Sequence record: SRR20825019_2740
Length of the DNA stretch: 64,000 nt
Direction: 5' to 3' (one strand)
A program made the position numbers and the translations under genes. Numbering within the stretch: position 1 is the first letter of the stretch; every line of letters starts with the position of its first letter. The notes below the pieces were generated by a model. That model had not been told where the DNA came from, did no database searches, and was given only the letters and a program-made list of their open reading frames with translations. This document shows positions 1 through 64,000 of this stretch, piece after piece.

Positions 1-778
1 TTTGGCGGACCATCCCGACATTGCCCAAAAACTCATCGGCGAGGGCGAAAAGTGGCGACAGCAGTTGGGAGCAGGTCACCTGGAAATGCGGTTTTGCCAG
101 GATAATAAACTTGGCTTACCGCAACGCACGGACAAAGTCACCTTCTGGTTACCACTGCCGAGTAAGGCCAAAGACCTGTGGGACAGCTTCCAGCCCAAAC
201 TGCGTGCGCAAATCCGCCGGGGCGAGCGGGAAATGAACGGGTTCGCTATCGGTGGCGCCGACTTGCTGGACGAGTTCTATCGGGTTTTTGCCATCAACAT
301 GCGTGACCTCGGAACGCCCGTCTACGGTAAAGAGTTTTTCCGAAACTTGCTGGACACTCTAGGCGGGCAGGCGTGGCTGGTAGTTGCCCGTATTGACGGG
401 CAAGCGGTTGGCTGCGCTTTTTTGACCGGTTACAAGGGCCGCATGGAGATTCCCTGGGCGTCTACACTGCGCAAGTACAACCACACCAGCATCAATATGA
501 TCATGTACTGGAAAGCCCTGGAGTTCGCGGTACAGCAGGGTTTCGAGGTTTTTGACTTCGGCCGTTGCAGTCACGATGCCGGCACCTATCGTTTCAAGCA
601 ACAGTGGGGTGCCCAGCCTCTGACATTGCATTGGGACTACTTGCTGCCGGAGGGAGAGGCGCTACCCGCACTCAACCCGAACAACCCGAAGTTCAGGCTG
701 TTGATCGCCGTATGGCAGCGACTTCCGGTTTGGGTGACCACGCTGCTTGGCCCTCATATCGTCAAGGCCCTGCCGTAA
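1..778 (+). CDS. FemAB-like GNAT protein of the PEP-CTERM/XrtA system (5' end outside window)
   Basis: ORF open from the window edge; LRAQIRRG, NMRDLGTPVY, FDFGRC and YRFKQQWGA motifs typical of FemAB-related XrtA-associated proteins. Confidence 0.85.
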   Translation, partial: LADHPDIAQKLIGEGEKWRQQLGAGHLEMRFCQDNKLGLPQRTDKVTFWLPLPSKAKDLWDSFQPKLRAQIRRGEREMNGFAIGGADLLDEFYRVFAINMRDLGTPVYGKEFFRNLLDTLGGQAWLVVARIDGQAVGCAFLTGYKGRMEIPWASTLRKYNHTSINMIMYWKALEFAVQQGFEVFDFGRCSHDAGTYRFKQQWGAQPLTLHWDYLLPEGEALPALNPNNPKFRLLIAVWQRLPVWVTTLLGPHIVKALP

Positions 779-1755
779 TGAGCCTGTTCCAGACAAAGGC
801 GTGGCAAAGCGCCTGGTGGGACACCTGGGGGCACCAGAAAAGCTTCCGCCTTGTCCGGCCCTGGGACGGAGAAGTGTCCGGGCTGTATGAGTCCAGGTAC
901 AGGCTGAAAGGGGTACTGCCTATACGATCGCTCCAGTTCGTAGGCACTAGCTCCCGTGAGCTGAGAACCCCAAGAACGGAACATAACCGCTTTTTTACAG
1001 ACATGGGTGGCCAACCACTGATCCGTGGTTTGGAGCACCAACTGGAAAACAGCCACTGGAGCGAAGCGGTTTTCAGTGACTTGCGCACTGGCTCCGAAGA
1101 GCTATCTGCTCTGGTCACTCTTGCTGCCACCCAACGTTGGGCTTTTCGTATCATTGCGGCTGATGACGGATACGCCGTCAAGACTTCCGGCGACTTCGAA
1201 GATTACCTCGGAGCCCTGGGTGCCAACAGTCGTCTGAGACTCTATAACCGGCGGACCACATTTGAGTCGCTAGGGGAGGTGCGGCAAGAAAACCTGTGGC
1301 CAACCAGTCCGGAAGGCTTTTTCCAGGCGTTAAACCGCTTTCATCAAGCCAGGTGGAAAAAAGATTGTGTGACTGATAAAAGTCTGGCTTTCCACCGGGC
1401 TTTCCTCTCCCGGATAGAAGATGAGGGCGGTCGCCCTTTTTTATCGGCATTGTTGTGTGACAATACAGTGGTGTCCGTTCTATATAATGTCTGGTACAGG
1501 GGAGTGGTATACAACATACAGGCAGGATTTGAGGAGAACTTCCATAAAAAGCTATCTCTTGGCACTCTCCATCTCGGATATGCCATCGAGGACGCGTTCA
1601 AGCAATCAGATACTCACCGGTTTGATCTGCTAGCGGGAAAAGGCAAGAAAGAGGACTATAAAGCGCGACTGGCAACAGATACCTATCAGTTTGTATCCGT
1701 AATGCTTGTGAAAAGCGCGTTGTTCCGGGCCCTCTATTGGATGAGAGGATTGTAA
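778..1755 (+). CDS. GNAT-family acyltransferase (CelD/BcsL-like)
   Basis: ATG at 778 overlaps the upstream TAA (TAATG); LFQTxxWxxAWW N-terminus, SLGTLHL and FDLLAG-x4-DYK motifs. Confidence 0.8.
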   Translation: MSLFQTKAWQSAWWDTWGHQKSFRLVRPWDGEVSGLYESRYRLKGVLPIRSLQFVGTSSRELRTPRTEHNRFFTDMGGQPLIRGLEHQLENSHWSEAVFSDLRTGSEELSALVTLAATQRWAFRIIAADDGYAVKTSGDFEDYLGALGANSRLRLYNRRTTFESLGEVRQENLWPTSPEGFFQALNRFHQARWKKDCVTDKSLAFHRAFLSRIEDEGGRPFLSALLCDNTVVSVLYNVWYRGVVYNIQAGFEENFHKKLSLGTLHLGYAIEDAFKQSDTHRFDLLAGKGKKEDYKARLATDTYQFVSVMLVKSALFRALYWMRGL

Positions 1756-1773
1756 GGCCATGGCAGGGACTGT

Positions 1774-2880
1774 ATGAAGACCATTCTGCATCTTATTGAT
1801 ACAACGGGCCCTGGCGGCGCCGAAACCGTTTTCATTAATCTTCTCAAAGAACTACAGCACACAGAGTTCCGTAATGTGGTGGTGCTGCGGGGTGAAGGTT
1901 GGGTAGCAGACCAGGTCCGCAGCGTTGGTATTACCCCTAAGTTCATAGACTCCAAGGGCAGTTTTAACCTCGGATATATCAAAGTATTGAGGCAACTGGT
2001 GATCCAAGAGAGCGTGGACCTGATTCACGCTCACCTGCTGGGTTCAAACGTATATGGCGCCTTACTGGCACTTATCTGCCGCAAGCCCATGATCGCGACT
2101 TTTCATGGAGCCGTCGATGTGGCCGCTGGAGAGAGATTTCTGAAAGCCAAGTTTTCCATCATCGGGTGTGGGGCGTCTGCAATTGTCTGTGTCTCCAAGC
2201 GGTTGCAGGAAGAACTGGCGGCCCGCAGTTCCTTACCGGCGCGGAAGATCAACCTGATTTACAACGGTGTTGACCCGGATATGTTTTGCGAAGCGCCTGC
2301 ATCGGGCCTGAGAGGGGAGCTGGGGTTGCCGCCGGAAGCCACTGTTGTGGCCTCTATCGGTAATATTCGGCCCGCCAAAGGTTACGAACATCTGGTGGAT
2401 GCGGCCATCAAAATGGCCAAACTGGACCCCAGTGTTCACTTTGTCGTTGTGGGGCACCAGAGAGAGTCCCTGTTTAAACAGCTCGAGGCTCAAATCGCCC
2501 GGGCTGAAGAGCCTCCCAGAATCCACTGGCTCGGCTTCAGGTCGGATGTAGCAGGCATTTTACGGCAGGCAGATATTTTTCTGTTGCCCTCGGTCTCCGA
2601 GGGATTCTCAATATCCACCGTTGAAGCTATGATGGCTGGAGTGCCCATTATCGCGACACGAAGTGGCGGTCCGGAGGAAATACTCTCCGATGGCGAAACC
2701 GGGCTCCTGATACCCATCAAAGACCCGGACGCCATCGTTGGTGCGGTCGAGCGCCTGAAAGACCCGACGTTGCGTAGCAAGGTTATCGAAAAAGCCCGAC
2801 AAAACGCGCTCGAGCGATTCAGCCTTGGAAGTATGTTGGAGGCGTACCGCGGGTTGTATGAAAGGTTTATTCGGCGCTAA
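1774..2880 (+). CDS. Glycosyltransferase family 4 (GT-B)
   Basis: GGAET N-terminus, IYNGVD, KG, and EGFSISTVEAM (E-x7-E) motif. Confidence 0.92.
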   Translation: MKTILHLIDTTGPGGAETVFINLLKELQHTEFRNVVVLRGEGWVADQVRSVGITPKFIDSKGSFNLGYIKVLRQLVIQESVDLIHAHLLGSNVYGALLALICRKPMIATFHGAVDVAAGERFLKAKFSIIGCGASAIVCVSKRLQEELAARSSLPARKINLIYNGVDPDMFCEAPASGLRGELGLPPEATVVASIGNIRPAKGYEHLVDAAIKMAKLDPSVHFVVVGHQRESLFKQLEAQIARAEEPPRIHWLGFRSDVAGILRQADIFLLPSVSEGFSISTVEAMMAGVPIIATRSGGPEEILSDGETGLLIPIKDPDAIVGAVERLKDPTLRSKVIEKARQNALERFSLGSMLEAYRGLYERFIRR

Positions 2881-2932
2881 GGCGCCGGCCGAAGGACCGG
2901 AGTCGTGTGGATTTAACGCAGGAGGCGCAGGC

Positions 2933-3973
2933 TTGAAATCAGTTGTCTTGAACTTCGTAAACTTTGTTGGCGAGACCGGGCTGTATCGCCTGTTGTGCCC
3001 CGGGCGTATCCCGGTTTTTATGCTGCACCGTGTTACCGATGGCAACGACGATATACCTGGTGATATGACCGCGGACAAGCTTCGCAGCTACCTTCGTTAC
3101 CTTTCCAGGCGGGGGTACAAAGTGCTGTCCATGGAGCAACTATGGAAAGTTCTCGAGAAAGGCGAGCCAATTCCGTCAAAAACGGTCATGTTTACCATTG
3201 ATGATGGCTTCTTCGACCACCACGACGTGGCGGCGAGGGTTTTTGATGAGTTCGGCTTTCCCCTCAACTTCTTCGTGATCACTGGTTTGCTGGATAAGCA
3301 CCTGTGGCCGTGGGACGACCAGATCGCTTATGCACTGAATCGGACAGACCTGCGACAGGTTAGCCTCCAGCTCCCATCAGGTGGCGGGTGCTCCGTAGAT
3401 CTTTCGGTGAAGAGTATCAGGCAAACGGCTCGCGAGATTCGGAACGCGCTGAAAAAAGACAAACAGGCGCATATCTACCGCTGGCTGGATGAAGAACTCT
3501 ACCATAAACTCAAGGTTGAGTTTCCTGGCAATATTCCTCCGGAATACCGGCCAATGTCCTGGAACGATGCAAGATCGTTGCGTGAAAGAGGGCATGGAGT
3601 GTATCCGCACACCTGTTCGCACCGCATTCTCTCGGCGCTGTCGCCGGAGGAAAAGCACCGGGAAATCAACGAAGCCCGCAAAAGGGTTGAGCAGGAGCTG
3701 CAATATACGCCGGAAGTCTTTGCCTACCCGACTGGACGCCGTTCAGATTACGATTCGGCTGATATAGAAGAACTGAAACGGGCGGGATTCAAGATGGCGT
3801 TCAACACTGTTCCGGATTATGTCAGCCAGGGTTGTAGTCACTTTGAACTCCCACGATTTTCAGTGCCTGGGGCTGTCGCCGATTTTATTCAAATCGTAAA
3901 CCGGTTTGAGGCCATGAAAGAAAAACTGCCTAATCAGCCAACTTTCTCACGCAGCTTCCTGCCTACCCGTTGA
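2933..3973 (+). CDS. Polysaccharide deacetylase (CE4/NodB family)
   Basis: TIDDG, HTCSH and FAYPTG motifs; TTG start at 2933 chosen because GGAGG lies at 2921-2925 (alternative ATG at 2858). Confidence 0.88.
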   Translation: MKSVVLNFVNFVGETGLYRLLCPGRIPVFMLHRVTDGNDDIPGDMTADKLRSYLRYLSRRGYKVLSMEQLWKVLEKGEPIPSKTVMFTIDDGFFDHHDVAARVFDEFGFPLNFFVITGLLDKHLWPWDDQIAYALNRTDLRQVSLQLPSGGGCSVDLSVKSIRQTAREIRNALKKDKQAHIYRWLDEELYHKLKVEFPGNIPPEYRPMSWNDARSLRERGHGVYPHTCSHRILSALSPEEKHREINEARKRVEQELQYTPEVFAYPTGRRSDYDSADIEELKRAGFKMAFNTVPDYVSQGCSHFELPRFSVPGAVADFIQIVNRFEAMKEKLPNQPTFSRSFLPTR

Positions 3974-5109
3974 GCCATATCCCGGATGGAAGACCGGGCA
4001 TATCGAAAGGCGGGCTGAGGGTCTTTCCAGTAGAGCAATGCGCCGATACGCCGCCGGCGGAGTACCCTCAGGTAGCGAAAGAGTATCGACAACAGGTTCT
4101 CTCTGTTTTCAAGTCGTGCGATCAGGTCACCAAAAAAGTTCCAGTAAACCCAATTGTTCTTCTGGGGTGCCAATGCACTCTTCTGACCGTAGGCCGCGTG
4201 GGTGCACGCCAGGATATTGTTGACTCCGCAACGAGTATCAAACCAGTTACACATGCCGAGGCGGGGGTTGGTTTCAATATAGTAGTAAGTGTCTGAATTT
4301 TGGTCCTTCTTGAACTCGATCATCGCCGGGCCAGTGTAGTTCAGGGCCTTACCAATCTTTTCGCACTCTTCCCGGAGCTTCTGATTCTCCTGGCTGATCG
4401 CCATGGACGTCACGCCATAGTGTGAGGGCATGGTTCCCATGCGTTTGAACACAAAACAGGCACTGAGCTGCTGCTGGTGGTCAAACGTTACATTGCAGAC
4501 CCATAGATTATCGTCACCCCCTTGGACCACTTTCTGTCCGATGAATCGGTCAAGGTAGCCCTTGAAGCGTTGCCGGAAATCGTTCAGTTCAGCGGGGGAG
4601 TGCAGAATAACGTTTTTCGCGCCCAGCACACCGTATTCCCTGAAAGTTCGTGGCTTGATGATGATTGGGAAGGCATCCGGTTCGTCATCCGACAGCTGGC
4701 AATAGGTTTTTGGAAGGGTAATGCCGCCCTTTTCCATATACAGGCATTCCAGCTTCTTGTCGTTAAGGACGTTCGTGGTTTCAGTGCTAGGAACAACAAG
4801 ATGCTGTTTGGCATAACCTTCACATTTCAGTTGCCCGAGTAACTCCGCTGCCAAATCCGAGCATGCAAGCAAAACCCCTGGCCCGCCTTCATTGTCATGC
4901 AGCTGGTCGAGAACAGGCCGAAGATCGTCAGCGGTGGGATTGGGCGGCAACAGGAAGCGATACTGGCCAAACCGGCTGTAGGTACACAGGTCCGAGTGAT
5001 TAGTGAGGAGCGTATAGGTCTTCAGGCCCGCGTGAGCGGCTGAGCGCACAGCACCGAGGCCGTTAAGTCCGTTAGCAAGGATAATAACGTAGGGTTTCTT
5101 GTCAGGCAT
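3934..5109 (-). CDS. ATP-grasp carboxylate-amine ligase (D-aspartate-ligase-like)
   Basis: NGLGAVRS, PIIIKP, IEFK-x8-IETNPR ATP-grasp motifs; ATG at 5109 lies just after the upstream gene's stop. Confidence 0.82.
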   Translation of the reverse strand: MPDKKPYVIILANGLNGLGAVRSAAHAGLKTYTLLTNHSDLCTYSRFGQYRFLLPPNPTADDLRPVLDQLHDNEGGPGVLLACSDLAAELLGQLKCEGYAKQHLVVPSTETTNVLNDKKLECLYMEKGGITLPKTYCQLSDDEPDAFPIIIKPRTFREYGVLGAKNVILHSPAELNDFRQRFKGYLDRFIGQKVVQGGDDNLWVCNVTFDHQQQLSACFVFKRMGTMPSHYGVTSMAISQENQKLREECEKIGKALNYTGPAMIEFKKDQNSDTYYYIETNPRLGMCNWFDTRCGVNNILACTHAAYGQKSALAPQKNNWVYWNFFGDLIARLENRENLLSILFRYLRVLRRRRIGALLYWKDPQPAFRYARSSIRDMAQRVGRKLREKVG

Positions 5110-5111
5110 TG

Positions 5112-6287
5112 TCAGTTCTTTAGTGCGCGTAGGTAATGTTTCAGCTCGAACCAGAACGGACGAAGATCTTTCCACCGATTGACTTCATGGCGGGTTCGCA
5201 GGTTCGGCATAACAAAATTGAAGATTTCCCGCAATTTCCAGCTAAGTGAGTAACGGCTCAAAGGTGCCTTTAAAACGAGGTAAAGCCTATCCAGATCACC
5301 CAGCAACCAGCGTACACGTCGATACTCCCATACCGGCTGGGGTACGGCTTGACCGGTACTCACAAGGTATAGCAACCATGGGAAGTCAATACCGGAGTCG
5401 ATTGCCAGCTGTAAAGACCCCCAGAATCTGGGGTTAACTTCCATAAGGTACCCGGTACCGTCCTCAGCCACCCGGAACTCCACCATGGCTACGCCATGCC
5501 ATTTTGCGGAACGAAGTAACGTTTCTGCGGATACACGAAGTTGCTCATTAATGGGAGCGGACTCGCATAGTACGCTTACGCCGCCACCGGGAGGTTTCTC
5601 CCTAAGCCGGCGATGGGCGAAATAGCACACCGGATCACCATGATCAAACAACGCAAAAACGCCCTGGCCAGTACCGTTGATAAAGGATTGAATCGAGAAG
5701 GGAAAGCGAAAAAATCCATTGGAGGTGATAGCCGTTCGCGCCTCCTGCCTGGTATTGGCAACAATAACCTGAGTGGACTCGATGCCCCCTTCAGTCAACA
5801 CTTTGGACTTGTAAGGTTTTAAAACGACCGGAAAGCGCTCCAAGTCGTTGAGTGCCCTCAAGCCTTCCTCGGCATCATTGCAAAAGACGGTATCCGGAAC
5901 GGGGATATTTTTCTCCTGGGCCAACTGAAACAGATCGTTCTTATTTGCCAGTTGTTCCACTGCCTCCGTGGTGGAGAAGGGGAGTACAATATGATCTGGC
6001 AGCTCATCACGGTACCGCAGCAGGACGTACGTTGTGGCCTCTGTGATTGGCAACAAAAATGAAATGCCGAGCGATTCGACTTGATGCAAAATATCGTCGA
6101 AAAAAAGGCGAGGCGACAGGAAGGGATTTGAATAGGTCACCCGCTGGTGGCAGTAACGGGAACAACCAGCGAGCGACTCCGGTGCCGCTTCACCCACGGC
6201 GACCCAGAGCCCCCTCGACCCCAGAGAACGCACAGCGGCCAGGGAGGCACGCTGATTTCCGTCAAGTACGAGTATTCTGGGTTCCAT
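5112..6287 (-). CDS. ATP-grasp domain protein (carboxylate-amine ligase family)
   Basis: LAAVRSLG, PVVLKP, HRRLRE-x-P-x2-GG, VEFR and MEVNPRFWGS motifs. Confidence 0.88.
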   Translation of the reverse strand: MEPRILVLDGNQRASLAAVRSLGSRGLWVAVGEAAPESLAGCSRYCHQRVTYSNPFLSPRLFFDDILHQVESLGISFLLPITEATTYVLLRYRDELPDHIVLPFSTTEAVEQLANKNDLFQLAQEKNIPVPDTVFCNDAEEGLRALNDLERFPVVLKPYKSKVLTEGGIESTQVIVANTRQEARTAITSNGFFRFPFSIQSFINGTGQGVFALFDHGDPVCYFAHRRLREKPPGGGVSVLCESAPINEQLRVSAETLLRSAKWHGVAMVEFRVAEDGTGYLMEVNPRFWGSLQLAIDSGIDFPWLLYLVSTGQAVPQPVWEYRRVRWLLGDLDRLYLVLKAPLSRYSLSWKLREIFNFVMPNLRTRHEVNRWKDLRPFWFELKHYLRALKN

Positions 6288-6487
6288 GGGTATAAACGTC
6301 CTTTGTTTGTACCAACAGTAAAAGTCGGAGCCCGATTATCCGGTATGTGGCTCACAAATTCTATCGTGCGGAGCGATCTATGCCATCAAAAAGCATCAAT
6401 GTTTCCCGATGGTAACGTAACTTGTGGCATGATACCCAGAGCTAGGAAACACTGGGTTTTTCTGGACCAGAACAGGGAGATTGCACG

Positions 6488-7024
6488 TTGAACCGGTTGG
6501 TCTATGAGCGGTTTGGCTCAAAAAAAGGACTTTTACGATTCTGCTATCACTGGGCCCTTGCCAGGCTTGGTGCGTACAGTGCTTTCTCGCGTGTCGACTC
6601 TGTAAATTGCCGGAGATTGGTATTTGTATGCAGCGGCAACATCTGTCGTAGCCCTCTCGCAGAAGCGTACGCGCGGAGCCTTGGCCGGGAGGCCGCTTCC
6701 TGTGGTTTGAATTGTGGCGATGGTTTTCCGGCTGATCCGCGAGCCCGGGAGTTTGCAGCAAGCCACGGTTTGTCGTTGGATAGCCACAAGACTGTAAATG
6801 TAAAGGACTTCAAATTCCATAGTGACGACCTTATCGTGGTTATGGAGCCAGCCCAGATTAACGAATTCCAGAAGAAGATTGGTGCGGACTACACATTAGC
6901 CCTTGCCGGAACATACTGCGGAATTCCCGTCCCCTATATCCATGATCCGTTCAACTGTAGCGATGAGTTCTTTGCATACTGCGAGAAGAGTGTAATGGAG
7001 TCCGTCAGGGGGATATGTGCTTAA
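6488..7024 (+). CDS. Low-molecular-weight protein tyrosine phosphatase family protein
   Basis: P-loop VCSGNICRSP and downstream IHDPF; TTG start, uncertain. Confidence 0.85.
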   Translation: MNRLVYERFGSKKGLLRFCYHWALARLGAYSAFSRVDSVNCRRLVFVCSGNICRSPLAEAYARSLGREAASCGLNCGDGFPADPRAREFAASHGLSLDSHKTVNVKDFKFHSDDLIVVMEPAQINEFQKKIGADYTLALAGTYCGIPVPYIHDPFNCSDEFFAYCEKSVMESVRGICA

Positions 7025-8327
7025 AAAGCGCAAAGAAATAACGAATGAAGATTTCTACGCCCTTAAAATAGGTCCGATGTGGCGCTACTTTAAGGGAGAA
7101 AGTTTTGCATTTTGGATGGTTTGTGCATATCTTTTTTTTGAGTATGTTCGCCCACAAACAATCTATCCAGCTATCGATTTTCTACCGTGGACACAGCTAG
7201 TAGTGATCGGAGCCATACTAGGATGCTTTACAGACAAAACGGTACGCTGGGTATCATCGCCGATAAACTCTCTGCTTATTATATTTTTCTTTGTTATTTT
7301 ATTGTCGAGTTATCTTGCTTATTTTCCCAGCGTTTCCTTTTCCAGTCTTGACAAGTATTATTTATGGGTAGTCATATACTTCATAATTATAAATGTAGTT
7401 AATACGCCTCGTCGCTTTTTTATATTCATATGTATATTTCTTTTAGCGTCCTTCAAGCTGTCTCTATCTCTTTCAATTGTCTGGGCTGGACGTGGCTTCT
7501 CTTTCACTGATTGGGGATTAATGGGGCCAAAGGGATTTTTTCAGAACTCCGGTGAGCTTGCTATTCAGATGCTTGTTTTCTGGCCTATAGCCTGGGCTTT
7601 CACCCATGCTCTGAAGCCTTATATATCAAGAAAATTGTACCTGGTACTGCTGTTGATGCCCGTAACGGCTATTATGGTTATTCTTGGCGCGAGCTCGCGA
7701 GGTGCGCAGCTCGCATTGGTCTGCCAGTTGCTTGTTATGAATTACAGATTCGTTTTTCGGCCTCGGGTTCTGGTGTCGATTCTGATCTCAATGGTACTGA
7801 TATGGAATTTTTTGCCCGAAGAGCAAATACAGAGATTTGAGACAATGGGTGAGGACGGCACGTCCAGACAGCGGCTGCTCTACTGGGAAAACGGTATCGA
7901 GATGATTCAAGATAATCCGGTTCTGGGGGTCGGTTATTTCAACTTTGCATCTTATTTCGAGAAATATTATCCGGGTGATGTTCTGCTAGGAAGGGCTGAG
8001 CTACCTCATAATATATTTATTCAAATAGGTACTGACACTGGCCTATTAGGACTCTCTTTTTTCCTCGGTTTATTGTTGGTTGCTTATCGACTGGGCAAGC
8101 GGTTTCGAACAAATCTTTGTGCTAGGGAAGACGGGGTGATAGGGCGATGCGCAAATATTTCATTGCTCGGATTTATAGTTGCTGGTCAATTTGTCACTGT
8201 GGCCTATTATCCGTTTTTGTGGATTCACTTAGCTTTGATCGTATCGTTGTCGAATAGTTTTAGCAGTAACCAGAAGTCGCCTATTAAGGCTGGCGAAATG
8301 AAAGCCTATAATGAGTCACCGTATTGA
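7017..8327 (+). CDS. O-antigen ligase / Wzy-like polytopic membrane protein
   Basis: About 10-12 hydrophobic segments; SSRGA, R-x2-YW-x2-G-x2-M-x4-P-x2-GVG and HNIFIQ motifs of the Wzy_C/O-antigen ligase family. Confidence 0.85.
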   Translation: MLKKRKEITNEDFYALKIGPMWRYFKGESFAFWMVCAYLFFEYVRPQTIYPAIDFLPWTQLVVIGAILGCFTDKTVRWVSSPINSLLIIFFFVILLSSYLAYFPSVSFSSLDKYYLWVVIYFIIINVVNTPRRFFIFICIFLLASFKLSLSLSIVWAGRGFSFTDWGLMGPKGFFQNSGELAIQMLVFWPIAWAFTHALKPYISRKLYLVLLLMPVTAIMVILGASSRGAQLALVCQLLVMNYRFVFRPRVLVSILISMVLIWNFLPEEQIQRFETMGEDGTSRQRLLYWENGIEMIQDNPVLGVGYFNFASYFEKYYPGDVLLGRAELPHNIFIQIGTDTGLLGLSFFLGLLLVAYRLGKRFRTNLCAREDGVIGRCANISLLGFIVAGQFVTVAYYPFLWIHLALIVSLSNSFSSNQKSPIKAGEMKAYNESPY

Positions 8328-9300
8328 AGGAGGTTGGCATAAATTGGATCATTACTGTGAGTCATATGATTTTGAATTATCGTTTATTATTCCTTGCTAC
8401 AATGGTGAAAGTTTTATTGAAGTCGTTATAGATTCAATAAAAGAAAGTCTTAAAAGATGTTGCGATACTTATGAAATAATATTGGTCGATAATGGCTCTA
8501 TCGACAAAAGCGCAATAATTGCGGAGAGGTGTGGGGCTCTAGTTGTTGAAAGCAGCTCTAAAACTGTTTCTGGTGTCAGAAACGACGGTGTAAAGGTTTC
8601 CCGCGGAAGGCTTATTGCTTTTATTGATGCAGACGTAGAGATAGATTGCACTTGGTACGATGTGCTTTTATCTAAATTTAAAGCGATCTCCGACTCTAAG
8701 TTAATTACAGGATCCCACTGTGTTGTACCAGAAAATATAAGACAACCCTTCTTTACCTGGTACAAGTCAATTGAAGATGATGACCGTAATACTCATCTCG
8801 GATCGGGTCACTTGATTATATCTCGTAGCCTCTTTGATGAAATTGGGGGATTTGATGATTCGTTGAAATCCGGTGAAGATTATGACCTGTGTCAGAGAGC
8901 CCTGCAGGTAGGTGCATCGGTGCAGGCTGACAGCGAACTAGTAGCAAGACATTTAGGGTATCCCGATACAGTTTGGGAGTTTATTGTCCGCGAATGTTGG
9001 CATGGCGCCTCAGACTTCTCGAGCTTCTATTATTTCGTTCGATCAAAGGTTGCTATGCTAGCTGCAATTTTTGCTCTGATACAAATTGGTATCCTGATTG
9101 GGGTGTTAACGGGCTCTGTTACTGTTGTCCAGATTTTTGTGTTTCTTACGTGGCTGATCTTGGCAATGTTTGTATATGCGAAGTTCAGATTTAAAAATAT
9201 AAAAGTCTTTTCCTGCAATATTATGGTTGCATACATTTATTTATTTGGAAGAATCTGTTCAGTTATATATCCAATATTGGAAAGGAATAGAAATGAATAA
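8311..9300 (+). CDS. Glycosyltransferase family 2 with C-terminal TM helices
   Basis: SFIIPCYN, VDNGS, FIDAD (DxD) and GGFD-x5-GEDYDL motifs. Confidence 0.9.
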   Translation: MSHRIEGGWHKLDHYCESYDFELSFIIPCYNGESFIEVVIDSIKESLKRCCDTYEIILVDNGSIDKSAIIAERCGALVVESSSKTVSGVRNDGVKVSRGRLIAFIDADVEIDCTWYDVLLSKFKAISDSKLITGSHCVVPENIRQPFFTWYKSIEDDDRNTHLGSGHLIISRSLFDEIGGFDDSLKSGEDYDLCQRALQVGASVQADSELVARHLGYPDTVWEFIVRECWHGASDFSSFYYFVRSKVAMLAAIFALIQIGILIGVLTGSVTVVQIFVFLTWLILAMFVYAKFRFKNIKVFSCNIMVAYIYLFGRICSVIYPILERNRNE

Positions 9301-10612
9301 GCTGTTATCTAAGTACCTATTTTACTATCCTGTGACTTTAGCAAAAGGAGAGTTAATTGCCTTTTATCGCAGGGGATATGAAGAAAGACAGTGGTGGTCA
9401 GCCAGAGAGCTCGAAGCATTCCGGGATGAACATTTTGATAGAATCGTAAGGTATGCGGTTGAAAACAGTAGTTATTATCAAAAATGCCTTTCGAGCTTCA
9501 TTACTGATAATAGTATTATACCAAGCCCAGACTTACCTACTTTGTCGAAAGCCCAACTGATTGATAATCTTGACCATATTCGCGCCAAAAACGCCGGTCT
9601 TTTTAGTTCGGCGAAGACCACTGGTGGTTCCACGGGAGAGCCGGTCAAGATTTTCAAAAACGGGTCGGCTTTGGCCCGCGAACGCTGCGCCACCTGGAGA
9701 TCGTATGAGTGGGCAGGGGTTAGCGTCGCTGATCGCCAGGTCAGGTTTTGGGGTGTTCCACATAGTCGGAGTGGAAGACTGACTGCGAGACTCATTGATT
9801 TGATTGCAAACAGGAAAAGAATATCGGCTTTTTCGATTAACGACGATAATTTGTATAAGTATTACAACGACCTATGTAGTTTTCAGCCTCAATACCTATA
9901 TGGATACGTAAGTGTCATTGAAGAGTTTGCGAGGTTCATCCAATCGAAGCAATTGCAGCCTCCGAGCAGTCTGGTGTCGCTCATTACAACTTCGGAAGTA
10001 CTGTCGGATTCATCCAGGGCGCTCATAGAAAATGCCTTTCAGCGCAAGGTCTTCAATGAATATGGATGCGGTGAGGTCGGTTCCATTGCTCACGAATGTG
10101 AGTATGGAAGTATGCATGTTATGGCTGATAATTTGCACGTCGAGATCGACTCGGAACCGGGGCAACCTGGGGAGATTATCGTTACGGACTATTTTAACCA
10201 AGTTACCCCTCTGGTGAGGTATAGGCTAGGGGATTTCGCCACAATGGGCGAAGGCACTTGTCGGTGCGGCCGTGAACTGCCGACTATCAATAAAATACAT
10301 GGGAGGGCGTACGATATTATTCGGTCTCCTAGCGGTACAAGGATTCATCCGGAAGCTGTGATTTACATATTCGAAGGGATTCAGGAAAAAATGCCAGTCT
10401 TTAAGCAGTTTCAGGCCATACAAACTGATATCGACGCCATATCAGTCAATATCGTGCCAAATGTATCGTGGGATGATTCGTTCGACGTTGCCTTAAAAAG
10501 CCAGCTCGTTGAAGCTATTGGAGCAGAGTTTAGATTTGAAGTGAATCTGGTTGAAAGTTTGTCACGGGAGAAGTCAGGTAAAATGCGAGTGGTAAAGAGC
10601 ATGCTGGACTGA
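9293..10612 (+). CDS. Phenylacetate-CoA-ligase-like adenylating enzyme (CapK-like)
   Basis: TTGGSTGEP, EYGCGE, RYRLGD, GR and SGKMR motifs; ATG at 9293 overlaps the end of the upstream gene. Confidence 0.85.
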   Translation: MNKLLSKYLFYYPVTLAKGELIAFYRRGYEERQWWSARELEAFRDEHFDRIVRYAVENSSYYQKCLSSFITDNSIIPSPDLPTLSKAQLIDNLDHIRAKNAGLFSSAKTTGGSTGEPVKIFKNGSALARERCATWRSYEWAGVSVADRQVRFWGVPHSRSGRLTARLIDLIANRKRISAFSINDDNLYKYYNDLCSFQPQYLYGYVSVIEEFARFIQSKQLQPPSSLVSLITTSEVLSDSSRALIENAFQRKVFNEYGCGEVGSIAHECEYGSMHVMADNLHVEIDSEPGQPGEIIVTDYFNQVTPLVRYRLGDFATMGEGTCRCGRELPTINKIHGRAYDIIRSPSGTRIHPEAVIYIFEGIQEKMPVFKQFQAIQTDIDAISVNIVPNVSWDDSFDVALKSQLVEAIGAEFRFEVNLVESLSREKSGKMRVVKSMLD

Positions 10613-10624
10613 CAGGGGGAAGTG

Positions 10625-10660
10625 ATACGGCGTTCGGGTTCCTTGGAACGCCGTATTTGT
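10625..10660 (+). terminator. Probable intrinsic terminator hairpin
   Basis: Perfect 11-bp inverted repeat ATACGGCGTTC / GAACGCCGTAT followed by TTGTT, just after the stop at 10612, between convergent genes. Confidence 0.65.
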
Positions 10661-10743
10661 TATAAAAGTCTTTACATAAACTAAGAGAAGCTCTGCCTAT
10701 CTATCGCTTTGATTCACAGCACTTATCATCAGGGAAAACAAAC

Positions 10744-11730
10744 CTATTGTCCTATTGTAAAGTTGGTCGGTGGATTGGGTTGTGAGCCTGTCGGCGACGT
10801 ATCACCCCCGCTACCATTCCCGTCCCCACTGACTTCCCCACAGCCGATTCGCTCAGTAGACAATACGATGTCACTCATCCACGTTGGTGTGTCGATCGGA
10901 TTGCCTGCACCCTGGAGTACATGCTGGAGCTCTATCAGTCTCATTTTAGCGCTCGCATTGGTCCGAGCTCTGGTGTTTGTAAGTTCGAAAGCTAACTTGT
11001 CATCAATCCAATAGCGGTATTCTGCATTGTTTTTTCCTTGGTCATTAGCCTTAACGTACGTCTCAATGCAGTACCATTGTTCCCGGTCCAATGGATAGTT
11101 GATATCTTCACCGTTCGGCCCGAGCTTATTATTAAAAGAGTCTTCCTGGCGAAATTCTGTTTTCTGCCCGTCATAGTCCGAGAAAACATAAGTCTCGTTG
11201 AGATGGCTATAAGGCTCCGGAGACAGATGAGTCAGGTTTATGAAATTGTTCGAAAACGACACCTTAAAGTTCTGGCTGATTCCATCCCCCTTTATCTTGA
11301 GGAGCTTCTGTTGATCTGAAGGCCAGATCCAGTCTTTCGACCACTTTTGATACCAGCGCACGTAAAGTACGTCAGTCTCAGGGAACTTAATAATGGTAGT
11401 GTTTAACTGGTAACTTCGTTCGTATCCAGCTCTATACTGCGTCTTGAAGGACCAGTCAGTACCAGTGAGAGGGTTTTTTGCAGCGTTAGAAGTATCGACA
11501 ACTACGTTAGTGTAAGAGGTGTAGTCCTGAGTGCCATCCCCTGGATTGTATCCATTAACCAGCTCGCCACCGAGGAATGAGATGTATCCTCCACCAGGAT
11601 GAGCTGAGGAGGCACCGAGATACATGGGAGAGTCACCCCCCGATACACCACTTTCAAACAACACCTTGGAGTAGCCGAGGGCGGGAATTGCAACGGTGAG
11701 TGCTACTAGGAGAAGAGGGCGCAGGTTCAT
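10744..11730 (-). CDS. Secreted beta-rich protein, possibly polysaccharide-lyase-like jelly-roll fold
   Basis: Signal peptide; YVRWYQKW, QKLL, WYCIETYVK and YRYWID patterns resemble lyase-like jelly rolls; Gly/Ser linker and C-terminal PNPPTNFTI. Confidence 0.5.
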   Translation of the reverse strand: MNLRPLLLVALTVAIPALGYSKVLFESGVSGGDSPMYLGASSAHPGGGYISFLGGELVNGYNPGDGTQDYTSYTNVVVDTSNAAKNPLTGTDWSFKTQYRAGYERSYQLNTTIIKFPETDVLYVRWYQKWSKDWIWPSDQQKLLKIKGDGISQNFKVSFSNNFINLTHLSPEPYSHLNETYVFSDYDGQKTEFRQEDSFNNKLGPNGEDINYPLDREQWYCIETYVKANDQGKNNAEYRYWIDDKLAFELTNTRARTNASAKMRLIELQHVLQGAGNPIDTPTWMSDIVLSTERIGCGEVSGDGNGSGGDTSPTGSQPNPPTNFTIGQ

Positions 11731-12033
11731 GTTTACTCCAAAGAGAAGCCGTATTTAACCTTATTTTACAACAAAACGGGCCATTGTGATGCCGAATATT
11801 GTGCAGAATTCGTACAATTTTGTAATCCTACCGGTTTTGTGACAGTCCTGGACCCTGCCGCGAACCGCTCAGCAGTGTGCTTAGGGGCTTCTAGCGGGCA
11901 TCATAGAGTTGGTAAAGCGGCATGGGGGCATTCGTGCCAATTTACCGCCGGTGACAGTTTCTTTTACACTGTCCTCGCGCGTGACGGTGATCCATCGACT
12001 CCTCGATCTTTAAATTGGCTATGTCAGGATGCG

Positions 12034-12049
12034 TGGCCCAAAATGTGCA
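12034..12049 (+). promoter_or_regulatory. Candidate sigma-54 (-24/-12) promoter of the PEP-CTERM gene
   Basis: TGGCCCAAAATGTGCA has GG-N10-GC spacing like the consensus TGGCAC-N5-TTGCW, about 80 bp upstream of the start codon. Confidence 0.55.
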
Positions 12050-12130
12050 GCATGGTTTACTACATTGGTTATTAGTTGTTAAATTCAATGTTGGCTACCA
12101 AAATGTCTACTACCAAAAAGGAAGGTGGTT

Positions 12131-12745
12131 ATGAAGTCAGGTTTGTTGTGCCCGTGGCTCTTAGGGGTCCTGTGCTTGATTTTTTCGAGCCAAGCTTATG
12201 CGATCCCAGTTACATACGACTTCAGAGTTGAAGTTTATTCTGGGGCTGAGGGAGTCAGTACGAGGTCTCTTACCACTACGTTTGATGTCGACTTTCCGTT
12301 GCCTACTTCTGACCAAATCACTTCCGATCCAGGAAACGTGAACCGCGGTTGGGTCACCTATGAAACCTCATATTCGGTTTCCGCCATCTGGGACTCTCTG
12401 CTAGTAACAAACGGTGAAAGCTCTAACTATTTCACTAAAAGCTTAACTATGGATTTTAGTTATGCCTATGCGAGGATGAGCTTACCAGATGTCGGGTTTT
12501 CCCTGCAGATTGATGACATTGAGGGCTATTTTGATCGATATAGGGTAGAAAACTGGCAGGTTGGAGATTCCTTTCATGGACATATAGACGATGCTGGTAA
12601 CGCTAGACCCTTACGCGCCCACCTAATATCTAGATCTGTACCAGAACCCAGCAGCTTCACATTATTAGGCGTTGGGTTGATTCTGGTTACTCTACTGTAT
12701 TGCTCGCGTAATCAACGTTATCGACCTGTGAGTCCGACAGCTTAA
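12131..12745 (+). CDS. PEP-CTERM sorting-domain protein
   Basis: Signal peptide ending AYA-IP; C-terminal VPEPSSFTLLGVGLILVTLLY plus basic residues; ATG 12131 (alternative GTG 12125) after AAGGAAGG. Confidence 0.88.
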   Translation: MKSGLLCPWLLGVLCLIFSSQAYAIPVTYDFRVEVYSGAEGVSTRSLTTTFDVDFPLPTSDQITSDPGNVNRGWVTYETSYSVSAIWDSLLVTNGESSNYFTKSLTMDFSYAYARMSLPDVGFSLQIDDIEGYFDRYRVENWQVGDSFHGHIDDAGNARPLRAHLISRSVPEPSSFTLLGVGLILVTLLYCSRNQRYRPVSPTA

Positions 12746-12799
12746 GTTTGGAGTCAGCGTTTCAGATCAGTACAGTGCTCAACGAATCCCGGACAGTAT

Positions 12800-12940
12800 T
12801 TGTCGGCTGTAATAATCCACCAGGAATTCATCAACGCCTTTTTGATGTCTCTGGCAAATTTCGGTAGCAACCGAGGGCTGGTGTTTACTCGAACTTCAGC
12901 CTCGGGACAGTTGCTCCTTCGGTGCATTGTCCCGGCGGTT
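12800..12940 (-). pseudogene. Degenerate IS3-family transposase C-terminal fragment
   Basis: Manual minus-strand translation across two frameshifts and one stop: NRRDNAPKEQLSR / LKFE*TPALGCYRNLPET / QKGVDEFLVDYYSRQ, matching the IS3 OrfB pattern NCWDNAPME..F..LK.E....Y.........Y...YYN. Confidence 0.7.
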
Positions 12941-13106
12941 CGTCAAGCTCTCGACACGTCAAAGCGCAAGCGTATGGGCGTTGGCAAGGGGCAGAAAGGG
13001 ACGCCCGAAAAAAGTTAAAATTGACGGAGGTTTAGCAATCAGCATTCCCTTCTTATCCATCTTTAGATCCTATCAGGGCTGGAGTCCCGATAACCTTAAT
13101 CTAATT

Positions 13107-14555
13107 TTATAGGCTTTTAGATATTTTTGTCGCTAGTTGTTTGCGCTCCGGTTTGCTACTTAAACAGTACAGAGTTGAAAGAAACGCCGCAATAAATATA
13201 ACAGACTTTAAAGTTATTGTTTCAAGTGTAAAGTCAGAGTTTGTCAGGCTCCGGTCGATCACTGTCGCTATTAGTAGTATAGATATAGAGATGGCCATAG
13301 GGGTTTGTCGAATTTTCAATGGATATAACTTGTTGCCATTGTACAGTGCGTATGTGTATTGCACTATCGATCCCAAAGCAAAAGCTATTGATGCACCTAC
13401 GAAGCCATAGAATGGTATTAATATGAAGTAGAATGTCGAGATGGCGACAGCCGTTACTGCATTGTTCTTCGTAATCTCTAAAGTTCTATCTGTTAACATA
13501 AAACTAAAGTTATTAAATATTGTTAGGCACTGAAAAATACCGGCAATAACTAGATAGGGTATGGCGTTAGCCGATGTGTGAAACAGCTCATCGGACATGA
13601 TGTTGATTATTACGCCTGAGAATATGCTCACACCGACACCCGCAATTACTAGCAATGCCGTAATCATTCGAAATGCCATAGAATAGTCCGGGTAAGGGTT
13701 CTGCAACTTCGCAATTTCGAAGCGCTCAGTCTGCCAGTATTGAGAAAAAGGTAGCCAGATCAGTATGGATACAATTGAACCGAATTTTGCTGCAAGCTCA
13801 AAAAGACCAACTTCGTCGAGGGATGAAAAAATCCTGATAAAATAGCGATTGGAGGAACCGATATACAAGCCTATTAACCCTGATATCCAGAGAGGCCAGC
13901 TGAATTTCAGGATGTATAGAGCGACGGACTTTCTGACAAGAAAGCCTGTTTTATAAATCGTATAAATCAACAATGCTAACGCTATAATTACAGAGGATAT
14001 CAGGCTGCTCAATGCCAGGCCCATAAGTCCCCAGTCGAGAACCACTATCGTCAATATGTTTAATCCAAGCTGTAAGCCCAGTTTTATCATGTTGAAGTTA
14101 AAGTAAGTCCATGGTTTTTTAACAATCCGTAAATAGGTCAGTCCATATTGTTCCAGCGCATGAGTAACTATCAGAGCGGAGAATATGATGATGTAGATGC
14201 CATATTCTTCCTTCCCAAAAACCACCTCAGCTAGGGGGGCCGAAAAACTGGCCATTAGAATACTGGCCACACCACTGAAGAATGATGTCACCAGAAGTGC
14301 GGTTGATACCACTGAATTTTTCAGCAGCTTGGTTTCTTCCTGGTGGTAGAACTTGGGAACGGCCTGAAACATATGCCCGCCCAGAACTACCTCGAACAGA
14401 CTGACAAGGAAAACAAGGAGGCCTATAACCCCGTAGTCAGCCGGCGTTAAATAATGGGTATAGATCGGCAACATAATGAAGCCGACCAATTGTCGAGAGA
14501 TGTTGCCAACTGCGTAAATGGTTGAGTGTTTAACCATCTGCTGTGCTTGACTCAC
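13107..14555 (-). CDS. wzx: Wzx-type oligosaccharide flippase
   Basis: About 12-14 TM segments; LPIYTHYLTPADYG, LKFSWP, EVGLF and LIP-x-YG-x2-GA motifs of the PST/MOP flippase family. Confidence 0.88.
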   Translation of the reverse strand: MSQAQQMVKHSTIYAVGNISRQLVGFIMLPIYTHYLTPADYGVIGLLVFLVSLFEVVLGGHMFQAVPKFYHQEETKLLKNSVVSTALLVTSFFSGVASILMASFSAPLAEVVFGKEEYGIYIIIFSALIVTHALEQYGLTYLRIVKKPWTYFNFNMIKLGLQLGLNILTIVVLDWGLMGLALSSLISSVIIALALLIYTIYKTGFLVRKSVALYILKFSWPLWISGLIGLYIGSSNRYFIRIFSSLDEVGLFELAAKFGSIVSILIWLPFSQYWQTERFEIAKLQNPYPDYSMAFRMITALLVIAGVGVSIFSGVIINIMSDELFHTSANAIPYLVIAGIFQCLTIFNNFSFMLTDRTLEITKNNAVTAVAISTFYFILIPFYGFVGASIAFALGSIVQYTYALYNGNKLYPLKIRQTPMAISISILLIATVIDRSLTNSDFTLETITLKSVIFIAAFLSTLYCLSSKPERKQLATKISKSL

Positions 14556-15712
14556 AGCGAATGCTCCGTTGTTTTTTCCAGTGCTTCAAAGATATTAATC
14601 AGGCCCTTTGCCTGGGAGGCTCTTGAGTAATGTTTTATGACTCGCTCCCGGGATGCTGTGCCCATGGCCAGTCTCATCACCTGGTTACTTAACATGTCCT
14701 TTAAGGTCTGAGCTGCGACACTGTAATTACCGACCGGGAACGTTTTGCCTGTTTCAGGTGTTACTGCCTCGTCTAGCCCAGGCAGTGCGGATACCAATAG
14801 GGGGAGCCCCGTGGCCGCCATTTCGAGTGAGGACATGGGGAAGGAGTCCCACTCCGTCGACGCAATCATACCCATGGCGCAGCTTTTCAGGATATCAGGG
14901 ACGTCATTTCGGTAGCCGCCAAAAGTAAGATGATCGTTTACGTCGGGGTTTTGCAGGTATTCCTCAAAGTGCTCTTTCTCGCCGGGGCGGTTGCCAAGGA
15001 TAAGGAACTGGACCTTTTTGTAACCCAAGTTTTGGGTAAGGACTTTGGCAGCCTGGAGTATTACGTGAACGCCTTTCCTGCGCTCCATGTGCCCAGTAAA
15101 TACGATAATCTCTCGATCCTTGGGGATGCCCAATTGCTCGTGGGCATAGTACTTTTTGGTATCGTTGGGGGCGTACTTGGCGGTATCAATTCCGGTTTTA
15201 ACGATGGACGTCTTGGACAACGGTATTCCGCGTCCATCAACGGCGGTATTACGCATACCTGTCGACTGAAACACATAATGGTCGGGGCCATGGCGTTTCG
15301 CGGACACCTCGAGCCTTTTTATAAACAGTTTCAATCCCGTATTGAGGGAGCTCATTGGTGCGCCCCAATAAGAAACGAAGGTGCTTATACCTCCGTTTCG
15401 GAGAGCCTTGTAAATTGGTCGGGAAACAGGTTGGTCGAAACCCAACAGCCGGGTAATCTTGTGTTCTTTTATATATCGTTCTACGGCACGAAGCTGTTCC
15501 GGCGCTGACCAGCGTGTGTCCAGGTGGAGTATGTTTGTTAGTTCTTTGGGCAAGGAGGGGGTCATCCCGCCATCAAGGTTGGCGTAGGCGTAATGAATGT
15601 CCGCCATATCGGTAGTAAAATGCTTTGCGACCTCCAGAAACGTGTGTTCGTGGCTGGACGCCGCGTACCCTGGGTTTGACTCGCAATGGAACAGCACCAT
15701 CATCCCTGTCAC
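14552..15712 (-). CDS. Glycosyltransferase family 4
   Basis: RKGV, GYRNDV and DSFPMSSLE motifs; GTGA overlaps with both neighbours. Confidence 0.88.
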   Translation of the reverse strand: MTGMMVLFHCESNPGYAASSHEHTFLEVAKHFTTDMADIHYAYANLDGGMTPSLPKELTNILHLDTRWSAPEQLRAVERYIKEHKITRLLGFDQPVSRPIYKALRNGGISTFVSYWGAPMSSLNTGLKLFIKRLEVSAKRHGPDHYVFQSTGMRNTAVDGRGIPLSKTSIVKTGIDTAKYAPNDTKKYYAHEQLGIPKDREIIVFTGHMERRKGVHVILQAAKVLTQNLGYKKVQFLILGNRPGEKEHFEEYLQNPDVNDHLTFGGYRNDVPDILKSCAMGMIASTEWDSFPMSSLEMAATGLPLLVSALPGLDEAVTPETGKTFPVGNYSVAAQTLKDMLSNQVMRLAMGTASRERVIKHYSRASQAKGLINIFEALEKTTEHSL

Positions 15713-16905
15713 GACTTGATGTCCTCCTTCGCCGATGCGACGGGTTGGGCGTCTTCGCTAACATCGGCCAACAATCGATAGGGGCGCTCACTGATGGCTT
15801 GGGCGTTGCCTTGAACCTTCAGGGCTGCGGCTTCGAATGAAGCCCGCGACTCAAGAGCCTCCCTTACCAGTGGTTCAAGGTTCTGTTGCACGTCGTCAAT
15901 GGATGTTACCAGCGGCTTAAGTCCGAGGGCTTCAAACGATCCACGCAGCTTTGCCTCTGTATACTCATTCACGTAGATTCCCACTGCGGGTACACCCGTG
16001 GACAGCGCAAATATCAGTTGATGGTAACGCATGGATACCACGAACTGACTGTCTACCGTCAACGCTTTGAGGGAAGAGGCGAGGGGGATTGGATCAACCA
16101 GGTGGAATCGAGTGGTTGGCCATAAATGCTCAATATTATGGGCCAGTTTGATGTCGCCTTCTGTTCCACGCGGCGCATGATGAGGGATGAAAACCGTATT
16201 AACGTTATTGGAGGACATCGCCTTTTCTATGGCGGTAGCAACGCGCAACACGGCGTCGTCGTCCATTTCGCCGAATTTTCGCATTGAGACGCAGGCGAAG
16301 GGCTCGTTCTTTTCACTGATGCTACGTGTGTAGTCGTTGTGGCGTTGCTCCAGAAAGCAGGCATCATCAAGGGCGAATTCCACAGGTCTGCTGATTTGGG
16401 TGTGGGAAAAATTGAGATCCCTTACTCCAATCCACTTGGCATCTTTCAGTACCGAATCGACACGTTTGCGATGGCTGTCGTTGTAGGGGCCAATGGTCTG
16501 GCTGACCAGGTAAATGTCTTTGTTGAAGAAGTTCGCCACTCTAAGCAGGCGTAGGCGGGCTTCCAGAACGCCGGTCCAAACACTGGTCATGTTGCCTCCG
16601 CCGCAGACCACCACTTTGTCGCACTTGAGTACCTGATAGAGGTTGGTCGCGAGCGCCTTCAGGTAGGATAGGGGCTTTTTCCACCGCATTTCCCGGAATA
16701 CATCGTCTGGGGTGTGATAGAACTCAAATGCCTTGATTCCATAGGTTTCCGGAACCTTCGTCGGGTTTGCGCACCCCAGTATGAGGTTATCCTTGCCTAC
16801 GAGCTGGCTGAGGCGGTCGATAGCGACTTCCGCCATGGCTTCGTCACCAACATGGTAGTCGGGGCCCAGTCCGGTTACATCCGACAGCATGAGAATTTTC
16901 GGCAT
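15709..16905 (-). CDS. Polysaccharide pyruvyl transferase family protein
   Basis: GDEAM, GGGN, QTIGP, VRD-x2-S and SMRYH motifs. Confidence 0.88.
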   Translation of the reverse strand: MPKILMLSDVTGLGPDYHVGDEAMAEVAIDRLSQLVGKDNLILGCANPTKVPETYGIKAFEFYHTPDDVFREMRWKKPLSYLKALATNLYQVLKCDKVVVCGGGNMTSVWTGVLEARLRLLRVANFFNKDIYLVSQTIGPYNDSHRKRVDSVLKDAKWIGVRDLNFSHTQISRPVEFALDDACFLEQRHNDYTRSISEKNEPFACVSMRKFGEMDDDAVLRVATAIEKAMSSNNVNTVFIPHHAPRGTEGDIKLAHNIEHLWPTTRFHLVDPIPLASSLKALTVDSQFVVSMRYHQLIFALSTGVPAVGIYVNEYTEAKLRGSFEALGLKPLVTSIDDVQQNLEPLVREALESRASFEAAALKVQGNAQAISERPYRLLADVSEDAQPVASAKEDIKS

Positions 16906-16980
16906 GTTCCTGTCTACTCTGTGTGTATTAAGCGAAAGATCGGCTTAATGATGAAAAAGGCATCACAAATGCTGTGGTGC

Positions 16981-18093
16981 TTATGTATTGTAAACGTCCG
17001 TGTACTTAACCGTATTGGCCTCAACCCCAAAAAGTTGGCGAACGTGTATCAGGCCACTATCGGTTTTATGCCTACGCCCGGTGCCTTCGGTGAAGATCTG
17101 CGTTAGTGTCCGGGTATAGCCTTCGGGAGAATGGTCCTTAACCAGCCACCCGCAACGCCCATTGTCCAAGACTTCCGGAATGCCGCCAACGTGGTGCGCT
17201 ACAACGGGGATCTCCAGTGCCAGGGCCTCTAGGAGTGTCATCGGCAGGCCCTCATGGTCGGACGTCATTAGCAGCACATCAAGCTTCGTCATTTCGGCGG
17301 CTGCAGGGCTTACAAACCCCGTGAAAACTATCCGGTCTGAGATGCCCAGGTCGATGGCGAGTTGTCGCAATTCTGGCTCGAGAGGGCCGCTTCCGATGAT
17401 GATGCCCTGGCACGCCTGTCCCTGCTGATTTAACAAGGCCATGGTTCTGATAAAGATATCAACCCGTTTGACGGGCACCAGGCGCCCAACAATGCCAATA
17501 CGGGGCGTTTTGCTATTTGTTTCGGTCGGTATCTTCCATTCGTGACGGGTGTTGTCCACGTCAATAAAGTTATAGATTTTATGGACTTTTCCGGGAAACA
17601 GTCTCCCCAGTCTTACCTCCAGTTGGGTAGACACCGCAATAATCGCCTGTTGCCGTAATCTACCCAGGACAATGTCCAGTTTCTGAACCAACCATTTGTG
17701 AGGGCGTTTCAGGGTAAAGGCGGTTTCCGGGTTGCCATGCACAGTGCGAACGGAGGCCGGCACCCGCGCCAGCTCCTTTCCGAGAATGCCGAGCACGTTT
17801 TCCTTGAAACCGTGGGTGTGCACGATCCCGGTTTCGTGTTCTCTACAATGAGAAGCGATGCTACGGGCAATGGCTATCGGACCAAGTTTTGTCTCATCCG
17901 CCAGGGTGACGGGGATGTCCAGTTCGCGCAGTTTATCGTGCAGGATGCCGGTGTTGAAGACTACCGCTGTCGGTGAAATCTGATCCGTGGCCTGTAGTGC
18001 CCGGCAAAGGTTATATACCTGTACCTCGGCACCTGCCCATAAATCGCCGGACACCACATGCGTTACAACCCGTCTGGCCTCACTCTGCGTCAT
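16981..18093 (-). CDS. Glycosyltransferase family 4
   Basis: GAEVQ, HTHG, VGRLVPVK and EGLPMTLLEA motifs. Confidence 0.92.
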   Translation of the reverse strand: MTQSEARRVVTHVVSGDLWAGAEVQVYNLCRALQATDQISPTAVVFNTGILHDKLRELDIPVTLADETKLGPIAIARSIASHCREHETGIVHTHGFKENVLGILGKELARVPASVRTVHGNPETAFTLKRPHKWLVQKLDIVLGRLRQQAIIAVSTQLEVRLGRLFPGKVHKIYNFIDVDNTRHEWKIPTETNSKTPRIGIVGRLVPVKRVDIFIRTMALLNQQGQACQGIIIGSGPLEPELRQLAIDLGISDRIVFTGFVSPAAAEMTKLDVLLMTSDHEGLPMTLLEALALEIPVVAHHVGGIPEVLDNGRCGWLVKDHSPEGYTRTLTQIFTEGTGRRHKTDSGLIHVRQLFGVEANTVKYTDVYNT

Positions 18094-19121
18094 AAAAGAC
18101 CGCGTCCGATTGTCGCCAGTAAGGTACGTGTACTGTGGCTGTTGCCGTCATGGAGGTTAAAGCGGTGAAGATCATAAGGATTGCACCCGGCAACATTCCA
18201 GCCGGTTTTGGTTGTGCATGCTGCCTTGTAGGTATCGGAGACCAGGTCTTCACCTTTGCCGGTTATGTCGCCATTGGGATAACAGAACACTGGTATGGCG
18301 GCATCGCCCAGGGGTTTGAGGTCCTTAAGGCAGTCCACGATTTCTTCTTTTAGCGATTTTTCATCTTTCAGGCGGTTCAGGCGGTAATGGTGCCTGGTGT
18401 GCGCGCCATACATCACAAGACCGTTTTGCGCCATTTCAGCCAGTTCCGAGCCGCTGAGAATGGATCTGGAGGTTTCCGTGGGGGCGATATCCGGATGCGA
18501 TGTGTAAACCTGTTCAAGAGCCTCAAGGATCGCCACATCTTCGAGTGACTTCAGTCGCGCGATCACTTCGTCCGCTTCCATAAGGGAAAGAGGGCGATTT
18601 GCACCAGGGGTTGGCCCACTAGGCAGGTGAGGTCGCAGCCAGTCGAAGGATGAGTCATTCTCGGGAATGGTCTGTGTGGTCAGTAGGCTGAGCACCTGTT
18701 CCGGCCAGAAGGTGTTGCCGGTGTCGATCATTTGAGTGACCAGGAAGATCGTTGCCGGGGCGTTCTGTGCTTTGAGAGTTGGATAGGCGTACTGGTAGTT
18801 GTCTTGCCAGCCATCGTCAAAGGTGAAGGCAACCGCTAGCTTTGGAAGCGACTTGCCTTGCCTGTTACGGTCAAGCCAGTCGGAAAGGTGGACGGGTTCC
18901 GCCCCAAGTTTACGGGCAAACCTGATATGGTTTTCGAGTGACTGCGGGCTGGTGACCATACCCGGTTGCTCAACGGCACGCTCGGGTGCATCCGCCGGGA
19001 GAATTCGGTGGTAAGTGAGGATCAGGAGCGTTGGCTTTTTTGAGAGACGGACGCGCAGCCAGCCGTAGCACGCCAGTATGGAAAGCGCACCTGATTTAAC
19101 AAGGGATCTGAAGAATGCCAC
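18090..19121 (-). CDS. Polysaccharide deacetylase (CE4 family)
   Basis: LTYHR, TFDDGW, GAHTRHH and FCYPNG motifs; GTG at 19121 preceded by GGAGG (alternative ATG 19187). Confidence 0.88.
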   Translation of the reverse strand: MAFFRSLVKSGALSILACYGWLRVRLSKKPTLLILTYHRILPADAPERAVEQPGMVTSPQSLENHIRFARKLGAEPVHLSDWLDRNRQGKSLPKLAVAFTFDDGWQDNYQYAYPTLKAQNAPATIFLVTQMIDTGNTFWPEQVLSLLTTQTIPENDSSFDWLRPHLPSGPTPGANRPLSLMEADEVIARLKSLEDVAILEALEQVYTSHPDIAPTETSRSILSGSELAEMAQNGLVMYGAHTRHHYRLNRLKDEKSLKEEIVDCLKDLKPLGDAAIPVFCYPNGDITGKGEDLVSDTYKAACTTKTGWNVAGCNPYDLHRFNLHDGNSHSTRTLLATIGRGLL

Positions 19122-19248
19122 GCCTTGGGCCTCCGTCGGCTTCGCCAATGGTTTTGGCTTGTTCGTCCATGTATAGTTTATCGCCATAGCGATTCTGCCA
19201 GTAGTGTGCAGAGATGTCATCCACAAGGGTTCACAGGGATTGGGAGCG

Positions 19249-20385
19249 ATGCTGGTTATTCTATTCTGGTTTGCGGCAATTGGAGCGCTTTTCAGCTACT
19301 TTATTTATCCATTGATTCTTCGCTTTATGCCCCGTCGTCCGGAAGCGGAGCGCGAGCATTCCCAGTCCGGTACTCCACCGGCCGTTTCCCTCATCGTGAC
19401 GGCTCATAATGAAGCCCACCGAATCCGTGACAAAATCGAGAACTGCCTAGCTTTGGACTACCAGGGCCTGGAAATCATTGTTGCTTCGGATGCCTCCAGC
19501 GACGAAACCGACCAGATCGTGGGCGAGTACTCTAATCGCGGTGTGAAGTTGGCCCGTGCCGAGGAGCGGAAGGGAAAGGAGCACGCTCAACTGCAGGCGA
19601 TCAATACCGCAACCGGCGATATCCTGATCTTTTCAGACGTTGCAACGTCGATTCCCGAAGACGCGATTGGCCGCATGGTGGCTTATTTTAATGACCCCAC
19701 TGTGGGCGCTGTGTCCAGCGAGGATCGCTTCATCAGCCGGGATGGCAGTGTGGTGGGTGAAGGTGCCTACGTGCGTTACGAGATGTGGCTGCGGGGCCTG
19801 GAATCAAAACGGGCAGGGCTTGTAGGGCTGAGCGGCTCCTTCTTTGCTGCCCGCAAGGAAGTGTGCCAGGAAAACTGGGATATCTATTCCCCCAGTGATT
19901 TCAATACTGCCTTAAACAGTGCCCGAAGGGGGCTGGTGGCTGTAACGGCGCCGGACGTCCTTGGGTTCTATCAGGATGTGGCGGACGCCTCGAAGGAATA
20001 TCAGCGTAAGGTGCGCACCATCATCCGGGGGCTGACGGCGTTGAGCCGGCATCCCGAGGTGCTCAATCCGTTCAGGTTTGGCCGTTTTGCGTTCCAGGTT
20101 TTCGGTCACAAGCTGATGCGGTGGGCCGTTCCGTGGTTTCAGGCGTTGTTGCTTTTGGTCTCGTTTGCCGTCGTGGGGAAGGGTGGTATCTACGTTCTGG
20201 CATTGATGCTACAGCTGGCTTTTTATGGGTGTGTTCTGGCGGGGCATTTCGCGCCGGAGTTGCGTAAGCACACCCTGGTGAAGATTCCCTATTTCTTTGT
20301 TCAGGTCAATCTGGCGGTTGCCCACGCAACCGTGAGCTTTTTTGCCGGGCGCAGGATGACGGTATGGACACCCTCAAAGCGTTGA
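19249..20385 (+). CDS. Glycosyltransferase family 2, membrane-anchored
   Basis: N-terminal TM; SLIVTAHNE, SDASSD, GK and RKVR motifs; C-terminal TMs. Confidence 0.9.
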   Translation: MLVILFWFAAIGALFSYFIYPLILRFMPRRPEAEREHSQSGTPPAVSLIVTAHNEAHRIRDKIENCLALDYQGLEIIVASDASSDETDQIVGEYSNRGVKLARAEERKGKEHAQLQAINTATGDILIFSDVATSIPEDAIGRMVAYFNDPTVGAVSSEDRFISRDGSVVGEGAYVRYEMWLRGLESKRAGLVGLSGSFFAARKEVCQENWDIYSPSDFNTALNSARRGLVAVTAPDVLGFYQDVADASKEYQRKVRTIIRGLTALSRHPEVLNPFRFGRFAFQVFGHKLMRWAVPWFQALLLLVSFAVVGKGGIYVLALMLQLAFYGCVLAGHFAPELRKHTLVKIPYFFVQVNLAVAHATVSFFAGRRMTVWTPSKR

Positions 20386-20406
20386 TGGCCAATCGAGGTC
20401 TGTTCA

Positions 20407-21570
20407 ATGAAGGGTAAGTTGCGCCCGGTCGGAAGCCCTGTCCCGTTTCCCCGTATTCGTGAGCGCCAGGAGTTGCCTTGGGCAGCGCCTTACCATACTG
20501 AGTTCATGGGCTCCGGTACTGAAGCGCTGTCACTGGCGGTTGCGATTGCCATTCGTCGCCATTCTCAGGTTTCTACACCCGAGGTGATTATTCCCGCCTA
20601 CGGTTGCCCGGATCTGGTGTCGGCAATTGTTGCCCAGGGTGCCAGGCCGGTTTTGGTGGATTTGCTTCCGGATTGCGCATATATGAGCGATACCTGGATT
20701 CGGGAGGCAATAACAGCTTCGACGGTTGCCGTGGTAGGGGTGGGTTTCCTTGGCATTCCGGAGCGTCTGGAAGAGCTCTCGGGCATCTGCCGGGAGCACA
20801 ATCTGTTTCTTATCGAAGACTCAGCTCAGTGTTTCCCGCCTGCAAGCGCCTTTAAACCGCATGCGGATCTTGTTGTGCTGAGTTTTGGGCGAGGAAAGCC
20901 CATCAACCTGATGGGAGGGGGCGCTTTGCTGGTTCGTACAGACCTTGCTGGCCAAGCGGAAGAGTCTGTTGCCCAGCACCCTGTGTCGGTGTTGAAGGTT
21001 GGGATGGCATGGTTGATCAAGCGTTTCGTGTTTAACCTTCTGATGAGGCGATTACCTTACTACGTGCTGGAGCGGCTGCCTTTCCTGGGCATTGGCGAGA
21101 CCAAATTTCACAGACTGGTCACCATTTCCCGTCTTGATCTTCCAGAGAGCGTCCTACAGGCTGGCCTGCGTGATTTTCAGTTACGACCATTGATCCATCA
21201 ACGTTATGACACTGAGTTGGCAGGGCTTGAAGCTCGGGGATGGAAATGCCTGACCAGCGATAGGTCGGAAATGTCCCGTAACGATCTGCAGCAGCCGGTT
21301 CCTTTGCTCCGTTATCCCGTTCTGGCGCCCAGCAAAGACATGCGTGATCGGGCGATAGCGGCTCTGAATTCGGCAGGCATTGGAGCAAGCGCTTTTTATG
21401 AGCGAACACTACCGCAGATAGACGGTGTCGAAGCGGAAGTTGAGGGTAGGGATTACCCGGTGGCCAGTGATTTTGCATCGCGTTTACTGACGCTGCCTAC
21501 CCATGAAAACGTAACGTCCGCAGACGTTACGCTCATAGGTCGTATCCTTTTGAGTCTGAAGGAGTTTTAG
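20407..21570 (+). CDS. DegT/DnrJ/EryC1/StrS PLP-dependent sugar aminotransferase family
   Basis: SGTEAL, IEDSAQ, SFGRGK (PLP lysine), GGGAL and LTLPTH motifs. Confidence 0.85.
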   Translation: MKGKLRPVGSPVPFPRIRERQELPWAAPYHTEFMGSGTEALSLAVAIAIRRHSQVSTPEVIIPAYGCPDLVSAIVAQGARPVLVDLLPDCAYMSDTWIREAITASTVAVVGVGFLGIPERLEELSGICREHNLFLIEDSAQCFPPASAFKPHADLVVLSFGRGKPINLMGGGALLVRTDLAGQAEESVAQHPVSVLKVGMAWLIKRFVFNLLMRRLPYYVLERLPFLGIGETKFHRLVTISRLDLPESVLQAGLRDFQLRPLIHQRYDTELAGLEARGWKCLTSDRSEMSRNDLQQPVPLLRYPVLAPSKDMRDRAIAALNSAGIGASAFYERTLPQIDGVEAEVEGRDYPVASDFASRLLTLPTHENVTSADVTLIGRILLSLKEF

Positions 21571-21577
21571 TCACGCC

Positions 21578-23128
21578 CTATTCAATCGTGCGTGTTGCAA
21601 TCTCCGAGTACTCACTTGTCAGGCCATTGGAGTCAACCGCCCGGATCTTGAATTGCCACTCGCCGCTCTCCAGATCCTTGAGGATGTGGCTGTTGTGGCG
21701 TCCTGGTTCGATTGATACGGTATTCTCCGTTGCTGACGAACCGGTTAGCCTTATGGCATCCGCGATCACGTAGCCGTCTGAATCATTGTCTATTTCCACC
21801 ACCGCTTGGGAACCTCCGCTGACAAAGGTTCCGAGCAGTTGCCAGGAGCCCCCGTTTTCCCGCTGATCAACCGTTACAGCTTCGGTAGTTTGTGAGCCGT
21901 TCGAAGACGTATAGGTGTACCTGTACTCCGCATCGGGCGCGCGCAATGGAGTGGATACCCAATGCCCATAAAGCTCGTACTCCGTCCCTGAGCTAAGCTC
22001 GTAAACCTGCCACTGCGCACTGACTTCGCCAGAGCCGGGATTCATAATGAAATAGTTGTCGCCAATGAATCCGCCATAGCCTGTGGATTCGCGGCCGCCG
22101 CCATAAGAGACGAACTCGGAGTCTGTGTTATCGATGGTCATGTCCGCCGACGAAGATGCTCGCTGGTACGACAGTTCGTACTCGGCAATATCGCTTTGGC
22201 TGAGAGCGCTGCCATCGACTCTCTCGGTAGGAGCCTCCCAGGTCAGCAATACAGAGTTGCTGGCGAGGCCGCTGGTATCGTCGTTGGGGTCTGTATCAGC
22301 CAGGTATTCCTGAAAATTCGTCAGGCCGTCTGCGTCAGAGTCCAGCCCCGAGTCATCAACGGTGGGATCCAGGCCGTAGGCCACTTCGAAGCCGTCCGGG
22401 ATACCGTCGGCGTCAGTATCGCCAATCGTTGGATCCGTGAGGAAAACAAACTCGTCTTTGTTGGAGAGCCCATCGCCATCCAGGTCCTGACCGGCATCAG
22501 ACGGGTCGTCTGGGTTAAGCCCATATTGCCGCTCCCATTCGTCGTCAATGCCATCGCCGTCGCTGTCACCGGTAGCTGGAACGTCATCATCCTGATCGTC
22601 ACCAATTCCAATCTCACGGAACATCACCGCATCGGCAACCACGTAACCGTCGGCGTCATCGCTGACGGTTACGCGCCCTGTAAGGGTGGACATTCGGTAG
22701 GTGCCGAGCTTCACCCATTCACCACTGTTTTGTCTCTGATCGACGGTGACCGTCTCCGTAACAAGGTTGTCCCGATCATCAAGGTAGTGAACGACGTATT
22801 TAACGTTGGAGCCCCTCAGCCCTGAGGAGGTCCACTTTGCATACACGTCAAAGGTTCTGATGATGTTCAGGTTCCAGGTGGCAACATTATTGCCCGATCC
22901 GGGCGCAGATTGCAGGTAGTGGTCGCCTTGGTAGCCAGAAACGGATGTAGAGCGAGTCCAGTTGCCCTCGGTGTAAAAGCCAATGCTGTCGCTGTCGATA
23001 ATATGATCGGCTGGGCCTCCGGCGGCGGGCGGTGGGAGATCGTCAACAGGCGATTGGGGTTGGATGGCACAACCTGCAAATAGCGAGCTCGTGATAGACA
23101 GAACTAAAATCGTCTTATTTCTGGCCAT
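21578..23128 (-). CDS. Lipoprotein with two golvesin/xanthan-lyase-CBD-like domains, Asp-rich Ca-binding repeats and an interrupted FN3-like domain
   Basis: Lipobox LFAGC; two copies of VTVDQR-x-N-x-G-x-W-x2-LGT...ADA; DxDxDG repeats; LTWEAP...F-x-IRAVD-x2-G-x2-S FN3 halves. Confidence 0.7.
   Translation of the reverse strand: MARNKTILVLSITSSLFAGCAIQPQSPVDDLPPPAAGGPADHIIDSDSIGFYTEGNWTRSTSVSGYQGDHYLQSAPGSGNNVATWNLNIIRTFDVYAKWTSSGLRGSNVKYVVHYLDDRDNLVTETVTVDQRQNSGEWVKLGTYRMSTLTGRVTVSDDADGYVVADAVMFREIGIGDDQDDDVPATGDSDGDGIDDEWERQYGLNPDDPSDAGQDLDGDGLSNKDEFVFLTDPTIGDTDADGIPDGFEVAYGLDPTVDDSGLDSDADGLTNFQEYLADTDPNDDTSGLASNSVLLTWEAPTERVDGSALSQSDIAEYELSYQRASSSADMTIDNTDSEFVSYGGGRESTGYGGFIGDNYFIMNPGSGEVSAQWQVYELSSGTEYELYGHWVSTPLRAPDAEYRYTYTSSNGSQTTEAVTVDQRENGGSWQLLGTFVSGGSQAVVEIDNDSDGYVIADAIRLTGSSATENTVSIEPGRHNSHILKDLESGEWQFKIRAVDSNGLTSEYSEIATRTIE
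22270..22575 (-). repeat. Three to four degenerate DxDxDG(I/L)xxxxE...G/TxP repeats (thrombospondin-3-like Ca-binding)
   Basis: DSDGDGIDD, DLDGDGLSN, DTDADGIPD, DSDADGLTN in the protein. Confidence 0.75.
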
Positions 23129-23270
23129 GGGAGCGTCCTCTGGCGACTGGGTTTAAAGATACGGACTTCTAGGTTCAAGCGTGTACTGAGACGCCGACGA
23201 ATGTCTTTGAACGCGGATTCTTTTTGTTTTGTATCTTCGTTTTACTGGGTGAGTCGTCCGAAAGAACCTA

Positions 23271-23295
23271 TGTCCGAAAATTTTGTGTTCGGACA
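23271..23295. promoter_or_regulatory. Perfect 8-bp inverted repeat, candidate operator
   Basis: TGTCCGAA-N9-TTCGGACA in the intergenic region upstream of the lipoprotein gene; extra GTCCGAAA half-site at 23256-23263. Confidence 0.4.
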
Positions 23296-23469
23296 ATTAC
23301 AAGTATTGTTGGTGGTTACGGTATTTTCTAATGCTTACTTCAATCGTTTTTGAATGTTAAATCGAGGTATATGCACTTAACGTATAAGTGTCCTATAAGT
23401 CGGAAGAGTAAGGGATAGTATAGATAAGCCTTGGTCCAGACCGAGCGCATTGCCGGAGGAGGTTTGTAC

Positions 23470-24438
23470 CTAGAAACCAGTGGGCGGCTTGTATCCCCTG
23501 AGCCGCTTCTTCAAACCCACGAGCAATCTCCCCAGACCGAATTTAATGCCATCAAAAGGCGACTCACCAGGAAACCTCGGAGACACACCAAACCGCCGTA
23601 ACAGTCGATTCAGCGAATGGATATAGGCCTGCCTGCGGGTGGTTTTGGTATAGAAGACAATGCCAATAGAAACCGTTACGCCGTTATCCGGGGTTACCCA
23701 GGTATTCTCGGTACGTGTTGAGTGGGGCGAGGTGCTGGGGAAATAGACACCTTCTCCGGGGCCAAGGTCCCACTCGTGGCGAGCGTCCATGAACTCGTCC
23801 TTCAGGATGACGTCGTGAAGGGAGCCGTCGATGATGAAGCTTTCCACGGTATAGGCGGGGATGATGCCTCTGTCGTGGGAATCCCAGACGTTCATGATTT
23901 TACGGCCGTGTATCTGCAGCCAAAAGTTGTTCTCCCGGTCGATGTGAAAGGGCGTTACTGACGGAGGCGCGGAGATGAAAATGAACGCCTGCGGGCTGAA
24001 AATGCCAGGCTGCTCCCGATCAACCAGGTGCTCGACGGATGAGATAGCCTCGTTGACGAGACCGGCATACTGCGGGTCGGTTTCTGCATTGTACAAAGCC
24101 ACCCAGGAGCCGGGTTCCGAGATGTTTGCAAAGACGTCGGAAAGATCGCGCCCGTCCGGGCTTTCGGCGTGATGAATGAACTTGGAACTCTGCTTGGCAC
24201 CAGGGGCGATAAAGCGGCATTGTTTTGAGGGCAGCAGGCGGTGAGCCAATGCTTCCAGTTGATCAAGCTGGAGCAGAGGGTGTTCATAGAAGTTGTGCCC
24301 AAGGAGCGAGATGCTGTTCAGGGAAAAGTCCGTTTCGTCTTCAACCCAGACCTTGAACCTGCCCGTGGGTGCTGCAGGCTGATCGTTTTTCACTTGGTTT
24401 GCCGTTTCGGGAACGGCTATCTGTTCAGCTGTATCCAT
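23470..24438 (-). CDS. JmjC/cupin-like Fe(II)/2-oxoglutarate oxygenase
   Basis: PFHIDRE (HxD), QIHGRK and L-x-PGEGVYFP-x3-PH facial-triad pattern. Confidence 0.78.
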   Translation of the reverse strand: MDTAEQIAVPETANQVKNDQPAAPTGRFKVWVEDETDFSLNSISLLGHNFYEHPLLQLDQLEALAHRLLPSKQCRFIAPGAKQSSKFIHHAESPDGRDLSDVFANISEPGSWVALYNAETDPQYAGLVNEAISSVEHLVDREQPGIFSPQAFIFISAPPSVTPFHIDRENNFWLQIHGRKIMNVWDSHDRGIIPAYTVESFIIDGSLHDVILKDEFMDARHEWDLGPGEGVYFPSTSPHSTRTENTWVTPDNGVTVSIGIVFYTKTTRRQAYIHSLNRLLRRFGVSPRFPGESPFDGIKFGLGRLLVGLKKRLRGYKPPTGF

Positions 24439-24529
24439 GCTCGCCTGCTCCTACTCGGGATGGCGTAAAAAAATTATAGGTAGACCGCAGAAAGCCGTCA
24501 ATTGGACGGAACGCGGACCGAAGGGTTAC

Positions 24530-25351
24530 TCACTTCGGATCATTAACCGTGAAATAAAACCCGTGGTAGTGCTCTACGGTTTTCTCCAGATGGTAGGGGA
24601 TTTCTATCCGGCGCGGGTTTTTCCACCGGTCCACCAATCGGTACCCTGCCTTTTCCATGTCACTCACCAGGTTGGCTTGCGAGCTGATGTGATAGGGCAC
24701 TTCGCAGACTTCCAGGTATTGCAGTGTCCAGAAGTCTTCCGTCGGGTGGGCGGGCAGGTTGTGGACCAACACATGCTTGGGAAGCCGCTGGAGCTGGCTC
24801 ACGGTGTCGGCAATGTTGGTGTCCATGTATTGCAGTGTGCCTGCCGTCATGAAGATGTCTGCGGCGTCTTCCTCGCCCATGTCGTTACTGTCGATGAATG
24901 CGAGCCGTATTTCGTCTTTCTGGCTGGCGATTTTACGCCCGGCTTCGACGGCCGCCGGCAACTCTGCGATCACCCATTGGAGTCCGTCGGGGTACGAGAA
25001 GAAATTTTCGAAACTGTAGAACCCCTGGCCGATACTGCCGCCCAGTTCCAGTAGCCGTTGGGAAGGCTGCATCAGCCGGGAGAGCCAGAATAACAACGGG
25101 TAATCGATATCCAGCACCCGTTTGTCCAGTACTGGCAGCTCCTGCTCCAGATGTTCCCCCTTGTTTTGGTTGATGACGTCGTACTCGTTGGCCAACTGGC
25201 TGATGGCCTGCTGCTGGGCTTCGTGGAAGGAATCGTAAATGCCCCGGTAGGTAATGCCCAGCCGCTTCCTGGCCATGTGGAGGTAGAGGTCGTGACCATA
25301 GGGCAGCAGTTCGATGCTATTGATGATCCGGTTCTTCAAGGCTTTATTCAC
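24530..25351 (-). CDS. Putative SAM-dependent methyltransferase
   Basis: LLELGGSIG glycine-rich motif, W-x-I-x-ELP and GTLQY; AAAGGAG RBS before GTG. Confidence 0.72.
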   Translation of the reverse strand: MNKALKNRIINSIELLPYGHDLYLHMARKRLGITYRGIYDSFHEAQQQAISQLANEYDVINQNKGEHLEQELPVLDKRVLDIDYPLLFWLSRLMQPSQRLLELGGSIGQGFYSFENFFSYPDGLQWVIAELPAAVEAGRKIASQKDEIRLAFIDSNDMGEEDAADIFMTAGTLQYMDTNIADTVSQLQRLPKHVLVHNLPAHPTEDFWTLQYLEVCEVPYHISSQANLVSDMEKAGYRLVDRWKNPRRIEIPYHLEKTVEHYHGFYFTVNDPK

Positions 25352-25388
25352 TGTTGTCTCCTTTACGCAACGGATTGCGCCAGTGAGT

Positions 25389-27203
25389 CTATTCCGATGT
25401 TTTTATGGGCAATGCCACGGAGGACGGGGTGTCTCCACCAAAGTAAACCCTGTTGGTGGCGACAAACGTATCCGAATCGCTGTATTCGTCTTTTCCGGTG
25501 TTGAGGTTCCGCGCCAGGCGTGGAAAGTTGCTGCTTGAAATGTGGAACTCGAGCCGGTGTCCTTTCCGGAAGCGATAGGCAATGGGCCTCATTTCCAGTT
25601 CAACCCGATAGATGCGGCCCGGTTCGACGGGGCTTGGGTTGTCGATACCGTTCCGGTAACGCAGGCGGACGACGCCATCCTGGAGGTTAAAGGCCCTGCC
25701 ATCCGGGTACTGGTCGACCATCTTGACGGTAAAATCCGTATCCTGGGCGTTGGTCGACACGTAGAGGACAACGTTGGCATTGCCAACCAATTCCATGTCC
25801 TGCTCCAGTGGGTCACTTGCGTGAACCAACACATCCTGACGTGATTTCAGTGGCCTCTGGTCGAGCGGCCCGGGTTTATCTTCCGGCCTGTAAGTACAGC
25901 AGATTGGCCCGCCGAGGGTGGGGACGGGATCTAAAGGGTCGTAGGTAAACTGTTCATACAACGGGCCACTTTGCTCAGGGGCGCTGTTTAGGTCCGCCTC
26001 CTTTACCAGGCGATTGCCCGGCATGAAATAGTGGCGTTGGTCGCTGGCATCGGCAGGCGGCCACTGCTCAGAGGTATTCCATTCCCCGGAATGGATCGAG
26101 TAATACTCGAAATCGGGTGGCAGGTCCGTTGGTTCGTCTTTCAGCCAATAATCAAACCAGTCGATGTAGGTTTGCCGGAAATCTTTGCCGGCGTAATCAA
26201 ACGACATCTCACCAATGGTGACTTCCCCGGGCTTCAGTTTTCCGGCGCCGCAATGCACGCCTGGTGCGATCAGTACAGGCTGGGACTTCGCTCGGGGATG
26301 GCGGGCGTTCTCTGCCATGTGTTCGGCCAGCTTGAAGGTGTTATGGGCCGTTTGGTCGAACCAGTCGTTGATATGCAGTGTGGCCACCGAGAACTCGTCG
26401 TCCGGGTGGGTGTAGCCTTCTTCGTCCCACCAGTTGTCCGTTAAGGGGTGGCGAATAATGTCATCGAAGCCAGTTTCGTAGGGAACGATCTTGTCTGCAA
26501 TCCCGGAAACGGGCAGGTGGGTCATATAGGTACGCATTCGCTCTTCGTAATCGTCGGGGCGTGGCGTTACCTTGAAATCCTTTGCGCCCTCAGCGGTGAA
26601 CCACCCTAATGAAGAAGCCAGGTTCAACACGCCGTTTTCGAACACGCCAAAATAGCCAAACGTGTCCTTGACCTTGCCGGCGGCACCGCCGGCGCCGGAC
26701 GCAATCATGGCGATGTGATTCGGGTGGTTGGCCGCGGCAAGTATGATCTGGCTTTCACCCAGGTAGGAGCATCCAAATGTTCCGATTTTGCCGGTTGACC
26801 AGGGCTGTTCAACCAACCATTCGATGGTGTCGTAGCCGTCTTGCTTTGCAGTCAAGTAGGGGCTCTTGTAACGACCCTCTGAGTAAAATCGGCCACGGAC
26901 ATGTTGTACGATCACGGCGTAGTTGTGCCTGACGAAGTGCCGGACGGTGCTGAATTCGATGCCGCCATAGGTGGTGCGAATGTATATAACCGGATGGCGT
27001 TTGTTTCCAAGCGGCCGGTATACGTCTGTTGCAAGCTTCACACCGTCGCGCATGGGAACCATGACATTGCGGGCCCGTTGCATGTTTTCGCGCATGGGCA
27101 TGGTGACATCGCCCAGCCACAGCTTTACGTCGTCTGCGCGATAGCCGAGCACGGCAAGGATGGCGATCAGGATCAGCGAACTGGTGATCAGGACGAATTT
27201 CAT
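25389..27203 (-). CDS. CocE/NonD family hydrolase/acyltransferase with N-terminal signal or anchor
   Basis: VPMRDGVKLATDVY, RGRF-x-SEG, GCSYLG nucleophile motif and SSSNFPR; hydrophobic N-terminus. Confidence 0.9.
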   Translation of the reverse strand: MKFVLITSSLILIAILAVLGYRADDVKLWLGDVTMPMRENMQRARNVMVPMRDGVKLATDVYRPLGNKRHPVIYIRTTYGGIEFSTVRHFVRHNYAVIVQHVRGRFYSEGRYKSPYLTAKQDGYDTIEWLVEQPWSTGKIGTFGCSYLGESQIILAAANHPNHIAMIASGAGGAAGKVKDTFGYFGVFENGVLNLASSLGWFTAEGAKDFKVTPRPDDYEERMRTYMTHLPVSGIADKIVPYETGFDDIIRHPLTDNWWDEEGYTHPDDEFSVATLHINDWFDQTAHNTFKLAEHMAENARHPRAKSQPVLIAPGVHCGAGKLKPGEVTIGEMSFDYAGKDFRQTYIDWFDYWLKDEPTDLPPDFEYYSIHSGEWNTSEQWPPADASDQRHYFMPGNRLVKEADLNSAPEQSGPLYEQFTYDPLDPVPTLGGPICCTYRPEDKPGPLDQRPLKSRQDVLVHASDPLEQDMELVGNANVVLYVSTNAQDTDFTVKMVDQYPDGRAFNLQDGVVRLRYRNGIDNPSPVEPGRIYRVELEMRPIAYRFRKGHRLEFHISSSNFPRLARNLNTGKDEYSDSDTFVATNRVYFGGDTPSSVALPIKTSE

Positions 27204-28048
27204 TCCGGTTTCAGGGTCTTCAAGTGATCCAGTTGTTTATTGGCCCAGTCTGTAATGGTGCCGATCAGGCGTTGTCGGTGCACTTCGATGGAGAAGATGT
27301 GCTTGGCATTGGGCCAGAAGACTTCCTCGATAATGGGTTCAAGGCCTTTGATGTCCATGGCAGAGGCGAACTGGCCAAGCTTGTTGTAGTGGTAGAGGGT
27401 TTGGCTGGTAAACACGGCGAACACCCGGCCATCTTTTTCCACCAGGCTCTCGAAGCAACGGTCCATATCGTCTTCATTGGGCTCATCCCGCAAGTCCATG
27501 GGGGAGCTAAGCAGCGAGTGTTCACCGCTGGTGTTCTGTTTCAGCCTGCGGGAGACAATTTTATGGATATTCAACCACTTGTTAGGGTTTGTCAGCTTCC
27601 GGAGCAGTTCTCGCTTCGCGAAACCTTCGTCCTGCCGGGACACCGGGTCCAGAAGGATAAGCCCCTTGATGGATGGGTCCTGGGCGCAGAGTTTGATGCC
27701 GTTGTCGGCACCTGAACACAAACCGAAGATCAGCAGGGGCCTGGAGCCATAGAGCTTTTCGAGGGATTTCTTCATGAATGACCAGTCGAGGGCCACTGAT
27801 TCCCGGTTGGTCATGGTTTCGTGGGCTGGGGAGTCCCCCTTGCCAGACAGGTCCACCCGCAACGCGATATAACCCAGTTCCGCGAGTTGGCGGCCGAGCA
27901 GTACATTCAGCCGATAGGGCTCCGCCCGGTGGGACAGGCCGGCGTTCAGCAGCACCACAATGGGGCTGTTGAAGGTGTCTTCAGGCTCGGAGAGAACGCC
28001 AATGCCGTGCTGGTGTTCCCCATAGGTGAATATCCGTTCCTTGATCAT
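27200..28048 (-). CDS. Alpha/beta hydrolase fold protein (XrtA-associated hydrolase-1-like)
   Basis: LLNAG-x2-HR-x2-P-x-R, DLSG-x-GDS, GLCSGAD elbow, H-x-F near the C-terminus; ATG 28048 overlaps the upstream TGA. Confidence 0.78.
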   Translation of the reverse strand: MIKERIFTYGEHQHGIGVLSEPEDTFNSPIVVLLNAGLSHRAEPYRLNVLLGRQLAELGYIALRVDLSGKGDSPAHETMTNRESVALDWSFMKKSLEKLYGSRPLLIFGLCSGADNGIKLCAQDPSIKGLILLDPVSRQDEGFAKRELLRKLTNPNKWLNIHKIVSRRLKQNTSGEHSLLSSPMDLRDEPNEDDMDRCFESLVEKDGRVFAVFTSQTLYHYNKLGQFASAMDIKGLEPIIEEVFWPNAKHIFSIEVHRQRLIGTITDWANKQLDHLKTLKPE

Positions 28049-28788
28049 GCGAATACCCTGTCCAGTAATGCTTCGAGTACCGGTTTCTGGGTGATTACGC
28101 CGTCGTGGTAATACGGCCAATCGTAGCTGAGGCCGGGATAGGCGCAGTTGCTTAGTCCTGAGCTTTTGCAGAATTCCGGATCGGTTGAGACGGTGAAGCA
28201 CAGGTCGGGGTTGTTCAGGGTACTCTCGGGAATAGCCAGTTCGCGTATGCCGGTTACCAGCCCTGAGGGAAGGTCGAAGTTCCTGTACTCTATGTTTTCG
28301 AAGGGAACATTGTTCTCGCGTGCCGCTGACTGATGCCGCTTGCGCAGGATGGCATCGATCTCATTCAGCCACTCAACGTAGCGTTCTCCGGACAGCACTG
28401 GATCCCAGAAAAGGAATTCCTTTACGGATGCATGGTTAATTTGTGCCGCCAGTGTTGCACCAAACCGCACGCCCAATAACACCACATGGTTGGCACCGGA
28501 GACAGCGATGGCTTCATCAATCGCTTTTTGGATATCGGACAACCAGACTTCTATGGTTGCCTCCGACAACAGTCCCTGGGATTCTGCTGTTCCGTAGTAG
28601 TCGAAGCGAAACGCATGATTCCCGCGCTCGGAAATGGCCACGGACAATTCCGACAAGGCCCGGTAAGTGCGCCGGTACTCGTCAAAAAGCGGTGGGCACA
28701 CAACCACGACTTTTTCTGCATTGGGGTCCGTCGCAGACGAATAGCAGCCGAACAGGCGGCTGTTATCAAAGAAAAAAGGTTCTATCAT
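28045..28788 (-). CDS. Alpha/beta hydrolase fold protein (XrtA-associated hydrolase-2-like)
   Basis: CPP-x2-DE-x2-R, FDYYGT-x-ES-x-G, GVRFGA elbow and WDPV-x-SG-x2-Y. Confidence 0.78.
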   Translation of the reverse strand: MIEPFFFDNSRLFGCYSSATDPNAEKVVVVCPPLFDEYRRTYRALSELSVAISERGNHAFRFDYYGTAESQGLLSEATIEVWLSDIQKAIDEAIAVSGANHVVLLGVRFGATLAAQINHASVKEFLFWDPVLSGERYVEWLNEIDAILRKRHQSAARENNVPFENIEYRNFDLPSGLVTGIRELAIPESTLNNPDLCFTVSTDPEFCKSSGLSNCAYPGLSYDWPYYHDGVITQKPVLEALLDRVFA

Positions 28789-28804
28789 TGCCCGTTACTT
28801 CCCG

Positions 28805-31800
28805 TCATGACTGAAACAGCTTCCTCCAGAACGGCTTCTTGGCGACCGGTGTTTTTGACTGGCTTGGTTCTGAGGGCACCTCATTGATAAGTCTTTCAAG
28901 GTCCGCAACAAGTCCGGCAAAGGTCTCCTTGAGCGACTGTACCGTCTCTGAATCAACAGAAGCCTCGTTGTAGTCAAACACGCCAATGAAACCACCAGGC
29001 TGGATCCGCACCCAGTACTCCACCGGGTATTCGGTGTTCAGCCGGGGCAGGTCCAGTTGCCTGAGCGCCAGGTCGGCAATGGAGGTTGGCCGGTTGCGGA
29101 TGTCCTGAAAAGCAAAGCTGGCCTGGACAAACTCCGGAAACAGCTCCCTCTCGGCAGGCGTGTTACGGACGATATCAGCGTAGGTCACCGTCTGATGGTC
29201 CAGTGTTTCCCTGAGTTGGTCGCTCAGGCTGGCAATGCGCTCCCGGAAGCTGGACGATGGCGCCTGAAGCAAACAGGGAATGGTGGTCACAAAGCTACCA
29301 ATCAGGTTGATCACGTCGGCGCGTTGACGGCCGGACGTGGGCACGCCAAGCACAATACGGTTGTCTTTGTGCGACCGGGAGATGGTCTCCGCGAACAGGC
29401 AGAACAGGATCTCGTGAAGTTTGAGCCCGAGTTCATTACCCACCTTTTCCACCATCGCCAGGCTTGCTTCCGGGAAGTTCAGGGTCTCCCGGGCACATTG
29501 GTTGGGTTTGCCGTAGTTCTCGTTCTCGCGGGCCTCGGATTCCAGGACGCCGGCAATCTTGGCCCTGTGGTAATCGACATCCTCTGTCGACGCACCTTTT
29601 TCAATTGACCACTCAGCGTAATCCCGGAACTCGAACGCCAGTTTGTTGGCTTTTTCCCGTTCCGTATTGCTTTGTACCAGATAGGCGTCCTCCAGTTCCT
29701 TGAGGAAGATATCAAACGACCAGCCATCGAAGACCAGTTGATGTGGCACGAACACGTAGTGGTAGCGGGCATCGCCCAGCACAAACAGCGTGGAGCGGAA
29801 CAGCGGCCGGTCGAGCACCTTGAAGGGTTTGAACGCCAGGTCCCGTGAGCGTTTCAGCGCCGTTTGCTCGGGGTTATCCTCGCCGGTTAGGTCCACAACA
29901 TCGAGTACGGGGACCTGCTTCACTGGCAGGATGCCTTGCTGGTAGCGGCTATCCACCTGGGTAATGACCGTTCGCAGCGCGGTCTGGCGCTCGAAAACCT
30001 TGATCAGGCTACGGGTGAACGTATCAATATCAAGGTTGCCTTCGAGGAACCAGGACGCGGGCAGGTTGTTACACACGTTGTCCGGGTAGGACAGCTGCCG
30101 CAGCAGCAGCCGGGTCTGTTCATGGCTCAGCAAGCGCCGCTGGGCCGTGGGCAGATCCGCCGGTGAGTCTTCGTGCCCGGCGGAGGCCGGCGTGCTGTGG
30201 GAGACTTTCTCGGCGATTTCACTCAGGCTGAGCCCGACGATGTCTTCCGGGGTCAGTTTGATGCCGGTCTGGCTCTCTATCCTGCGGATGGCCTGCAGCG
30301 CGAGCAATGAGTGCCCGCCCAGGCTGAAGAAGTTGTCCTCGCGTACAATCCGGGACTTGGAATTGAGTACGTCGGACCAGACATCGGCAATCATCTCTTC
30401 GGTCTGGTTTGCCAAGGCGGAGGCCTTGAGAATACTGGACTCTCGAAGTTCCGGTTTGGGCAGGCGCCGCCGGTCCATCTTGCCGCTAGGGCTCAGGGGT
30501 ATGCTATCGATGGCAATGATGTATTGAGGGATCATGTACGCTGGTAGCAGTTTTCGAAGTTCCTTGCGGATGCTCACCACATTGGGCACGTCTCCGGATT
30601 CCGAAACCACACAGCCAACGATGCGTGCGTCGCCCGGTGCCAGTTCCCAGACATACGCGCAGGCGGATTTAATGTCAGCGCAGGCGGCGAGGGCGGACTC
30701 AATATCACCCAATTCAATGCGGTAGCCGCGAACCTTCACCTGATCGTCCATGCGGCCCAGATGCTGAAGGTTGCCATCGGGAGTCCATTTCGCCAGATCT
30801 CCGGTGGCATACAGCCTTCCGTGGAGGGGATGGTCAATGTACTTCTCTGAGGTGAGATCGGGCCGATTGTGGTAGCCCGTTGCCAGCCCAAGGCCGCCGA
30901 TGTACAGCTCGCCAGGGCAGGACAGGGGCACCGGATTGCGTTCCCGGTCAAGAATGTGCACCTGGGTATTGTGGATAGGTTTGCCGATGGAGATCAGTTT
31001 GTCGGTCAGGCGCAATGGGTGGCAAGTGGACCAGACGGTGGTTTCCGTCGGACCATACATATTCCACAGTTCGTCCAGGCACCCGAGCAGATCCCGCACC
31101 AGATCCTGGGGCAGTGGTTCCCCGCCACAGAGCCCCTTCATCCTGACCCCATCCTGCCGCCAGTCGGTATCCAGCAGCATGCGCCAGGTTGCCGGGGTTG
31201 CCTGCATGATTGATATCTGGTGATCGAGAATCAGCCGGCGCAGTTTTTCACCGTCCTTTACGCTGTCCTTGTCGGCGATCACGGTTGTGGCGCCCTGAGT
31301 CAGGGGTAACAAAAGCTCCAGGAAGGAGATGTCGAAGGAGAAGGTGGTGACCGCCAGAAGCCGGTCATTGGCTGTGCAACCGGGTTTGTCCGACATGCTC
31401 TCAAGAAAGTTAATCAGAGCCCGGTGAGGAACCAGCACGCCCTTGGGTTTTCCGGTGGAGCCGGAGGTGTAGATAATATAGGCCGTTTGCTCCGGGTCGA
31501 TTCTTACCGGTGGCACGGGGGACGCTTCGGCTGACGCCGGTTCAATTGCCTCATTGATATCGACTTTGAGGAGGTTCACGCCGGCGATGGCCGCAGGCGT
31601 CTGTGAGTCGACGATGACAGCGGAAGCTTCCGAGTCCTCAATCATGTACTGCAATCGAGCCTCCGGAAAGTCCGGGTCCAGGGGCAGGTAAATCGCACCC
31701 AGCTTGAGGATGCCGACAATAGCGGCCAGGGCAGCGTCCGAGCGCTCGACACAGACCGCCACCGTGTTGCCGGCCGCAATACCTTGGTTGGCAAGGCTGG

Positions 31801-33310
31801 CGGCCACGGCATTACTGCGTTCATCGAGCTGCTGGTAGGTCCAGCTACGGTCACCGAACGCGCATGCGAAGGCATCGGGCGTGGCTGAGACATGGTGCTG
31901 CAGGGCGTCGATGACCGTTCCATGGGGCATGTCGCGCTGGGTGTCGTTGGCGCGCTGAACCACGTTCGGTTCCTGTTCCGCGAGGGCAATGCTACCCACG
32001 GCAATCTCAACATCCGCCGTGGCGGTCGCCAGTATCCTTTCCAGGGCCTCAAGCCAGGACACGATGGTGGCCTCGCTGAACAATGCCGTGGAGTAAGTGG
32101 CTTCGATGGTGAGGCTGTCGGACGACGGCAGGATGTTCAGGAACATCTCGAAGTTCTCCGCTGCGCGGGGCACGGTCCGGACTTTGCCTTCTATATCGCC
32201 GAACTGGATGGACTCCAGGGGCTGATCGATGTTGAAAATGGTATTGATCAGCGGAACACGGGTGCGGTCGACGTTGATCGCTTCTATGAGCTTGCCGAAC
32301 GTGAAGTTTGAATGCTCGGAGGCATTGAGCACTTCGGACTTGACCTGTTTGCACAGCTCAGAAAACCGCGTGTCCGGGGTCAGTTGGGCCCGGATTGGCA
32401 GCAGGTGAACCATGTGGCCAACTTGCTTCAGTCGGTTCTGTGTGGCCTGGCCTGCAACGGGGAGCCCCACCACGATGTCGTCGCTGGATGTCAGGCGATG
32501 CAGCAGCACAAAATAGCTCGCCAACACCATGTTCACCATGCTGACTTTCATAGCGGCGGCTGCCTTGGGCAGGCGTTTGGCAAGCTCCGGGTCTATCCGG
32601 TAATCCAGCCGCGTCGCCTCAAAGGTTCGAAAATGGGGCCGCGGGTAATCCAGGGGCAGGTCCAGGTTTGGCGGCACTTCGGCAAAACGATCGATCCAGT
32701 AGTCGTTGTCGATGTTGCTGATTTCTTTGGAATCCACCATTTCCGCGTAATCGAAGAAGGAGATATCCGCTCCGCTGTCGTCCGATTGAGCGCGTTGACT
32801 GCCATAGGATTCGGCCAGTTCGGTCAGCATCAGTCCGATTGACCAGCCGTCACAGACAATATGATGGGCGGCCAGAACCAGTTCGTGGGTGTTGCTGTCG
32901 AGCTTCATCAGCCATGCGAACAGGAGAGGGCCTTCCTCCAGATTCATGGGGGAGATGGCGATGTTCTTCCAGAGATCTCTAATGGCAGCTTCCTGTTCGC
33001 TCGGAGTGCCGCCATTGAGGTCTTCCACCTCCAGTTGGAATGTGGAGGTGTCGTGCAGGCAGATTTCCGTGCCGTTCCTGGAAAACGTTGCCCTCAGAAT
33101 ATCGTGCTTTGCGATAAGGTCATCAAAACACTGGCGGAGCAGATTGACATCAAGGTTGCCGGAAAGCTTAACGGATACGGCCTCGTTAAAGGCGGTGTTG
33201 GCAACGTCGCTAAGCTGGGCAGAGGCGATGATTTCCCTTTGCGGCCCTGTTGCGGGAGCAACCCGCAACAGTTCACCACCGGCGAACGGATTGAAGCTGG
33301 CGGAACTCAT
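28805..33310 (-). CDS. Non-ribosomal peptide synthetase, C-A(Gly)-T-C*
   Basis: C domain HHIVCDG; A domain YTSGSTGKPKG, YGPTETT, TGD; T domain FFSLGGHSL; terminal C-like domain HQLVFDG; no thioesterase. Confidence 0.93.
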   Translation of the reverse strand: MSSASFNPFAGGELLRVAPATGPQREIIASAQLSDVANTAFNEAVSVKLSGNLDVNLLRQCFDDLIAKHDILRATFSRNGTEICLHDTSTFQLEVEDLNGGTPSEQEAAIRDLWKNIAISPMNLEEGPLLFAWLMKLDSNTHELVLAAHHIVCDGWSIGLMLTELAESYGSQRAQSDDSGADISFFDYAEMVDSKEISNIDNDYWIDRFAEVPPNLDLPLDYPRPHFRTFEATRLDYRIDPELAKRLPKAAAAMKVSMVNMVLASYFVLLHRLTSSDDIVVGLPVAGQATQNRLKQVGHMVHLLPIRAQLTPDTRFSELCKQVKSEVLNASEHSNFTFGKLIEAINVDRTRVPLINTIFNIDQPLESIQFGDIEGKVRTVPRAAENFEMFLNILPSSDSLTIEATYSTALFSEATIVSWLEALERILATATADVEIAVGSIALAEQEPNVVQRANDTQRDMPHGTVIDALQHHVSATPDAFACAFGDRSWTYQQLDERSNAVAASLANQGIAAGNTVAVCVERSDAALAAIVGILKLGAIYLPLDPDFPEARLQYMIEDSEASAVIVDSQTPAAIAGVNLLKVDINEAIEPASAEASPVPPVRIDPEQTAYIIYTSGSTGKPKGVLVPHRALINFLESMSDKPGCTANDRLLAVTTFSFDISFLELLLPLTQGATTVIADKDSVKDGEKLRRLILDHQISIMQATPATWRMLLDTDWRQDGVRMKGLCGGEPLPQDLVRDLLGCLDELWNMYGPTETTVWSTCHPLRLTDKLISIGKPIHNTQVHILDRERNPVPLSCPGELYIGGLGLATGYHNRPDLTSEKYIDHPLHGRLYATGDLAKWTPDGNLQHLGRMDDQVKVRGYRIELGDIESALAACADIKSACAYVWELAPGDARIVGCVVSESGDVPNVVSIRKELRKLLPAYMIPQYIIAIDSIPLSPSGKMDRRRLPKPELRESSILKASALANQTEEMIADVWSDVLNSKSRIVREDNFFSLGGHSLLALQAIRRIESQTGIKLTPEDIVGLSLSEIAEKVSHSTPASAGHEDSPADLPTAQRRLLSHEQTRLLLRQLSYPDNVCNNLPASWFLEGNLDIDTFTRSLIKVFERQTALRTVITQVDSRYQQGILPVKQVPVLDVVDLTGEDNPEQTALKRSRDLAFKPFKVLDRPLFRSTLFVLGDARYHYVFVPHQLVFDGWSFDIFLKELEDAYLVQSNTEREKANKLAFEFRDYAEWSIEKGASTEDVDYHRAKIAGVLESEARENENYGKPNQCARETLNFPEASLAMVEKVGNELGLKLHEILFCLFAETISRSHKDNRIVLGVPTSGRQRADVINLIGSFVTTIPCLLQAPSSSFRERIASLSDQLRETLDHQTVTYADIVRNTPAERELFPEFVQASFAFQDIRNRPTSIADLALRQLDLPRLNTEYPVEYWVRIQPGGFIGVFDYNEASVDSETVQSLKETFAGLVADLERLINEVPSEPSQSKTPVAKKPFWRKLFQS

Positions 33311-36300
33311 GGGCGGCCCACCTCCACATATGCGCCTTTATTGTCAGGGTCTTCAATGAAGTAAGCGGGCTCTCCTTTCTCATTTTTTCCCAGCCTGGCA
33401 CCTGCGGGAATGCTGCTGTTGCCACTCAGATACTTCTTGGCCGCCACTTGGTCGCCCTCGAGCAGGCCGTTGACGATGAGGTTCGCCAGGGCCGACTTGA
33501 ACGCCTGCAGTATTTTCTTCACATCTTCGGTGGAGTGCTGGGTTGTCAGGAAGTTTGGACGGTACTGCTGGATGTGGATGCCGTCGAGCGTCATCGACAG
33601 GAACAACAGGTGCCCCCAATGAGACGTCGGGGGAATGGAAATGTAGAACAGCGAGGCAAACTCCTCGAAGCTGACATTGGACTTCAGTTGCTCGATGAAG
33701 GCCTTGGCTTCCCTCGCCATGGCGGTGGTTTTTTCTTCCAGCGCCGGGTAAATCGAATCGCCGTCTTCCTTGATCTTGGTAAGTACCGCTTTGGCAACTG
33801 CCAGGGCCAGCGGGTGCCGCACAAAGGTTCCGGCGAAGAAGGTCACACCCTGCTCGGGGATGGAATCATCGCCAAACTCCCAATAGCCCCCGTCCATCGC
33901 GTCCAGGTACTTGGCTTTGCCGGCGATAATGCCGATGGGATAGCCGCCGCCGACGACCTTGCCGTAGGTCATCATGTCGGCATCAACATCGAAGCGTTTG
34001 CGAATACCGCCGGGGCCAACGCGGAAGCCGGTCACTACCTCATCGAGGATCAGCGCGACGCCGTTTTCTTTCGTAATCCTGCGGATTTCCTGGATGTATT
34101 CCTTGCTGTGGAACTGGGGCTTCCTGCTTTGCACCGGTTCCACCAGTACAGCGGCGATCTCGTCACCCAGTTTTCGGATCTCATCCAGGCTGCTCTGCTC
34201 GCCCCAGGGCAGGAGTATCATGTTTGAGGTTGCTTCCCTGGGCACTCCTGGTGCGGCGGGAAGAGCCTTGTGGTCTTTACCGACCCGCATGACCACTTCA
34301 TCGTGAATGCCGTGGTAGGAGCCTTCGAACGCCACGACCTTGGTGCGCCCGGTGACCGTGCGGGCAACCCGGAGAGCGCCCACGTTTGCCTCAGAGCCTG
34401 TACAGGCAAAGGTGCATCGCTCATTACCTGTAAGTTCACAGAAGAGTTCAGCGACTTCTCCCGCCAATGGGGATTGCGGACCGGTTTCCACGCCGCGGTC
34501 AATCTGGGCCTTAGCAGCGTTGGAAATGAAGTCCGGTGAATGCCCGAACAGAATCGGGCCGAAGCCGTTGGAGGTATCAATAAGCTCGTTGCCGTCGATA
34601 TCCCAGAGTTTCGATCCTTTCGACTCCACTGTGACAATCGGGAAAATGACTTCTTTCCAGCCCGGATTGAAGCCGGAAACACTTCTCGGATCGGCCAGGT
34701 GTTTCCTGTGCTTCTGCGTGTAGCTCTTGGACCCTGCGTATTTTTCCTGGTATTTCGTCATCAACCGGTCAATCCATTCCCGCTGTGCGGAGGTGACTTC
34801 GGTATTGGTTTTCTCCCGTGTGATACGAGTGCCAGGGGTGTGGGCCGGTTTACTGGGTGTGTCGTCGGCGCTCTCGTTGGCGCTTGCCCGTTCCTTGTTT
34901 GCAGCAGCAGCGGGCGCTGGCGTGGATGCGGCTGCCTGTTGGGTTTGCGGAACACTCTGCGCCGTTGAAGCCCCCTGTCGCCCAAGGGCCTGAAGTTGCA
35001 TCTGCATAATCTGCAACTGCGCATTCACGATATCCTGTATAAGGCCACCGGAAGTGGGCATTGCAGTGCTGAAATCAACACCGGAGGGCATGGACATTTG
35101 GCTGCCATCAGCAGGCTGAGGCTGACCAGCTGCCTCCTGAGACGGTGGTGCGGCCTGGGTGACGACCTCGGGCTCAACCTGGGAGGCAATGAACTCCGAG
35201 ATCAATTCCAGGGAGGTGTATTCTTCCACAAGATGTCTGAATGTGATCCCGAGTTTAAACTGCCGCTCCAATGCAGTCGCGACCTGGGTAAGCAACAACG
35301 AATCCAGACCAACCTCACTGAAGTGTGAGGCCGGGTCTGCGTCGCCCAGTTCATACCCCGACACGTCTTCAATGATGGCCATGACATCGGCGCGGATTTT
35401 TTCGGAATGCTGTTTTGAGTCCATTTTAACGTCCTGTGTAACCGGGGTTGCCGGATTAGCCAGATGAGACAGTTGCGAAGCTGCCGCCGTTGAAGGGGCG
35501 ACGCTGTTGGTCATGTTTGCGGGGTCGTTGTTGACCGGGCCGAGCCAGAACGAGTCGTCCGAGAACGCGTAGCCCGGGAGCCGTTCCTTGCAAACCCACA
35601 GCCCCTCAAAGTAACGGTTCCAGTCCAGGGCGTGCCCATCGACCCAGAGCTGGCCAATACTGCGGTAAATGTCATCTTCCGCGTTCTCGTCGGTGCCCTT
35701 GTTGGTGAGAGCGGGATAGGCGTGAATACCTTCAAGCTCCCGGTGGCTATTCGCCAGGTTGACCAGGGTGTTGCCGGGCCCGACTTCCAGGAGACTGATT
35801 CGTTCGCCATCGTTTTCATGACGAAGGCTGAGAGCCTGCAACGCGCTGGAAAACAGCACCGGGTTCCTGAGCTGTTGCGACCAGTACCGGGGCGACATCG
35901 CCTCCTCATCCGTCAGCAGTGCGCCCGTCATGGTTGAATAGATAGGGATGGAGGGCGCCTGCCGTTGAATCGTGGATACGAATGCTTCGAACTCGGGAAC
36001 AATGGGGTCCATCATCGACGAGTGGAACGCATGGCTGGTCTGCAGGATAGTGCTGGCGATCTTCCGCTCGGACAATTCGGCGGAGATCGCCTTGATGGCC
36101 TCCTGCTCACCCGAGAGCACCATAAGGCCAGGCGCATTCACCGCAGCCACCTCAGCCCGCTGGCCAACGAGTTCTTCGATGTCATCCGGGTTTGACCGCA
36201 CAATGAGCATTTTTCCGGCCGGCATGCTTTGCATGAGGGCGCCCCGGGTGGCAACCAGAGCCACGGCGTCCTCAAAACTGAAGATGCCTGCAAGGGCAGC

Positions 36301-39300
36301 GGCGGCGAATTCGCCAATGCTGTGCCCGATCAGAAACGAGGGCGCAACGCCATGCTCTTTCAGGTAGTTTGCCAGTCCGAATTCGAGCAGGAACAGGGCC
36401 GGTTGCACGAAGGAAGTCTGGTTGACCAGATTGTCATCGGCGTTCTGGTCGCCTTCGGCGAACAGGATGCCGCGTATGTCCACCCCACTGGTTTTCAGTA
36501 CGATCTTGCAACCGCGATCAAAGGTCTCCCGATAAGAGCTGGCGTTCTCATACAGCCACTTGCCCATATGTCTGGCCTGGGTACCCTGGCCAGAGAACAT
36601 AAAACCGACACTCTGGTTGGGGTTGTTACCAGCCTGGCCCTTGGCGAAGGATACACCCTGGCCGAGATTCTCCATGGCGGAGGGCAGGTCACCGCCGAAC
36701 ACGATCGCCCGATGATCGAAGTGCTTGCGACCGTGGATCGAGGTATGGGACACATTCGGCAGCAGGGCATCCTTCCGGTTGCTGAAGTAGTCGCAATACC
36801 GGGCGATTTGTCGCTCCAGTGAGGGCTTGCTCTTGGCCGATAGCAGTATCGGGAAACGGCGCTCTGGAGTGATCTCTTTAGGCAGCTCGGGCGCCTGTCC
36901 GGGAACGTATTCCTCCAGGATGACGTGGGCATTGGTACCGCCCACACCAAGAGAGGTAACCGCCGCCCGGCGGGGGGAGGGCAACTTCCAGGCCTCCACT
37001 GCCGTATTGACATAGAAATGGGACTTCTCCAGCTCCAGCTTCGGGTTTGCGGTCTGGAAAAACAATGTGGGCGGTATCTTGTTGTCACGGACGGCCAGAG
37101 TGGATTTAATCAGGCTAGCCAGGCCGGCGGCATGGATGGCGTGCCCGATGTTGGATTTAACAGAACCGATCGCGCAGGTTTTCTCCCGGGTATTCTCTGA
37201 GGAATAACAGCGCCTCAGTGACAACACTTCAATGGGGTCGCCCAGGGGCGTCGCAGTGCCGTGGGTTTCTATGAAACCCACGGAGGAAGGTTCGATGGCA
37301 GCGCGGGCAAGGGCATCCTTATAAACAGCCACTTGGCCGGCCACACTGGGTGCGGTGAAGCTGGCCTTCTGTTCGCCGTCGTTATTTACTGCATAGCCTT
37401 TGATGACGGCGTAGATAGTGTCGCCATCCCGTTCCGCCAGGTCTCGACGTTTCAGGACGATGGCGCCGGCACCGTCGTTGAACGTGGTTCCCGTGGCGTC
37501 CTGGTCGAAAGGCCTGCAATGGCCGTCTTTCGAGAGCATGCTGCCTTCCTGGTAGGCGTACCCGCGCTTCACTGGCGTTGAGATGGACACACCTGCGGCG
37601 ATGGCTTGCTCACATTGGCCGTTGTCGATCGCTTCACAGGCCTGTGCCACTGCGACGAGTCCCGTGGAACACGCCGTAAAGACATTGATGCTTGGGCCCT
37701 TCAGGTTCAACTTATAGGAGATGCGGGTGCTCAGCAGGTCGGGCTCGTTGGCGAGGCCACAGTTGAGAACACCGTAGCTATCAATAATCTCCTTATTTGG
37801 CAGAACATACTGCTGGTAATAACGAGCCCAGTTCATACCAGCGAACACGCCGGTGCGGTATTGGGCATCGCCCGGAGGAATGCCGGCGTCCTCAAGGGCG
37901 TGCCAGCTCAGTTCCAGGAGAATACGCTGCTGCGGATCCATCACCCGGGCTTCTATCGGTGAGATACCAAAGAACTTGGCGTCAAAGCGGTCGTAACCCT
38001 CGACAATACCCTTGGCTTTTACATACGCGGGATTGGAACGTTCTTCTGCACTGACGTCGGGGCTCAGTTCGTCATCGGTAAAGAAACTGACGGTTTCCTT
38101 GCCCGCAAGTAGGTTCTGCCAGTATTCATCCAGATTGTTGGCGCCGGGAAAGCGGCAGGCCATGCCAATGATGGCAAACTCGTTGTTGTTCCTGTCGCCG
38201 CGCCGCGCCGATGCTTCAGTGTCGTCAGCATTGGAACGGGTTGCAAAGAAATTCGCTTGCTGCTGGATCGTCGGGTGCTCGAACACAAACGTGGCACTGA
38301 GCTCAACCTCAAAGGTGCGTTCCAGCAGGGTTGCCAGTTTCAGGGCTTCTAGTGAGGTGCCGCCGGCATCCATGAAGTTGTCGGTATCTTCGACCGGGCG
38401 GTTCAGTATGGTGTTCCAGCTTTCCTGGATGCGGTCCTTGGTGACTCTGGAGGCCTGTGGGGCGTCTTTTGGCGCCGTAGCGTATGGGTCCGGAAGGCGG
38501 GCTTCATCCAGTTTGCCGTTCTTGTTCTTCGGCAATTCGGACACCTGGACAATAAAGTGTGGAATCATGTAGGCCGGGACAACCTCAGCCAACGCCTGGC
38601 GGACGGATTGTGTGCTGAAGCCCGATTCCGACACCAGGTAGGCGGCGAGTCGTTTCTGTCCTTGTGGTCCAATTCGAACAATGACCCGAGCCTCTGTGAC
38701 GAACTCAAGGTTGTTCAATTGGTACTCGATTTCACCTGGCTCGATGCGGTGCCCGTCGATTTTAACCTGCTTATCTATTCTGCCTAAATAATCGTAGCTA
38801 CCATCGTCGTTGAGTTGCGCCAGATCGCCTGTCCTGTAGCCGGTTCGCGACCGGCCGTCTTTGGCTTTCACCTGAATGAACTTCTCAGCGGTCAATTCCG
38901 GCCTGTTGAGGTAACCCAGTGCGAGGCCATCGCCGAAGGCAATGAGTTCACCGGTCTGATCTGGACCCTCTAGAATGTTCAGCTCTGAATCGACAAGAGC
39001 ACATTGGGTACCGGGAATGGGAAACCCAATAGGAATTCGCTTGATATCTTCCGGCAGCGGCCTGGGTATCGGGAATACGGTGGTAAACGTTGTATTCTCG
39101 GTGGGCCCATAGCCGTTGAACAGGGCAGTGTTGGGCAGGTGTTCGAGTGCTTTCCTCACATGTGGCACTGAAAGCGCTTCGCCTCCTGTCAATAACTGTT
39201 TAACAGGCTTGAGGTAGTCAGGGTATTCGGCGATGAACGTGTTAAACAGCGAGGCAGTAAGCCATAGAGTGCTGACATCACGCTCCAGGATAACGTCCCG

Positions 39301-39996
39301 GATGCAGTTGGGTGTCAGTACGCCGGTCTCTGGGTGTAGTACGCAGGTGCCACCATTGAGCAGGGGGCCCCAGAGTTCCAACGTGGAAGCATCGAAACTC
39401 AGGGCTGATAACTGAAGGAACGTCTGCTCTGGTGAAAATGATATGAAATCGGTGCTGGTGACCAGCCGAAGTATTGCGCGGTCGGGTACCACCACACCCT
39501 TAGGCTCTCCGGTCGAGCCGGAGGTAAACATGACATAGGCTGGCCGCTCGCTGTTTTCAGGGATATCCGGTATTTCCACGTTACTTTGCGGGGAATTACG
39601 GGTATTTATCCATGAAATATCAAGGTGATTAAGTAAATCAGATCCAGGAGCATTAATTCCAAACTTTGCAGATACAGCTTCAGTGATGAAATGTTGACGT
39701 TCTTTTGGGTAATTAGCGTCAATAAATACGTAATGAGCGCCACAAAAAAGTATACCCAATAAGTTGGCGCATAAGTCGGGGTGTCTTTCTGACGGAAGTA
39801 TGACCGAAGAGCCTTCTTCTACACCTGCTCTTGCCAACTCGCTGGCAATCCTCCGGGCTTTGTCGAATAATTCGGTATAGGTGAGTTTCTTCCAGGTCTG
39901 ATTGTCTCGCCACGCTACGGCGGTGCGACCGGGGTGGTGCTGAGCGACTTCAATAAAACGGGCGATGACGGTTTGTTGGCTACTGCTGGCGGTCAT
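33307..39996 (-). CDS. Hybrid NRPS/type I PKS, A(Val)-T-KS-AT-ACP-class III aminotransferase
   Basis: A domain FTSGSTGEPKG; T domain GGTSL; KS DPQQR, TACS, HGTAT, KSNIGH; AT GHSIGE and HAFHS; ACP GLDSL; aminotransferase DEVVTGFR and YGKVVGGG; ATG 39996 after AGGA. Confidence 0.93.
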   Translation of the reverse strand: MTASSSQQTVIARFIEVAQHHPGRTAVAWRDNQTWKKLTYTELFDKARRIASELARAGVEEGSSVILPSERHPDLCANLLGILFCGAHYVFIDANYPKERQHFITEAVSAKFGINAPGSDLLNHLDISWINTRNSPQSNVEIPDIPENSERPAYVMFTSGSTGEPKGVVVPDRAILRLVTSTDFISFSPEQTFLQLSALSFDASTLELWGPLLNGGTCVLHPETGVLTPNCIRDVILERDVSTLWLTASLFNTFIAEYPDYLKPVKQLLTGGEALSVPHVRKALEHLPNTALFNGYGPTENTTFTTVFPIPRPLPEDIKRIPIGFPIPGTQCALVDSELNILEGPDQTGELIAFGDGLALGYLNRPELTAEKFIQVKAKDGRSRTGYRTGDLAQLNDDGSYDYLGRIDKQVKIDGHRIEPGEIEYQLNNLEFVTEARVIVRIGPQGQKRLAAYLVSESGFSTQSVRQALAEVVPAYMIPHFIVQVSELPKNKNGKLDEARLPDPYATAPKDAPQASRVTKDRIQESWNTILNRPVEDTDNFMDAGGTSLEALKLATLLERTFEVELSATFVFEHPTIQQQANFFATRSNADDTEASARRGDRNNNEFAIIGMACRFPGANNLDEYWQNLLAGKETVSFFTDDELSPDVSAEERSNPAYVKAKGIVEGYDRFDAKFFGISPIEARVMDPQQRILLELSWHALEDAGIPPGDAQYRTGVFAGMNWARYYQQYVLPNKEIIDSYGVLNCGLANEPDLLSTRISYKLNLKGPSINVFTACSTGLVAVAQACEAIDNGQCEQAIAAGVSISTPVKRGYAYQEGSMLSKDGHCRPFDQDATGTTFNDGAGAIVLKRRDLAERDGDTIYAVIKGYAVNNDGEQKASFTAPSVAGQVAVYKDALARAAIEPSSVGFIETHGTATPLGDPIEVLSLRRCYSSENTREKTCAIGSVKSNIGHAIHAAGLASLIKSTLAVRDNKIPPTLFFQTANPKLELEKSHFYVNTAVEAWKLPSPRRAAVTSLGVGGTNAHVILEEYVPGQAPELPKEITPERRFPILLSAKSKPSLERQIARYCDYFSNRKDALLPNVSHTSIHGRKHFDHRAIVFGGDLPSAMENLGQGVSFAKGQAGNNPNQSVGFMFSGQGTQARHMGKWLYENASSYRETFDRGCKIVLKTSGVDIRGILFAEGDQNADDNLVNQTSFVQPALFLLEFGLANYLKEHGVAPSFLIGHSIGEFAAAALAGIFSFEDAVALVATRGALMQSMPAGKMLIVRSNPDDIEELVGQRAEVAAVNAPGLMVLSGEQEAIKAISAELSERKIASTILQTSHAFHSSMMDPIVPEFEAFVSTIQRQAPSIPIYSTMTGALLTDEEAMSPRYWSQQLRNPVLFSSALQALSLRHENDGERISLLEVGPGNTLVNLANSHRELEGIHAYPALTNKGTDENAEDDIYRSIGQLWVDGHALDWNRYFEGLWVCKERLPGYAFSDDSFWLGPVNNDPANMTNSVAPSTAAASQLSHLANPATPVTQDVKMDSKQHSEKIRADVMAIIEDVSGYELGDADPASHFSEVGLDSLLLTQVATALERQFKLGITFRHLVEEYTSLELISEFIASQVEPEVVTQAAPPSQEAAGQPQPADGSQMSMPSGVDFSTAMPTSGGLIQDIVNAQLQIMQMQLQALGRQGASTAQSVPQTQQAAASTPAPAAAANKERASANESADDTPSKPAHTPGTRITREKTNTEVTSAQREWIDRLMTKYQEKYAGSKSYTQKHRKHLADPRSVSGFNPGWKEVIFPIVTVESKGSKLWDIDGNELIDTSNGFGPILFGHSPDFISNAAKAQIDRGVETGPQSPLAGEVAELFCELTGNERCTFACTGSEANVGALRVARTVTGRTKVVAFEGSYHGIHDEVVMRVGKDHKALPAAPGVPREATSNMILLPWGEQSSLDEIRKLGDEIAAVLVEPVQSRKPQFHSKEYIQEIRRITKENGVALILDEVVTGFRVGPGGIRKRFDVDADMMTYGKVVGGGYPIGIIAGKAKYLDAMDGGYWEFGDDSIPEQGVTFFAGTFVRHPLALAVAKAVLTKIKEDGDSIYPALEEKTTAMAREAKAFIEQLKSNVSFEEFASLFYISIPPTSHWGHLLFLSMTLDGIHIQQYRPNFLTTQHSTEDVKKILQAFKSALANLIVNGLLEGDQVAAKKYLSGNSSIPAGARLGKNEKGEPAYFIEDPDNKGAYVEVGRP

Positions 39997-40205
39997 GACA
40001 AAACGTCCTGTTTGACAATCGTACCTATAAGATCCAATGAAGTGGCGCTGCAGCTTTTTTTTAAAACCCTTGGACATAAATGTCGATGGCTTTTAGGCTT
40101 TGCTATCCTTCATCATTAAAAAAATATAACAGTCTTTCTTTTCGATTGAAATGGAATTTGAAACAGCTTTCAGTTTCTAGTTAACCCTGATGCCGGTGGA
40201 AATGT

Positions 40206-40847
40206 ATGAGTAAGGACACCTTGTTTCCAAACATCGTTAAAAAACGTTGTTTACGACCTCTGAAGCAATGGATTCTCCGCTTGATTGAGATAAAGTCCGG
40301 TATCTTTCTCTCGCAGCACGTTGTCGATGGGGCGTTATCGAGGAATGCAAGCTCTATCGCGCCGGCCCGCATTGTTGAGGCTGACGGAACAGAACCCGGG
40401 TTGCCGGTGTCTGATCAGGAGTTTCTGCGTCGCACCCGCCAGGGTAATCGACTTTTCCAGATGCATGTTGATAACCAACTGGTTTCCTGGGGCTGGGTAG
40501 CTGGGCCGGGCACCTGCATTGGCATTTTACACGACCTTTATCTGACCGTTCCCGATAGGGCGTTCTACATTTGGGACTGCGCTACCATTCCCGAGTGTCG
40601 TGGCCTAGGGTACTTCCAGATGTTGCTTGATGGGATCTTGAGCGTGCATCGCTCTACCTCGACCCTGGCACTCGTGGCGGTTGATACTCACAACGGCGCA
40701 TCCAGGAAGGCTCTGGGCAAGGCGGGCTTCCGGTTCGGATTTACCTACATCAGTGTCCGAACGCTTGGTTTGGGATTGTTCAGTGTTGCGTTCAAGGGGT
40801 GGAGAGTGAGTAGGGCACAGCCCTGGTTTGATCACGTAGGACGTTAG
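40206..40847 (+). CDS. GNAT-family N-acetyltransferase-like protein
   Basis: YIWDCAT-x-PECRGLG acetyl-CoA motif and N-x-ASRKAL-x-KAGF. Confidence 0.75.
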   Translation: MSKDTLFPNIVKKRCLRPLKQWILRLIEIKSGIFLSQHVVDGALSRNASSIAPARIVEADGTEPGLPVSDQEFLRRTRQGNRLFQMHVDNQLVSWGWVAGPGTCIGILHDLYLTVPDRAFYIWDCATIPECRGLGYFQMLLDGILSVHRSTSTLALVAVDTHNGASRKALGKAGFRFGFTYISVRTLGLGLFSVAFKGWRVSRAQPWFDHVGR

Positions 40848-41024
40848 TTCTCCCGCAATCGATCAGGTTGGACCAGTCTGTTGACAGTGCACATGGTAGT
40901 GCTTGCAGCTTTATTGCCCATGGAATATGGTAATTTTGTAATCAGGGAATTAGTAGAAGCAGGGTCCACCTTAACTAGCGCGATTCATGCGGGGCGTTGT
41001 GGATTGTTGAAACAGGAAGTCGCG

Positions 41025-41882
41025 ATGAGTTTATTTGATCTTTCCGGGCCGGAATCCATAAAAACCATTCCCTTTCCCACTGAACAGGACGGATTGCTTC
41101 CTTATATCCGTCGTCGTCAGCCTTTGTTGTTGAGTGGCATCGAGGAGTCTTTGCCGTTCATCCGGGACTGGAACTACGATTTTTTCAGAGAATCGCTTAA
41201 ATCCATTCGGATACAGCGACAGTCAGAAGACGGCATCTACCATTATCTGGGCTTCGAGCGCATCCCCATGGCGGATTTTGATGAGGTGATGCGCACAACC
41301 GGGAATGGCTATGCGCTTGAGCCGCTGAAAGGTCGCGGTGTTTCCGAGGACCTGCCAAACAGTGTTGCGGTCACGTTGCCGGCGTTCGTGCCTGAATCCC
41401 GTTTTCGGGTCTCGAATCTGTACATTGGGCCCGGGAAAAATAAATCGCTGTTGCACTATGACGAAACCCACAGCCTTCTGATGATGTTGGAAGGGCGCAA
41501 ACGATTCATTCTCTTTGCGCCGGATCAAAGCGATTGCATGTATCCATACAGCCCATTCAGTTTGCGGGCATTGTTGGAGAATCGGGTGGTGGACAGCAAG
41601 ATCGACTGCCAGAAGCTGGACCTGGAGGCATTCCCGAAATTGGGCAATGCAAAGGGCATTACCGGCTGGCTGGAAGAAGGGCAGGCACTTTTTATTCCCG
41701 CCGGCACCTGGCATTTCATTGAAGCGGAAGGTCGCAACGTGTCGGTCAACTACTTTTGGCTGCAGAACCGTGTCAGGCACTGGTTACAACAACCACTGCT
41801 TGATTTCTGGCTGAAACGGCGCGCCATTGATGTGCTGGACCAGCTTCGCAAGGTTAAACACAAGTTGTCTGCAGCCGCTTAG
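41025..41882 (+). CDS. Cupin-8/JmjC Fe(II)/2OG oxygenase
   Basis: LHYD, GRKRF-x-LF-x-P and G-x-ALFIP-x-G-x-WH motifs; ATG 41025 after AGGAAG. Confidence 0.85.
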   Translation: MSLFDLSGPESIKTIPFPTEQDGLLPYIRRRQPLLLSGIEESLPFIRDWNYDFFRESLKSIRIQRQSEDGIYHYLGFERIPMADFDEVMRTTGNGYALEPLKGRGVSEDLPNSVAVTLPAFVPESRFRVSNLYIGPGKNKSLLHYDETHSLLMMLEGRKRFILFAPDQSDCMYPYSPFSLRALLENRVVDSKIDCQKLDLEAFPKLGNAKGITGWLEEGQALFIPAGTWHFIEAEGRNVSVNYFWLQNRVRHWLQQPLLDFWLKRRAIDVLDQLRKVKHKLSAAA

Positions 41883-41896
41883 GAAACACGAATACT

Positions 41897-43033
41897 GTGG
41901 AACTAAGAGTTATCAGAACGGAGGAGGCATTCAACCAGATCAGACCACAATGGGACGAGTTGCTGTCGACTCTGGACCCTATTCCTCTACCATTGACTCA
42001 TGCTTGGCTGCAGGCTTGGTGGCGCGCCTTTTCGATCAATATGCAGTTGGAGTTCCGGTGTGTCTATATCGAGGGAGCCTTGGTCGGGGTTGCGCCACTT
42101 TTTCGGGTTCGTGAGCGTTATCGGGGAGTTCCGGTAACACTCCTGAAGCTTGCGGCCAACGGTCACACCCCCTATTCGTCCATCGTCGTTGATTCAGCGG
42201 TGATTGGTCGGGAAAGGGACGCAGTGTTGGGGTTGCTGACAAAGGTAGGTTGTGACGAAATCGGCCTCTTCTTCAAGATACACCAGAGCGGTGACCTGAA
42301 GCGCTTTCTGCAGGACCGCTCGATACCCGGGCACAATCGGGTCGGTGAAAAACCCAGCCTTTACACGCCTGTTATTCGCATTGACCAACCGTGGGAGGCC
42401 TTTTACCGGTCCCGGCCGAGGAAGTTGAAGAAAAGCCTCAACCATAAACTGAACCGGTTTGGAAAGAATGCCGCCTTTTCCATCCATGAAGAGACTATTT
42501 CAAGCCCCGATCAGGACACCGTCCGTGAGTTGGTAGAGATCTCCGCCAACAGCTGGAAGGCGACTGTTGGCAATGATTTGCGCTCGAATGAACGAAGTCG
42601 CCGGTTTCTGCACAATCTGATCGAATCGTTTGGGCCTACCGGTTTGTTGTCGGCCTGGATCATTCGCGATGGAGAGCGCCCGGTGGCGTTCGAAGTTCAC
42701 CTCAAGTACGACGACATTGTTTATCCCATACGTGCTGATTTTGACGAGTCTTATAAAGCCTATTCACCGGGCTCTGTTCTTGAGTACACGGCACTGAAGA
42801 GACTATTTGAGAACGGGTTGGTAAAAGAGTACTACACCTGTGCGGACGACTACTGGTATCTGAGTAACTGGACATCAGAGTACCAGTCATATTGCACCGT
42901 TGAGCTTTTTGGAAGTAGCCCAAAACTTCATCTGTTGTACCTGCTCGAATACCGACTCATACCCGTATTAAAGCGTTTTCTGGGGAAACGCGCCAAACAA
43001 CGCCGCCGTCCCGACGGACTGAAAGGAGAGTGA
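41897..43033 (+). CDS. GNAT-family acyltransferase (CelD/BcsL-like)
   Basis: W-x2-L, W-x2-AWW, GVAPL, SWK and YSPG-x-VL motifs. Confidence 0.8.
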   Translation: MELRVIRTEEAFNQIRPQWDELLSTLDPIPLPLTHAWLQAWWRAFSINMQLEFRCVYIEGALVGVAPLFRVRERYRGVPVTLLKLAANGHTPYSSIVVDSAVIGRERDAVLGLLTKVGCDEIGLFFKIHQSGDLKRFLQDRSIPGHNRVGEKPSLYTPVIRIDQPWEAFYRSRPRKLKKSLNHKLNRFGKNAAFSIHEETISSPDQDTVRELVEISANSWKATVGNDLRSNERSRRFLHNLIESFGPTGLLSAWIIRDGERPVAFEVHLKYDDIVYPIRADFDESYKAYSPGSVLEYTALKRLFENGLVKEYYTCADDYWYLSNWTSEYQSYCTVELFGSSPKLHLLYLLEYRLIPVLKRFLGKRAKQRRRPDGLKGE

Positions 43034-43037
43034 ATCA

Positions 43038-43925
43038 ATGAGGACGCTGGTGATTGTCAGTCCTGACAAGTCGGATATCTATTTTGCCAATCAGCTGGCC
43101 AAGGCCCTGAACGTAGTGGGTGTTGTTGTTGAAAATCAGACACCGGAGAAAGATCGCTCTTCGCTGGCTACCAAAGCCATAAAGTACCTGTCTACGCCCG
43201 GTCAGTTCTTTCGCAAGGTTCTGGAGGTTATGGACGGGCGGTTTATTGAGCCGCGCCAGCCCTACAACGATCCAGCGAATTCACTGGACTTTGGCGAAGA
43301 GGAACGTGTTCTGAAGGTGGGAGAGGGTGTCGAAATACTCCGCACCCAAGGGGTGAATGCGATTAATAACCCTGAATACCTGGCCTGGATTCGAGACCGG
43401 CGGCCTGATGTGATTGCCGTTTGTGGTGCCTCAATTTTAAGGGCGGATCTGCTTGCGATTCCGAAATATGGCGTCCTCAACCTGCATGGGGGGCTCTCCC
43501 AGTTCTACCGTGGTCTGTTTACGACAGACTGGGCGATACACAATCGCGAGCCGGAGTGTGTTGGGGCCACTGTGCATTTTGTATCTGAGGGGGTTGATGA
43601 TGGCGATGTGGTATACCAGGGCCGGCCACACATCGAAGAAGGTGATCACCCTAACAGCCTATATGAAAAAGTGGTCCGCCTCGGAGTGCAAATGATGGTG
43701 CGTGCGGTCTCGGATATCGAGCAGTCCCGATGCCCGAGAACCAAGCTTGAATCGAAGGGGGATCTTTACCTTCACAATATGTTCCATGTCGCGGCCAAGC
43801 GCACCACCTGGCGCCAGATTGAAACAGGCGCGATTACGGATTATCTGACCAATCAGATCGAGCGTGACCAGAAGGTGAAGGGGGCGCTCATCAACGAGTT
43901 CAGTACTCCAAAGGAAACGAGTTAA
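43038..43925 (+). CDS. Formyltransferase (N10-formyl-THF dependent)
   Basis: LNLHGG-x4-YRG, GATVH and GVDDG catalytic motifs. Confidence 0.85.
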   Translation: MRTLVIVSPDKSDIYFANQLAKALNVVGVVVENQTPEKDRSSLATKAIKYLSTPGQFFRKVLEVMDGRFIEPRQPYNDPANSLDFGEEERVLKVGEGVEILRTQGVNAINNPEYLAWIRDRRPDVIAVCGASILRADLLAIPKYGVLNLHGGLSQFYRGLFTTDWAIHNREPECVGATVHFVSEGVDDGDVVYQGRPHIEEGDHPNSLYEKVVRLGVQMMVRAVSDIEQSRCPRTKLESKGDLYLHNMFHVAAKRTTWRQIETGAITDYLTNQIERDQKVKGALINEFSTPKETS

Positions 43926-43930
43926 GTCAA

Positions 43931-45430
43931 TTAACGTCGCGAGTTTTCAAGAAACCGGCCAAACGCTTCCCGTTGTTGGTCGCAATCAGCAATTTCGTTA
44001 CCCTCACAGCGCCCTGCCAGGGCCCATAGCGCGCCGCGGCTGTCGCCGGTGATCTTTTTGAAGGCACCGGTGATCTTGGCTTCGATACGCGAGTCTGTAA
44101 GAGTGTCGCCTATGTCATACCATGACCAGATGATGATCTGTTCTTCGCTTGACTGGCGCTTGATGATGGTTTCGTTCACACGGTTCAGGCTGGGATAAGA
44201 ATCAATATCCAGTTCTTCCGTGGTTTGGGATACGAGAGTCCAGTCATCGCTATCGAAAAGCCGATTGCGGAAATAAATCAGCTCTTTGTTCTGAGTCTGG
44301 AGTCGATAGCCGGTGATCTGCAGCTGCACCTGCTGTAGGTCATCGGATACGTAAACACCACCCAGGTCTATGTCCGGTTTTTGATAGTCTGGTTGCCAGA
44401 TGTTTGCGTGCCTGAGCGGGCCTCGCCATTCCGGTACTGATTCCGGCAGGATGGGGTTCCACTCCGCGGCCACTCTTTCGGTTTTCGCGTGAACGGCGAG
44501 CGGTACCAGGGAAGGCCAGACAATAAGCACCGAAGCAATGACCGGCCAGGCGATGGATGACCGTGGGTGTTCAGACGTTTCTGCTACGGCTGGCGTATCG
44601 ACAGTATCTTCAGATGGTTTGTCCAGCCTCGCTGAAATATAGAAGAGGGGGACCAGGGTAAAGATAACAAACACCACCCAGCCGAAGAGTTCATGGTCTT
44701 CAACCAGCGAGGTTTCCATGTTGGTGTAATGGCCGGCCGCAATAATGCCAAAGACCCGAATCCAGTTGGCCAGCATCGACAGTAAGGCGGAGATGAGGAC
44801 AAGCTGGACCGTGGCCATATATGAGCGGTAGTGGAGCTGCCCGTAGAAACTGGCGAGAAAGAGCGCAACCATAAGGTATCGCACACCGCTGCATCCGTCC
44901 TCGACCAGGAAGGTGCCCACTTCCAGCATGATGTAGAATTCCTTAATGGTGGCCTGTATCCCGGCCAACTGAAGGAAGATATTGTTGAAGAAAACGGTGA
45001 TGTGCTGGAGCAGGGGAGACAGGTCATCCCAAACCGGTACCGCGAATATGAGCAGCATAATCGGGCCGCCGGCGGCTTTCAGGAATCCCTTTCCCCAAAT
45101 GGACCAACCCCAGAAAATAACAAGCACGGGAACCAACAGCAGCCGAAACACCCGGATGTCCGCTGCCTGAGACAGCAGCAGGACGACACTGGCACCGGCC
45201 AGCAGGAATAAGGGCAGTGGAGAGGCATTGATGCGCAGCTTAGCCAGAGACTCCCTTCTCAGGTAAAGCAGAAACAGGGTGCCGGCCAGCACCAGGAATC
45301 CATGGTTGTAGATGATGGAGTCGTACCAGAGGCTAAAGAAGGTCTGCCATTCAGCCCAAAGCCCAAAGACGAGCAAAGGCACCGTTAGCAACCACAGGTA
45401 CTGCCGGGAATATCCTGTAACCGTGTGCAT
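43931..45430 (-). CDS. xrtA: Exosortase A with fused EpsI-like periplasmic domain
   Basis: YNHG, about 8 TMs, GCSGVRY (Cys), ANWIRV (Arg), DHELFGW (His); soluble C-terminal domain with Q-x2-EL and W-x-WY. Confidence 0.9.
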   Translation of the reverse strand: MHTVTGYSRQYLWLLTVPLLVFGLWAEWQTFFSLWYDSIIYNHGFLVLAGTLFLLYLRRESLAKLRINASPLPLFLLAGASVVLLLSQAADIRVFRLLLVPVLVIFWGWSIWGKGFLKAAGGPIMLLIFAVPVWDDLSPLLQHITVFFNNIFLQLAGIQATIKEFYIMLEVGTFLVEDGCSGVRYLMVALFLASFYGQLHYRSYMATVQLVLISALLSMLANWIRVFGIIAAGHYTNMETSLVEDHELFGWVVFVIFTLVPLFYISARLDKPSEDTVDTPAVAETSEHPRSSIAWPVIASVLIVWPSLVPLAVHAKTERVAAEWNPILPESVPEWRGPLRHANIWQPDYQKPDIDLGGVYVSDDLQQVQLQITGYRLQTQNKELIYFRNRLFDSDDWTLVSQTTEELDIDSYPSLNRVNETIIKRQSSEEQIIIWSWYDIGDTLTDSRIEAKITGAFKKITGDSRGALWALAGRCEGNEIADCDQQREAFGRFLENSRR

Positions 45431-45439
45431 AAGTTCCTT

Positions 45440-48136
45440 TTATCCCTGGCCACCAAATTTTTCCAGCACTTTCCTTGCTGCAGAATTTTTGCCTACGCTT
45501 CGATACGCCTCTGCCAGATGCAGTGCGATTTCTTCCGACTCCGGTTGTAGTTCATGGGCCTTTTCGAGAATGGGTACACTGGCTTCGTGATTACCGGCCT
45601 TGAGCATGATCCATCCGTAGGTGTCCGCGACTGCCGCGTTGCCAGGGCTAAGCTCGTAGGCTTGCTTCGCCAGATCGATTGCCCGCTTGTCCCCATTTTC
45701 GTGATAGATCCAGGCCAGGTTATTTAGCACCACAACGTTGCCGGGTGCGCTTTCAAGCAGGGTTTCATAATTCGACTTGGCGCTTTCATACTGGCCCTCA
45801 GATTGCTGCAGCAGCGCCAGCGTAAGAAGCAGCTGGTTGCTGCCGGGATACGTTTTGCGGGCGGACTCAAGGAAAGAGAGTGCTTCCTGTGCCTTGCCGG
45901 ATCGTTGCAGGTTTGTCGCGTATCCATTTGCGAGATCGGCGCTGGGGCGCTTGTCGAGGGCGAGTTGGTAGAGTTCAGCCGCTTGCTGATACTCTTTTTG
46001 CCGTTCGAAGTAAGCGGCTTCCGTCACGTAGGGCGCAGAGGATTCCGGGTGTTGCTGTTTGGTTTCCTGAATAATTCTCCGCGCTTCGTCTTCCTCGCCT
46101 TCATTGAAGGCTTGTTGAGCGGCTTGAAGAGCGATGTCCTGGTTGTCCGGGAACAGTGCGCGTGCCCGGTCAAGGAGAGCGGCCGCCCGGGCTGTTTCTC
46201 CCGAGCTCTGAAATGCGGTTGCTGCGCTGCTATAGATGCCTGCAACGAAGGGCGTTGCGGGTGATGGGGTCGATTGCTCGTTTCGCTCCAGCAGGGAGGC
46301 GGTTAAATCGTCCGCTTCCTGCTGATTGTTATCCATGAGGGCAACCTCAAGCAGAATCAGGCGAGGGCCGGTCGCTTCCGGATTCTCTTTGAGAATCTCC
46401 CGCATGAAACCTGTGGTTTCTTCGCGATCCAGAACGGTCGCCAGCCCTTGAAGCGCCTGGCGGCTATCCGGGGCGAGCCTGACTGCTGCCCGGAACTGCT
46501 TCTGCGCTTCCGCTTGATCGTTCTGAGTCAGCGCCAGTCTACCAAGAGCGATCAGCGGTGCTGGTGATTCTGGCGCTTTCTCCCTGGCCTTGTTGAAGTC
46601 TGTTTTAGCCGCGTCCACATTGCCTGCGGTGGCTGCAAGGCTTCCCCTGGTCATCAGGGCATTGATACTGTCAGGAGCTTCTTTAATCCACTGAGAGGCG
46701 GATTTTACAGCCTCGTCCATGTTGCCAGAGCGAGCCTGAGCTTCAACGATGACGCTGCGTGCCTGCTCCAACTCAGGGGCGCTTTCAAGAACCCGGGTTG
46801 CCTCGGCGATCGCTCGGTCATGTTCACCCCGCTGGTTGAGGTAGGTCGCATACCGTAGCCTCAGCTGGTGGTTGTCGGGGTTGCTTGCCAGGGCCTTGTC
46901 CATAAGCGTTTCGCCCGTTTTCAGGTCGCCGCTGGCAAGCGTGGCAATGGCCACCATGGCAAGCGTTTCCGGATCGGAGTCTTTGTCCTCCAGATTCGAG
47001 AGTATGGCCTGGGCGCCTTCTGGATTTCGCATTTGCAGCCGTGCGGCGGCCAGTAATTTGCTGGCGGTTTCTGAATTTCCCGCTTCTGCGATGGGTGCCA
47101 GCAGCTTTTCAGCATCCTCTACCCGGCCTTGCCTGAACCGGACAAGGCCGAGCATCAACGATGTCTGCTCATGGTTGGGAGCTTGCGCCAGAACTTCCTC
47201 CAGATAGCGCGCGGCCTCATCGAGGTCACCCTGTTCCACTGCCGCCTGGGCGGCCATCAGGTTGCTCTTGATCGTACCGGGGGCGGACTTGGCCAGTATT
47301 TCTTCGTATACGAAAGCTTCTGACTGCTTCCCCTGGGCTCTAAGGACGCGAATAAGGGACGAAATAGTGGCGTATTTGCGCTGGGTCATTACATCGTACT
47401 GACCGATGTCTTCGAGGGCCCGGATATAGGCATCTTCCGCTTTTTGCCACTCTTCCTGAGAAGCGGCGAGCTCGGCCTTCCAGAGCCATAATTCACCATT
47501 CGCCTCATCGACCTCTTCCGCCTCGGTGACCAGTTTTCGGGCCTTCGATACGTCGCCGCCGGCGAACGCTGTTTTCGAGAGTCCTATCACCGATTCAACT
47601 TCCCCGGAGTCTATTTCCCGTGCTCTGTTGAACGCAGTGCGGGCTTTTTCAAGTTCATTGGATGCCAGGTAAATCTGGCCTTCCAGCAGTGCCGCCTGGG
47701 TTTCCACCGGTCGGTCCGGGGAGGTGATGTCATCGAGAGCCGCCAGGGCGTCTTCAAAATCTTCCTGAAGCAGATTGGCTTCTGCGAGGATCAGGCTGGC
47801 GCGGTTCCGAACCTTTGCATCGATCTGCTCTGCAGGGAGGCGCTCCAGGATCTGGTTAAGGTGCCGTTCGGCATTGGCCGCATCGCCTGCCTTGAGGAGA
47901 TTGTTGACGATCAGGAAATACGGTTCGATCTTTTCCGGTTGAAGCTCGATCGCGCTCCTGGCTTCCAGTGTGCTCGCCTTGAGTTCACCCTGACGCTGGA
48001 AAAAACGTGACTGGTCAATATGACTCAGGTACTGGATGTCGTCCTGGCTCATCTCATTGCTGTCGCCACAGCCGGCGAGAGCGAATGAGATTGCGACTGA
48101 GAGGAGGGTGGCACGTACTGCTGAAACTGGCTTCAT
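45440..48136 (-). CDS. prsT: PEP-CTERM system TPR-repeat lipoprotein
   Basis: Lipobox LAGC, many TPR repeats, LNNLAW and DTYGWI C-terminus; lies between prsR and xrtA. Confidence 0.82.
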   Translation of the reverse strand: MKPVSAVRATLLSVAISFALAGCGDSNEMSQDDIQYLSHIDQSRFFQRQGELKASTLEARSAIELQPEKIEPYFLIVNNLLKAGDAANAERHLNQILERLPAEQIDAKVRNRASLILAEANLLQEDFEDALAALDDITSPDRPVETQAALLEGQIYLASNELEKARTAFNRAREIDSGEVESVIGLSKTAFAGGDVSKARKLVTEAEEVDEANGELWLWKAELAASQEEWQKAEDAYIRALEDIGQYDVMTQRKYATISSLIRVLRAQGKQSEAFVYEEILAKSAPGTIKSNLMAAQAAVEQGDLDEAARYLEEVLAQAPNHEQTSLMLGLVRFRQGRVEDAEKLLAPIAEAGNSETASKLLAAARLQMRNPEGAQAILSNLEDKDSDPETLAMVAIATLASGDLKTGETLMDKALASNPDNHQLRLRYATYLNQRGEHDRAIAEATRVLESAPELEQARSVIVEAQARSGNMDEAVKSASQWIKEAPDSINALMTRGSLAATAGNVDAAKTDFNKAREKAPESPAPLIALGRLALTQNDQAEAQKQFRAAVRLAPDSRQALQGLATVLDREETTGFMREILKENPEATGPRLILLEVALMDNNQQEADDLTASLLERNEQSTPSPATPFVAGIYSSAATAFQSSGETARAAALLDRARALFPDNQDIALQAAQQAFNEGEEDEARRIIQETKQQHPESSAPYVTEAAYFERQKEYQQAAELYQLALDKRPSADLANGYATNLQRSGKAQEALSFLESARKTYPGSNQLLLTLALLQQSEGQYESAKSNYETLLESAPGNVVVLNNLAWIYHENGDKRAIDLAKQAYELSPGNAAVADTYGWIMLKAGNHEASVPILEKAHELQPESEEIALHLAEAYRSVGKNSAARKVLEKFGGQG

Positions 48137-48188
48137 GGCCCTGGTCCTTTTCCTTATCGGGTCTTGTTCTGGATTCCTTGCCTGCTAT

Positions 48189-49562
48189 TCAGGCGCCTGA
48201 CGATTCGGGGGATGTTTCAATCCGATATTTATCAGTCAGGTTATACAGCGTTGGTCGGGTTACGCCGAGCAGGCGTGAGGCCTGCGCCATATTGAAGCTA
48301 CAGGACTGCAGTGCCTGCACAATGGCGGCACGTTCCGCATTTTCCCTGACCTGCCTGAGATTCAGTTGGCTTTCGGGGCCTTCAAGGTCGCAGTTTAGCT
48401 CAAGGTCGGCGGCGGTAACACGTTTGCCGTCGGCCATGATTGTGGCCCGTTTCACCTTGTTGATCATTTCACGCACGTTGCCGGGCCATGGGTGTGTCTT
48501 GATGGCCTTGATGGCGTCTTCGGTAAAGGCCAGGTTGGGCCGATCCATTTGTTTGCCCAATGACTGCAACAGCGACTGCGCAACAACGAGGGCGTCGCCT
48601 TCGCGCTCGCGAAGTGCGGGAACGTCGAGAGTAATTTCACTGATCCGGTAATAAAGGTCCTCGCGGAAAGTCTCCTGATCGATCAACTGCTGTACGTCCC
48701 GGTGAGTTGCGCACACCACGCGGACATCGACAGGAACCGGGTTGACCGAGCCCACCCGATCGACCACGCGCTCCTGGAGAAAACGGAGCAGCTTTGCCTG
48801 GAGGGGCATGGGCATGTCGCCAATCTCGTCCAGGAATAGGGTGCCGCCATTGGCGCTTTCGATTTTGCCTTTCTTGCTCTGGGTGGCGCCGGTGAACGAG
48901 CCCTTCTCAAAGCCAAAGAGTTCGCTTTCAAGGAGGTTCTCAGGAATAGCGGCACAGTTAATGGCCGCAAAAGGTTTATCGAAGCGGTGGCTCAAATCAT
49001 GAAGCGCCCTTGCTAGCAGCTCCTTGCCCGTGCCGGTTTCACCGGTAATCAGGGTAGTGACGTCGGTGGGGGCCACTTTTTCGAGGGTGCGACAGATGCC
49101 AAGCATCTGTGGGCTGGCCGCGACGATACCTTTGATGTTGGTGCCATTACGCTGACGGGCCAGCTCCCGGTTGTCACGTTCCAGTTCGGCCAATCGCAAG
49201 GCACGGTTCACCACGAAGGTCAGAATGTCCGCGTCCAGCGGCTTCTGGTAGAAGTCACTGGCCCCCATACCGATGGCCTTGACGGCGTTCTCCTTGTCTT
49301 CCCGTCCGGTGACCACAATGATCTTGGTCATGGGCGACAACCGAAGAACTTCTTCAAGCAGTAGAAAGCCTTCTTTTGCACCGCCTGGATCCGGAGGCAG
49401 ACCCAGATCCAGAGTAATGACATCGGGTTCGCTTCGACGCAGTGCGGTCAGGGCTGACTCCCGGTCAGCCGCAACGCTTACTTCCAGATCTTCGCTGAAA
49501 CACCAGCGCATCTGGCTTTGTAAACCCGGATCATCTTCTACGATTAGCAGTCGTCTACTCAC
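48189..49562 (-). CDS. prsR: PEP-CTERM-box sigma-54-dependent response regulator
   Basis: Receiver domain LDLGLPP, GETGTGKE, GSFTGA, WPGNVRE and a Fis-type HTH (LGVTRPTLY). Confidence 0.92.
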   Translation of the reverse strand: MSRRLLIVEDDPGLQSQMRWCFSEDLEVSVAADRESALTALRRSEPDVITLDLGLPPDPGGAKEGFLLLEEVLRLSPMTKIIVVTGREDKENAVKAIGMGASDFYQKPLDADILTFVVNRALRLAELERDNRELARQRNGTNIKGIVAASPQMLGICRTLEKVAPTDVTTLITGETGTGKELLARALHDLSHRFDKPFAAINCAAIPENLLESELFGFEKGSFTGATQSKKGKIESANGGTLFLDEIGDMPMPLQAKLLRFLQERVVDRVGSVNPVPVDVRVVCATHRDVQQLIDQETFREDLYYRISEITLDVPALREREGDALVVAQSLLQSLGKQMDRPNLAFTEDAIKAIKTHPWPGNVREMINKVKRATIMADGKRVTAADLELNCDLEGPESQLNLRQVRENAERAAIVQALQSCSFNMAQASRLLGVTRPTLYNLTDKYRIETSPESSGA

Positions 49563-49683
49563 AACGGTTACAAATCCCTTTTTGTAATGGTGACGGTCTT
49601 GCGATCAATCCTCTAAACCCTGATTCTTAACCGAAGATTGACACTTTGCAATGATAGTGTTCGCTGTATTTCGGTTTCGCCAA

Positions 49684-51816
49684 TTATTTGGCATTCTGCT
49701 GCGGCAGTGGGTCGCCGGTAATCAGTCGCTCGGGTTCTTCCGGAGCCTGTTCCGGTTTGAACCGGGCAAGCGGGAACCGGATTGAGAAACAGGAGCCCAG
49801 GTCCGGTTCGCTGGTTACATCTATATTACCCCCAACATTGCGCACATACTCCCTGGCCTGATAGGCACCAATGCCCATGCCCGTCAGCCCCTTGGTACTT
49901 TCGAACGGTTTGAATAACTGGGTCTGGATAAAGTCCTCGGTCATGCCGGAACCGGTGTCCTGGATGAACAGCACGACGTTGCCCTTGGCGGTTTTCAGGG
50001 TGAGAGTGATTTCGCCATCGGGTGGGGTGGCATCCTGCGCATTCTGAATCAGGTGGCCGAGAATGCTGTAGAGTTGCTCCCGATCGGCATTGATGAAAAT
50101 GTTTCCGGGATTATCGGCAACCCTCGGTGCAGGTTGGCGGCGGGAGTAGTGCTCCGCCAACTGGCTGACAACCTCAGTCAGGTCGATCACTTCGGTCACC
50201 AGGGTTTCGTCCGCTGGCTTGCGGATGTGATCCACAAGGTTCGACATCTTGCGCACGGCATGGTCAGTGGTGTGAATCATATCGTCGATAAAGGCCGGGT
50301 TGTTCCGGTGCCTGGGGGCGTTTTTCACCAGCAACGATAGTTGAGCAATCAGTGTTTTCAGGTCATGCACCATGAAGGCAGACGCCTTGCTTACCGCCTC
50401 AAACTGCATGGCCCTGGAAAGCCGGTTCTGGGCGTCAGTTTGTGCAAGCAGGTTACAGGTCTGTCGGGCGACAACCTTGATCAGGTCAAAGTTCTCCCAG
50501 TTGAGTTCAACGCGCGCGTAAGGGTTGCCGACCATGGCAATACCGTATAAGTCGTTGCTGAGGTATAGGGGAATGACCAGCCAACCATCCGGTGTATGTG
50601 ATATCGGGTCGGGGATCTCCAGCAGGTTGTAGCTGACCGGATCGCCACGATATTCATGAAGGTCGATAATCCACTCCCGTTCCCCAAAGAAGCGGACAAG
50701 TTCGGAGTTGGCGTCGATGGTCGTGTACTTGGGCGTGACCATGTTGACTGCGTTCTTGAGGATGAAGTCGCCTCTTTCCTCTCGTATCCAGAGTGCGCCG
50801 GCGTTGCTTTCAACCAGGCTCGAAAGAATGCGGATGACTCGTTCCGGAAGTGGCGGGCTGTCGCTGAGGTCGGCCATTTCCCGGGTCATTTTCAGCCATT
50901 CGTCGCGGTAGTCGTATTTGTAATCGAAAAAGTTCTGGCTGATAAACACCATTAGCCGGGAACGCACACGGCGCGAGACCAGCAGGGTGACGAGGAATAC
51001 CAGTGCGATGCTGAAGAAGAGTACCTGCAGGGCGTCGCCCCATTCGCCTCCCAGGGTTTTGACGTAGTAGCCACCCAGTGACAGGAACAACAGGTAACCA
51101 CCGGCGAGTATCAGGGCTCCGGCGTGGAAGACGGCTGAACGGGAGAGCTGGAAATCCACTGGCTGTTTGCGGGTGTTAATCACGTTGACAGCAAACAAGG
51201 GCACCAGTGCAGCGTTGACCAGGCCACGGGCGTTCCAGAACGACTCCGAGACCTGGCCAAAGAGCAGGGTGTCGGCATACATGAAGAAATCAAAGGCAAA
51301 CAGGCTGCCAACGGCAATACAGACATACTTCATGCTGGACCGACCGAATGACACGGAGTTTCGCCAGATCTGCTCAATCAGCGATAAGCCGAGTAAGGAT
51401 AGGGCTATCTGGCCAACCACTTTGGTTTTGCCGTCCAGAATGCTGAGCCCGAAGAAATATTCCAGGACACCGCTGCCGAGTAGGAGAGCAACCAGGATCA
51501 GGGTGGCTGCCGCCAGCACTTTTCGTAGGCGACCGACAAGATTGGCAGACCGGAATGAATCGCGAAGTAGGGCGAAGAGGACGGTAATCCACGCGGCATC
51601 ACGCAGAAGTTCCAGCAGGTAGCGAATAAAAAAGCTTGGTTCGCCCCAAAGGCTTTGGGTAACAAGTGAGCCGGCCCACAGCGTGGTGACCACGGCGGCG
51701 AGGAGCAAAGAACGATCAATGTCCCGGCGCAGGTATCGTGTGGCAATCAGCAGCGATAGCAACCCAAAGGCAATGGCTGCCGTGGAATGACTGATCAGGC
51801 TGAAATTATTCAACAT
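49684..51816 (-). CDS. prsK: PEP-CTERM system histidine kinase
   Basis: N-terminal TMs, YKYDYRDEW, LNWENFDL, FMVHDLK (phospho-His), D-x-G-x-GM and GMGIGAYQ. Confidence 0.92.
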   Translation of the reverse strand: MLNNFSLISHSTAAIAFGLLSLLIATRYLRRDIDRSLLLAAVVTTLWAGSLVTQSLWGEPSFFIRYLLELLRDAAWITVLFALLRDSFRSANLVGRLRKVLAAATLILVALLLGSGVLEYFFGLSILDGKTKVVGQIALSLLGLSLIEQIWRNSVSFGRSSMKYVCIAVGSLFAFDFFMYADTLLFGQVSESFWNARGLVNAALVPLFAVNVINTRKQPVDFQLSRSAVFHAGALILAGGYLLFLSLGGYYVKTLGGEWGDALQVLFFSIALVFLVTLLVSRRVRSRLMVFISQNFFDYKYDYRDEWLKMTREMADLSDSPPLPERVIRILSSLVESNAGALWIREERGDFILKNAVNMVTPKYTTIDANSELVRFFGEREWIIDLHEYRGDPVSYNLLEIPDPISHTPDGWLVIPLYLSNDLYGIAMVGNPYARVELNWENFDLIKVVARQTCNLLAQTDAQNRLSRAMQFEAVSKASAFMVHDLKTLIAQLSLLVKNAPRHRNNPAFIDDMIHTTDHAVRKMSNLVDHIRKPADETLVTEVIDLTEVVSQLAEHYSRRQPAPRVADNPGNIFINADREQLYSILGHLIQNAQDATPPDGEITLTLKTAKGNVVLFIQDTGSGMTEDFIQTQLFKPFESTKGLTGMGIGAYQAREYVRNVGGNIDVTSEPDLGSCFSIRFPLARFKPEQAPEEPERLITGDPLPQQNAK

Positions 51817-51849
51817 GTTTCGCTTCCTGCGCTATGCGCCACTTTCCAT

Positions 51850-51878
51850 AACGGCACCGATTTCGATCCTGTGCCGTT
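51850..51878. other. Hairpin between the SDR gene and prsK (possible terminator or RNA stabiliser)
   Basis: AACGGCAC-N13-GTGCCGTT inverted repeat immediately after the SDR stop; no strong U tract. Confidence 0.35.
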
Positions 51879-52825
51879 CACACCGGCTTCTTGTTCTCCC
51901 GGTAGAACCGGAATATCTCTTTTAGCGGGCGCCTGGGAGTGAAACCGAATTCCCTGGCGAACGCCCTGCCGTCGATGACTACAGGATACTTGAAAAAGTG
52001 CATCAGGTACGAAGGAAAACTTCGCAGGTTGAGTGTCCGCAGTATCATCCTTGGCAGTATGGGGGGAATGGATGGTACTGGTATGCGGCCGCAGCCGCAG
52101 AGCTTCAACGCATGCTGGTAGGCCACCCAGTCCTGCGGCGCGACATTGAAAATTCCCCGCTGGGGTTTGTTGTAAGCCAGCACGATGGCATCCGCCATGT
52201 CATCGATATGGATAAACTGCATCATCGGTGAAAAACCGGCCAGAACAGGTGCCCGTTCCATGCCCAGCAAGGTGCTGATGGAGTTGCGCACGCCTGGGCC
52301 GACAATGTTGCAGGGCCGCAGAATGGTGATATTCAGGTCCGGGTAGCGCCACAGGTAGATGTTGGCCAGGTTCTCCAGTTCCACGGAATCAATCAGGTCC
52401 GCGCTCAGCCCCGCACTTTTCAGCGGAGCTTCCTCGTCTATCAGCGCCGGGTTGTAGGCCACCGCGCCATAGACGTGGAAGGTCGACAGGACCACCACCC
52501 TTTTGATGTTGTACTTGTGGCTCAAGTCCAGCAGTTTCTGGGTACCGAGAACGTTGGCGTTGTACCGGCGCATTCGGGTGAGCTGGCTCGACATGATGCG
52601 GCCGAGATGAATGACGCCATCAAACCGGTAACGCCGGAAAAGGTCTTCGAAGGAGCGTTTGTTGAAGTCGATGCAGTAGCTGGGGATATCGTCGCCCAGA
52701 TAGACCTGTTCTCGAAAATCCACGGCAACGAGGTTGCAGGTGTCCCGCAGGCGGCTGATTACCTGTTGAGCCAGGGCGCCGGCTGCACCTGTTACAAGAA
52801 TCTGGGGTCTGCTTTTTTCAACCAT
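51878..52825 (-). CDS. NAD-dependent epimerase/dehydratase (extended SDR)
   Basis: LVTGAAG, NVLGT, VYGA and FIHIDD motifs. Confidence 0.85.
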   Translation of the reverse strand: MVEKSRPQILVTGAAGALAQQVISRLRDTCNLVAVDFREQVYLGDDIPSYCIDFNKRSFEDLFRRYRFDGVIHLGRIMSSQLTRMRRYNANVLGTQKLLDLSHKYNIKRVVVLSTFHVYGAVAYNPALIDEEAPLKSAGLSADLIDSVELENLANIYLWRYPDLNITILRPCNIVGPGVRNSISTLLGMERAPVLAGFSPMMQFIHIDDMADAIVLAYNKPQRGIFNVAPQDWVAYQHALKLCGCGRIPVPSIPPILPRMILRTLNLRSFPSYLMHFFKYPVVIDGRAFAREFGFTPRRPLKEIFRFYRENKKPV

Positions 52826-53640
52826 CAGAACAGCCTTTTCCTTTCGCTCAGTCCGGTATCGATCAATTCACTGATCGCTGCCTTCACCTGTTCAACTCGC
52901 TCTGTCACCTGTTCTTCGGGAATTTCCAGGTCGTCAAACACCATTGGGTCGCCAAAGTTCAGGTGGACTTTGGCCGGCAAGACAAACGGCATGGCCACCG
53001 GAGCGTAGGGAATGCCGAGCCACCGAGCCAGTGGTTTGATGTTGGCGATGGCGGGAATGGTTTCCTCACACCCGACCACGCCTACTGGCACAATGGGTGC
53101 CTTGTACTTCATGGCCAGGTGCATGAAGCCGTTACCGAACCGCTTGAGCTGGTAGCGATCCTGATACAGCTTTCCAGACCCGCGAATGCCTTCGGGGAAT
53201 ACGATGACGGCCTCGCCGTTGGCCAGCATCTTGGCGCAATTGATGGGGTCGCCCAAAACCGCGCCAAACTCGTTCAGCAAATTGCCGAGGTAGGGGACGG
53301 TCGGGAAAAAACGTTCGATCATTGCCCGGGGAATGCGCGGGTTTTTCTCGCGAGAGGCAAGGGCGTAGGCGATCAAAAGTCCATCTACCGGCAACTGCCC
53401 ACTGTGATTCGGGACGATCAGCACCGGCCCCTCCGAGGGAATTTTGTCAACGCCGGTGGCTTCCACTCGAAAATACTTTTCGTAGATCTGGCGGGTCAGG
53501 GAGAAGCCGTACTTCATCACTTCGTTGTTATAGCCCCAGGGATCGTACCCCAGAGAACCAATCGGCTTGCGGATGCGATTGATGTGATTTTCCAGCTCTG
53601 CCGGGATCAACCGTGACTTCAGAATCGATGCTAGACCCAT
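52825..53640 (-). CDS. PlsC-like lysophospholipid acyltransferase family protein
   Basis: NHSGQLPVD (H-x-D variant), FPEG and PIVPV motifs. Confidence 0.85.
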   Translation of the reverse strand: MGLASILKSRLIPAELENHINRIRKPIGSLGYDPWGYNNEVMKYGFSLTRQIYEKYFRVEATGVDKIPSEGPVLIVPNHSGQLPVDGLLIAYALASREKNPRIPRAMIERFFPTVPYLGNLLNEFGAVLGDPINCAKMLANGEAVIVFPEGIRGSGKLYQDRYQLKRFGNGFMHLAMKYKAPIVPVGVVGCEETIPAIANIKPLARWLGIPYAPVAMPFVLPAKVHLNFGDPMVFDDLEIPEEQVTERVEQVKAAISELIDTGLSERKRLF

Positions 53641-53647
53641 GTGGTTT

Positions 53648-54574
53648 CTACTCTCTTCCTATCATAACGCCGAGGGTATGACTCTGGCCCGTATTCAGCA
53701 CGCGGTAATCGCCGAGGGCATTGGCGCTTTCAACGCACAGCATGGACTCCCAGGCAACGTCGGGGAAATCCGACAATCGTGCCGCTTTCTCCGGCCCCGG
53801 ATTCCAGACAACCGTGGAGTCGCTGCCGATGGCGGTGATGCGCCGGTTCCCTGATGGGGTTTCAACGATCAGCGAATTGCCGCTTTCATAGATGCGGTCG
53901 GTTTCACCCTCGAAGCTCACTGGCCCTTGCTGTGTGTGGTAGCTCCAGTCTTTCAGGGAGTCCACGTATCCGCAGTTTTCGAGGCCTCTGACCAGCGTTT
54001 TGGAAATGTCCGGGGTCGGAAGATAGGTGTGAAGTGCCTGGGTAAATGCCAGCGGTTCCGAACCCGGATTGGTGGTGGTCAACGCCAGTTGGCAGCCGTC
54101 AGCCGAGAAGTGGAAGGTCATCAGTAACCGGGCGCGGCCGTCCCAGGCATCAGAAAAGTCACTGTTTGCATCCAGTGACAGGCTGATTTCCACGTCGTGC
54201 GCGGTTTCCCTGACATCCTCCAGCTTCCACACTGCTGTGCGGGCGAAACCGTGGGAGCTGGTGGTCAGCAGCCTGCGGCGAACTTCCGGGGGATTTTTCT
54301 CGGGCGCCCCAAACCAGGGCCAGCATATCGGGATGCCACCACGGATGGCCACGCCGGGTTCAAAGCGCGCGGTGTCGCTTATCCACAGCCAGTGTGGTTC
54401 GTCACGGGCGGCAAAGTGAGTAAGGTGAGCGCCCTGCAGGAAAAGGCGGGCGTGGAACAAGGGGTGGTGTACCTCCATGGCTTCCAGTTGCCCGATGGTT
54501 GTCCATCGGGTGAACGACCAGTGCCCGGGTTTTAGTGTCACGTAGTGCCTCGTTACAGCTTTCTGGGTGGTCAA
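53648..54574 (-). CDS. D-hexose-6-phosphate mutarotase (aldose 1-epimerase family)
   Basis: QGAH, AIRGGIPICWPWFG, HGFAR, ALHTY, WNP and MLCVE motifs; start uncertain. Confidence 0.88.
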   Translation of the reverse strand: MTTQKAVTRHYVTLKPGHWSFTRWTTIGQLEAMEVHHPLFHARLFLQGAHLTHFAARDEPHWLWISDTARFEPGVAIRGGIPICWPWFGAPEKNPPEVRRRLLTTSSHGFARTAVWKLEDVRETAHDVEISLSLDANSDFSDAWDGRARLLMTFHFSADGCQLALTTTNPGSEPLAFTQALHTYLPTPDISKTLVRGLENCGYVDSLKDWSYHTQQGPVSFEGETDRIYESGNSLIVETPSGNRRITAIGSDSTVVWNPGPEKAARLSDFPDVAWESMLCVESANALGDYRVLNTGQSHTLGVMIGRE

Positions 54575-54695
54575 TGGATTGTCGGTCTGAGGTGCCGAAA
54601 GCGTTACGGCATGTCCTTATACTCAGGGTAAATTAAAACTGTGCTTACGGCGAGAAACCATCATAAAATCGGCCGTCCCCGTCGGAGTTTGATGA

Positions 54696-55388
54696 ATGAT
54701 TGACCAGATTGCTGCCCCAGTTCCCGAGTCTTGCCAGGCCGGAGTCGACCTATCGACGCCGCGAAGCGATCAGTGGCTGGATGACTTGGCGGATGGTCTA
54801 ACGGAGCACGGCTGGATGAGCCAGGATGTGTCTGTGCTGTTAACTCCATCCCTTTTGAAGGGGCTTCGTAGTGAAGTTCGGATATTGGACCGGACCGAGG
54901 CACTGCGTAAGGCGGGTGTGGGGCGTGGTCAGGACTTGCTCCAGGACAGATCAGTAAGGCGAGACAAGATTGCGTGGCTGCAGGGCGTGACCCCGGTTCA
55001 GGCGGCGTTGTTCGAGTTCTTCGAGTCGGTCAGGCTGGGGTTGAATGAGCGGTTGTTCCTGGGGTTGAAACGGTTTGAGGCACACTACGCCACCTATCAC
55101 AACGGTGATTTCTACCGTCGCCATGTGGATAGCTTCCAGGGCAGGGCGTCGCGGGTTGTCAGCCTGGTTTTGTACCTTAATGAGGGTTGGCAGGAGGCCG
55201 ACGGCGGCGCGTTGCAGATTTTCAATCGTGAAAACGAGAACGAGGTATGTGGCGTCGTATTGCCACTGGCAGGGCGGATGGCGCTGTTTATGAGCGAAGA
55301 AATTCCCCATGAGGTGTTGCCGGCCCACCGTACCCGTTACAGCGTCGCCTGCTGGTTCCGATGCGATGAAGTGCCGCTGCCATTGTAG
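54696..55388 (+). CDS. 2OG-Fe(II) oxygenase (prolyl-hydroxylase-like)
   Basis: R-x-D-x-I-x-W, Y-x2-HVD, YLN-x2-W-x4-GG-x-L, HEV and R-x-S-x3-W motifs. Confidence 0.88.
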   Translation: MIDQIAAPVPESCQAGVDLSTPRSDQWLDDLADGLTEHGWMSQDVSVLLTPSLLKGLRSEVRILDRTEALRKAGVGRGQDLLQDRSVRRDKIAWLQGVTPVQAALFEFFESVRLGLNERLFLGLKRFEAHYATYHNGDFYRRHVDSFQGRASRVVSLVLYLNEGWQEADGGALQIFNRENENEVCGVVLPLAGRMALFMSEEIPHEVLPAHRTRYSVACWFRCDEVPLPL

Positions 55389-55418
55389 TGCCGGAACCCT
55401 TTTGCTAATATGCGCGCC
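55383..55418 (+). promoter_or_regulatory. Sigma-70 promoter with GC-rich discriminator for the SRP RNA
   Basis: TTGTAG-N17-TAATAT followed by GCGCGCC, about 40 bp before the RNA. Confidence 0.6.
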
Positions 55419-55450
55419 GCTTTGAGGGATTTCGCCCCAAAGCCCGTTAT

Positions 55451-55562
55451 GGTGGCTCCATTGGTGCCTCCGCAACGATAAACCGTGAACCCGGTCAGGC
55501 CCGGAAGGGAGCAGCCGAAGCGGTGGACTTGTGTGCCGGAGTGTCGCTGATGGAGTCACCCC
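55451..55562 (+). ncRNA. ffs: Signal recognition particle 4.5S RNA
   Basis: Conserved core TCAGGCCCGGAAGGGAGCAGC; complementary ends GGTGGCTCCAT / ATGGAGTCACC; classic position upstream of dnaX. Confidence 0.93.
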
Positions 55563-55677
55563 CAGATTTTTCCTTTTAACGCCCCCGATTATCCCTCTCT
55601 GATTGCTTCTTGTTGGCTTCTTCTAACATCCTGACCGTGCTATGGTTAAACCCATTTTTAACGGCAGTTGGCAGAAC

Positions 55678-57618
55678 ATGAGCTACCAGGTACTTGCCCG
55701 TAAGTGGCGCCCCCGGACATTCGAAGATATGGTCGGCCAGGAGCATGTGCTCCAGGCACTGATCCACGCCCTGGACAACCAGCGGCTGCACCACGCCTAT
55801 CTGTTTACCGGTACCCGGGGCGTAGGCAAAACAACCATTGGCCGATTGCTGGCCCGATGCCTGAACTGCGAAACCGGCGTTACCGCCACGCCGTGTGGAA
55901 CCTGCTCCAGTTGCCAGGAAATCCAGGAAGGGCGGTTTGTTGATTTGATCGAAATCGACGCAGCCTCCCGTACTGGCGTGGATGATATGCGGGAACTCAC
56001 CGATAACGTCCAGTACTCGCCAACCCGTGGCCGCTTCAAGGTGTACCTCATTGACGAGGTACATATGTTGACCAACCAGTCCTTTAACGCTTTCCTCAAG
56101 ACCCTTGAAGAACCCCCGGAACACGTCAAATTCCTGCTGGCGACCACGGATCCCCAGAAGCTGCCAGTGACCGTGTTGTCCCGTTGCCTGCAGTTCAACC
56201 TCAAGCGGATGACGCCCGAACACATTGCCGGGCACCTGCGCCACGTGCTGACCCAGGAAGGCATTCCTTTCGAGGAACCGGCCCTGTGGCTATTGGCACG
56301 TGCCGCGGATGGCAGTATGCGGGACGCCCTGAGCCTGACAGACCAGGCCATTGCCTTCGGCAATCAGACGCTCAGCGGCAGTGATGTCAGCAACATGCTG
56401 GGCACGATTGATCAAAGCGATATCGAGAACCTGGTGAATGCGCTGGTGGAAGACGACGGGCCCGCGCTGCTGTCCGAGATCAATCGTATTTCCGATTTTG
56501 CGCCGGATTACAGCGTGATCCTGGCGGACCTGTTGTCGCTGTTCCATCGGGTGACGATGGAACAGGTGGTGCCGGGCAGTGTCGATAATGCCCTTGGGGA
56601 TGCCGCGCAGGTGGAATCCCTGGCGCGCCGGCTGAGCGCGGAAGACGCGCAACTCTTCTATCAGGCCGCGCTGATGGGCCGTAAGGACCTGGCGGTCACT
56701 CCCGATGCCCGCATGGGGTTTGAGATGACGTTGCTGCGAATGCTGGCCTTCCGGCCTGGCACTGACCGCCGTGAACCACCGGTGGTGGCCTCCGGGACGT
56801 CATCATCAGGGCAGGAGTCCCGGGAAGACCCTGAGCCTGGCCCGGCAGCGTCGGAGACAATAATAGCGGCTGTTGAGCCTGAACAAGCGCCTCAACAGCC
56901 AGATTCAGAACAGCGGGCAGAGCCAGAACAACGAACCGAACTGACGCCCCAGCCGGAGCCTCAACCGGAAGCCCAGGAGCCCGTACTGGAATCCCAACCC
57001 GCTCCCGCGCCAGAGGAGCCTGACGCTGCCTGGCTGGCGAGCCTGGATGAAGCGGCTGAATCTGCAGCGGCCGAAGCGGCCAGCACTGAGGATTATGAGC
57101 CCGAGCCCGTAGCGCCTGAGCCGGAATACGTCGAAGCGCCTCAGGCCGATGTGCCCCAGGTAGAATCAGCAGCGTCGACCGAATCGACTGAGCCGGCCGA
57201 ACCGATCGAAGAACCCGCGGATACTGGCGAATTTGTCTGGGAACGTGATTTTCGCAGCCTGGGCATTGTGGGCATGCCGGGTAACCTCGCCAGTAATGCG
57301 GCTATGGCCCGCAACGGCGATGAAATCGTGCTGACCATCGATGAAGGTCACGCGCGATTGTTGAACGCCCGCCATGAAGAAAAAATTATCGAGGCGTTGA
57401 GGAATCGGTTTGGCGCCACCATAACCCTGCGTGTGGAGCAGGGCGATGCTGAGGGCAAAACGCCGGCTGCCTGGGAAGAGCGCCAGCGGCAGGCGCGCCA
57501 GAAGGCAGCGGAAGACTCAATTCGCAATGATCCCGCAGTGCAGTCGATTGTTGAACGATTCGAGGCTCGGGTCGTCGAAAACAGTATCCGGCCGCCGAAT
57601 CAGGCAAAGTCCGGCTAA
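55678..57618 (+). CDS. dnaX: DNA polymerase III subunit gamma/tau
   Basis: MSYQVLARKWRP, GTRGVGKTT, IDEVHML, SRC; acidic linker and tau C-terminal domain. Confidence 0.97.
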   Translation: MSYQVLARKWRPRTFEDMVGQEHVLQALIHALDNQRLHHAYLFTGTRGVGKTTIGRLLARCLNCETGVTATPCGTCSSCQEIQEGRFVDLIEIDAASRTGVDDMRELTDNVQYSPTRGRFKVYLIDEVHMLTNQSFNAFLKTLEEPPEHVKFLLATTDPQKLPVTVLSRCLQFNLKRMTPEHIAGHLRHVLTQEGIPFEEPALWLLARAADGSMRDALSLTDQAIAFGNQTLSGSDVSNMLGTIDQSDIENLVNALVEDDGPALLSEINRISDFAPDYSVILADLLSLFHRVTMEQVVPGSVDNALGDAAQVESLARRLSAEDAQLFYQAALMGRKDLAVTPDARMGFEMTLLRMLAFRPGTDRREPPVVASGTSSSGQESREDPEPGPAASETIIAAVEPEQAPQQPDSEQRAEPEQRTELTPQPEPQPEAQEPVLESQPAPAPEEPDAAWLASLDEAAESAAAEAASTEDYEPEPVAPEPEYVEAPQADVPQVESAASTESTEPAEPIEEPADTGEFVWERDFRSLGIVGMPGNLASNAAMARNGDEIVLTIDEGHARLLNARHEEKIIEALRNRFGATITLRVEQGDAEGKTPAAWEERQRQARQKAAEDSIRNDPAVQSIVERFEARVVENSIRPPNQAKSG

Positions 57619-57680
57619 GGTCTGCGGTTGGAGCCACGTGGTGGCAACTCTCTAAGGCAATTCTGTAGAAGGTGAGCGTG

Positions 57681-58001
57681 ATGAACAATATGGGCGACCT
57701 GATGAAAAAGGCCCAGCAGATGCAGGAAGAAATGAAGAAGGCTCAGGAAGAGGCCGCCAAGGCCGAGATTACCGGCGAAGCCGGCGCGGGCCTGGTCAAG
57801 GTGACTATGAACGGTCGCCATGACGTGCGGAAAGTGGATATCGATCCGTCCCTGCTGAGCGAAGACAAGGAAATTCTGGAAGACCTGCTGGCGGCTGCTA
57901 TCAACGACGCCGTGCGCCGTGTTGAGGAAAACCAGAAAGACAAAATGTCCGGCATGATGTCCGGTATGGGTATGCCTCCGGGCTTCAAGATGCCGTTCTG
58001 A
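57681..58001 (+). CDS. ybaB: YbaB/EbfC nucleoid-associated protein
   Basis: [20 protein letters not shown]-x-AAA-x-NDA; located between dnaX and recR. Confidence 0.95.
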
Positions 58002-58014
58002 TCGAGGATAGCTG

Positions 58015-58617
58015 ATGGCTTTTAGTCCGTTGGTAGACGAACTGGTGGAGTCTCTCCGCTGTCTGCCTGGCGTCGGTCAGAAAACGGCCCAGCGTATGGC
58101 CTTCCATCTGCTGGAGCGCGGCCGCTCTGGAGGCTCGCGGCTTTCTGACGCACTGGATCGTGCCATGACCGGTGTGCGCCGCTGTGAGAGCTGCCAGAAC
58201 TTCGCCGATACGCCTACCTGCAATATCTGCGAAAACCCCGAACGACGGAATGGTACGCTCTGCGTGGTGGAAAGCCCCTCCGACCTTCTTGCCATTGAGC
58301 AGGCGGGCGATTATCGCGGCAGCTACTTCGTGTTGATGGGGCATCTGTCGCCCATCGACGGCGTGGGCCCCGAGGAAATCGGTATTGAGCGGCTGCTGCA
58401 ACGCATCCACGGAGAAGGGGTGACGGAGCTGATCCTAGCGACCAATCCAACTGTGGAAGGTGAGGCGACTGCCCACTACATTGCCGACAGGCTGGATGGC
58501 CGCAATATCCTGATTACCCGTCTTGCCCATGGTATCCCGGTGGGGGGCGAACTGGGTTATGTTGACGGATTTACCCTGACCCATGCCTTCCGTGGCCGAA
58601 AACCTCTGACTGATTAA
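58015..58617 (+). CDS. recR: Recombination mediator RecR
   Basis: [12 protein letters not shown]4 zinc finger, [12 protein letters not shown] and GIPVGGEL. Confidence 0.97.
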
Positions 58618-58636
58618 ACCTGACCGGGATTATTAT

Positions 58637-59785
58637 ATGGATTCCAACACCCCGGCCGCTTCCGTTCCTGCGGCTCCCGATACGGTTACCTGGATTCCGG
58701 AGCCGGACGACCTGGACCGCTGGCTTGCCGAAGGGCAAGGCGAACCGCTTGCACTGGATACCGAGTTCGAACGGGTCAACACCTTCTTCCCGATTCCTGG
58801 TCTGGTCCAGTTGGGGATGGGGCAGCGGTTCTGCCTGGTAGACCCGTCGGTTGCAGAGGCGTCAGAGGGCTTTCGCAACGCGCTCACCGACCCGGACACC
58901 CCCAAATTGCTATACGCCATGAGTGAGGATCTGGAACTGTTCCGGCACTGGTTGCAGCTGGAACCGGAGGGCATTCTCGACCTGCAGATCGGCGCCGCGC
59001 TGGCCGGTGCCGGCTTTTCCGTCGGTTATGCCCGGCTGGTGGAAACTCTCTTCGGTGAATCACTGGATAAATCGGCGACGCGCTCGGATTGGGTTTCTCG
59101 CCCGCTTTCCGCGGCTCAGGAACGCTACGCTCTGGACGACGTTCGCTTCCTTGTTCCCTTGTATCACTGGGTGATTACTCGGTTGGAGAAACGGGGCCTT
59201 GAAGCGGCATTGGCTGACGAATCCACTCGATTTTCAAAGGAACTGGCAGCCCAGGATAATCCCGACAGCCATTACCTGAAACTGCGAGGCGGCTGGACAT
59301 TGAGCCGCCAACAGCAGGGGGTGCTGAAAACCCTGGTGTGTTGGCGGGAACATGAGTCACGCCTCCGGGATCGGCCCCGCAACCGTGTTGTGGCCGATGC
59401 GCTGCTGATTGCCATCGCCCAGAGACTGCCACAGTCAGTACGGGAGCTATCGAATATCCAGGGCTTGCCTCCGGCCGTGGTCAGGCGCTACGGGGATACG
59501 ATTATTAATATGGTTGCGGAGGCATCGACCGCGGATAATTCCGGCATCGACGTTATCGCCGCTCCCCTGAGCCGCCAGGACCAGATGTTCTATAAACAGC
59601 TCAAACGGCTGATGGTGAAGGCGGCGGAGGAACGGGATGTGCCGGTGGAACTGCTGGCGCCTCGCAAGCGCCTTGAGGCTGTTGTACAACAACGAAACCT
59701 GGCTGCCGGGCTGTTTGACGAGGGCTGGCGCCGTGACCTCCTGGCACCGGTGCAGGAACAGATTGAGGAATTACTGAAATCATGA
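58637..59785 (+). CDS. rnd: Ribonuclease D
   Basis: ALDTEF, SDW-x2-RPL, YALDD exonuclease motifs plus HRDC region. Confidence 0.92.
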   Translation: MDSNTPAASVPAAPDTVTWIPEPDDLDRWLAEGQGEPLALDTEFERVNTFFPIPGLVQLGMGQRFCLVDPSVAEASEGFRNALTDPDTPKLLYAMSEDLELFRHWLQLEPEGILDLQIGAALAGAGFSVGYARLVETLFGESLDKSATRSDWVSRPLSAAQERYALDDVRFLVPLYHWVITRLEKRGLEAALADESTRFSKELAAQDNPDSHYLKLRGGWTLSRQQQGVLKTLVCWREHESRLRDRPRNRVVADALLIAIAQRLPQSVRELSNIQGLPPAVVRRYGDTIINMVAEASTADNSGIDVIAAPLSRQDQMFYKQLKRLMVKAAEERDVPVELLAPRKRLEAVVQQRNLAAGLFDEGWRRDLLAPVQEQIEELLKS

Positions 59786-60075
59786 CCGAAAAGACCTTTG
59801 TGTCGGTGTTTCGCAGCAGTAAGAAGCCGGACACGTATATCTACGTTCGACGGGGCCAGGCCTGGGATGAACTGCCGGATAGCCTGCGGGGCATATTCGG
59901 CCAGCCAATACACGCCATGGACCTGATCATGACACCGGAACGGAAGCTTGCCCGAACGTCTGGCAAGCAGGTTCTGGAGGCTATTGCCGACAAGGATTTC
60001 TTCCTGCAGATGCCTGAGGAATCCAGCGGCTACGTTGTAGACTTTCGCCGTAAACCGGAGCCCGGCCGGGAATGA
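59782..60075 (+). CDS. ycgL: YcgL domain protein
   Basis: RSSKK-x2-TYIYV, LP-x2-L-x3-FG, LAR and FLQMP motifs. Confidence 0.85.
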   Translation: MTEKTFVSVFRSSKKPDTYIYVRRGQAWDELPDSLRGIFGQPIHAMDLIMTPERKLARTSGKQVLEAIADKDFFLQMPEESSGYVVDFRRKPEPGRE

Positions 60076-60518
60076 TTGCAGAGATTCCGTTCTGGCAACG
60101 CAAACGTCTCCATGAGATGACCGCCAAGGAATGGGAGTCCCTGTGTGACGGCTGCGGTAAATGTTGTCTGGCCAAGCTGGAAGACGAAGACACCGGCGAT
60201 GTCTACTACACTGAGCTGGTGTGCCGTTACATGGAGCAGGACACCTGTCAGTGCAGCGTGTACTCCGAGCGCTTGCAGAAAGTGCCTGCATGCACGGTGC
60301 TGACACCGGATACGCTGAGCGACTACCATTGGCTGCCGTATACCTGTGCCTACCGCACACTGGCGGAAGGGCGTGCGCTTGCAGACTGGCACCCGCTACG
60401 GTCGGGTGACCCCGATACGGTTCATGAAGCGGGTGTATCGGTGCGTAATCGCGTGATCTCGGAAGCCGATGTACCGGAAGACGATTGGGAAGAACACATA
60501 ATTCACTGGATCCTTTGA
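60072..60518 (+). CDS. ycgN: YcgN family cysteine-cluster protein
   Basis: WESLCDGCGKCC and WLP-x-TCAYR motifs. Confidence 0.9.
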   Translation: MIAEIPFWQRKRLHEMTAKEWESLCDGCGKCCLAKLEDEDTGDVYYTELVCRYMEQDTCQCSVYSERLQKVPACTVLTPDTLSDYHWLPYTCAYRTLAEGRALADWHPLRSGDPDTVHEAGVSVRNRVISEADVPEDDWEEHIIHWIL

Positions 60519-60862
60519 TGATAGACGCAGAAACAAACCTTGCTTACGGAATATTCTGGGCCCTGTACGCCGTCGCCTTCGTGGTGTTCTTCTACACCAT
60601 ATCCCGCCTGTTTCGGGTAATTCCGGTTTATGCCATCCGCACGCTGTTGCAGGCCGCGTTGATTGTCCTCCTGTTGACCCCGGTTGAGTCCGGTGAGGTA
60701 GCTGGCTGGTGGATGCCAGCCTGGTTGCACGGCGGCTACGAAACCATTCTGGGTGATGCCGCCAACGCGGGCCGGGCCTTTGTGAACATGGGCATAGCAT
60801 CCCTGGTTATGGTGTTGGTGTGGGTTCTTGACCTCGTCAGATACCGGCTGGTTAAACGCTGA
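60518..60862 (+). CDS. Small hypothetical membrane protein
   Basis: ATG overlaps the upstream TGA; three hydrophobic segments. Confidence 0.65.
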   Translation: MIDAETNLAYGIFWALYAVAFVVFFYTISRLFRVIPVYAIRTLLQAALIVLLLTPVESGEVAGWWMPAWLHGGYETILGDAANAGRAFVNMGIASLVMVLVWVLDLVRYRLVKR

Positions 60863-60900
60863 GACTTTCCTTGATCACCACCTCGCATGGAGCTGCCCTG

Positions 60901-62883
60901 ATGCGACTTCTAAGCCGCCTGTTTGCTGTCATCCTCATCCTGCCAATTACGGCGCTTGCACAGCAGGCGCCAACCCTGCAGTTACCCGACAGTGCCGATG
61001 TCCGAATTATTGTCGACATCTCCGGCTCCATGAAAACCAACGATCCGGACAACCTGCGCCGCCCGGCTGTGCGCCTGTTGGCGCGTATGCTGCCTGGGCA
61101 AGCCAATGCCGGAGTCTGGACCTTTGGTCAGTACGTCAACATGCTGGTGCCCCATGGCAAAGTCACTGATGACTGGCGGGGGCTGGCTGTCGAACGCTCA
61201 GATGAGATCAATTCGGTCGCCCTTCGGACCAATCTGGGGGAGGCGATTCAGGTTGCCAGTGATGATTACCTGTTGGGCTCGGAGAGCCTCGACAATACGG
61301 ACTTCATTCTACTCACCGATGGCAAAGTGGATATCTCCGATAACGAGAGCGCCAATGATCGCGAGCGTGAGCGGATTCTGGGGGCATTGCTGGACGATTT
61401 GAGCAGCCGTGGTGCCACCCTTCATACCGTCGCATTGTCCGAGGAGGCAGATCTTTCTCTTTTGAAGAGCCTTGCGGAACGCACCGGGGGCCGCTATGCC
61501 CTTGCGTCGTCCGCTGATGCACTGACTCTGGCTTTTCTTGAAGCGCTGAACACAGCTGTACCGCAGCAGCAGATTCCCATTGAGGATAATGGCTTTCAGG
61601 TGGATGGTGGCGTAGAGGAATTTACCGCGCTGATTTTTCGCGCTGGTGACGAGTCTGCCGCTAACCGAACGCTTGAATTGGTCAGTCCCGGCGGCACCAA
61701 GGCAGGGCCGGACTCAGCCACCGAGGGAATGCGTTGGGTGCGCGAAACGGAATACGACCTGATTACCGTCACTGATCCTGAGGCGGGCGACTGGACGATC
61801 AACGGCGAGTTGGGTGAGGGCAGTCGGGTCACTGTCGTCAGCGATCTGCGGATGGTGGTGAGCCCGGTCCCGCCAACATTCACGGAAAACGAACCAGTAT
61901 CCCTTCAGGTGGCCTTCTTTGAGGAAGACAGAAAAATTGAAAACCGGGACTTCCTGGGGGTTATCGATGTCAGTGTGTCATTAACCTCAGAGGACGGGCG
62001 CAGCGGTAACAAGGTGTTGTCTCCGGATGAGCCGCCGCAGGACGGCGTCTATACGGACACCATCACACGACTGCCTGATGCCGGTGAATACCAACTCAGC
62101 GTTGTTGCGGATGGTCAAACGTTCTCCCGACGCTTCAGTACCGTTACCCGATATATTCAGCCCGAGGGCGAACAAGCCCCAATTGAGGCAGTCGTTTCTG
62201 ACGAGCCCTCGCAGGAAGCGCCAGTGATGGAGGATGAGTTGCCAGAGGCCTCACCCGCTCCCGAAATTGAATCGCCTGTGTCCAGTTCCGGGCCGATCGA
62301 TATCAGCCAGGTTGAAGAGCCAGAACCGAAGCCGCTTGAGGAACAGCCTGTCGATAAGGAAGAGGCGGAACCGGAAACGCCGGCCACCGTTGAGGAGGCG
62401 GCGAGCGGCATTCCGTTCTGGGTATGGGCCGCTGCCGGCACCTTGGGTGTGGTGGCTGTCGCCGGGGTGGCATTCCTGTTCGTCAAGCGCAGAAAATCAG
62501 CGCAGGATCAGGGCAACAACGAGGAGCCGCCCCTGGTCGCAGAGGAAACGCCGGAGGAAGAGGCTACCGCCGCACCCGAACCTGAACAGGCGCCTGAAGA
62601 CGTACCCGAAGAGATACCTGAACCAGAACCGGTGCCGGAACCCGAACCCGAACCGGAAGAATTGCCGGAACCTGAAGAAGTGCCGGAACTCCAGCAAGAC
62701 GAAGCGTTGCCCGAGGACGATATCCCCGTTGCTGATGCGGAAGTGGAGGACGGTGAAGACGAATTCGGGCTGGAGGACTTTGATCTCTCCGAGTTCGACG
62801 ATTTGCCAGCCACTGATGAGGATAGTGAGCCCACCGACGACGAGTCTGAAAACGACGATAAGGATGGCGGAAAGGATCGGTAG
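60901..62883 (+). CDS. Exported VWA-domain membrane protein with acidic cytoplasmic tail
   Basis: Signal peptide, MIDAS DISGS and LLTDG, TM segment followed by KRRK, Glu/Asp/Pro-rich tail. Confidence 0.85.
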   Translation: MRLLSRLFAVILILPITALAQQAPTLQLPDSADVRIIVDISGSMKTNDPDNLRRPAVRLLARMLPGQANAGVWTFGQYVNMLVPHGKVTDDWRGLAVERSDEINSVALRTNLGEAIQVASDDYLLGSESLDNTDFILLTDGKVDISDNESANDRERERILGALLDDLSSRGATLHTVALSEEADLSLLKSLAERTGGRYALASSADALTLAFLEALNTAVPQQQIPIEDNGFQVDGGVEEFTALIFRAGDESAANRTLELVSPGGTKAGPDSATEGMRWVRETEYDLITVTDPEAGDWTINGELGEGSRVTVVSDLRMVVSPVPPTFTENEPVSLQVAFFEEDRKIENRDFLGVIDVSVSLTSEDGRSGNKVLSPDEPPQDGVYTDTITRLPDAGEYQLSVVADGQTFSRRFSTVTRYIQPEGEQAPIEAVVSDEPSQEAPVMEDELPEASPAPEIESPVSSSGPIDISQVEEPEPKPLEEQPVDKEEAEPETPATVEEAASGIPFWVWAAAGTLGVVAVAGVAFLFVKRRKSAQDQGNNEEPPLVAEETPEEEATAAPEPEQAPEDVPEEIPEPEPVPEPEPEPEELPEPEEVPELQQDEALPEDDIPVADAEVEDGEDEFGLEDFDLSEFDDLPATDEDSEPTDDESENDDKDGGKDR

Positions 62884-62991
62884 TTGGCGGTTAATCGAAC
62901 AGGGCTCTTATCAGAACGGCTTCGGTTCTCTATACTCTGAGTCTATTTTCAAACAGACGTTTAACCGTTAATTGAACAGGACACTATCAGC

Positions 62992-63834
62992 ATGAAGTTT
63001 ACCGGTACCGAGAAATATGTTGCCACTGATGACCTGCAGATGGCCGTCAACGCAGCCATAACGCTGCAACGCCCGCTACTGATCAAGGGCGAGCCCGGCA
63101 CTGGTAAAACCCTCCTGGCCGAAGAAATGGCTGCGTCCCTCGGCCTGCGCCTGATTCCCTGGCACATCAAATCCACCACTAAGGCCCAACAGGGACTGTA
63201 CGAATACGATGCGGTCTCCCGTCTGCGGGATTCCCAGCTCGGTGACGAGAAGGTCAAGGACATCAGCAACTACATCGTCAAGGGCAAGCTGTGGGAAGCC
63301 TTCGAATCCGAGGAACAGGTGGTGCTGCTGATCGATGAAATCGACAAGGCGGATATCGAGTTCCCGAATGATCTTCTGCTTGAACTCGATCGCATGGAAT
63401 TCTTCGTCTACGAGACACAGCAGTCTGTGCGTGCCAAGCATCGGCCTATCATTGTGATCACCAGTAACAACGAAAAGGAACTGCCGGACGCTTTCCTGCG
63501 CCGTTGTTTCTTCCACTACATCAGCTTCCCGGACCACGACACCATGAAGAGCATCGTGGACGTGCACTTCCCGGGTCTGCAGCAGCAGGTGGTTCGCGAT
63601 GCGCTGGAAGTTTTCTTCGACGTTCGCAAGGTGCCAGGGCTGAAGAAGAAGCCGTCCACTTCAGAACTGATCGATTGGCTTAAACTGCTGATGGCGGATG
63701 AGCTGTCTGCCAAAATGTTGCAGGAGAAGGACACCAGTTCCGCCTTGCCGCCGCTGTATGGCGCACTGGTGAAGAACGAGCAGGATGTCCACCTGTTGCA
63801 GAAGCTGGCCTTCATGGCCCGTCGTCGCAGCTGA
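62992..63834 (+). CDS. MoxR-family AAA+ ATPase
   Basis: GEPGTGKT, LLIDEIDKAD and ELPDAFLRRC motifs. Confidence 0.92.
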   Translation: MKFTGTEKYVATDDLQMAVNAAITLQRPLLIKGEPGTGKTLLAEEMAASLGLRLIPWHIKSTTKAQQGLYEYDAVSRLRDSQLGDEKVKDISNYIVKGKLWEAFESEEQVVLLIDEIDKADIEFPNDLLLELDRMEFFVYETQQSVRAKHRPIIVITSNNEKELPDAFLRRCFFHYISFPDHDTMKSIVDVHFPGLQQQVVRDALEVFFDVRKVPGLKKKPSTSELIDWLKLLMADELSAKMLQEKDTSSALPPLYGALVKNEQDVHLLQKLAFMARRRS

Positions 63835-63856
63835 AATTCAGCAAGAGCAGCACCCT

Positions 63857-64000
63857 ATGTTGATTGATTTCTTTCTCGAAGTCCGGCGGGCCAAGGTGCC
63901 CGCCAGTCTGCGCGAACTCCTCGACCTGCTTGAAGCTCTGCAGAACAGGCTCGCCTTTGCGAATATGGAAGAGTTTTACTACCTGGCTCGTGTCTGCCTG
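63857..64000 (+). CDS. Probable VWA/CoxE-like partner of the MoxR ATPase (runs off the window)
   Basis: Open frame MLIDFFLEVRRAKVPASLRELLDLLEAL...EEFYYLARVCL directly after the ATPase. Confidence 0.7.
   Translation, partial: MLIDFFLEVRRAKVPASLRELLDLLEALQNRLAFANMEEFYYLARVCL

Follow-up and report, generated by a model that had tools for sequence, protein, structure and literature searches.

A Marinobacter NRPS-PKS cassette ending in a hydrolase pair: a candidate module for acyl side chains on a Wzx/Wzy exopolysaccharide

Teichoic acids are D-alanylated by the Dlt system and lipid A is glycylated by AlmEFG; in both, an A domain, a carrier protein and a transferase decorate a surface glycoconjugate. 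Within assembly lines, MycA (mycosubtilin)/McyE-type modules, organized as KS-(AT)-ACP-aminotransferase, form a beta-amino acid and are followed by an NRPS module. SyrC/CmaE aminoacyltransferases, which use a Cys nucleophile, and NcmC-type cyclases are alpha/beta-hydrolases acting on carrier-bound chains. For the NcmC-type Dieckmann cyclase, Cys-Asp-His is stated in the accessible part of PMC10956176. The TIGR03100/TIGR03101 pair and the TIGR03098 ligase are NCBIfam hypothetical equivalogs associated with the exosortase A system, families whose function is itself only predicted; TIGR03100 is named in a single one of the papers searched.

In the sheath thiopeptidoglycan of Sphaerotilus/Leptothrix, Gly is amide-linked to galactosamine, and an NRPS/PKS is said to build the substituent of Mycobacterium marinum LOS-IV. 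The sheath polymer contains N-acetyl-L-cysteinylglycine (bioRxiv 10.1101/157073, accessible part), and the accessible parts of PMC11087309, PMC11412304 and PMC8264430 give no genes for the sheath peptide. For LOS-IV, PMC12507525 in its accessible part only names a pyrrolidone-substituted sugar, with no confirmation of an NRPS/PKS origin. The carenaemin cpl cluster of Collimonas arenae Cal35 encodes a PKS-NRPS that includes a KS-AT-aminotransferase, next to a gene of polysaccharide type (PMC8313283, accessible sections). No paper describing a cassette like the one presented here, or an NRPS-made EPS side chain, was found in a literature of which subscription papers and supplements were mostly outside reach.

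Anatomy of the cassette and its locus

The window, a stretch of 64,000 nucleotides from sequence record SRR20825019_2740, derives from a marine Marinobacter host and carries the cassette within an xrtA/Wzx-Wzy glycan locus (Table 1). Seven minus-strand genes follow each other in the order PKS, NRPS, hydrolase, hydrolase, CocE, methyltransferase and JmjC. This order agrees with an earlier note on this DNA, as do the ATGA overlaps at 33307-33310, 28045-28048 and 27200-27203 and, by Pfam, the domain orders of PKS and NRPS. For HYD1 the overlapping ATG 28048 is the start codon, giving 282 aa and correcting an earlier gene call. The longest ORF of the PKS extends to 40077; its start is probably ATG 39996, giving 2229 aa, the same length as database protein P0001. 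The N-terminus of the CocE/NonD hydrolase is hydrophobic, as read from the translation. A divergent plus-strand block (40206-43925) of GNAT, JmjC/cupin, PF13480 GNAT and formyltransferase genes stands between the PKS and xrtA.

Table 1. Features of the cassette and its surroundings, with positions in the window
Feature	Position	Strand	Basis
Wzx/Wzy glycan locus, candidate acceptor pathway	2..23128	.	domain scans
JmjC oxygenase	23470..24438	-	PF08007, E 7e-6
TIGR04325 methyltransferase	24530..25351	-	229.5 bits vs cut-off 80
CocE/NonD-family hydrolase	25389..27203	-	TIGR00976 over cut-off; GCSY motif
HYD1, alpha/beta-hydrolase, Cys nucleophile elbow (GLCSG)	27200..28048	-	conservation, fold model
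HYD2, alpha/beta-hydrolase, Arg at nucleophile position (GVRFG)	28045..28788	-	NCBIfam profile, motif
NRPS C-A-T-C*	28805..33310	-	Pfam domains, motifs, A pocket
NRPS-PKS hybrid A-T-KS-AT-ACP-aminotransferase	33307..39996	-	Pfam domains, active-site motifs
GNAT acetyltransferase, divergent-block member	40206..40847	+	weak PF00583
Cupin_8/JmjC oxygenase	40881..41882	+	Pfam; travels with cassette
PF13480 GNAT acyltransferase	41897..43033	+	Pfam; travels with cassette
Formyltransferase	43038..43925	+	Pfam; travels with cassette
xrtA, prsT, prsR, prsK	43931..51816	-	TIGR03109, TIGR02917, TIGR02915, TIGR02916, all over cut-off

The glycan locus encodes FemAB/GNATs, GT4/GT2 glycosyltransferases, a pyruvyltransferase, two polysaccharide deacetylases, two ATP-grasp ligases, Wzb, a DegT aminotransferase, a Wzx flippase (13107-14555), a Wzy-type protein and one PEP-CTERM protein. 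On the other side, the four profile matches identify an exosortase A/PrsKRT locus. In four RNA-library runs from three studies, low-depth contigs fall in 15-27 of the 30 bins; this does not demonstrate transcription.

The PKS hybrid has the active-site motifs TACS, HGTAT, KSNIGH, GHSIG, HAFHS, GLDSL and YGK. Its A-domain pocket, DALWLGGTF(K), is presumably of Val type, and the NRPS pocket, DILQLGMVW(K), presumably of Gly type. The aminotransferase domain has MycA as its nearest solved match (E 1e-118), and KS-AT-ACP-aminotransferase with intact motifs and a following C domain is the make-up of a MycA/McyE-type beta-amino-acid module. In the NRPS, the first C motif reads HHIVCDG and the last HQLVFDG. 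In each of the 13 terminal C domains aligned, Gln (12) or Ala (one) replaces the second, catalytic His of HHxxxDG, which disfavours release via this domain; the 13 type I lines aligned all retain C*, and most other lines terminate in T without a C*.

The hydrolase pair at the end of the line

Profile scans covered 47 of the 126 window ORFs of at least 100 aa. Among these 47, no thioesterase domain, ABC/MFS exporter, TonB receptor or resistance gene was detected, as the earlier note had said, and no phosphopantetheinyl transferase either. NRPS and PKS have neither a C-terminal thioesterase or reductase as cis release domain nor a fatty-acyl loading domain by Pfam. An SDR at 51878-52825 scores 31.9 bits against the thioester-reductase model, far under the cut-off of 213, and also occurs in cassette-free relatives.

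At the release position stand HYD2 and HYD1. In six relatives HYD2 is the C-terminal part of a longer protein that ends at HYD1; five of these proteins are complete NRPSs, and the sixth is a fragment at a contig edge. "Thioesterase-less" is thus misleading: the line is not without a release device, and probably has, in place of a normal release enzyme, an unusual hand-off device made of two proteins. In loci of at least 4 kb the pair adjoins an NRPS/PKS in 47 of 52 cases; in the remaining five HYD1 lies at most 900 bases from a contig end. Of 42 lines that the pair terminates, 39 by hand count have a last A domain of Gly type (37 exact), while the upstream modules vary and some lines have no KS at all.

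C111 of HYD1 is invariant in 59 sequences and H250 in 38, with D134 invariant or nearly so. Sequence and fold model (pLDDT 89.7) together give an alpha/beta-hydrolase with a Cys nucleophile and conserved His and Asp, as in SyrC/CmaE-type enzymes. In HYD2, R108 is invariant in 44 sequences. HYD1 is presumed to be a peptidyl transferase and HYD2 a dead hydrolase serving as docking subunit. The modelled HYD1-HYD2 heterodimer scored 0.91 against 0.00 for the best control, with at least 86% of contacts common to the runs and a partner pLDDT of at least 89; the mark applied was attained by 51 of 78 solved pairs and 2 of 108 mismatched pairs. HYD1 has no close relative among solved structures (best 21% identity, TM about 0.57), its Atlas matches are generic hydrolase clusters only, and no match was found on plasmids at E 1e-12.

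From the anatomy, conservation, position and co-occurrence observed and the heterodimer modelled, we infer substrates, transfer chemistry and acceptor as follows. As an optional part of a Wzx/Wzy exopolysaccharide pathway, the cassette would make a short acyl side chain and supply it to the glycan precursor. The PKS hybrid would load Val, perform one malonyl extension and transaminate the beta-keto group, yielding 3,4-diamino-5-methylhexanoyl-S-ACP, to which the NRPS would append Gly. The His-less C* may act as scaffold rather than catalyst. The heterodimer would accept the acyl-glycyl chain on Cys111 and transfer it, directly or via a membrane or PF13480 acyltransferase, to an amine or hydroxyl group on the sugar of an NDP-sugar or lipid-linked repeat; DegT or the deacetylases could provide free acceptor amines. 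Tailoring or editing of the acyl unit may fall to the formyltransferase, the JmjC oxygenases, the methyltransferase and CocE; without modification, this unit is calculated to add C9H17N3O2 (about 199.13 Da). On balance we favour transfer of this diaminoacyl-glycyl unit onto a polysaccharide precursor by the pair. The broader proposal, that HYD2/HYD1 is a widespread, undescribed pseudo-enzyme/Cys-enzyme terminator by which X-glycyl side chains from NRPS/PKS lines are grafted onto polysaccharides of the Wzx/Wzy type, is put forward more tentatively.

Distribution, neighbourhood and alternative products

The cassette is an optional part of the Marinobacter xrtA/Wzx-Wzy glycan locus. The HYD1 profile matches 22 of 191 genus genomes, and in 21 of these carriers an orthologue of the GT2 glycosyltransferase lies on the same contig, 3-12 kb away. 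HYD1 is absent from 24 of the 45 genomes with this orthologue, so the glycan is made without the cassette there. Two cassette versions, with PKSs only 37-39% identical, share one slot in all seven genomes with sufficient context. The Cupin_8/JmjC gene was found in 6/7 cassette-bearing relatives and 0/20 cassette-free loci, the PF13480 GNAT in 6/7, and the other GNAT, a variable member, in 3/7 (those with that side sequenced). The nearest genome, G001, has flanking genes about 100% identical, but a different glycan locus without the cassette.

That the megasynthase replaces a stand-alone ACP/ligase system, as had been proposed, is not borne out. No genome of the 191 has TIGR03100 over cut-off, and no NRPS, PKS or hydrolase pair occupies the slot in the 20 cassette-free loci fetched, a search that small stand-alone ACPs could escape. 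No TIGR03098 ligase exceeds its cut-off among the 47 window ORFs, all of 100 aa or more, and the pair sits after modular NRPS genes instead of beside the stand-alone ligase and carrier protein of the TIGR03098-03101 small carrier system.

The PrsR regulon is marked by a TGT-N11-ACA box and a sigma-54 promoter upstream. A motif scan gave no candidate for either upstream of the PKS (39997-40205). One box-like match (11800-11816) lies upstream of the PEP-CTERM gene, and window-wide counts do not exceed chance (9 vs 11.6 and 7 vs 11.0). Co-regulation of the cassette by PrsR/sigma-54 was dropped on these grounds. Outside Marinobacter, no xrtA match was found in the flanks tallied (10-20 kb), where Wzx, Wzy and GTs recur. 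The earlier note's proposal of an acyl unit for a surface glycan is supported by genomic context, in slot and marker enrichment; its exchange with an ACP system and a specific tie to PEP-CTERM proteins are not supported.

The enrichment was tallied on the 34 HYD1 loci whose free flank measures 5 kb or more. At least one class of glycan marker was present in 23/34 and at least two in 17/34 (15/26 and 10/26 after removal of eight Marinobacter-like loci), compared with 5/40 and 0/40 of control 20-kb stretches; the markers were built partly from the same HYD1 loci, which favours loci over controls, kin are not independent and flanks are short (10-20 kb). In an even phylum sample, four of five strong HYD1 matches have glycan markers, and aminotransferase-type PKS/NRPS lines without the pair have them in 1/6. 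In G003 a membrane acyltransferase (PF01757) follows HYD1; in the Burkholderia Bcam1330-1341 EPS cluster an acyltransferase lies beside the TIGR03100-like Bcam1334 (PMC3584217, accessible part). Markers are missing from 11 of the 26 non-Marinobacter loci, four of which are near-duplicates (L053-L056), and from G869 and G447 over 40 kb. Among the closest loci of the Val/aminotransferase type outside the genus, about half have glycan neighbours: at least one glycan-type gene in L015, L057, L060 and L061, none in L051, L053-56, L059/L067 and G869. The earlier note had set homologous clusters lying mostly away from polysaccharide genes against its own reading; this is partly so, several close orthologues lying away from them.

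Variable glycan islands can also gather unrelated cargo, and the chief alternative, conceivable if rather unlikely, is that this island is a mere recombination-prone residence for a pathway to a diffusible small molecule, released by HYD1 as hydrolase or cyclase: a free diaminoacyl-glycine, a lactam, or a tetramic acid if transamination is skipped. Orthologous cassettes among housekeeping or transport genes (G869, G447, L051, L059/L067) speak for it, as does the resemblance of the oxygenases, methyltransferase and formyltransferase to natural-product tailoring enzymes. Cys-Asp-His alpha/beta-hydrolases are Dieckmann cyclases on PKS-NRPS lines (PMC10956176), and the Collimonas line, with a polysaccharide pyruvyltransferase gene, is associated with a diffusible antifungal (PMC8313283), both according to accessible text. 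A Dieckmann cyclase needs a beta-ketoacyl-aminoacyl thioester, whose keto group the aminotransferase should remove here. Against a diffusible product, the pair also ends lines without a KS, where tetramate formation is impossible. Exporter, receptor and resistance gene are absent among the 47 window ORFs scanned, one glycan-locus slot is kept by two divergent versions, and a constant terminal Gly with variable upstream chemistry would suit a linker better than a pharmacophore.

An acceptor other than the polysaccharide chain, namely a lipid or protein (aminolipid, glycolipid, PEP-CTERM glycoproteins), is distinctly improbable. It would account for cassettes without glycan neighbours, and xrtA-prsTRK and a PEP-CTERM gene are close by; Craig et al. 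2011, by its title, reportedly ties N-acyl amino acid synthases to the PEP-CTERM/exosortase system. The line has no fatty-acyl loading domain, however, and the PrsR and xrtA results above point the other way. Least probable is that the transferring enzyme is C* or the PF13480 GNAT, with HYD1/HYD2 confined to the editing of mis-loaded carriers in the manner of a type II thioesterase. C* is retained in the type I lines, the PF13480 gene accompanies the cassette in most relatives, and the GNAT HfsK is proposed to acylate Caulobacter EPS amines (PMC5362036, accessible part); yet C* lacks its catalytic His and is missing from most other lines, G171 keeps the pair though the GNAT block is missing, and HYD2 is the protein fused at the terminal position.

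Transfer by the pair to a polysaccharide precursor, if true, would give a function to a long-hypothetical exosortase-associated hydrolase pair and would be a new mode of ending an assembly line. Many clusters mined as small-molecule pathways would be reassigned, as their products would remain attached to polymers and escape detection in extracts. Marinobacter EPS is then predicted to bear a cationic substituent of about +199 Da, derived from Val and Gly, with possible effects on adhesion, emulsification, phage recognition or the binding of metals. Cultured Marinobacter strains with orthologues (M. algicola DG893 and M. sediminum R65) and the cassette-free G001 make this prediction open to direct testing. 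On the broader grafting reading, a sizeable set of orphan NRPS-PKS clusters would serve to tailor polysaccharides, with chemistry that can be swapped, and sheaths that bear peptides, among them the Cys-Gly thiopeptidoglycan, might share the route. One exact motif for Cys-type A domains had no match in the 224 loci fetched, a weak test; for the G953 family 0 of 296 scored at E 1e-35, a threshold that the centre sequence itself also missed, so that this zero carries no weight.

Comparison with known systems

The TIGR03100/TIGR03101 families are the best NCBIfam matches of the pair and share with it adjacency and an xrtA glycan locus; HYD1 (66 bits, cut-off 168.45) and HYD2 (80.4 bits, cut-off 202.75) score below both cut-offs, and are coupled to a modular NRPS-PKS rather than to a stand-alone ligase. 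The aminotransferase is closest to that of MycA, but the starter here is an amino-acid A-T instead of a fatty acid, a single further module follows and there is no cis thioesterase. HYD1 is likened to SyrC/CmaE and NcmC by description, and differs from them in its dead partner subunit, end-of-line position and glycan-locus linkage. The Collimonas cpl line is larger, with a diffusible product in the accessible account. In Dlt and AlmEFG, stand-alone carriers deliver one amino acid or a diglycine, whereas the line described here is modular, with KS and aminotransferase, and its presumed transferase has a different fold. The Cys-Gly side chain of the Sphaerotilus/Leptothrix sheath matches the terminal-Gly linker proposed here.

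Anatomy of the locus and its occurrence in Marinobacter

The window consists of Marinobacter DNA, and its PKS matches, at 100% identity, a protein named from M. salarius. Scans against Pfam and NCBIfam (47 ORFs scanned out of 126 of at least 100 aa) bore out the gene run claimed in the earlier note: PKS hybrid, NRPS, two alpha/beta-hydrolases (HYD2 and HYD1, together the pair), CocE, a TIGR04325 methyltransferase and JmjC, all on the minus strand. The three ATGA overlaps it listed are real. This cassette was also placed as described, with a Wzx/Wzy glycan locus on one side and, on the other, a divergent block (GNAT, cupin/JmjC, PF13480 GNAT, formyltransferase) and xrtA-prsT-prsR-prsK, all four of which exceed the NCBIfam cut-offs. 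The drop in G+C over part of the glycan locus suggests a piece acquired separately. Since the locus is rich in amide- and ester-forming enzymes, its glycan may bear several substituents.

Coordinates of the features and side observations
Feature	Location	Strand	Observation
Cassette	window 23470-39996	-	PKS hybrid to JmjC
HYD2	window 28045-28788	-	alpha/beta-hydrolase
HYD1	window 27200-28048	-	alpha/beta-hydrolase
Divergent block	window 40206-43925	+	between PKS and xrtA
Low-G+C segment	window 6001-15000		G+C 0.41-0.48 against ~0.55 in surroundings; Wzy-type, GT2, ligase, PEP-CTERM and wzx genes
Amide- or ester-forming genes in glycan locus	window 2-10612		FemAB, PF13480 GNAT, two ATP-grasp proteins, F390-synthetase-like ligase
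Lipoprotein-like gene	window 21578-23128		golvesin domains and TSP3 repeats; retained in most loci, cassette present or absent
Tail of terminal C domain	window 28805-28850		basic-aromatic, consensus KKPxWRRLF; W, L, F invariant in 13/13 (alignment A4)
Glycan locus of G001	C1:3163000-3185000		~100% identity in prsK/prsT/recR, then wholly different after prsT; serotype-like swap
HYD1 of G185	C1:432882-433702		broken into two pieces
Hybrid PKS of G083	C1:2515588-2522144		split into A-T gene and KS-onward gene
JmjC place of G171	C1:2761783-2764029		two transposase genes; divergent block absent
Slot of cassette-free locus L195	5341-8476		macrolide-type glycosyltransferase homologue and THxN PEP-CTERM gene
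NRPS-PKS of G544	C8:108813-134000		3757 aa, with aminotransferase, without the pair; beside wzx, WcaJ-like and GT4 genes

Within the genus, the NRPS was matched in 25 of 191 genomes at E 1e-150 (five of these at 71-94%), the HYD1 profile in 22 and the flanking glycosyltransferase gene GT2 in 45. HYD1 and GT2 lay 3-12 kb apart on one contig in 21 of the 22 carriers, the exception being an 82% complete assembly. The cassette was located between DegT and xrtA in all seven carriers with context (an eighth contig was too short). Four of these were of the window type and three of a second type, which has a two-module NRPS and whose PKS shares only 37-39% identity with the first; the second-type cassette of genome G003 is preceded by a PPTase-like gene and followed by a membrane acyltransferase.

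For comparison, 20 of the 24 GT2-positive, HYD1-negative genomes were fetched, all of them spanning GT2 to xrtA. NRPS, PKS, pair and divergent block were absent from these 20 loci, which makes the cassette an optional element. It travels with the divergent block, found in six of the seven carriers versus none of the 20 cassette-free loci. No exchange of the assembly line for a simple carrier system was seen: canonical TIGR03100 (exosortase A-associated hydrolase 1) scored over its cut-off in 0 of 191 genus genomes. In G001, the nearest genome, another glycan locus stands beside prsT, and the ORFs for dnaX, prsR and aldose epimerase are broken up there, probably through assembly errors.

Assembly line and hydrolase pair

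The PKS hybrid is organised as A-T-KS-AT-ACP-aminotransferase with intact motifs. Its AT motif, HAFHS, is taken here to suggest malonyl specificity, and MycA is nearest to its aminotransferase among solved structures. By motif anchoring, the pocket of the first A domain reads DALWLGGTF and that of the second DILQLGMVW, presumably Val and Gly codes. Solved A domains ranking high against them included PA1221 and the DhbF and AB3403 modules. Judged from the sequence, the chain expected on the NRPS is 3,4-diamino-5-methylhexanoyl-glycyl-S-T. The terminal C domain reads HQLVFDG and is unlikely to release this chain, because the catalytic His is replaced in all 13 aligned orthologues (Gln in 12, Ala in one). 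Its tail is a candidate docking or membrane-binding helix.

HYD2 has an Arg at the nucleophile position, invariant across 44 sequences. In HYD1 the motif is GLCSG, with Cys111 invariant in an alignment of 59 sequences and His250 in one of 38; the predicted structure is an alpha/beta-hydrolase (pLDDT 89.7) without close solved relative. The predicted heterodimer scored 0.91 against 0.00 for the best control, with at least 86% of contacts common to runs and partner pLDDT of at least 89. The mark used is attained by 51 of 78 solved pairs and 2 of 108 mismatched pairs, and the model supports binding of HYD1 to HYD2. Both halves also occur as natural fusions.

An NRPS/PKS adjoined the pair in 47 of 52 loci of at least 4 kb (49 among the best 80 of 207 metagenome matches to HYD1, and three others); in the remaining five the sequence ends within 900 bases upstream of HYD1. 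Most of these lines terminate in C-A-T and lack a thioesterase motif. Of 42 readable cases, 39 (37 of them exact) had a Gly-type A domain as the last one ahead of the pair (hand count leaving out duplicates L014 and L016; L061 and G787 are near-matches, and L084, L094 and L100 are exceptions). Upstream modules were variable and included KS-free lines and Ser-type pockets (code DVWHFSLVDK, as in PMC8313283). Our reading is that the pair would serve as off-loading device for an X-glycyl chain. The label "thioesterase-less" is misleading on this reading, and relatives have HYD2 fused at the C-terminus (L100, L102, L104, L110 and G447, and a contig-edge fragment in L101).

Fused HYD2-HYD1 proteins of ~600 aa recurred with DUF1839, an acyl-CoA dehydrogenase and a GH2-like protein (among L149, L152, L153, L015, L059, L067, L102 and L110). 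L149 additionally encodes an amino acid-[carrier protein] ligase (PRK07080), and the fused protein of L150 occurs with a stand-alone A domain and a small ORF. At several loci, parts of this second system adjoin the NRPS cassette. Four near-identical loci (L053-L056) have the NRPS broken into fragments and contain integrase genes.

Glycan context and proposed fate of the chain

Pfam was used to label neighbours (112 of 142 cluster representatives; 62 of 101 unlabelled proteins and 12 others), and a BLAST tally of glycan genes against 14 marker classes covered the 34 of 83 loci in which 5 kb or more lies beyond the cassette genes. At least one class was found in 23 of these 34 HYD1 loci and at least two in 17 (15 and 10 of 26 without eight Marinobacter-like loci). 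The corresponding counts were 5 and 0 for 40 control stretches of 20 kb, taken at fixed positions in 12 of the genomes. In this tally kin loci are not independent of one another, and the markers derive partly from the same loci. In an even phylum sample there were matches in 12 of 401 genomes, with glycan markers at four of five strong matches and none at G869. The aminotransferase domain gave eight matches in 400 class genomes: two with the pair, of which G243 is glycan-linked and G447 is not, and six without, one of these with glycan genes. The NRPS-PKS of G544 may be a different way of reaching the same outcome.

The tie to exosortase and PEP-CTERM proteins was not upheld: xrtA went undetected in the non-Marinobacter flanks tallied (10-20 kb) and no PrsR-type site lay ahead of the PKS, so that the association with exosortase seems a by-product of the site at which this glycan locus lies in Marinobacter. 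The proposed glycan-decorating assembly line fared better, given the marker excess over controls and the fixed slot in the genus, but the closest type outside Marinobacter had glycan neighbours in only about half of its loci.

We lean, by a small degree, towards a route in which the chain would move from T2, the NRPS carrier domain, onto Cys111 of HYD1, which would hand it to an amine or hydroxyl group on a sugar of a polysaccharide precursor; free amines could derive from the deacetylases or the DegT aminotransferase of the glycan locus. That the product is a diffusible metabolite is considered rather unlikely. A lipid or protein in place of the sugar is improbable, and it is more improbable still that the pair serves in editing.

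Comparison with known systems

No published description of the cassette was found in the literature searched (listings and selected passages). In its proposed working it resembles a carrier-based glycan acylation system, and the carrier-dependent aminoacylation of Dlt and Alm offers an analogy for the proposed transfer. By score the pair does not belong to TIGR03100/TIGR03101 (exosortase A-associated hydrolases 1 and 2), and there is an open chance that it is a new termination class. The Burkholderia EPS cluster Bcam1330-1341 contains a TIGR03100-like gene of only predicted role (PMC3584217), and the related becA-R cluster an acyl-CoA dehydrogenase gene (PMC5507470). Further analogies to the proposed mechanism are SyrC/CmaE shuttling (PMC10956176), the acylation of deacetylated holdfast proposed for HfsK (PMC5362036) and, in Leptothrix, a glycoconjugate with N-acetyl-Cys-Gly (10.1101/157073).

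Follow-up and report, generated by a model that had tools for sequence, protein, structure and literature searches.

A putative valine-primed NRPS-PKS operon with a coupled hydrolase pair in an XrtA/PEP-CTERM exopolysaccharide locus of Marinobacter

A four-gene operon encoding a hybrid NRPS-PKS and two alpha/beta-hydrolase-like proteins lies within an XrtA/PEP-CTERM exopolysaccharide locus of a salarius-like Marinobacter, in a stretch of 64,000 nucleotides (record SRR20825019_2740) referred to here as the window. With moderate confidence, the operon is interpreted as a valine-primed assembly line whose amine-rich product would decorate a surface polymer after release by the two hydrolases, hydr1 and hydr2. 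No description of such a cassette was found in the literature searched. An earlier note on this DNA had read the synthetase as a sequence of valine, malonate, transamination and glycine. All of its sequence-testable premises held, but it missed a condensation-like domain at the end of the line (C*) in which Gln replaces the catalytic His, the coupled hydrolase pair and the XrtA/PEP-CTERM setting, and these features alter the probable purpose of the unit.

The synthetase is encoded by two intact ORFs, which with their domains are located as follows:

33307..40077 (-), P0001, hybrid NRPS-PKS A-PCP-KS-AT-ACP-AMT, 2256 aa counted from the first ATG
38512..39951 (-), loading adenylation domain (A1), Val-type code DALWLGGTFK
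38248..38436 (-), PCP1, GGTSL with Ser575
37060..38178 (-), ketosynthase, Cys803, His939 and His979
35824..36603 (-), acyltransferase, GHSIG (motif at 1251, Ser1253) and the malonyl-type motif HAFH (1349-1352)
35188..35391 (-), ACP, GLDSL with Ser1593, approximate borders
33463..34734 (-), MycA-type class-III aminotransferase (AMT) domain, PLP Lys2040 in TYGK
28805..33310 (-), P0002, NRPS C-A-PCP-C*, 1501 aa
31973..33259 (-), condensation domain, HHIVCDG at 149-155 of P0002
30479..31903 (-), second adenylation domain, Gly-type code DILQLGMVWK
30227..30391 (-), PCP2, GGHSL with Ser1001 of P0002
28871..30133 (-), C*, terminal condensation-like domain, PHQLVFDGWS

Successive stop and start codons of P0001, P0002, hydr2 and hydr1 either overlap or lie 16 nt apart. 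The P0002 ATG overlaps the P0001 stop (ATGA), indicating translational coupling, and beyond P0002 the operon extends to nt 27200. The interval originally proposed for the assembly line, 31020..39400, does reach from one code region to the other but falls short of the synthetase genes, which occupy 28805-40077. P0001 is represented in NCBI by a 2229-aa form starting at Met28 (nt 39996). Its Pfam matches comprise AMP-binding (43-522), PP-binding (548-610), KS (634-1006), Acyl_transf_1 (1159-1418), a second PP-binding stretch and Aminotran_3 (1812-2116), and those of P0002 comprise Condensation in two stretches, AMP-binding (470-944) and PP-binding (974-1028). KR, DH and ER families, which had been called absent, are found neither among the Pfam matches of P0001 and P0002 nor in the Pfam annotations precomputed for the 120 best homologues. 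The GHS and HAFH motifs reported for the acyltransferase are present, at 1251 and 1349. The aminotransferase placed after the ACP is an Aminotran_3 domain that scores 385 bits against the solved MycA AMT (6kfm/6kfu) vs 174 bits against the best GSA aminomutase, with the PLP lysine aligned, and the domain that follows it is a C domain with HHIVCDG, bearing out the proposed ACP-AMT-C junction. In C*, Gln1191 takes the place of the second (catalytic) His of canonical C domains.

The ten code positions of each A domain were taken from the A4, A5 and A10 landmarks by hand rather than by a predictor, in GrsA numbering. Both codes named in the earlier note were reproduced: DALWLGGTFK is formed by P0001 residues 229, 230, 233, 272, 296, 298, 322, 330, 331 and 522, and DILQLGMVWK by P0002 residues 660, 661, 664, 703, 727, 729, 751, 759, 760 and 944, the two sets falling in identical alignment columns. 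DALWIGGTFK is described as the commonest Val code (PMC12283262), DALWMGGTFK as Val-specific (PMC3943440) and DILQLGMIWK as a Gly code (PMC12283262); the loading code is one conservative change from each of the first two, and the P0002 code a single change from the third. The exact codes were not found in the literature searched. They are unchanged across close orthologues sharing 46-91% protein identity; both are invariant in five loci (L001, L003, L004, L016, L017), and in three more with cut contigs (L002, L007, L018) the second code, alone comparable there, is invariant too.

A sound prediction by collinearity is that PCP2 would carry a 3,4-diamino-5-methylhexanoyl-Gly thioester. It is rather improbable that the chain departs from this structure, whether because A1 accepts another branched amino acid, because the starter is N-formylated, N-acetylated or N-aminoacylated, or because a 5-isopropyl lactam leaves the ACP and the Gly module uses another substrate. 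The single-residue differences from published codes would allow for such departures, as would the GNAT, FemAB-like and formyltransferase-like genes kept beside the synthetase in L001, in a second Marinobacter (G171) and, as three of the four genes, in L003. Nevertheless, Asp at code position 1 and Lys at position 10 suit an alpha-amino acid, the codes do not vary over orthologues down to 46% identity, and the C-A-PCP module is conserved in full, which speaks for onward transfer of the chain. On chemical reasoning, a free 4-amino group beside a thioester readily forms a lactam and 4-aminoacyl thioesters cyclise easily, which also speaks for a lactam exit; the product of a neighbouring GNAT, FemAB-like or formyltransferase-like gene may therefore cap the nitrogen first. 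As a counterpoint to the route proposed below, cyclisation through the free 4-amine could set the chain free prematurely.

The synthetase genes are followed by the hydrolase pair:

28045..28788 (-), hydr2, alpha/beta-hydrolase-like, TIGR03101 relative, Arg108 at the nucleophile elbow (GVRFG)
27200..28048 (-), hydr1, alpha/beta hydrolase, TIGR03100 relative, GLCSG Cys111 with His250 and Asp134

The hydr2 start lies 16 nt beyond the P0002 stop, and the hydr1 ATG overlaps the hydr2 stop (ATGA). Neither protein has a signal-peptide-like N-terminus, as judged by eye. The sole NCBIfam matches are of hydr2 to TIGR03101 and of hydr1 to TIGR03100, both labelled 'hypoth_equivalog' and the latter named by a single paper in the literature searched; because the scores fall far under the cut-offs (66 vs 168.45; 80.4 vs 202.75), the two proteins are considered relatives rather than members of these families. 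Cys111 and His250 are invariant in all 15 hydr1 sequences compared, as is Arg108 in all 8 hydr2 sequences, and the same elbow residues (Arg for hydr2, Cys for hydr1), as well as the overlap of the two genes, are shared with a bona fide pair in L026. A hydr1-hydr2 heterodimer is predicted by structural modeling: the complex scored 0.91, the best of three controls 0.03, and the mark applied to such scores is reached by 51 of 78 solved complexes vs 2 of 108 mismatched pairs. The runs share at least 88% of their contacts, partner pLDDT is at least 89, and the predicted interface takes in hydr1 residues 246-256, around His250.

The genes surrounding the operon include candidate tailoring enzymes and components of the XrtA/PEP-CTERM system:

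12125..12745 (+), PEP-CTERM protein, C-terminal VPEPSSF, hydrophobic stretch and basic tail
23470..24438 (-), JmjC-like protein, candidate hydroxylase, with the cassette in L001, L003, L016 and L017
24530..25351 (-), TIGR04325-family methyltransferase, candidate tailoring enzyme
25389..27203 (-), CocE/NonD-family (S15) hydrolase, hydrophobic N-terminus
40206..40847 (+), divergent 213-aa protein, weak GNAT match (21.3 bits), candidate N-capping enzyme
40881..41882 (+), Cupin_8/JmjC protein
41897..43033 (+), Acetyltransf_6 (FemAB-like GNAT) protein
43038..43925 (+), formyltransferase-like protein (Formyl_trans_N)
43931..45430 (-), exosortase A (XrtA) fused to an EpsI domain, 229.7 bits, cut-off 208
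45440..51816 (-), PrsT (TPR), PrsR (sigma-54 response regulator) and PrsK (histidine kinase) of the XrtA/PEP-CTERM system, each above its NCBIfam cut-off

The methyltransferase accompanies the Val/Gly cassette in L001, L003, L004, L016 and L017, the CocE/NonD hydrolase follows it in L001, L003 and L004 only, and the 213-aa protein is kept beside it in L001 and G171.

The association of synthetase and hydrolases extends well beyond this host. In 13 of 15 assessable loci (of 18) from many taxa, and also in G171, the cassette is followed by the pair, usually with polysaccharide genes beside it; in L008 and L013 a related synthetase has no hydrolase pair within 4.5-6 kb of downstream DNA. In counts that rest on small samples of mutually related genomes, hydr1 occurs in both cassette genomes (G171, G195) and in none of three Marinobacter genomes having XrtA but no cassette; the canonical ligase and decarboxylase (TIGR03098, TIGR03099) occur in none of five cassette genomes, the source genome being covered by the window only; and among five canonical genomes the AMT occurs in none and hydr1_PEP in four. 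An exosortase adjoins the cassette in L001, L003, L004 and G171, and polysaccharide genes flank it in L012, L016 and L017.

Because the line sits inside a surface-polysaccharide/exosortase cluster, its product more probably decorates the cell surface than acts as a free antibiotic, and the amine-rich acyl group is most likely passed to a surface glycan or the exosortase pathway. The alternative, that a linear diamino-acyl-glycine is hydrolysed off by hydr1/hydr2 or cyclised to give a diffusible small molecule, with the position in an EPS locus incidental, is considered unlikely. NRPS-PKS lines normally yield secreted metabolites, and terminal C-like domains and alpha/beta hydrolases, both present here, are known release devices; in a cyclising variant, attack of the 3-amine on the Gly thioester, perhaps aided by C*, would give a seven-membered diazepanedione. 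An exported CocE/NonD peptidase after the operon in Marinobacter and Saccharospirillum would also fit a free molecule, as would G005 and G006, in which exosortase genes lie away from the cassette. However, the operon has no transporter gene typical of metabolite clusters, polysaccharide genes surround the cassette in unrelated taxa, and the release enzymes are related to exosortase-associated hydrolases. Moreover, in G171 the cassette occupies the same slot between XrtA and glycan genes although its synthetase is only 36% identical, and the 2640-aa homologue P0122 carries fused glycosyltransferase-2 domains.

By analogy with sortase, for which the lipid II cross-bridge provides the amine, the product, fixed on a glycan or lipid, might serve as the amine acceptor when exosortase A cleaves PEP-CTERM proteins. 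This role is very unlikely, and the case for it is purely circumstantial: XrtA and a PEP-CTERM protein share the locus, the predicted product has two primary amines, three FemAB-like proteins are encoded in the window, and canonical XrtA loci pair the hydrolases with a ligase and a DAP-decarboxylase-family enzyme that perhaps also yield an amine-bearing acyl group. Against it, some cassette genomes have no adjacent exosortase (in G004 the sole exosortase-like match is weak, 20.6 bits), and the cassette was found in 1 of 25 sampled Marinobacter genomes vs 21 of 25 for an XrtA-like gene, so that XrtA does not need the cassette.

For the favoured surface-decoration route, we infer the substrates, order of steps, mode of release and acceptor as follows. 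L-Val would be loaded by A1 onto PCP1, perhaps after capping of its amine, and joined by the KS to malonyl-ACP to give 4-amino-5-methyl-3-oxohexanoyl-ACP, the 3-keto group of which would be converted to an amine by the MycA-type domain. The C domain would couple this acyl chain to Gly on PCP2, yielding 3,4-diamino-5-methylhexanoyl-Gly-S-PCP, which the products of co-conserved genes may later methylate or hydroxylate. Off-loading would fall to the hydr1/hydr2 heterodimer instead of a thioesterase domain, with hydr1 bringing the Cys-His-Asp set and hydr2 serving as a partner with Arg at the nucleophile position; C* may assist, although this role is a guess. Release would be a cytoplasmic acyl transfer to a surface-polymer precursor, e.g., an amino sugar or hydroxyl of a lipid-linked EPS repeat, and the polymer would gain amino groups. 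In loci of this type, the assembly line would take the place of two enzymes found with hydrolases 2 and 1 in canonical exosortase A systems, an acyl-CoA ligase and a PLP decarboxylase.

Several known systems share parts of this organization. Both A domains find their best PDB match in the linear gramicidin synthetase LgrA (6mfz and related entries), at 445.6 and 590.9 bits. LgrA starts with formyl-Val and then Gly, and a formyltransferase-like gene is likewise found in the window; however, the F domain of LgrA is fused, PKS and AMT portions are missing from it, and the resemblance is that of A domains in general. McyE of microcystin synthesis (ACP-AMT-C-A-PCP-C) similarly has an AMT after the ACP and then C-A-PCP-C, but acts mid-chain on a long polyketide, with no amino-acid starter, hydrolase pair or exosortase context. 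Modules for statine-type gamma-amino-beta-hydroxy acids combine an amino acid, one malonate and a KR at a hybrid NRPS/PKS interface, whereas here an aminotransferase instead of the KR would give 3-amino for 3-hydroxy.

MycA and ItuA (mycosubtilin, iturin) also have KS, ACP and class-III AMT followed by C-A-PCP, and the MycA AMT (6kfm, 6kfr, 6kfu) is matched at E 4.6e-114. The common logic is conversion of beta-keto to beta-amino and then amide bond formation with the next amino acid. MycA is primed by a fatty acid via an acyl ligase, with a malonyl transferase in trans, whereas the present line has an alpha-amino-acid primer via a true A domain, a cis-acting AT, and AMT and C domains divided between two coupled proteins; the predicted product is a vicinal diamine rather than a beta-amino fatty acid, and release and genomic context also differ.

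The proposed outcome is akin to the addition of D-alanine to teichoic acids by Dlt, in which a carrier protein is charged with an amino acid by an adenylating enzyme and the aminoacyl group finally resides on an anionic surface polymer. An amino acid would likewise be adenylated and loaded on a carrier here, and in Panacagrimonas an MBOAT and an AMP-binding gene lie directly upstream of the cassette; in contrast, no MBOAT was found within the window, the unit would be a tailored dipeptide-like chain, and its transfer to a polymer is predicted. In the exosortase A gene set (ligase TIGR03098, decarboxylase TIGR03099, hydrolase 2 TIGR03101, hydrolase 1 TIGR03100; e.g., L026 of G155), the pair is followed in L026 by a TIGR03694 N-acyl amino acid synthase-type acyltransferase, none of which was seen here, and a hybrid NRPS-PKS stands in the present operon, with the ligase and decarboxylase missing. 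Yet both sets share the overlapping hydr2-hydr1 frames, the Arg and Cys elbows and their placement in XrtA/PEP-CTERM loci.

An XrtA/PEP-CTERM exopolysaccharide locus occupies the window from ~1 to 54.5 kb. XrtA (XrtA-EpsI) scored 229.7 bits against an NCBIfam cut-off of 208, and PrsK (658.4; cut-off 300), PrsR (669.6; 502.6) and PrsT (433.6; 312.2) also exceeded theirs, while the PEP-CTERM substrate encoded at 12125-12745 reached 20.4 bits with Pfam, just below the 20.7 cut-off, and carries a motif that is clear by eye. The glycan genes specify glycosyltransferases, a Wzy-like ligase, a flippase, deacetylases, a pyruvyl transferase and a sugar aminotransferase. Between XrtA and these genes lies a synthetase operon, whose large reading frames and nearest upstream neighbor are as follows:

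28805-33310, minus strand: P0002, an ORF of 1501 aa with the Pfam domain order C-A-PCP-C
33307-40077, minus strand: P0001, an ORF of 2256 aa with the Pfam domain order A-PCP-KS-AT-ACP-aminotransferase (class III)
40206-40847: divergent, weak GNAT, a candidate for N-capping

P0001 has an identical public counterpart, annotated as 'amino acid adenylation domain-containing protein [Marinobacter salarius]', whose start lies 27 residues further in. The P0001 stop overlaps the P0002 start (ATGA), the gene for an alpha/beta-hydrolase relative, hydr2, starts 16 nt past the P0002 stop, and the start of a second such gene, hydr1, overlaps the hydr2 stop (ATGA); these overlapping or closely spaced stops and starts therefore define a four-gene operon. 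RNA-seq contigs from four libraries of a single study match 28.1-40.1 kb at 95-100% identity, which does not show transcription, and none from these libraries fell on 40.7-43.4 kb; since the runs were preselected by the synthetase gene, they were counted neither for nor against any reading. One contig, from run X11, whose strain is 95-99% identical, passes directly from 40058 to 40530 and so skips 471 bases of intergenic DNA and the start of a 213-aa gene, probably a strain difference.

The catalytic residues of both proteins are in place. The KS domain of P0001 (Pfam ketoacyl-synt, 237.6 bits) retains its triad of Cys803 (TACSTG), His939 (HGTAT) and His979 (NIGH), and carrier serines occur at 575 and 1593 in P0001 and at 1001 in P0002. 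The aminotransferase domain (AMT) has its PLP lysine, Lys2040, in TYGK, and the first C domain of P0002 reads HHIVCDG, with the second His present. The AT motifs cited in the earlier note were found as GHSIG at 1251 and HAFH at 1349, the latter being characteristic of a malonyl-type AT; HAFH also occurs in the homolog from G171, another Marinobacter genome. About 175 residues separate the end of the AT from the ACP serine. The earlier note had also described a module without KR, DH or ER, and no family of these kinds matched P0001 or P0002 with Pfam at E<=0.01; because reductive domains are absent, a beta-keto group would be left for amination.

The A-domain specificity codes were read at ten positions, in GrsA numbering, located by means of the A4 (FDxS), A5 (NxYGPTE) and A10 landmarks. 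This rereading returned the same two strings as before, DALWLGGTFK for P0001 and DILQLGMVWK for P0002, and both fell in the same columns of a MAFFT alignment of all A domains from the related loci. A survey published in 2025 (PMC12283262; 2051 A domains) counts DALWIGGTFK among the commonest codes for activation of Leu, Ile and Val and in another place assigns it to Val domains; for Gly it gives DILQLGMIWK. DALWMGGTFK appears as a Val code in PMC3943440. The P0001 code agrees with DALWIGGTFK and with DALWMGGTFK at nine of ten positions, as does the P0002 code with DILQLGMIWK, so that either is a single conservative change from published codes, and the observation in the earlier note is confirmed. 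The exact strings DALWLGGTFK and DILQLGMVWK had no match in a literature search. Alignments to the LgrA A domains were dropped as a specificity test, the likeness being only at the general A-domain level.

The AMT, the last domain of P0001, matched the MycA AMT structures of mycosubtilin synthase (6kfm, 6kfu) with an E value of 4.6e-114; 6kfm scored 385.1 bits, compared with 174.2 bits for the best glutamate-1-semialdehyde aminomutase, and the YGK lysine aligned with that of the MycA AMT. This direct sequence evidence places the AMT with PKS-embedded transaminases that convert beta-keto to beta-amino groups. P0001 has the sequence features of a MycA-type beta-aminating PKS module, namely the KS triad, an AMT directly after the ACP, and no reductive domains. 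When such a module is primed with an alpha-amino acid, a vicinal (3,4-) diamino acid would be the product. Given the intact KS, the malonyl-type AT, the lack of reductive domains and a normal next C domain, collinearity would predict loading of Val, malonyl extension, beta-amination and condensation with Gly to give 3,4-diamino-5-methylhexanoyl-Gly on PCP2. This is the product put forward in the earlier note, whose domains, codes and motifs all recurred in the reanalysis; its predicted chemistry is sound but unproven, a reasonable deduction from sequence. The name of the predicted acid, 'beta gamma-diamino' and 'aminostatine' returned no match in the literature search.

A free amine four atoms from a thioester is prone to lactam formation. 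For this reason, the Val amine may be capped beforehand, and besides the GNAT, a FemAB-like protein and a formyltransferase-like protein are candidates. Later tailoring might involve the methyltransferase TIGR04325 and a JmjC protein, which co-occur in the related loci L001, L003, L016 and L017; the methyltransferase is also present in L004. Just past the tailoring genes, at 21578-23128 (minus strand), lies a gene for a 516-aa protein in which a lipoprotein-like N-terminus is combined with TSP3 repeats and two golvesin_C stretches; its counterpart in G171 (60% identical) also adjoins the cassette, i.e., the synthetase genes with their AMT. In all, the exopolysaccharide locus encodes three Acetyltransf_6 (FemAB-like) proteins (2-778, 565-1755 and 41897-43033) and two ATP-grasp proteins (3934-6287), a hint that the glycan may carry additional aminoacyl or peptide groups.

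Two features of the end of the assembly line were absent from the earlier note: the terminal condensation-like domain of P0002 (C*) and the hydr2/hydr1 pair. C* carries PHQLVFDGWS, so that the HHxxxDG motif is replaced by HQLVFDG. In alignments to PDB structures, its Gln occupies the column of the second, catalytic His in the C domains of bacitracin synthase 3 (9rde) and 5u89; 8z0q, named a 'special condensation domain', likewise has no His pair at this site. The Gln is kept in all seven sequences compared (the window and six orthologs, down to 39% identity).

The sole NCBIfam matches of hydr1 and hydr2 are 'hydrolase 1' and 'hydrolase 2, exosortase A system-associated' (TIGR03100 and TIGR03101). 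Because their scores lie well below the cut-offs (66 vs. 168.45 bits and 80.4 vs. 202.75 bits, respectively), they were filed as diverged relatives rather than family members. The elbow of hydr1 is GLCSG, with Cys111 and His250 invariant across 15 sequences and Asp134 almost invariant, and that of hydr2 is GVRFG, with Arg108 invariant in eight. A bona fide pair (274 and 277 bits) at L026, an example of the canonical exosortase A gene set from genome G155, has the elbows GLRSG and GLCDG, with the same Arg and Cys, and frames that overlap likewise. The window pair shares the adjacent hydr2-then-hydr1 order and the elbow residues and stands in an XrtA locus, with XrtA 15 kb off.

A predicted hydr1-hydr2 complex scored 0.91, compared with 0.03 for the best of three controls. 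In benchmarking, 51 of 78 solved complexes attained this mark, as did 2 of 108 mismatched pairs; for neighboring genes taken blind the figure is 7 of 44. The runs shared at least 88% of contacts, partner pLDDT was at least 89, and the predicted interface takes in hydr1 residues 246-256, beside His250. The modeling thus supports binding, as a putative heterodimer, but does not show it. A fold search with the hydr1 model (pLDDT 86.9) returned generic esterases and lipases only, the CurM thioesterase ranking 23rd, and gave no lead beyond 'alpha/beta hydrolase'; both sequences gave weak generic matches against the PDB. Neither protein has a signal-like N-terminus, which would place chain release in the cytoplasm; release could proceed by acyl transfer via the hydr1 Cys, with hydr2 as partner, and the acyl acceptor may be a surface-polymer precursor.

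A scan with the AMT domain yielded 18 loci, of which L002, L015 and L018 were set aside because their DNA ends too early. In 13 of the remaining 15 the hydr2-hydr1 pair follows the synthetase genes; it was not found in the downstream DNA covered at L008 and L013. Both codes are unchanged in close orthologs (Marinobacter, Saccharospirillum, Ketobacteraceae and Pseudomonadales MAGs; 46-91% identical). More distant versions, from Woeseiaceae, Nitrococcus and Panacagrimonas, have other codes and extra modules, and a Gly-type module is often still the last before the hydrolases. An exosortase is adjacent to the cassette in L001, L003 and L004, and the flanks of L012, L016 and L017 contain polysaccharide export, flippase or PEP-CTERM-type deacetylase genes; exosortase genes are located away from the cassette in genomes G005 and G006, and G002 and G004 gave weak matches only. 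In the 2640-aa protein P0122 (43% identical in the ACP-AMT part), glycosyltransferase family 2 (GT2) domains are fused to A-PCP-KS-AT-ACP-AMT. In Panacagrimonas, genes for an MBOAT protein and a 659-aa AMP-binding protein precede the cassette (L011 1583-4813; L012 1098-4835), a pair that recalls DltB and DltA.

Among 41 relatives, an XrtA-like gene was found in 31 and the AMT cassette in two (G171 and G195). In G171 the flanking genes are the same (55-87% identical) and the synthetase in the same slot is only 36% identical: its starter code is Pro-like (DVQFIAQVVK), it contains an additional module, and its last module, of the Gly type, precedes hydr2 and hydr1 (L027 3047-17724), with no terminal C*. 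G001 (L029) encodes PrsK, PrsR and PrsT that are 98-100% identical to those of the window and has no synthetase cassette; the exosortase beyond PrsT (L029 14937-18228) is different from that at 43931-45430 in the window, 28% identical and on the opposite strand. Aldose epimerase and PrsR homologs of G001 (L029 5808-6730 and 10819-12188) are each in two overlapping pieces, which may reflect frameshifts or assembly errors. Because G171 and G001 differ from the window in this slot, the region is a variable part of the locus, and it seems to form a strain-variable half comparable to that of O-antigen loci. Different codes, or no synthetase, in the same slot suggest that surface chemistry varies strain by strain in an O-antigen-like manner.

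The hydrolase pair is otherwise a partner of the ligase TIGR03098 and the decarboxylase TIGR03099. Of 151 gammaproteobacterial genomes sampled, 17 had a TIGR03099 match above the cut-off, a tally that includes unpublished G147 and, among those without a match, unpublished G045. At L026 the decarboxylase lies beside the ligase, and hydr2, hydr1 and TIGR03694 are transcribed divergently from them. Neither decarboxylase nor ligase was found in five cassette genomes (0/5 each), and five canonical genomes contained no AMT match (0/5); hydr1_PEP occurred in four of these five, and in another set of five genomes hydr1 was limited to those with the cassette. The comparison drew on relatives and on the source genomes of the loci examined. 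In these small samples of mutually related genomes, the counts fit an either/or partnership of the pair with the assembly line or with the ligase and decarboxylase. TIGR03694, a PEP-CTERM-associated acyltransferase of the N-acyl amino acid synthase type, follows hydr2 and hydr1 in the same direction at L026 (13963-14955), and because of this position the pair may serve different acyl donors.

Literature searches on exosortase together with nonribosomal peptide, polyketide synthase, ligase-decarboxylase, Marinobacter or TIGR accessions returned no description of such an assembly line or of what hydrolases 1 and 2 do. The papers that came up dealt only with N-acyl amino acid synthases, with antiSMASH or with surveys of genomes, and no such assembly line is described in the passages covered (e.g., of PMC11631085, PMC2907700, PMC8233155); TIGR03100 is named in one paper. 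Haft 2006 (PMC1569441) uses none of the terms ligase, decarboxylase, hydrolase or acyl carrier.

The main addition to the earlier note is the conserved link of the synthetase to an exosortase-type hydrolase pair and to polysaccharide loci. A pair hard-wired to an assembly line with a predictable product provides a concrete molecule to seek on exopolysaccharide or PEP-CTERM proteins of a culturable Marinobacter. The assembly line and the Cys/Arg heterodimer may functionally replace the ligase/decarboxylase/hydrolase set. In a bolder version of this idea, conceivable if improbable, both systems would place a carrier-bound, amine-bearing acyl group on a lipid-linked polysaccharide repeat, and the grafted amine would be the acceptor for exosortase A transfer of PEP-CTERM proteins, comparable to the lipid II cross-bridge for sortase. 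If this were true, the varied A-domain codes across taxa would represent strain-specific 'linker chemistries' of the cell surface.
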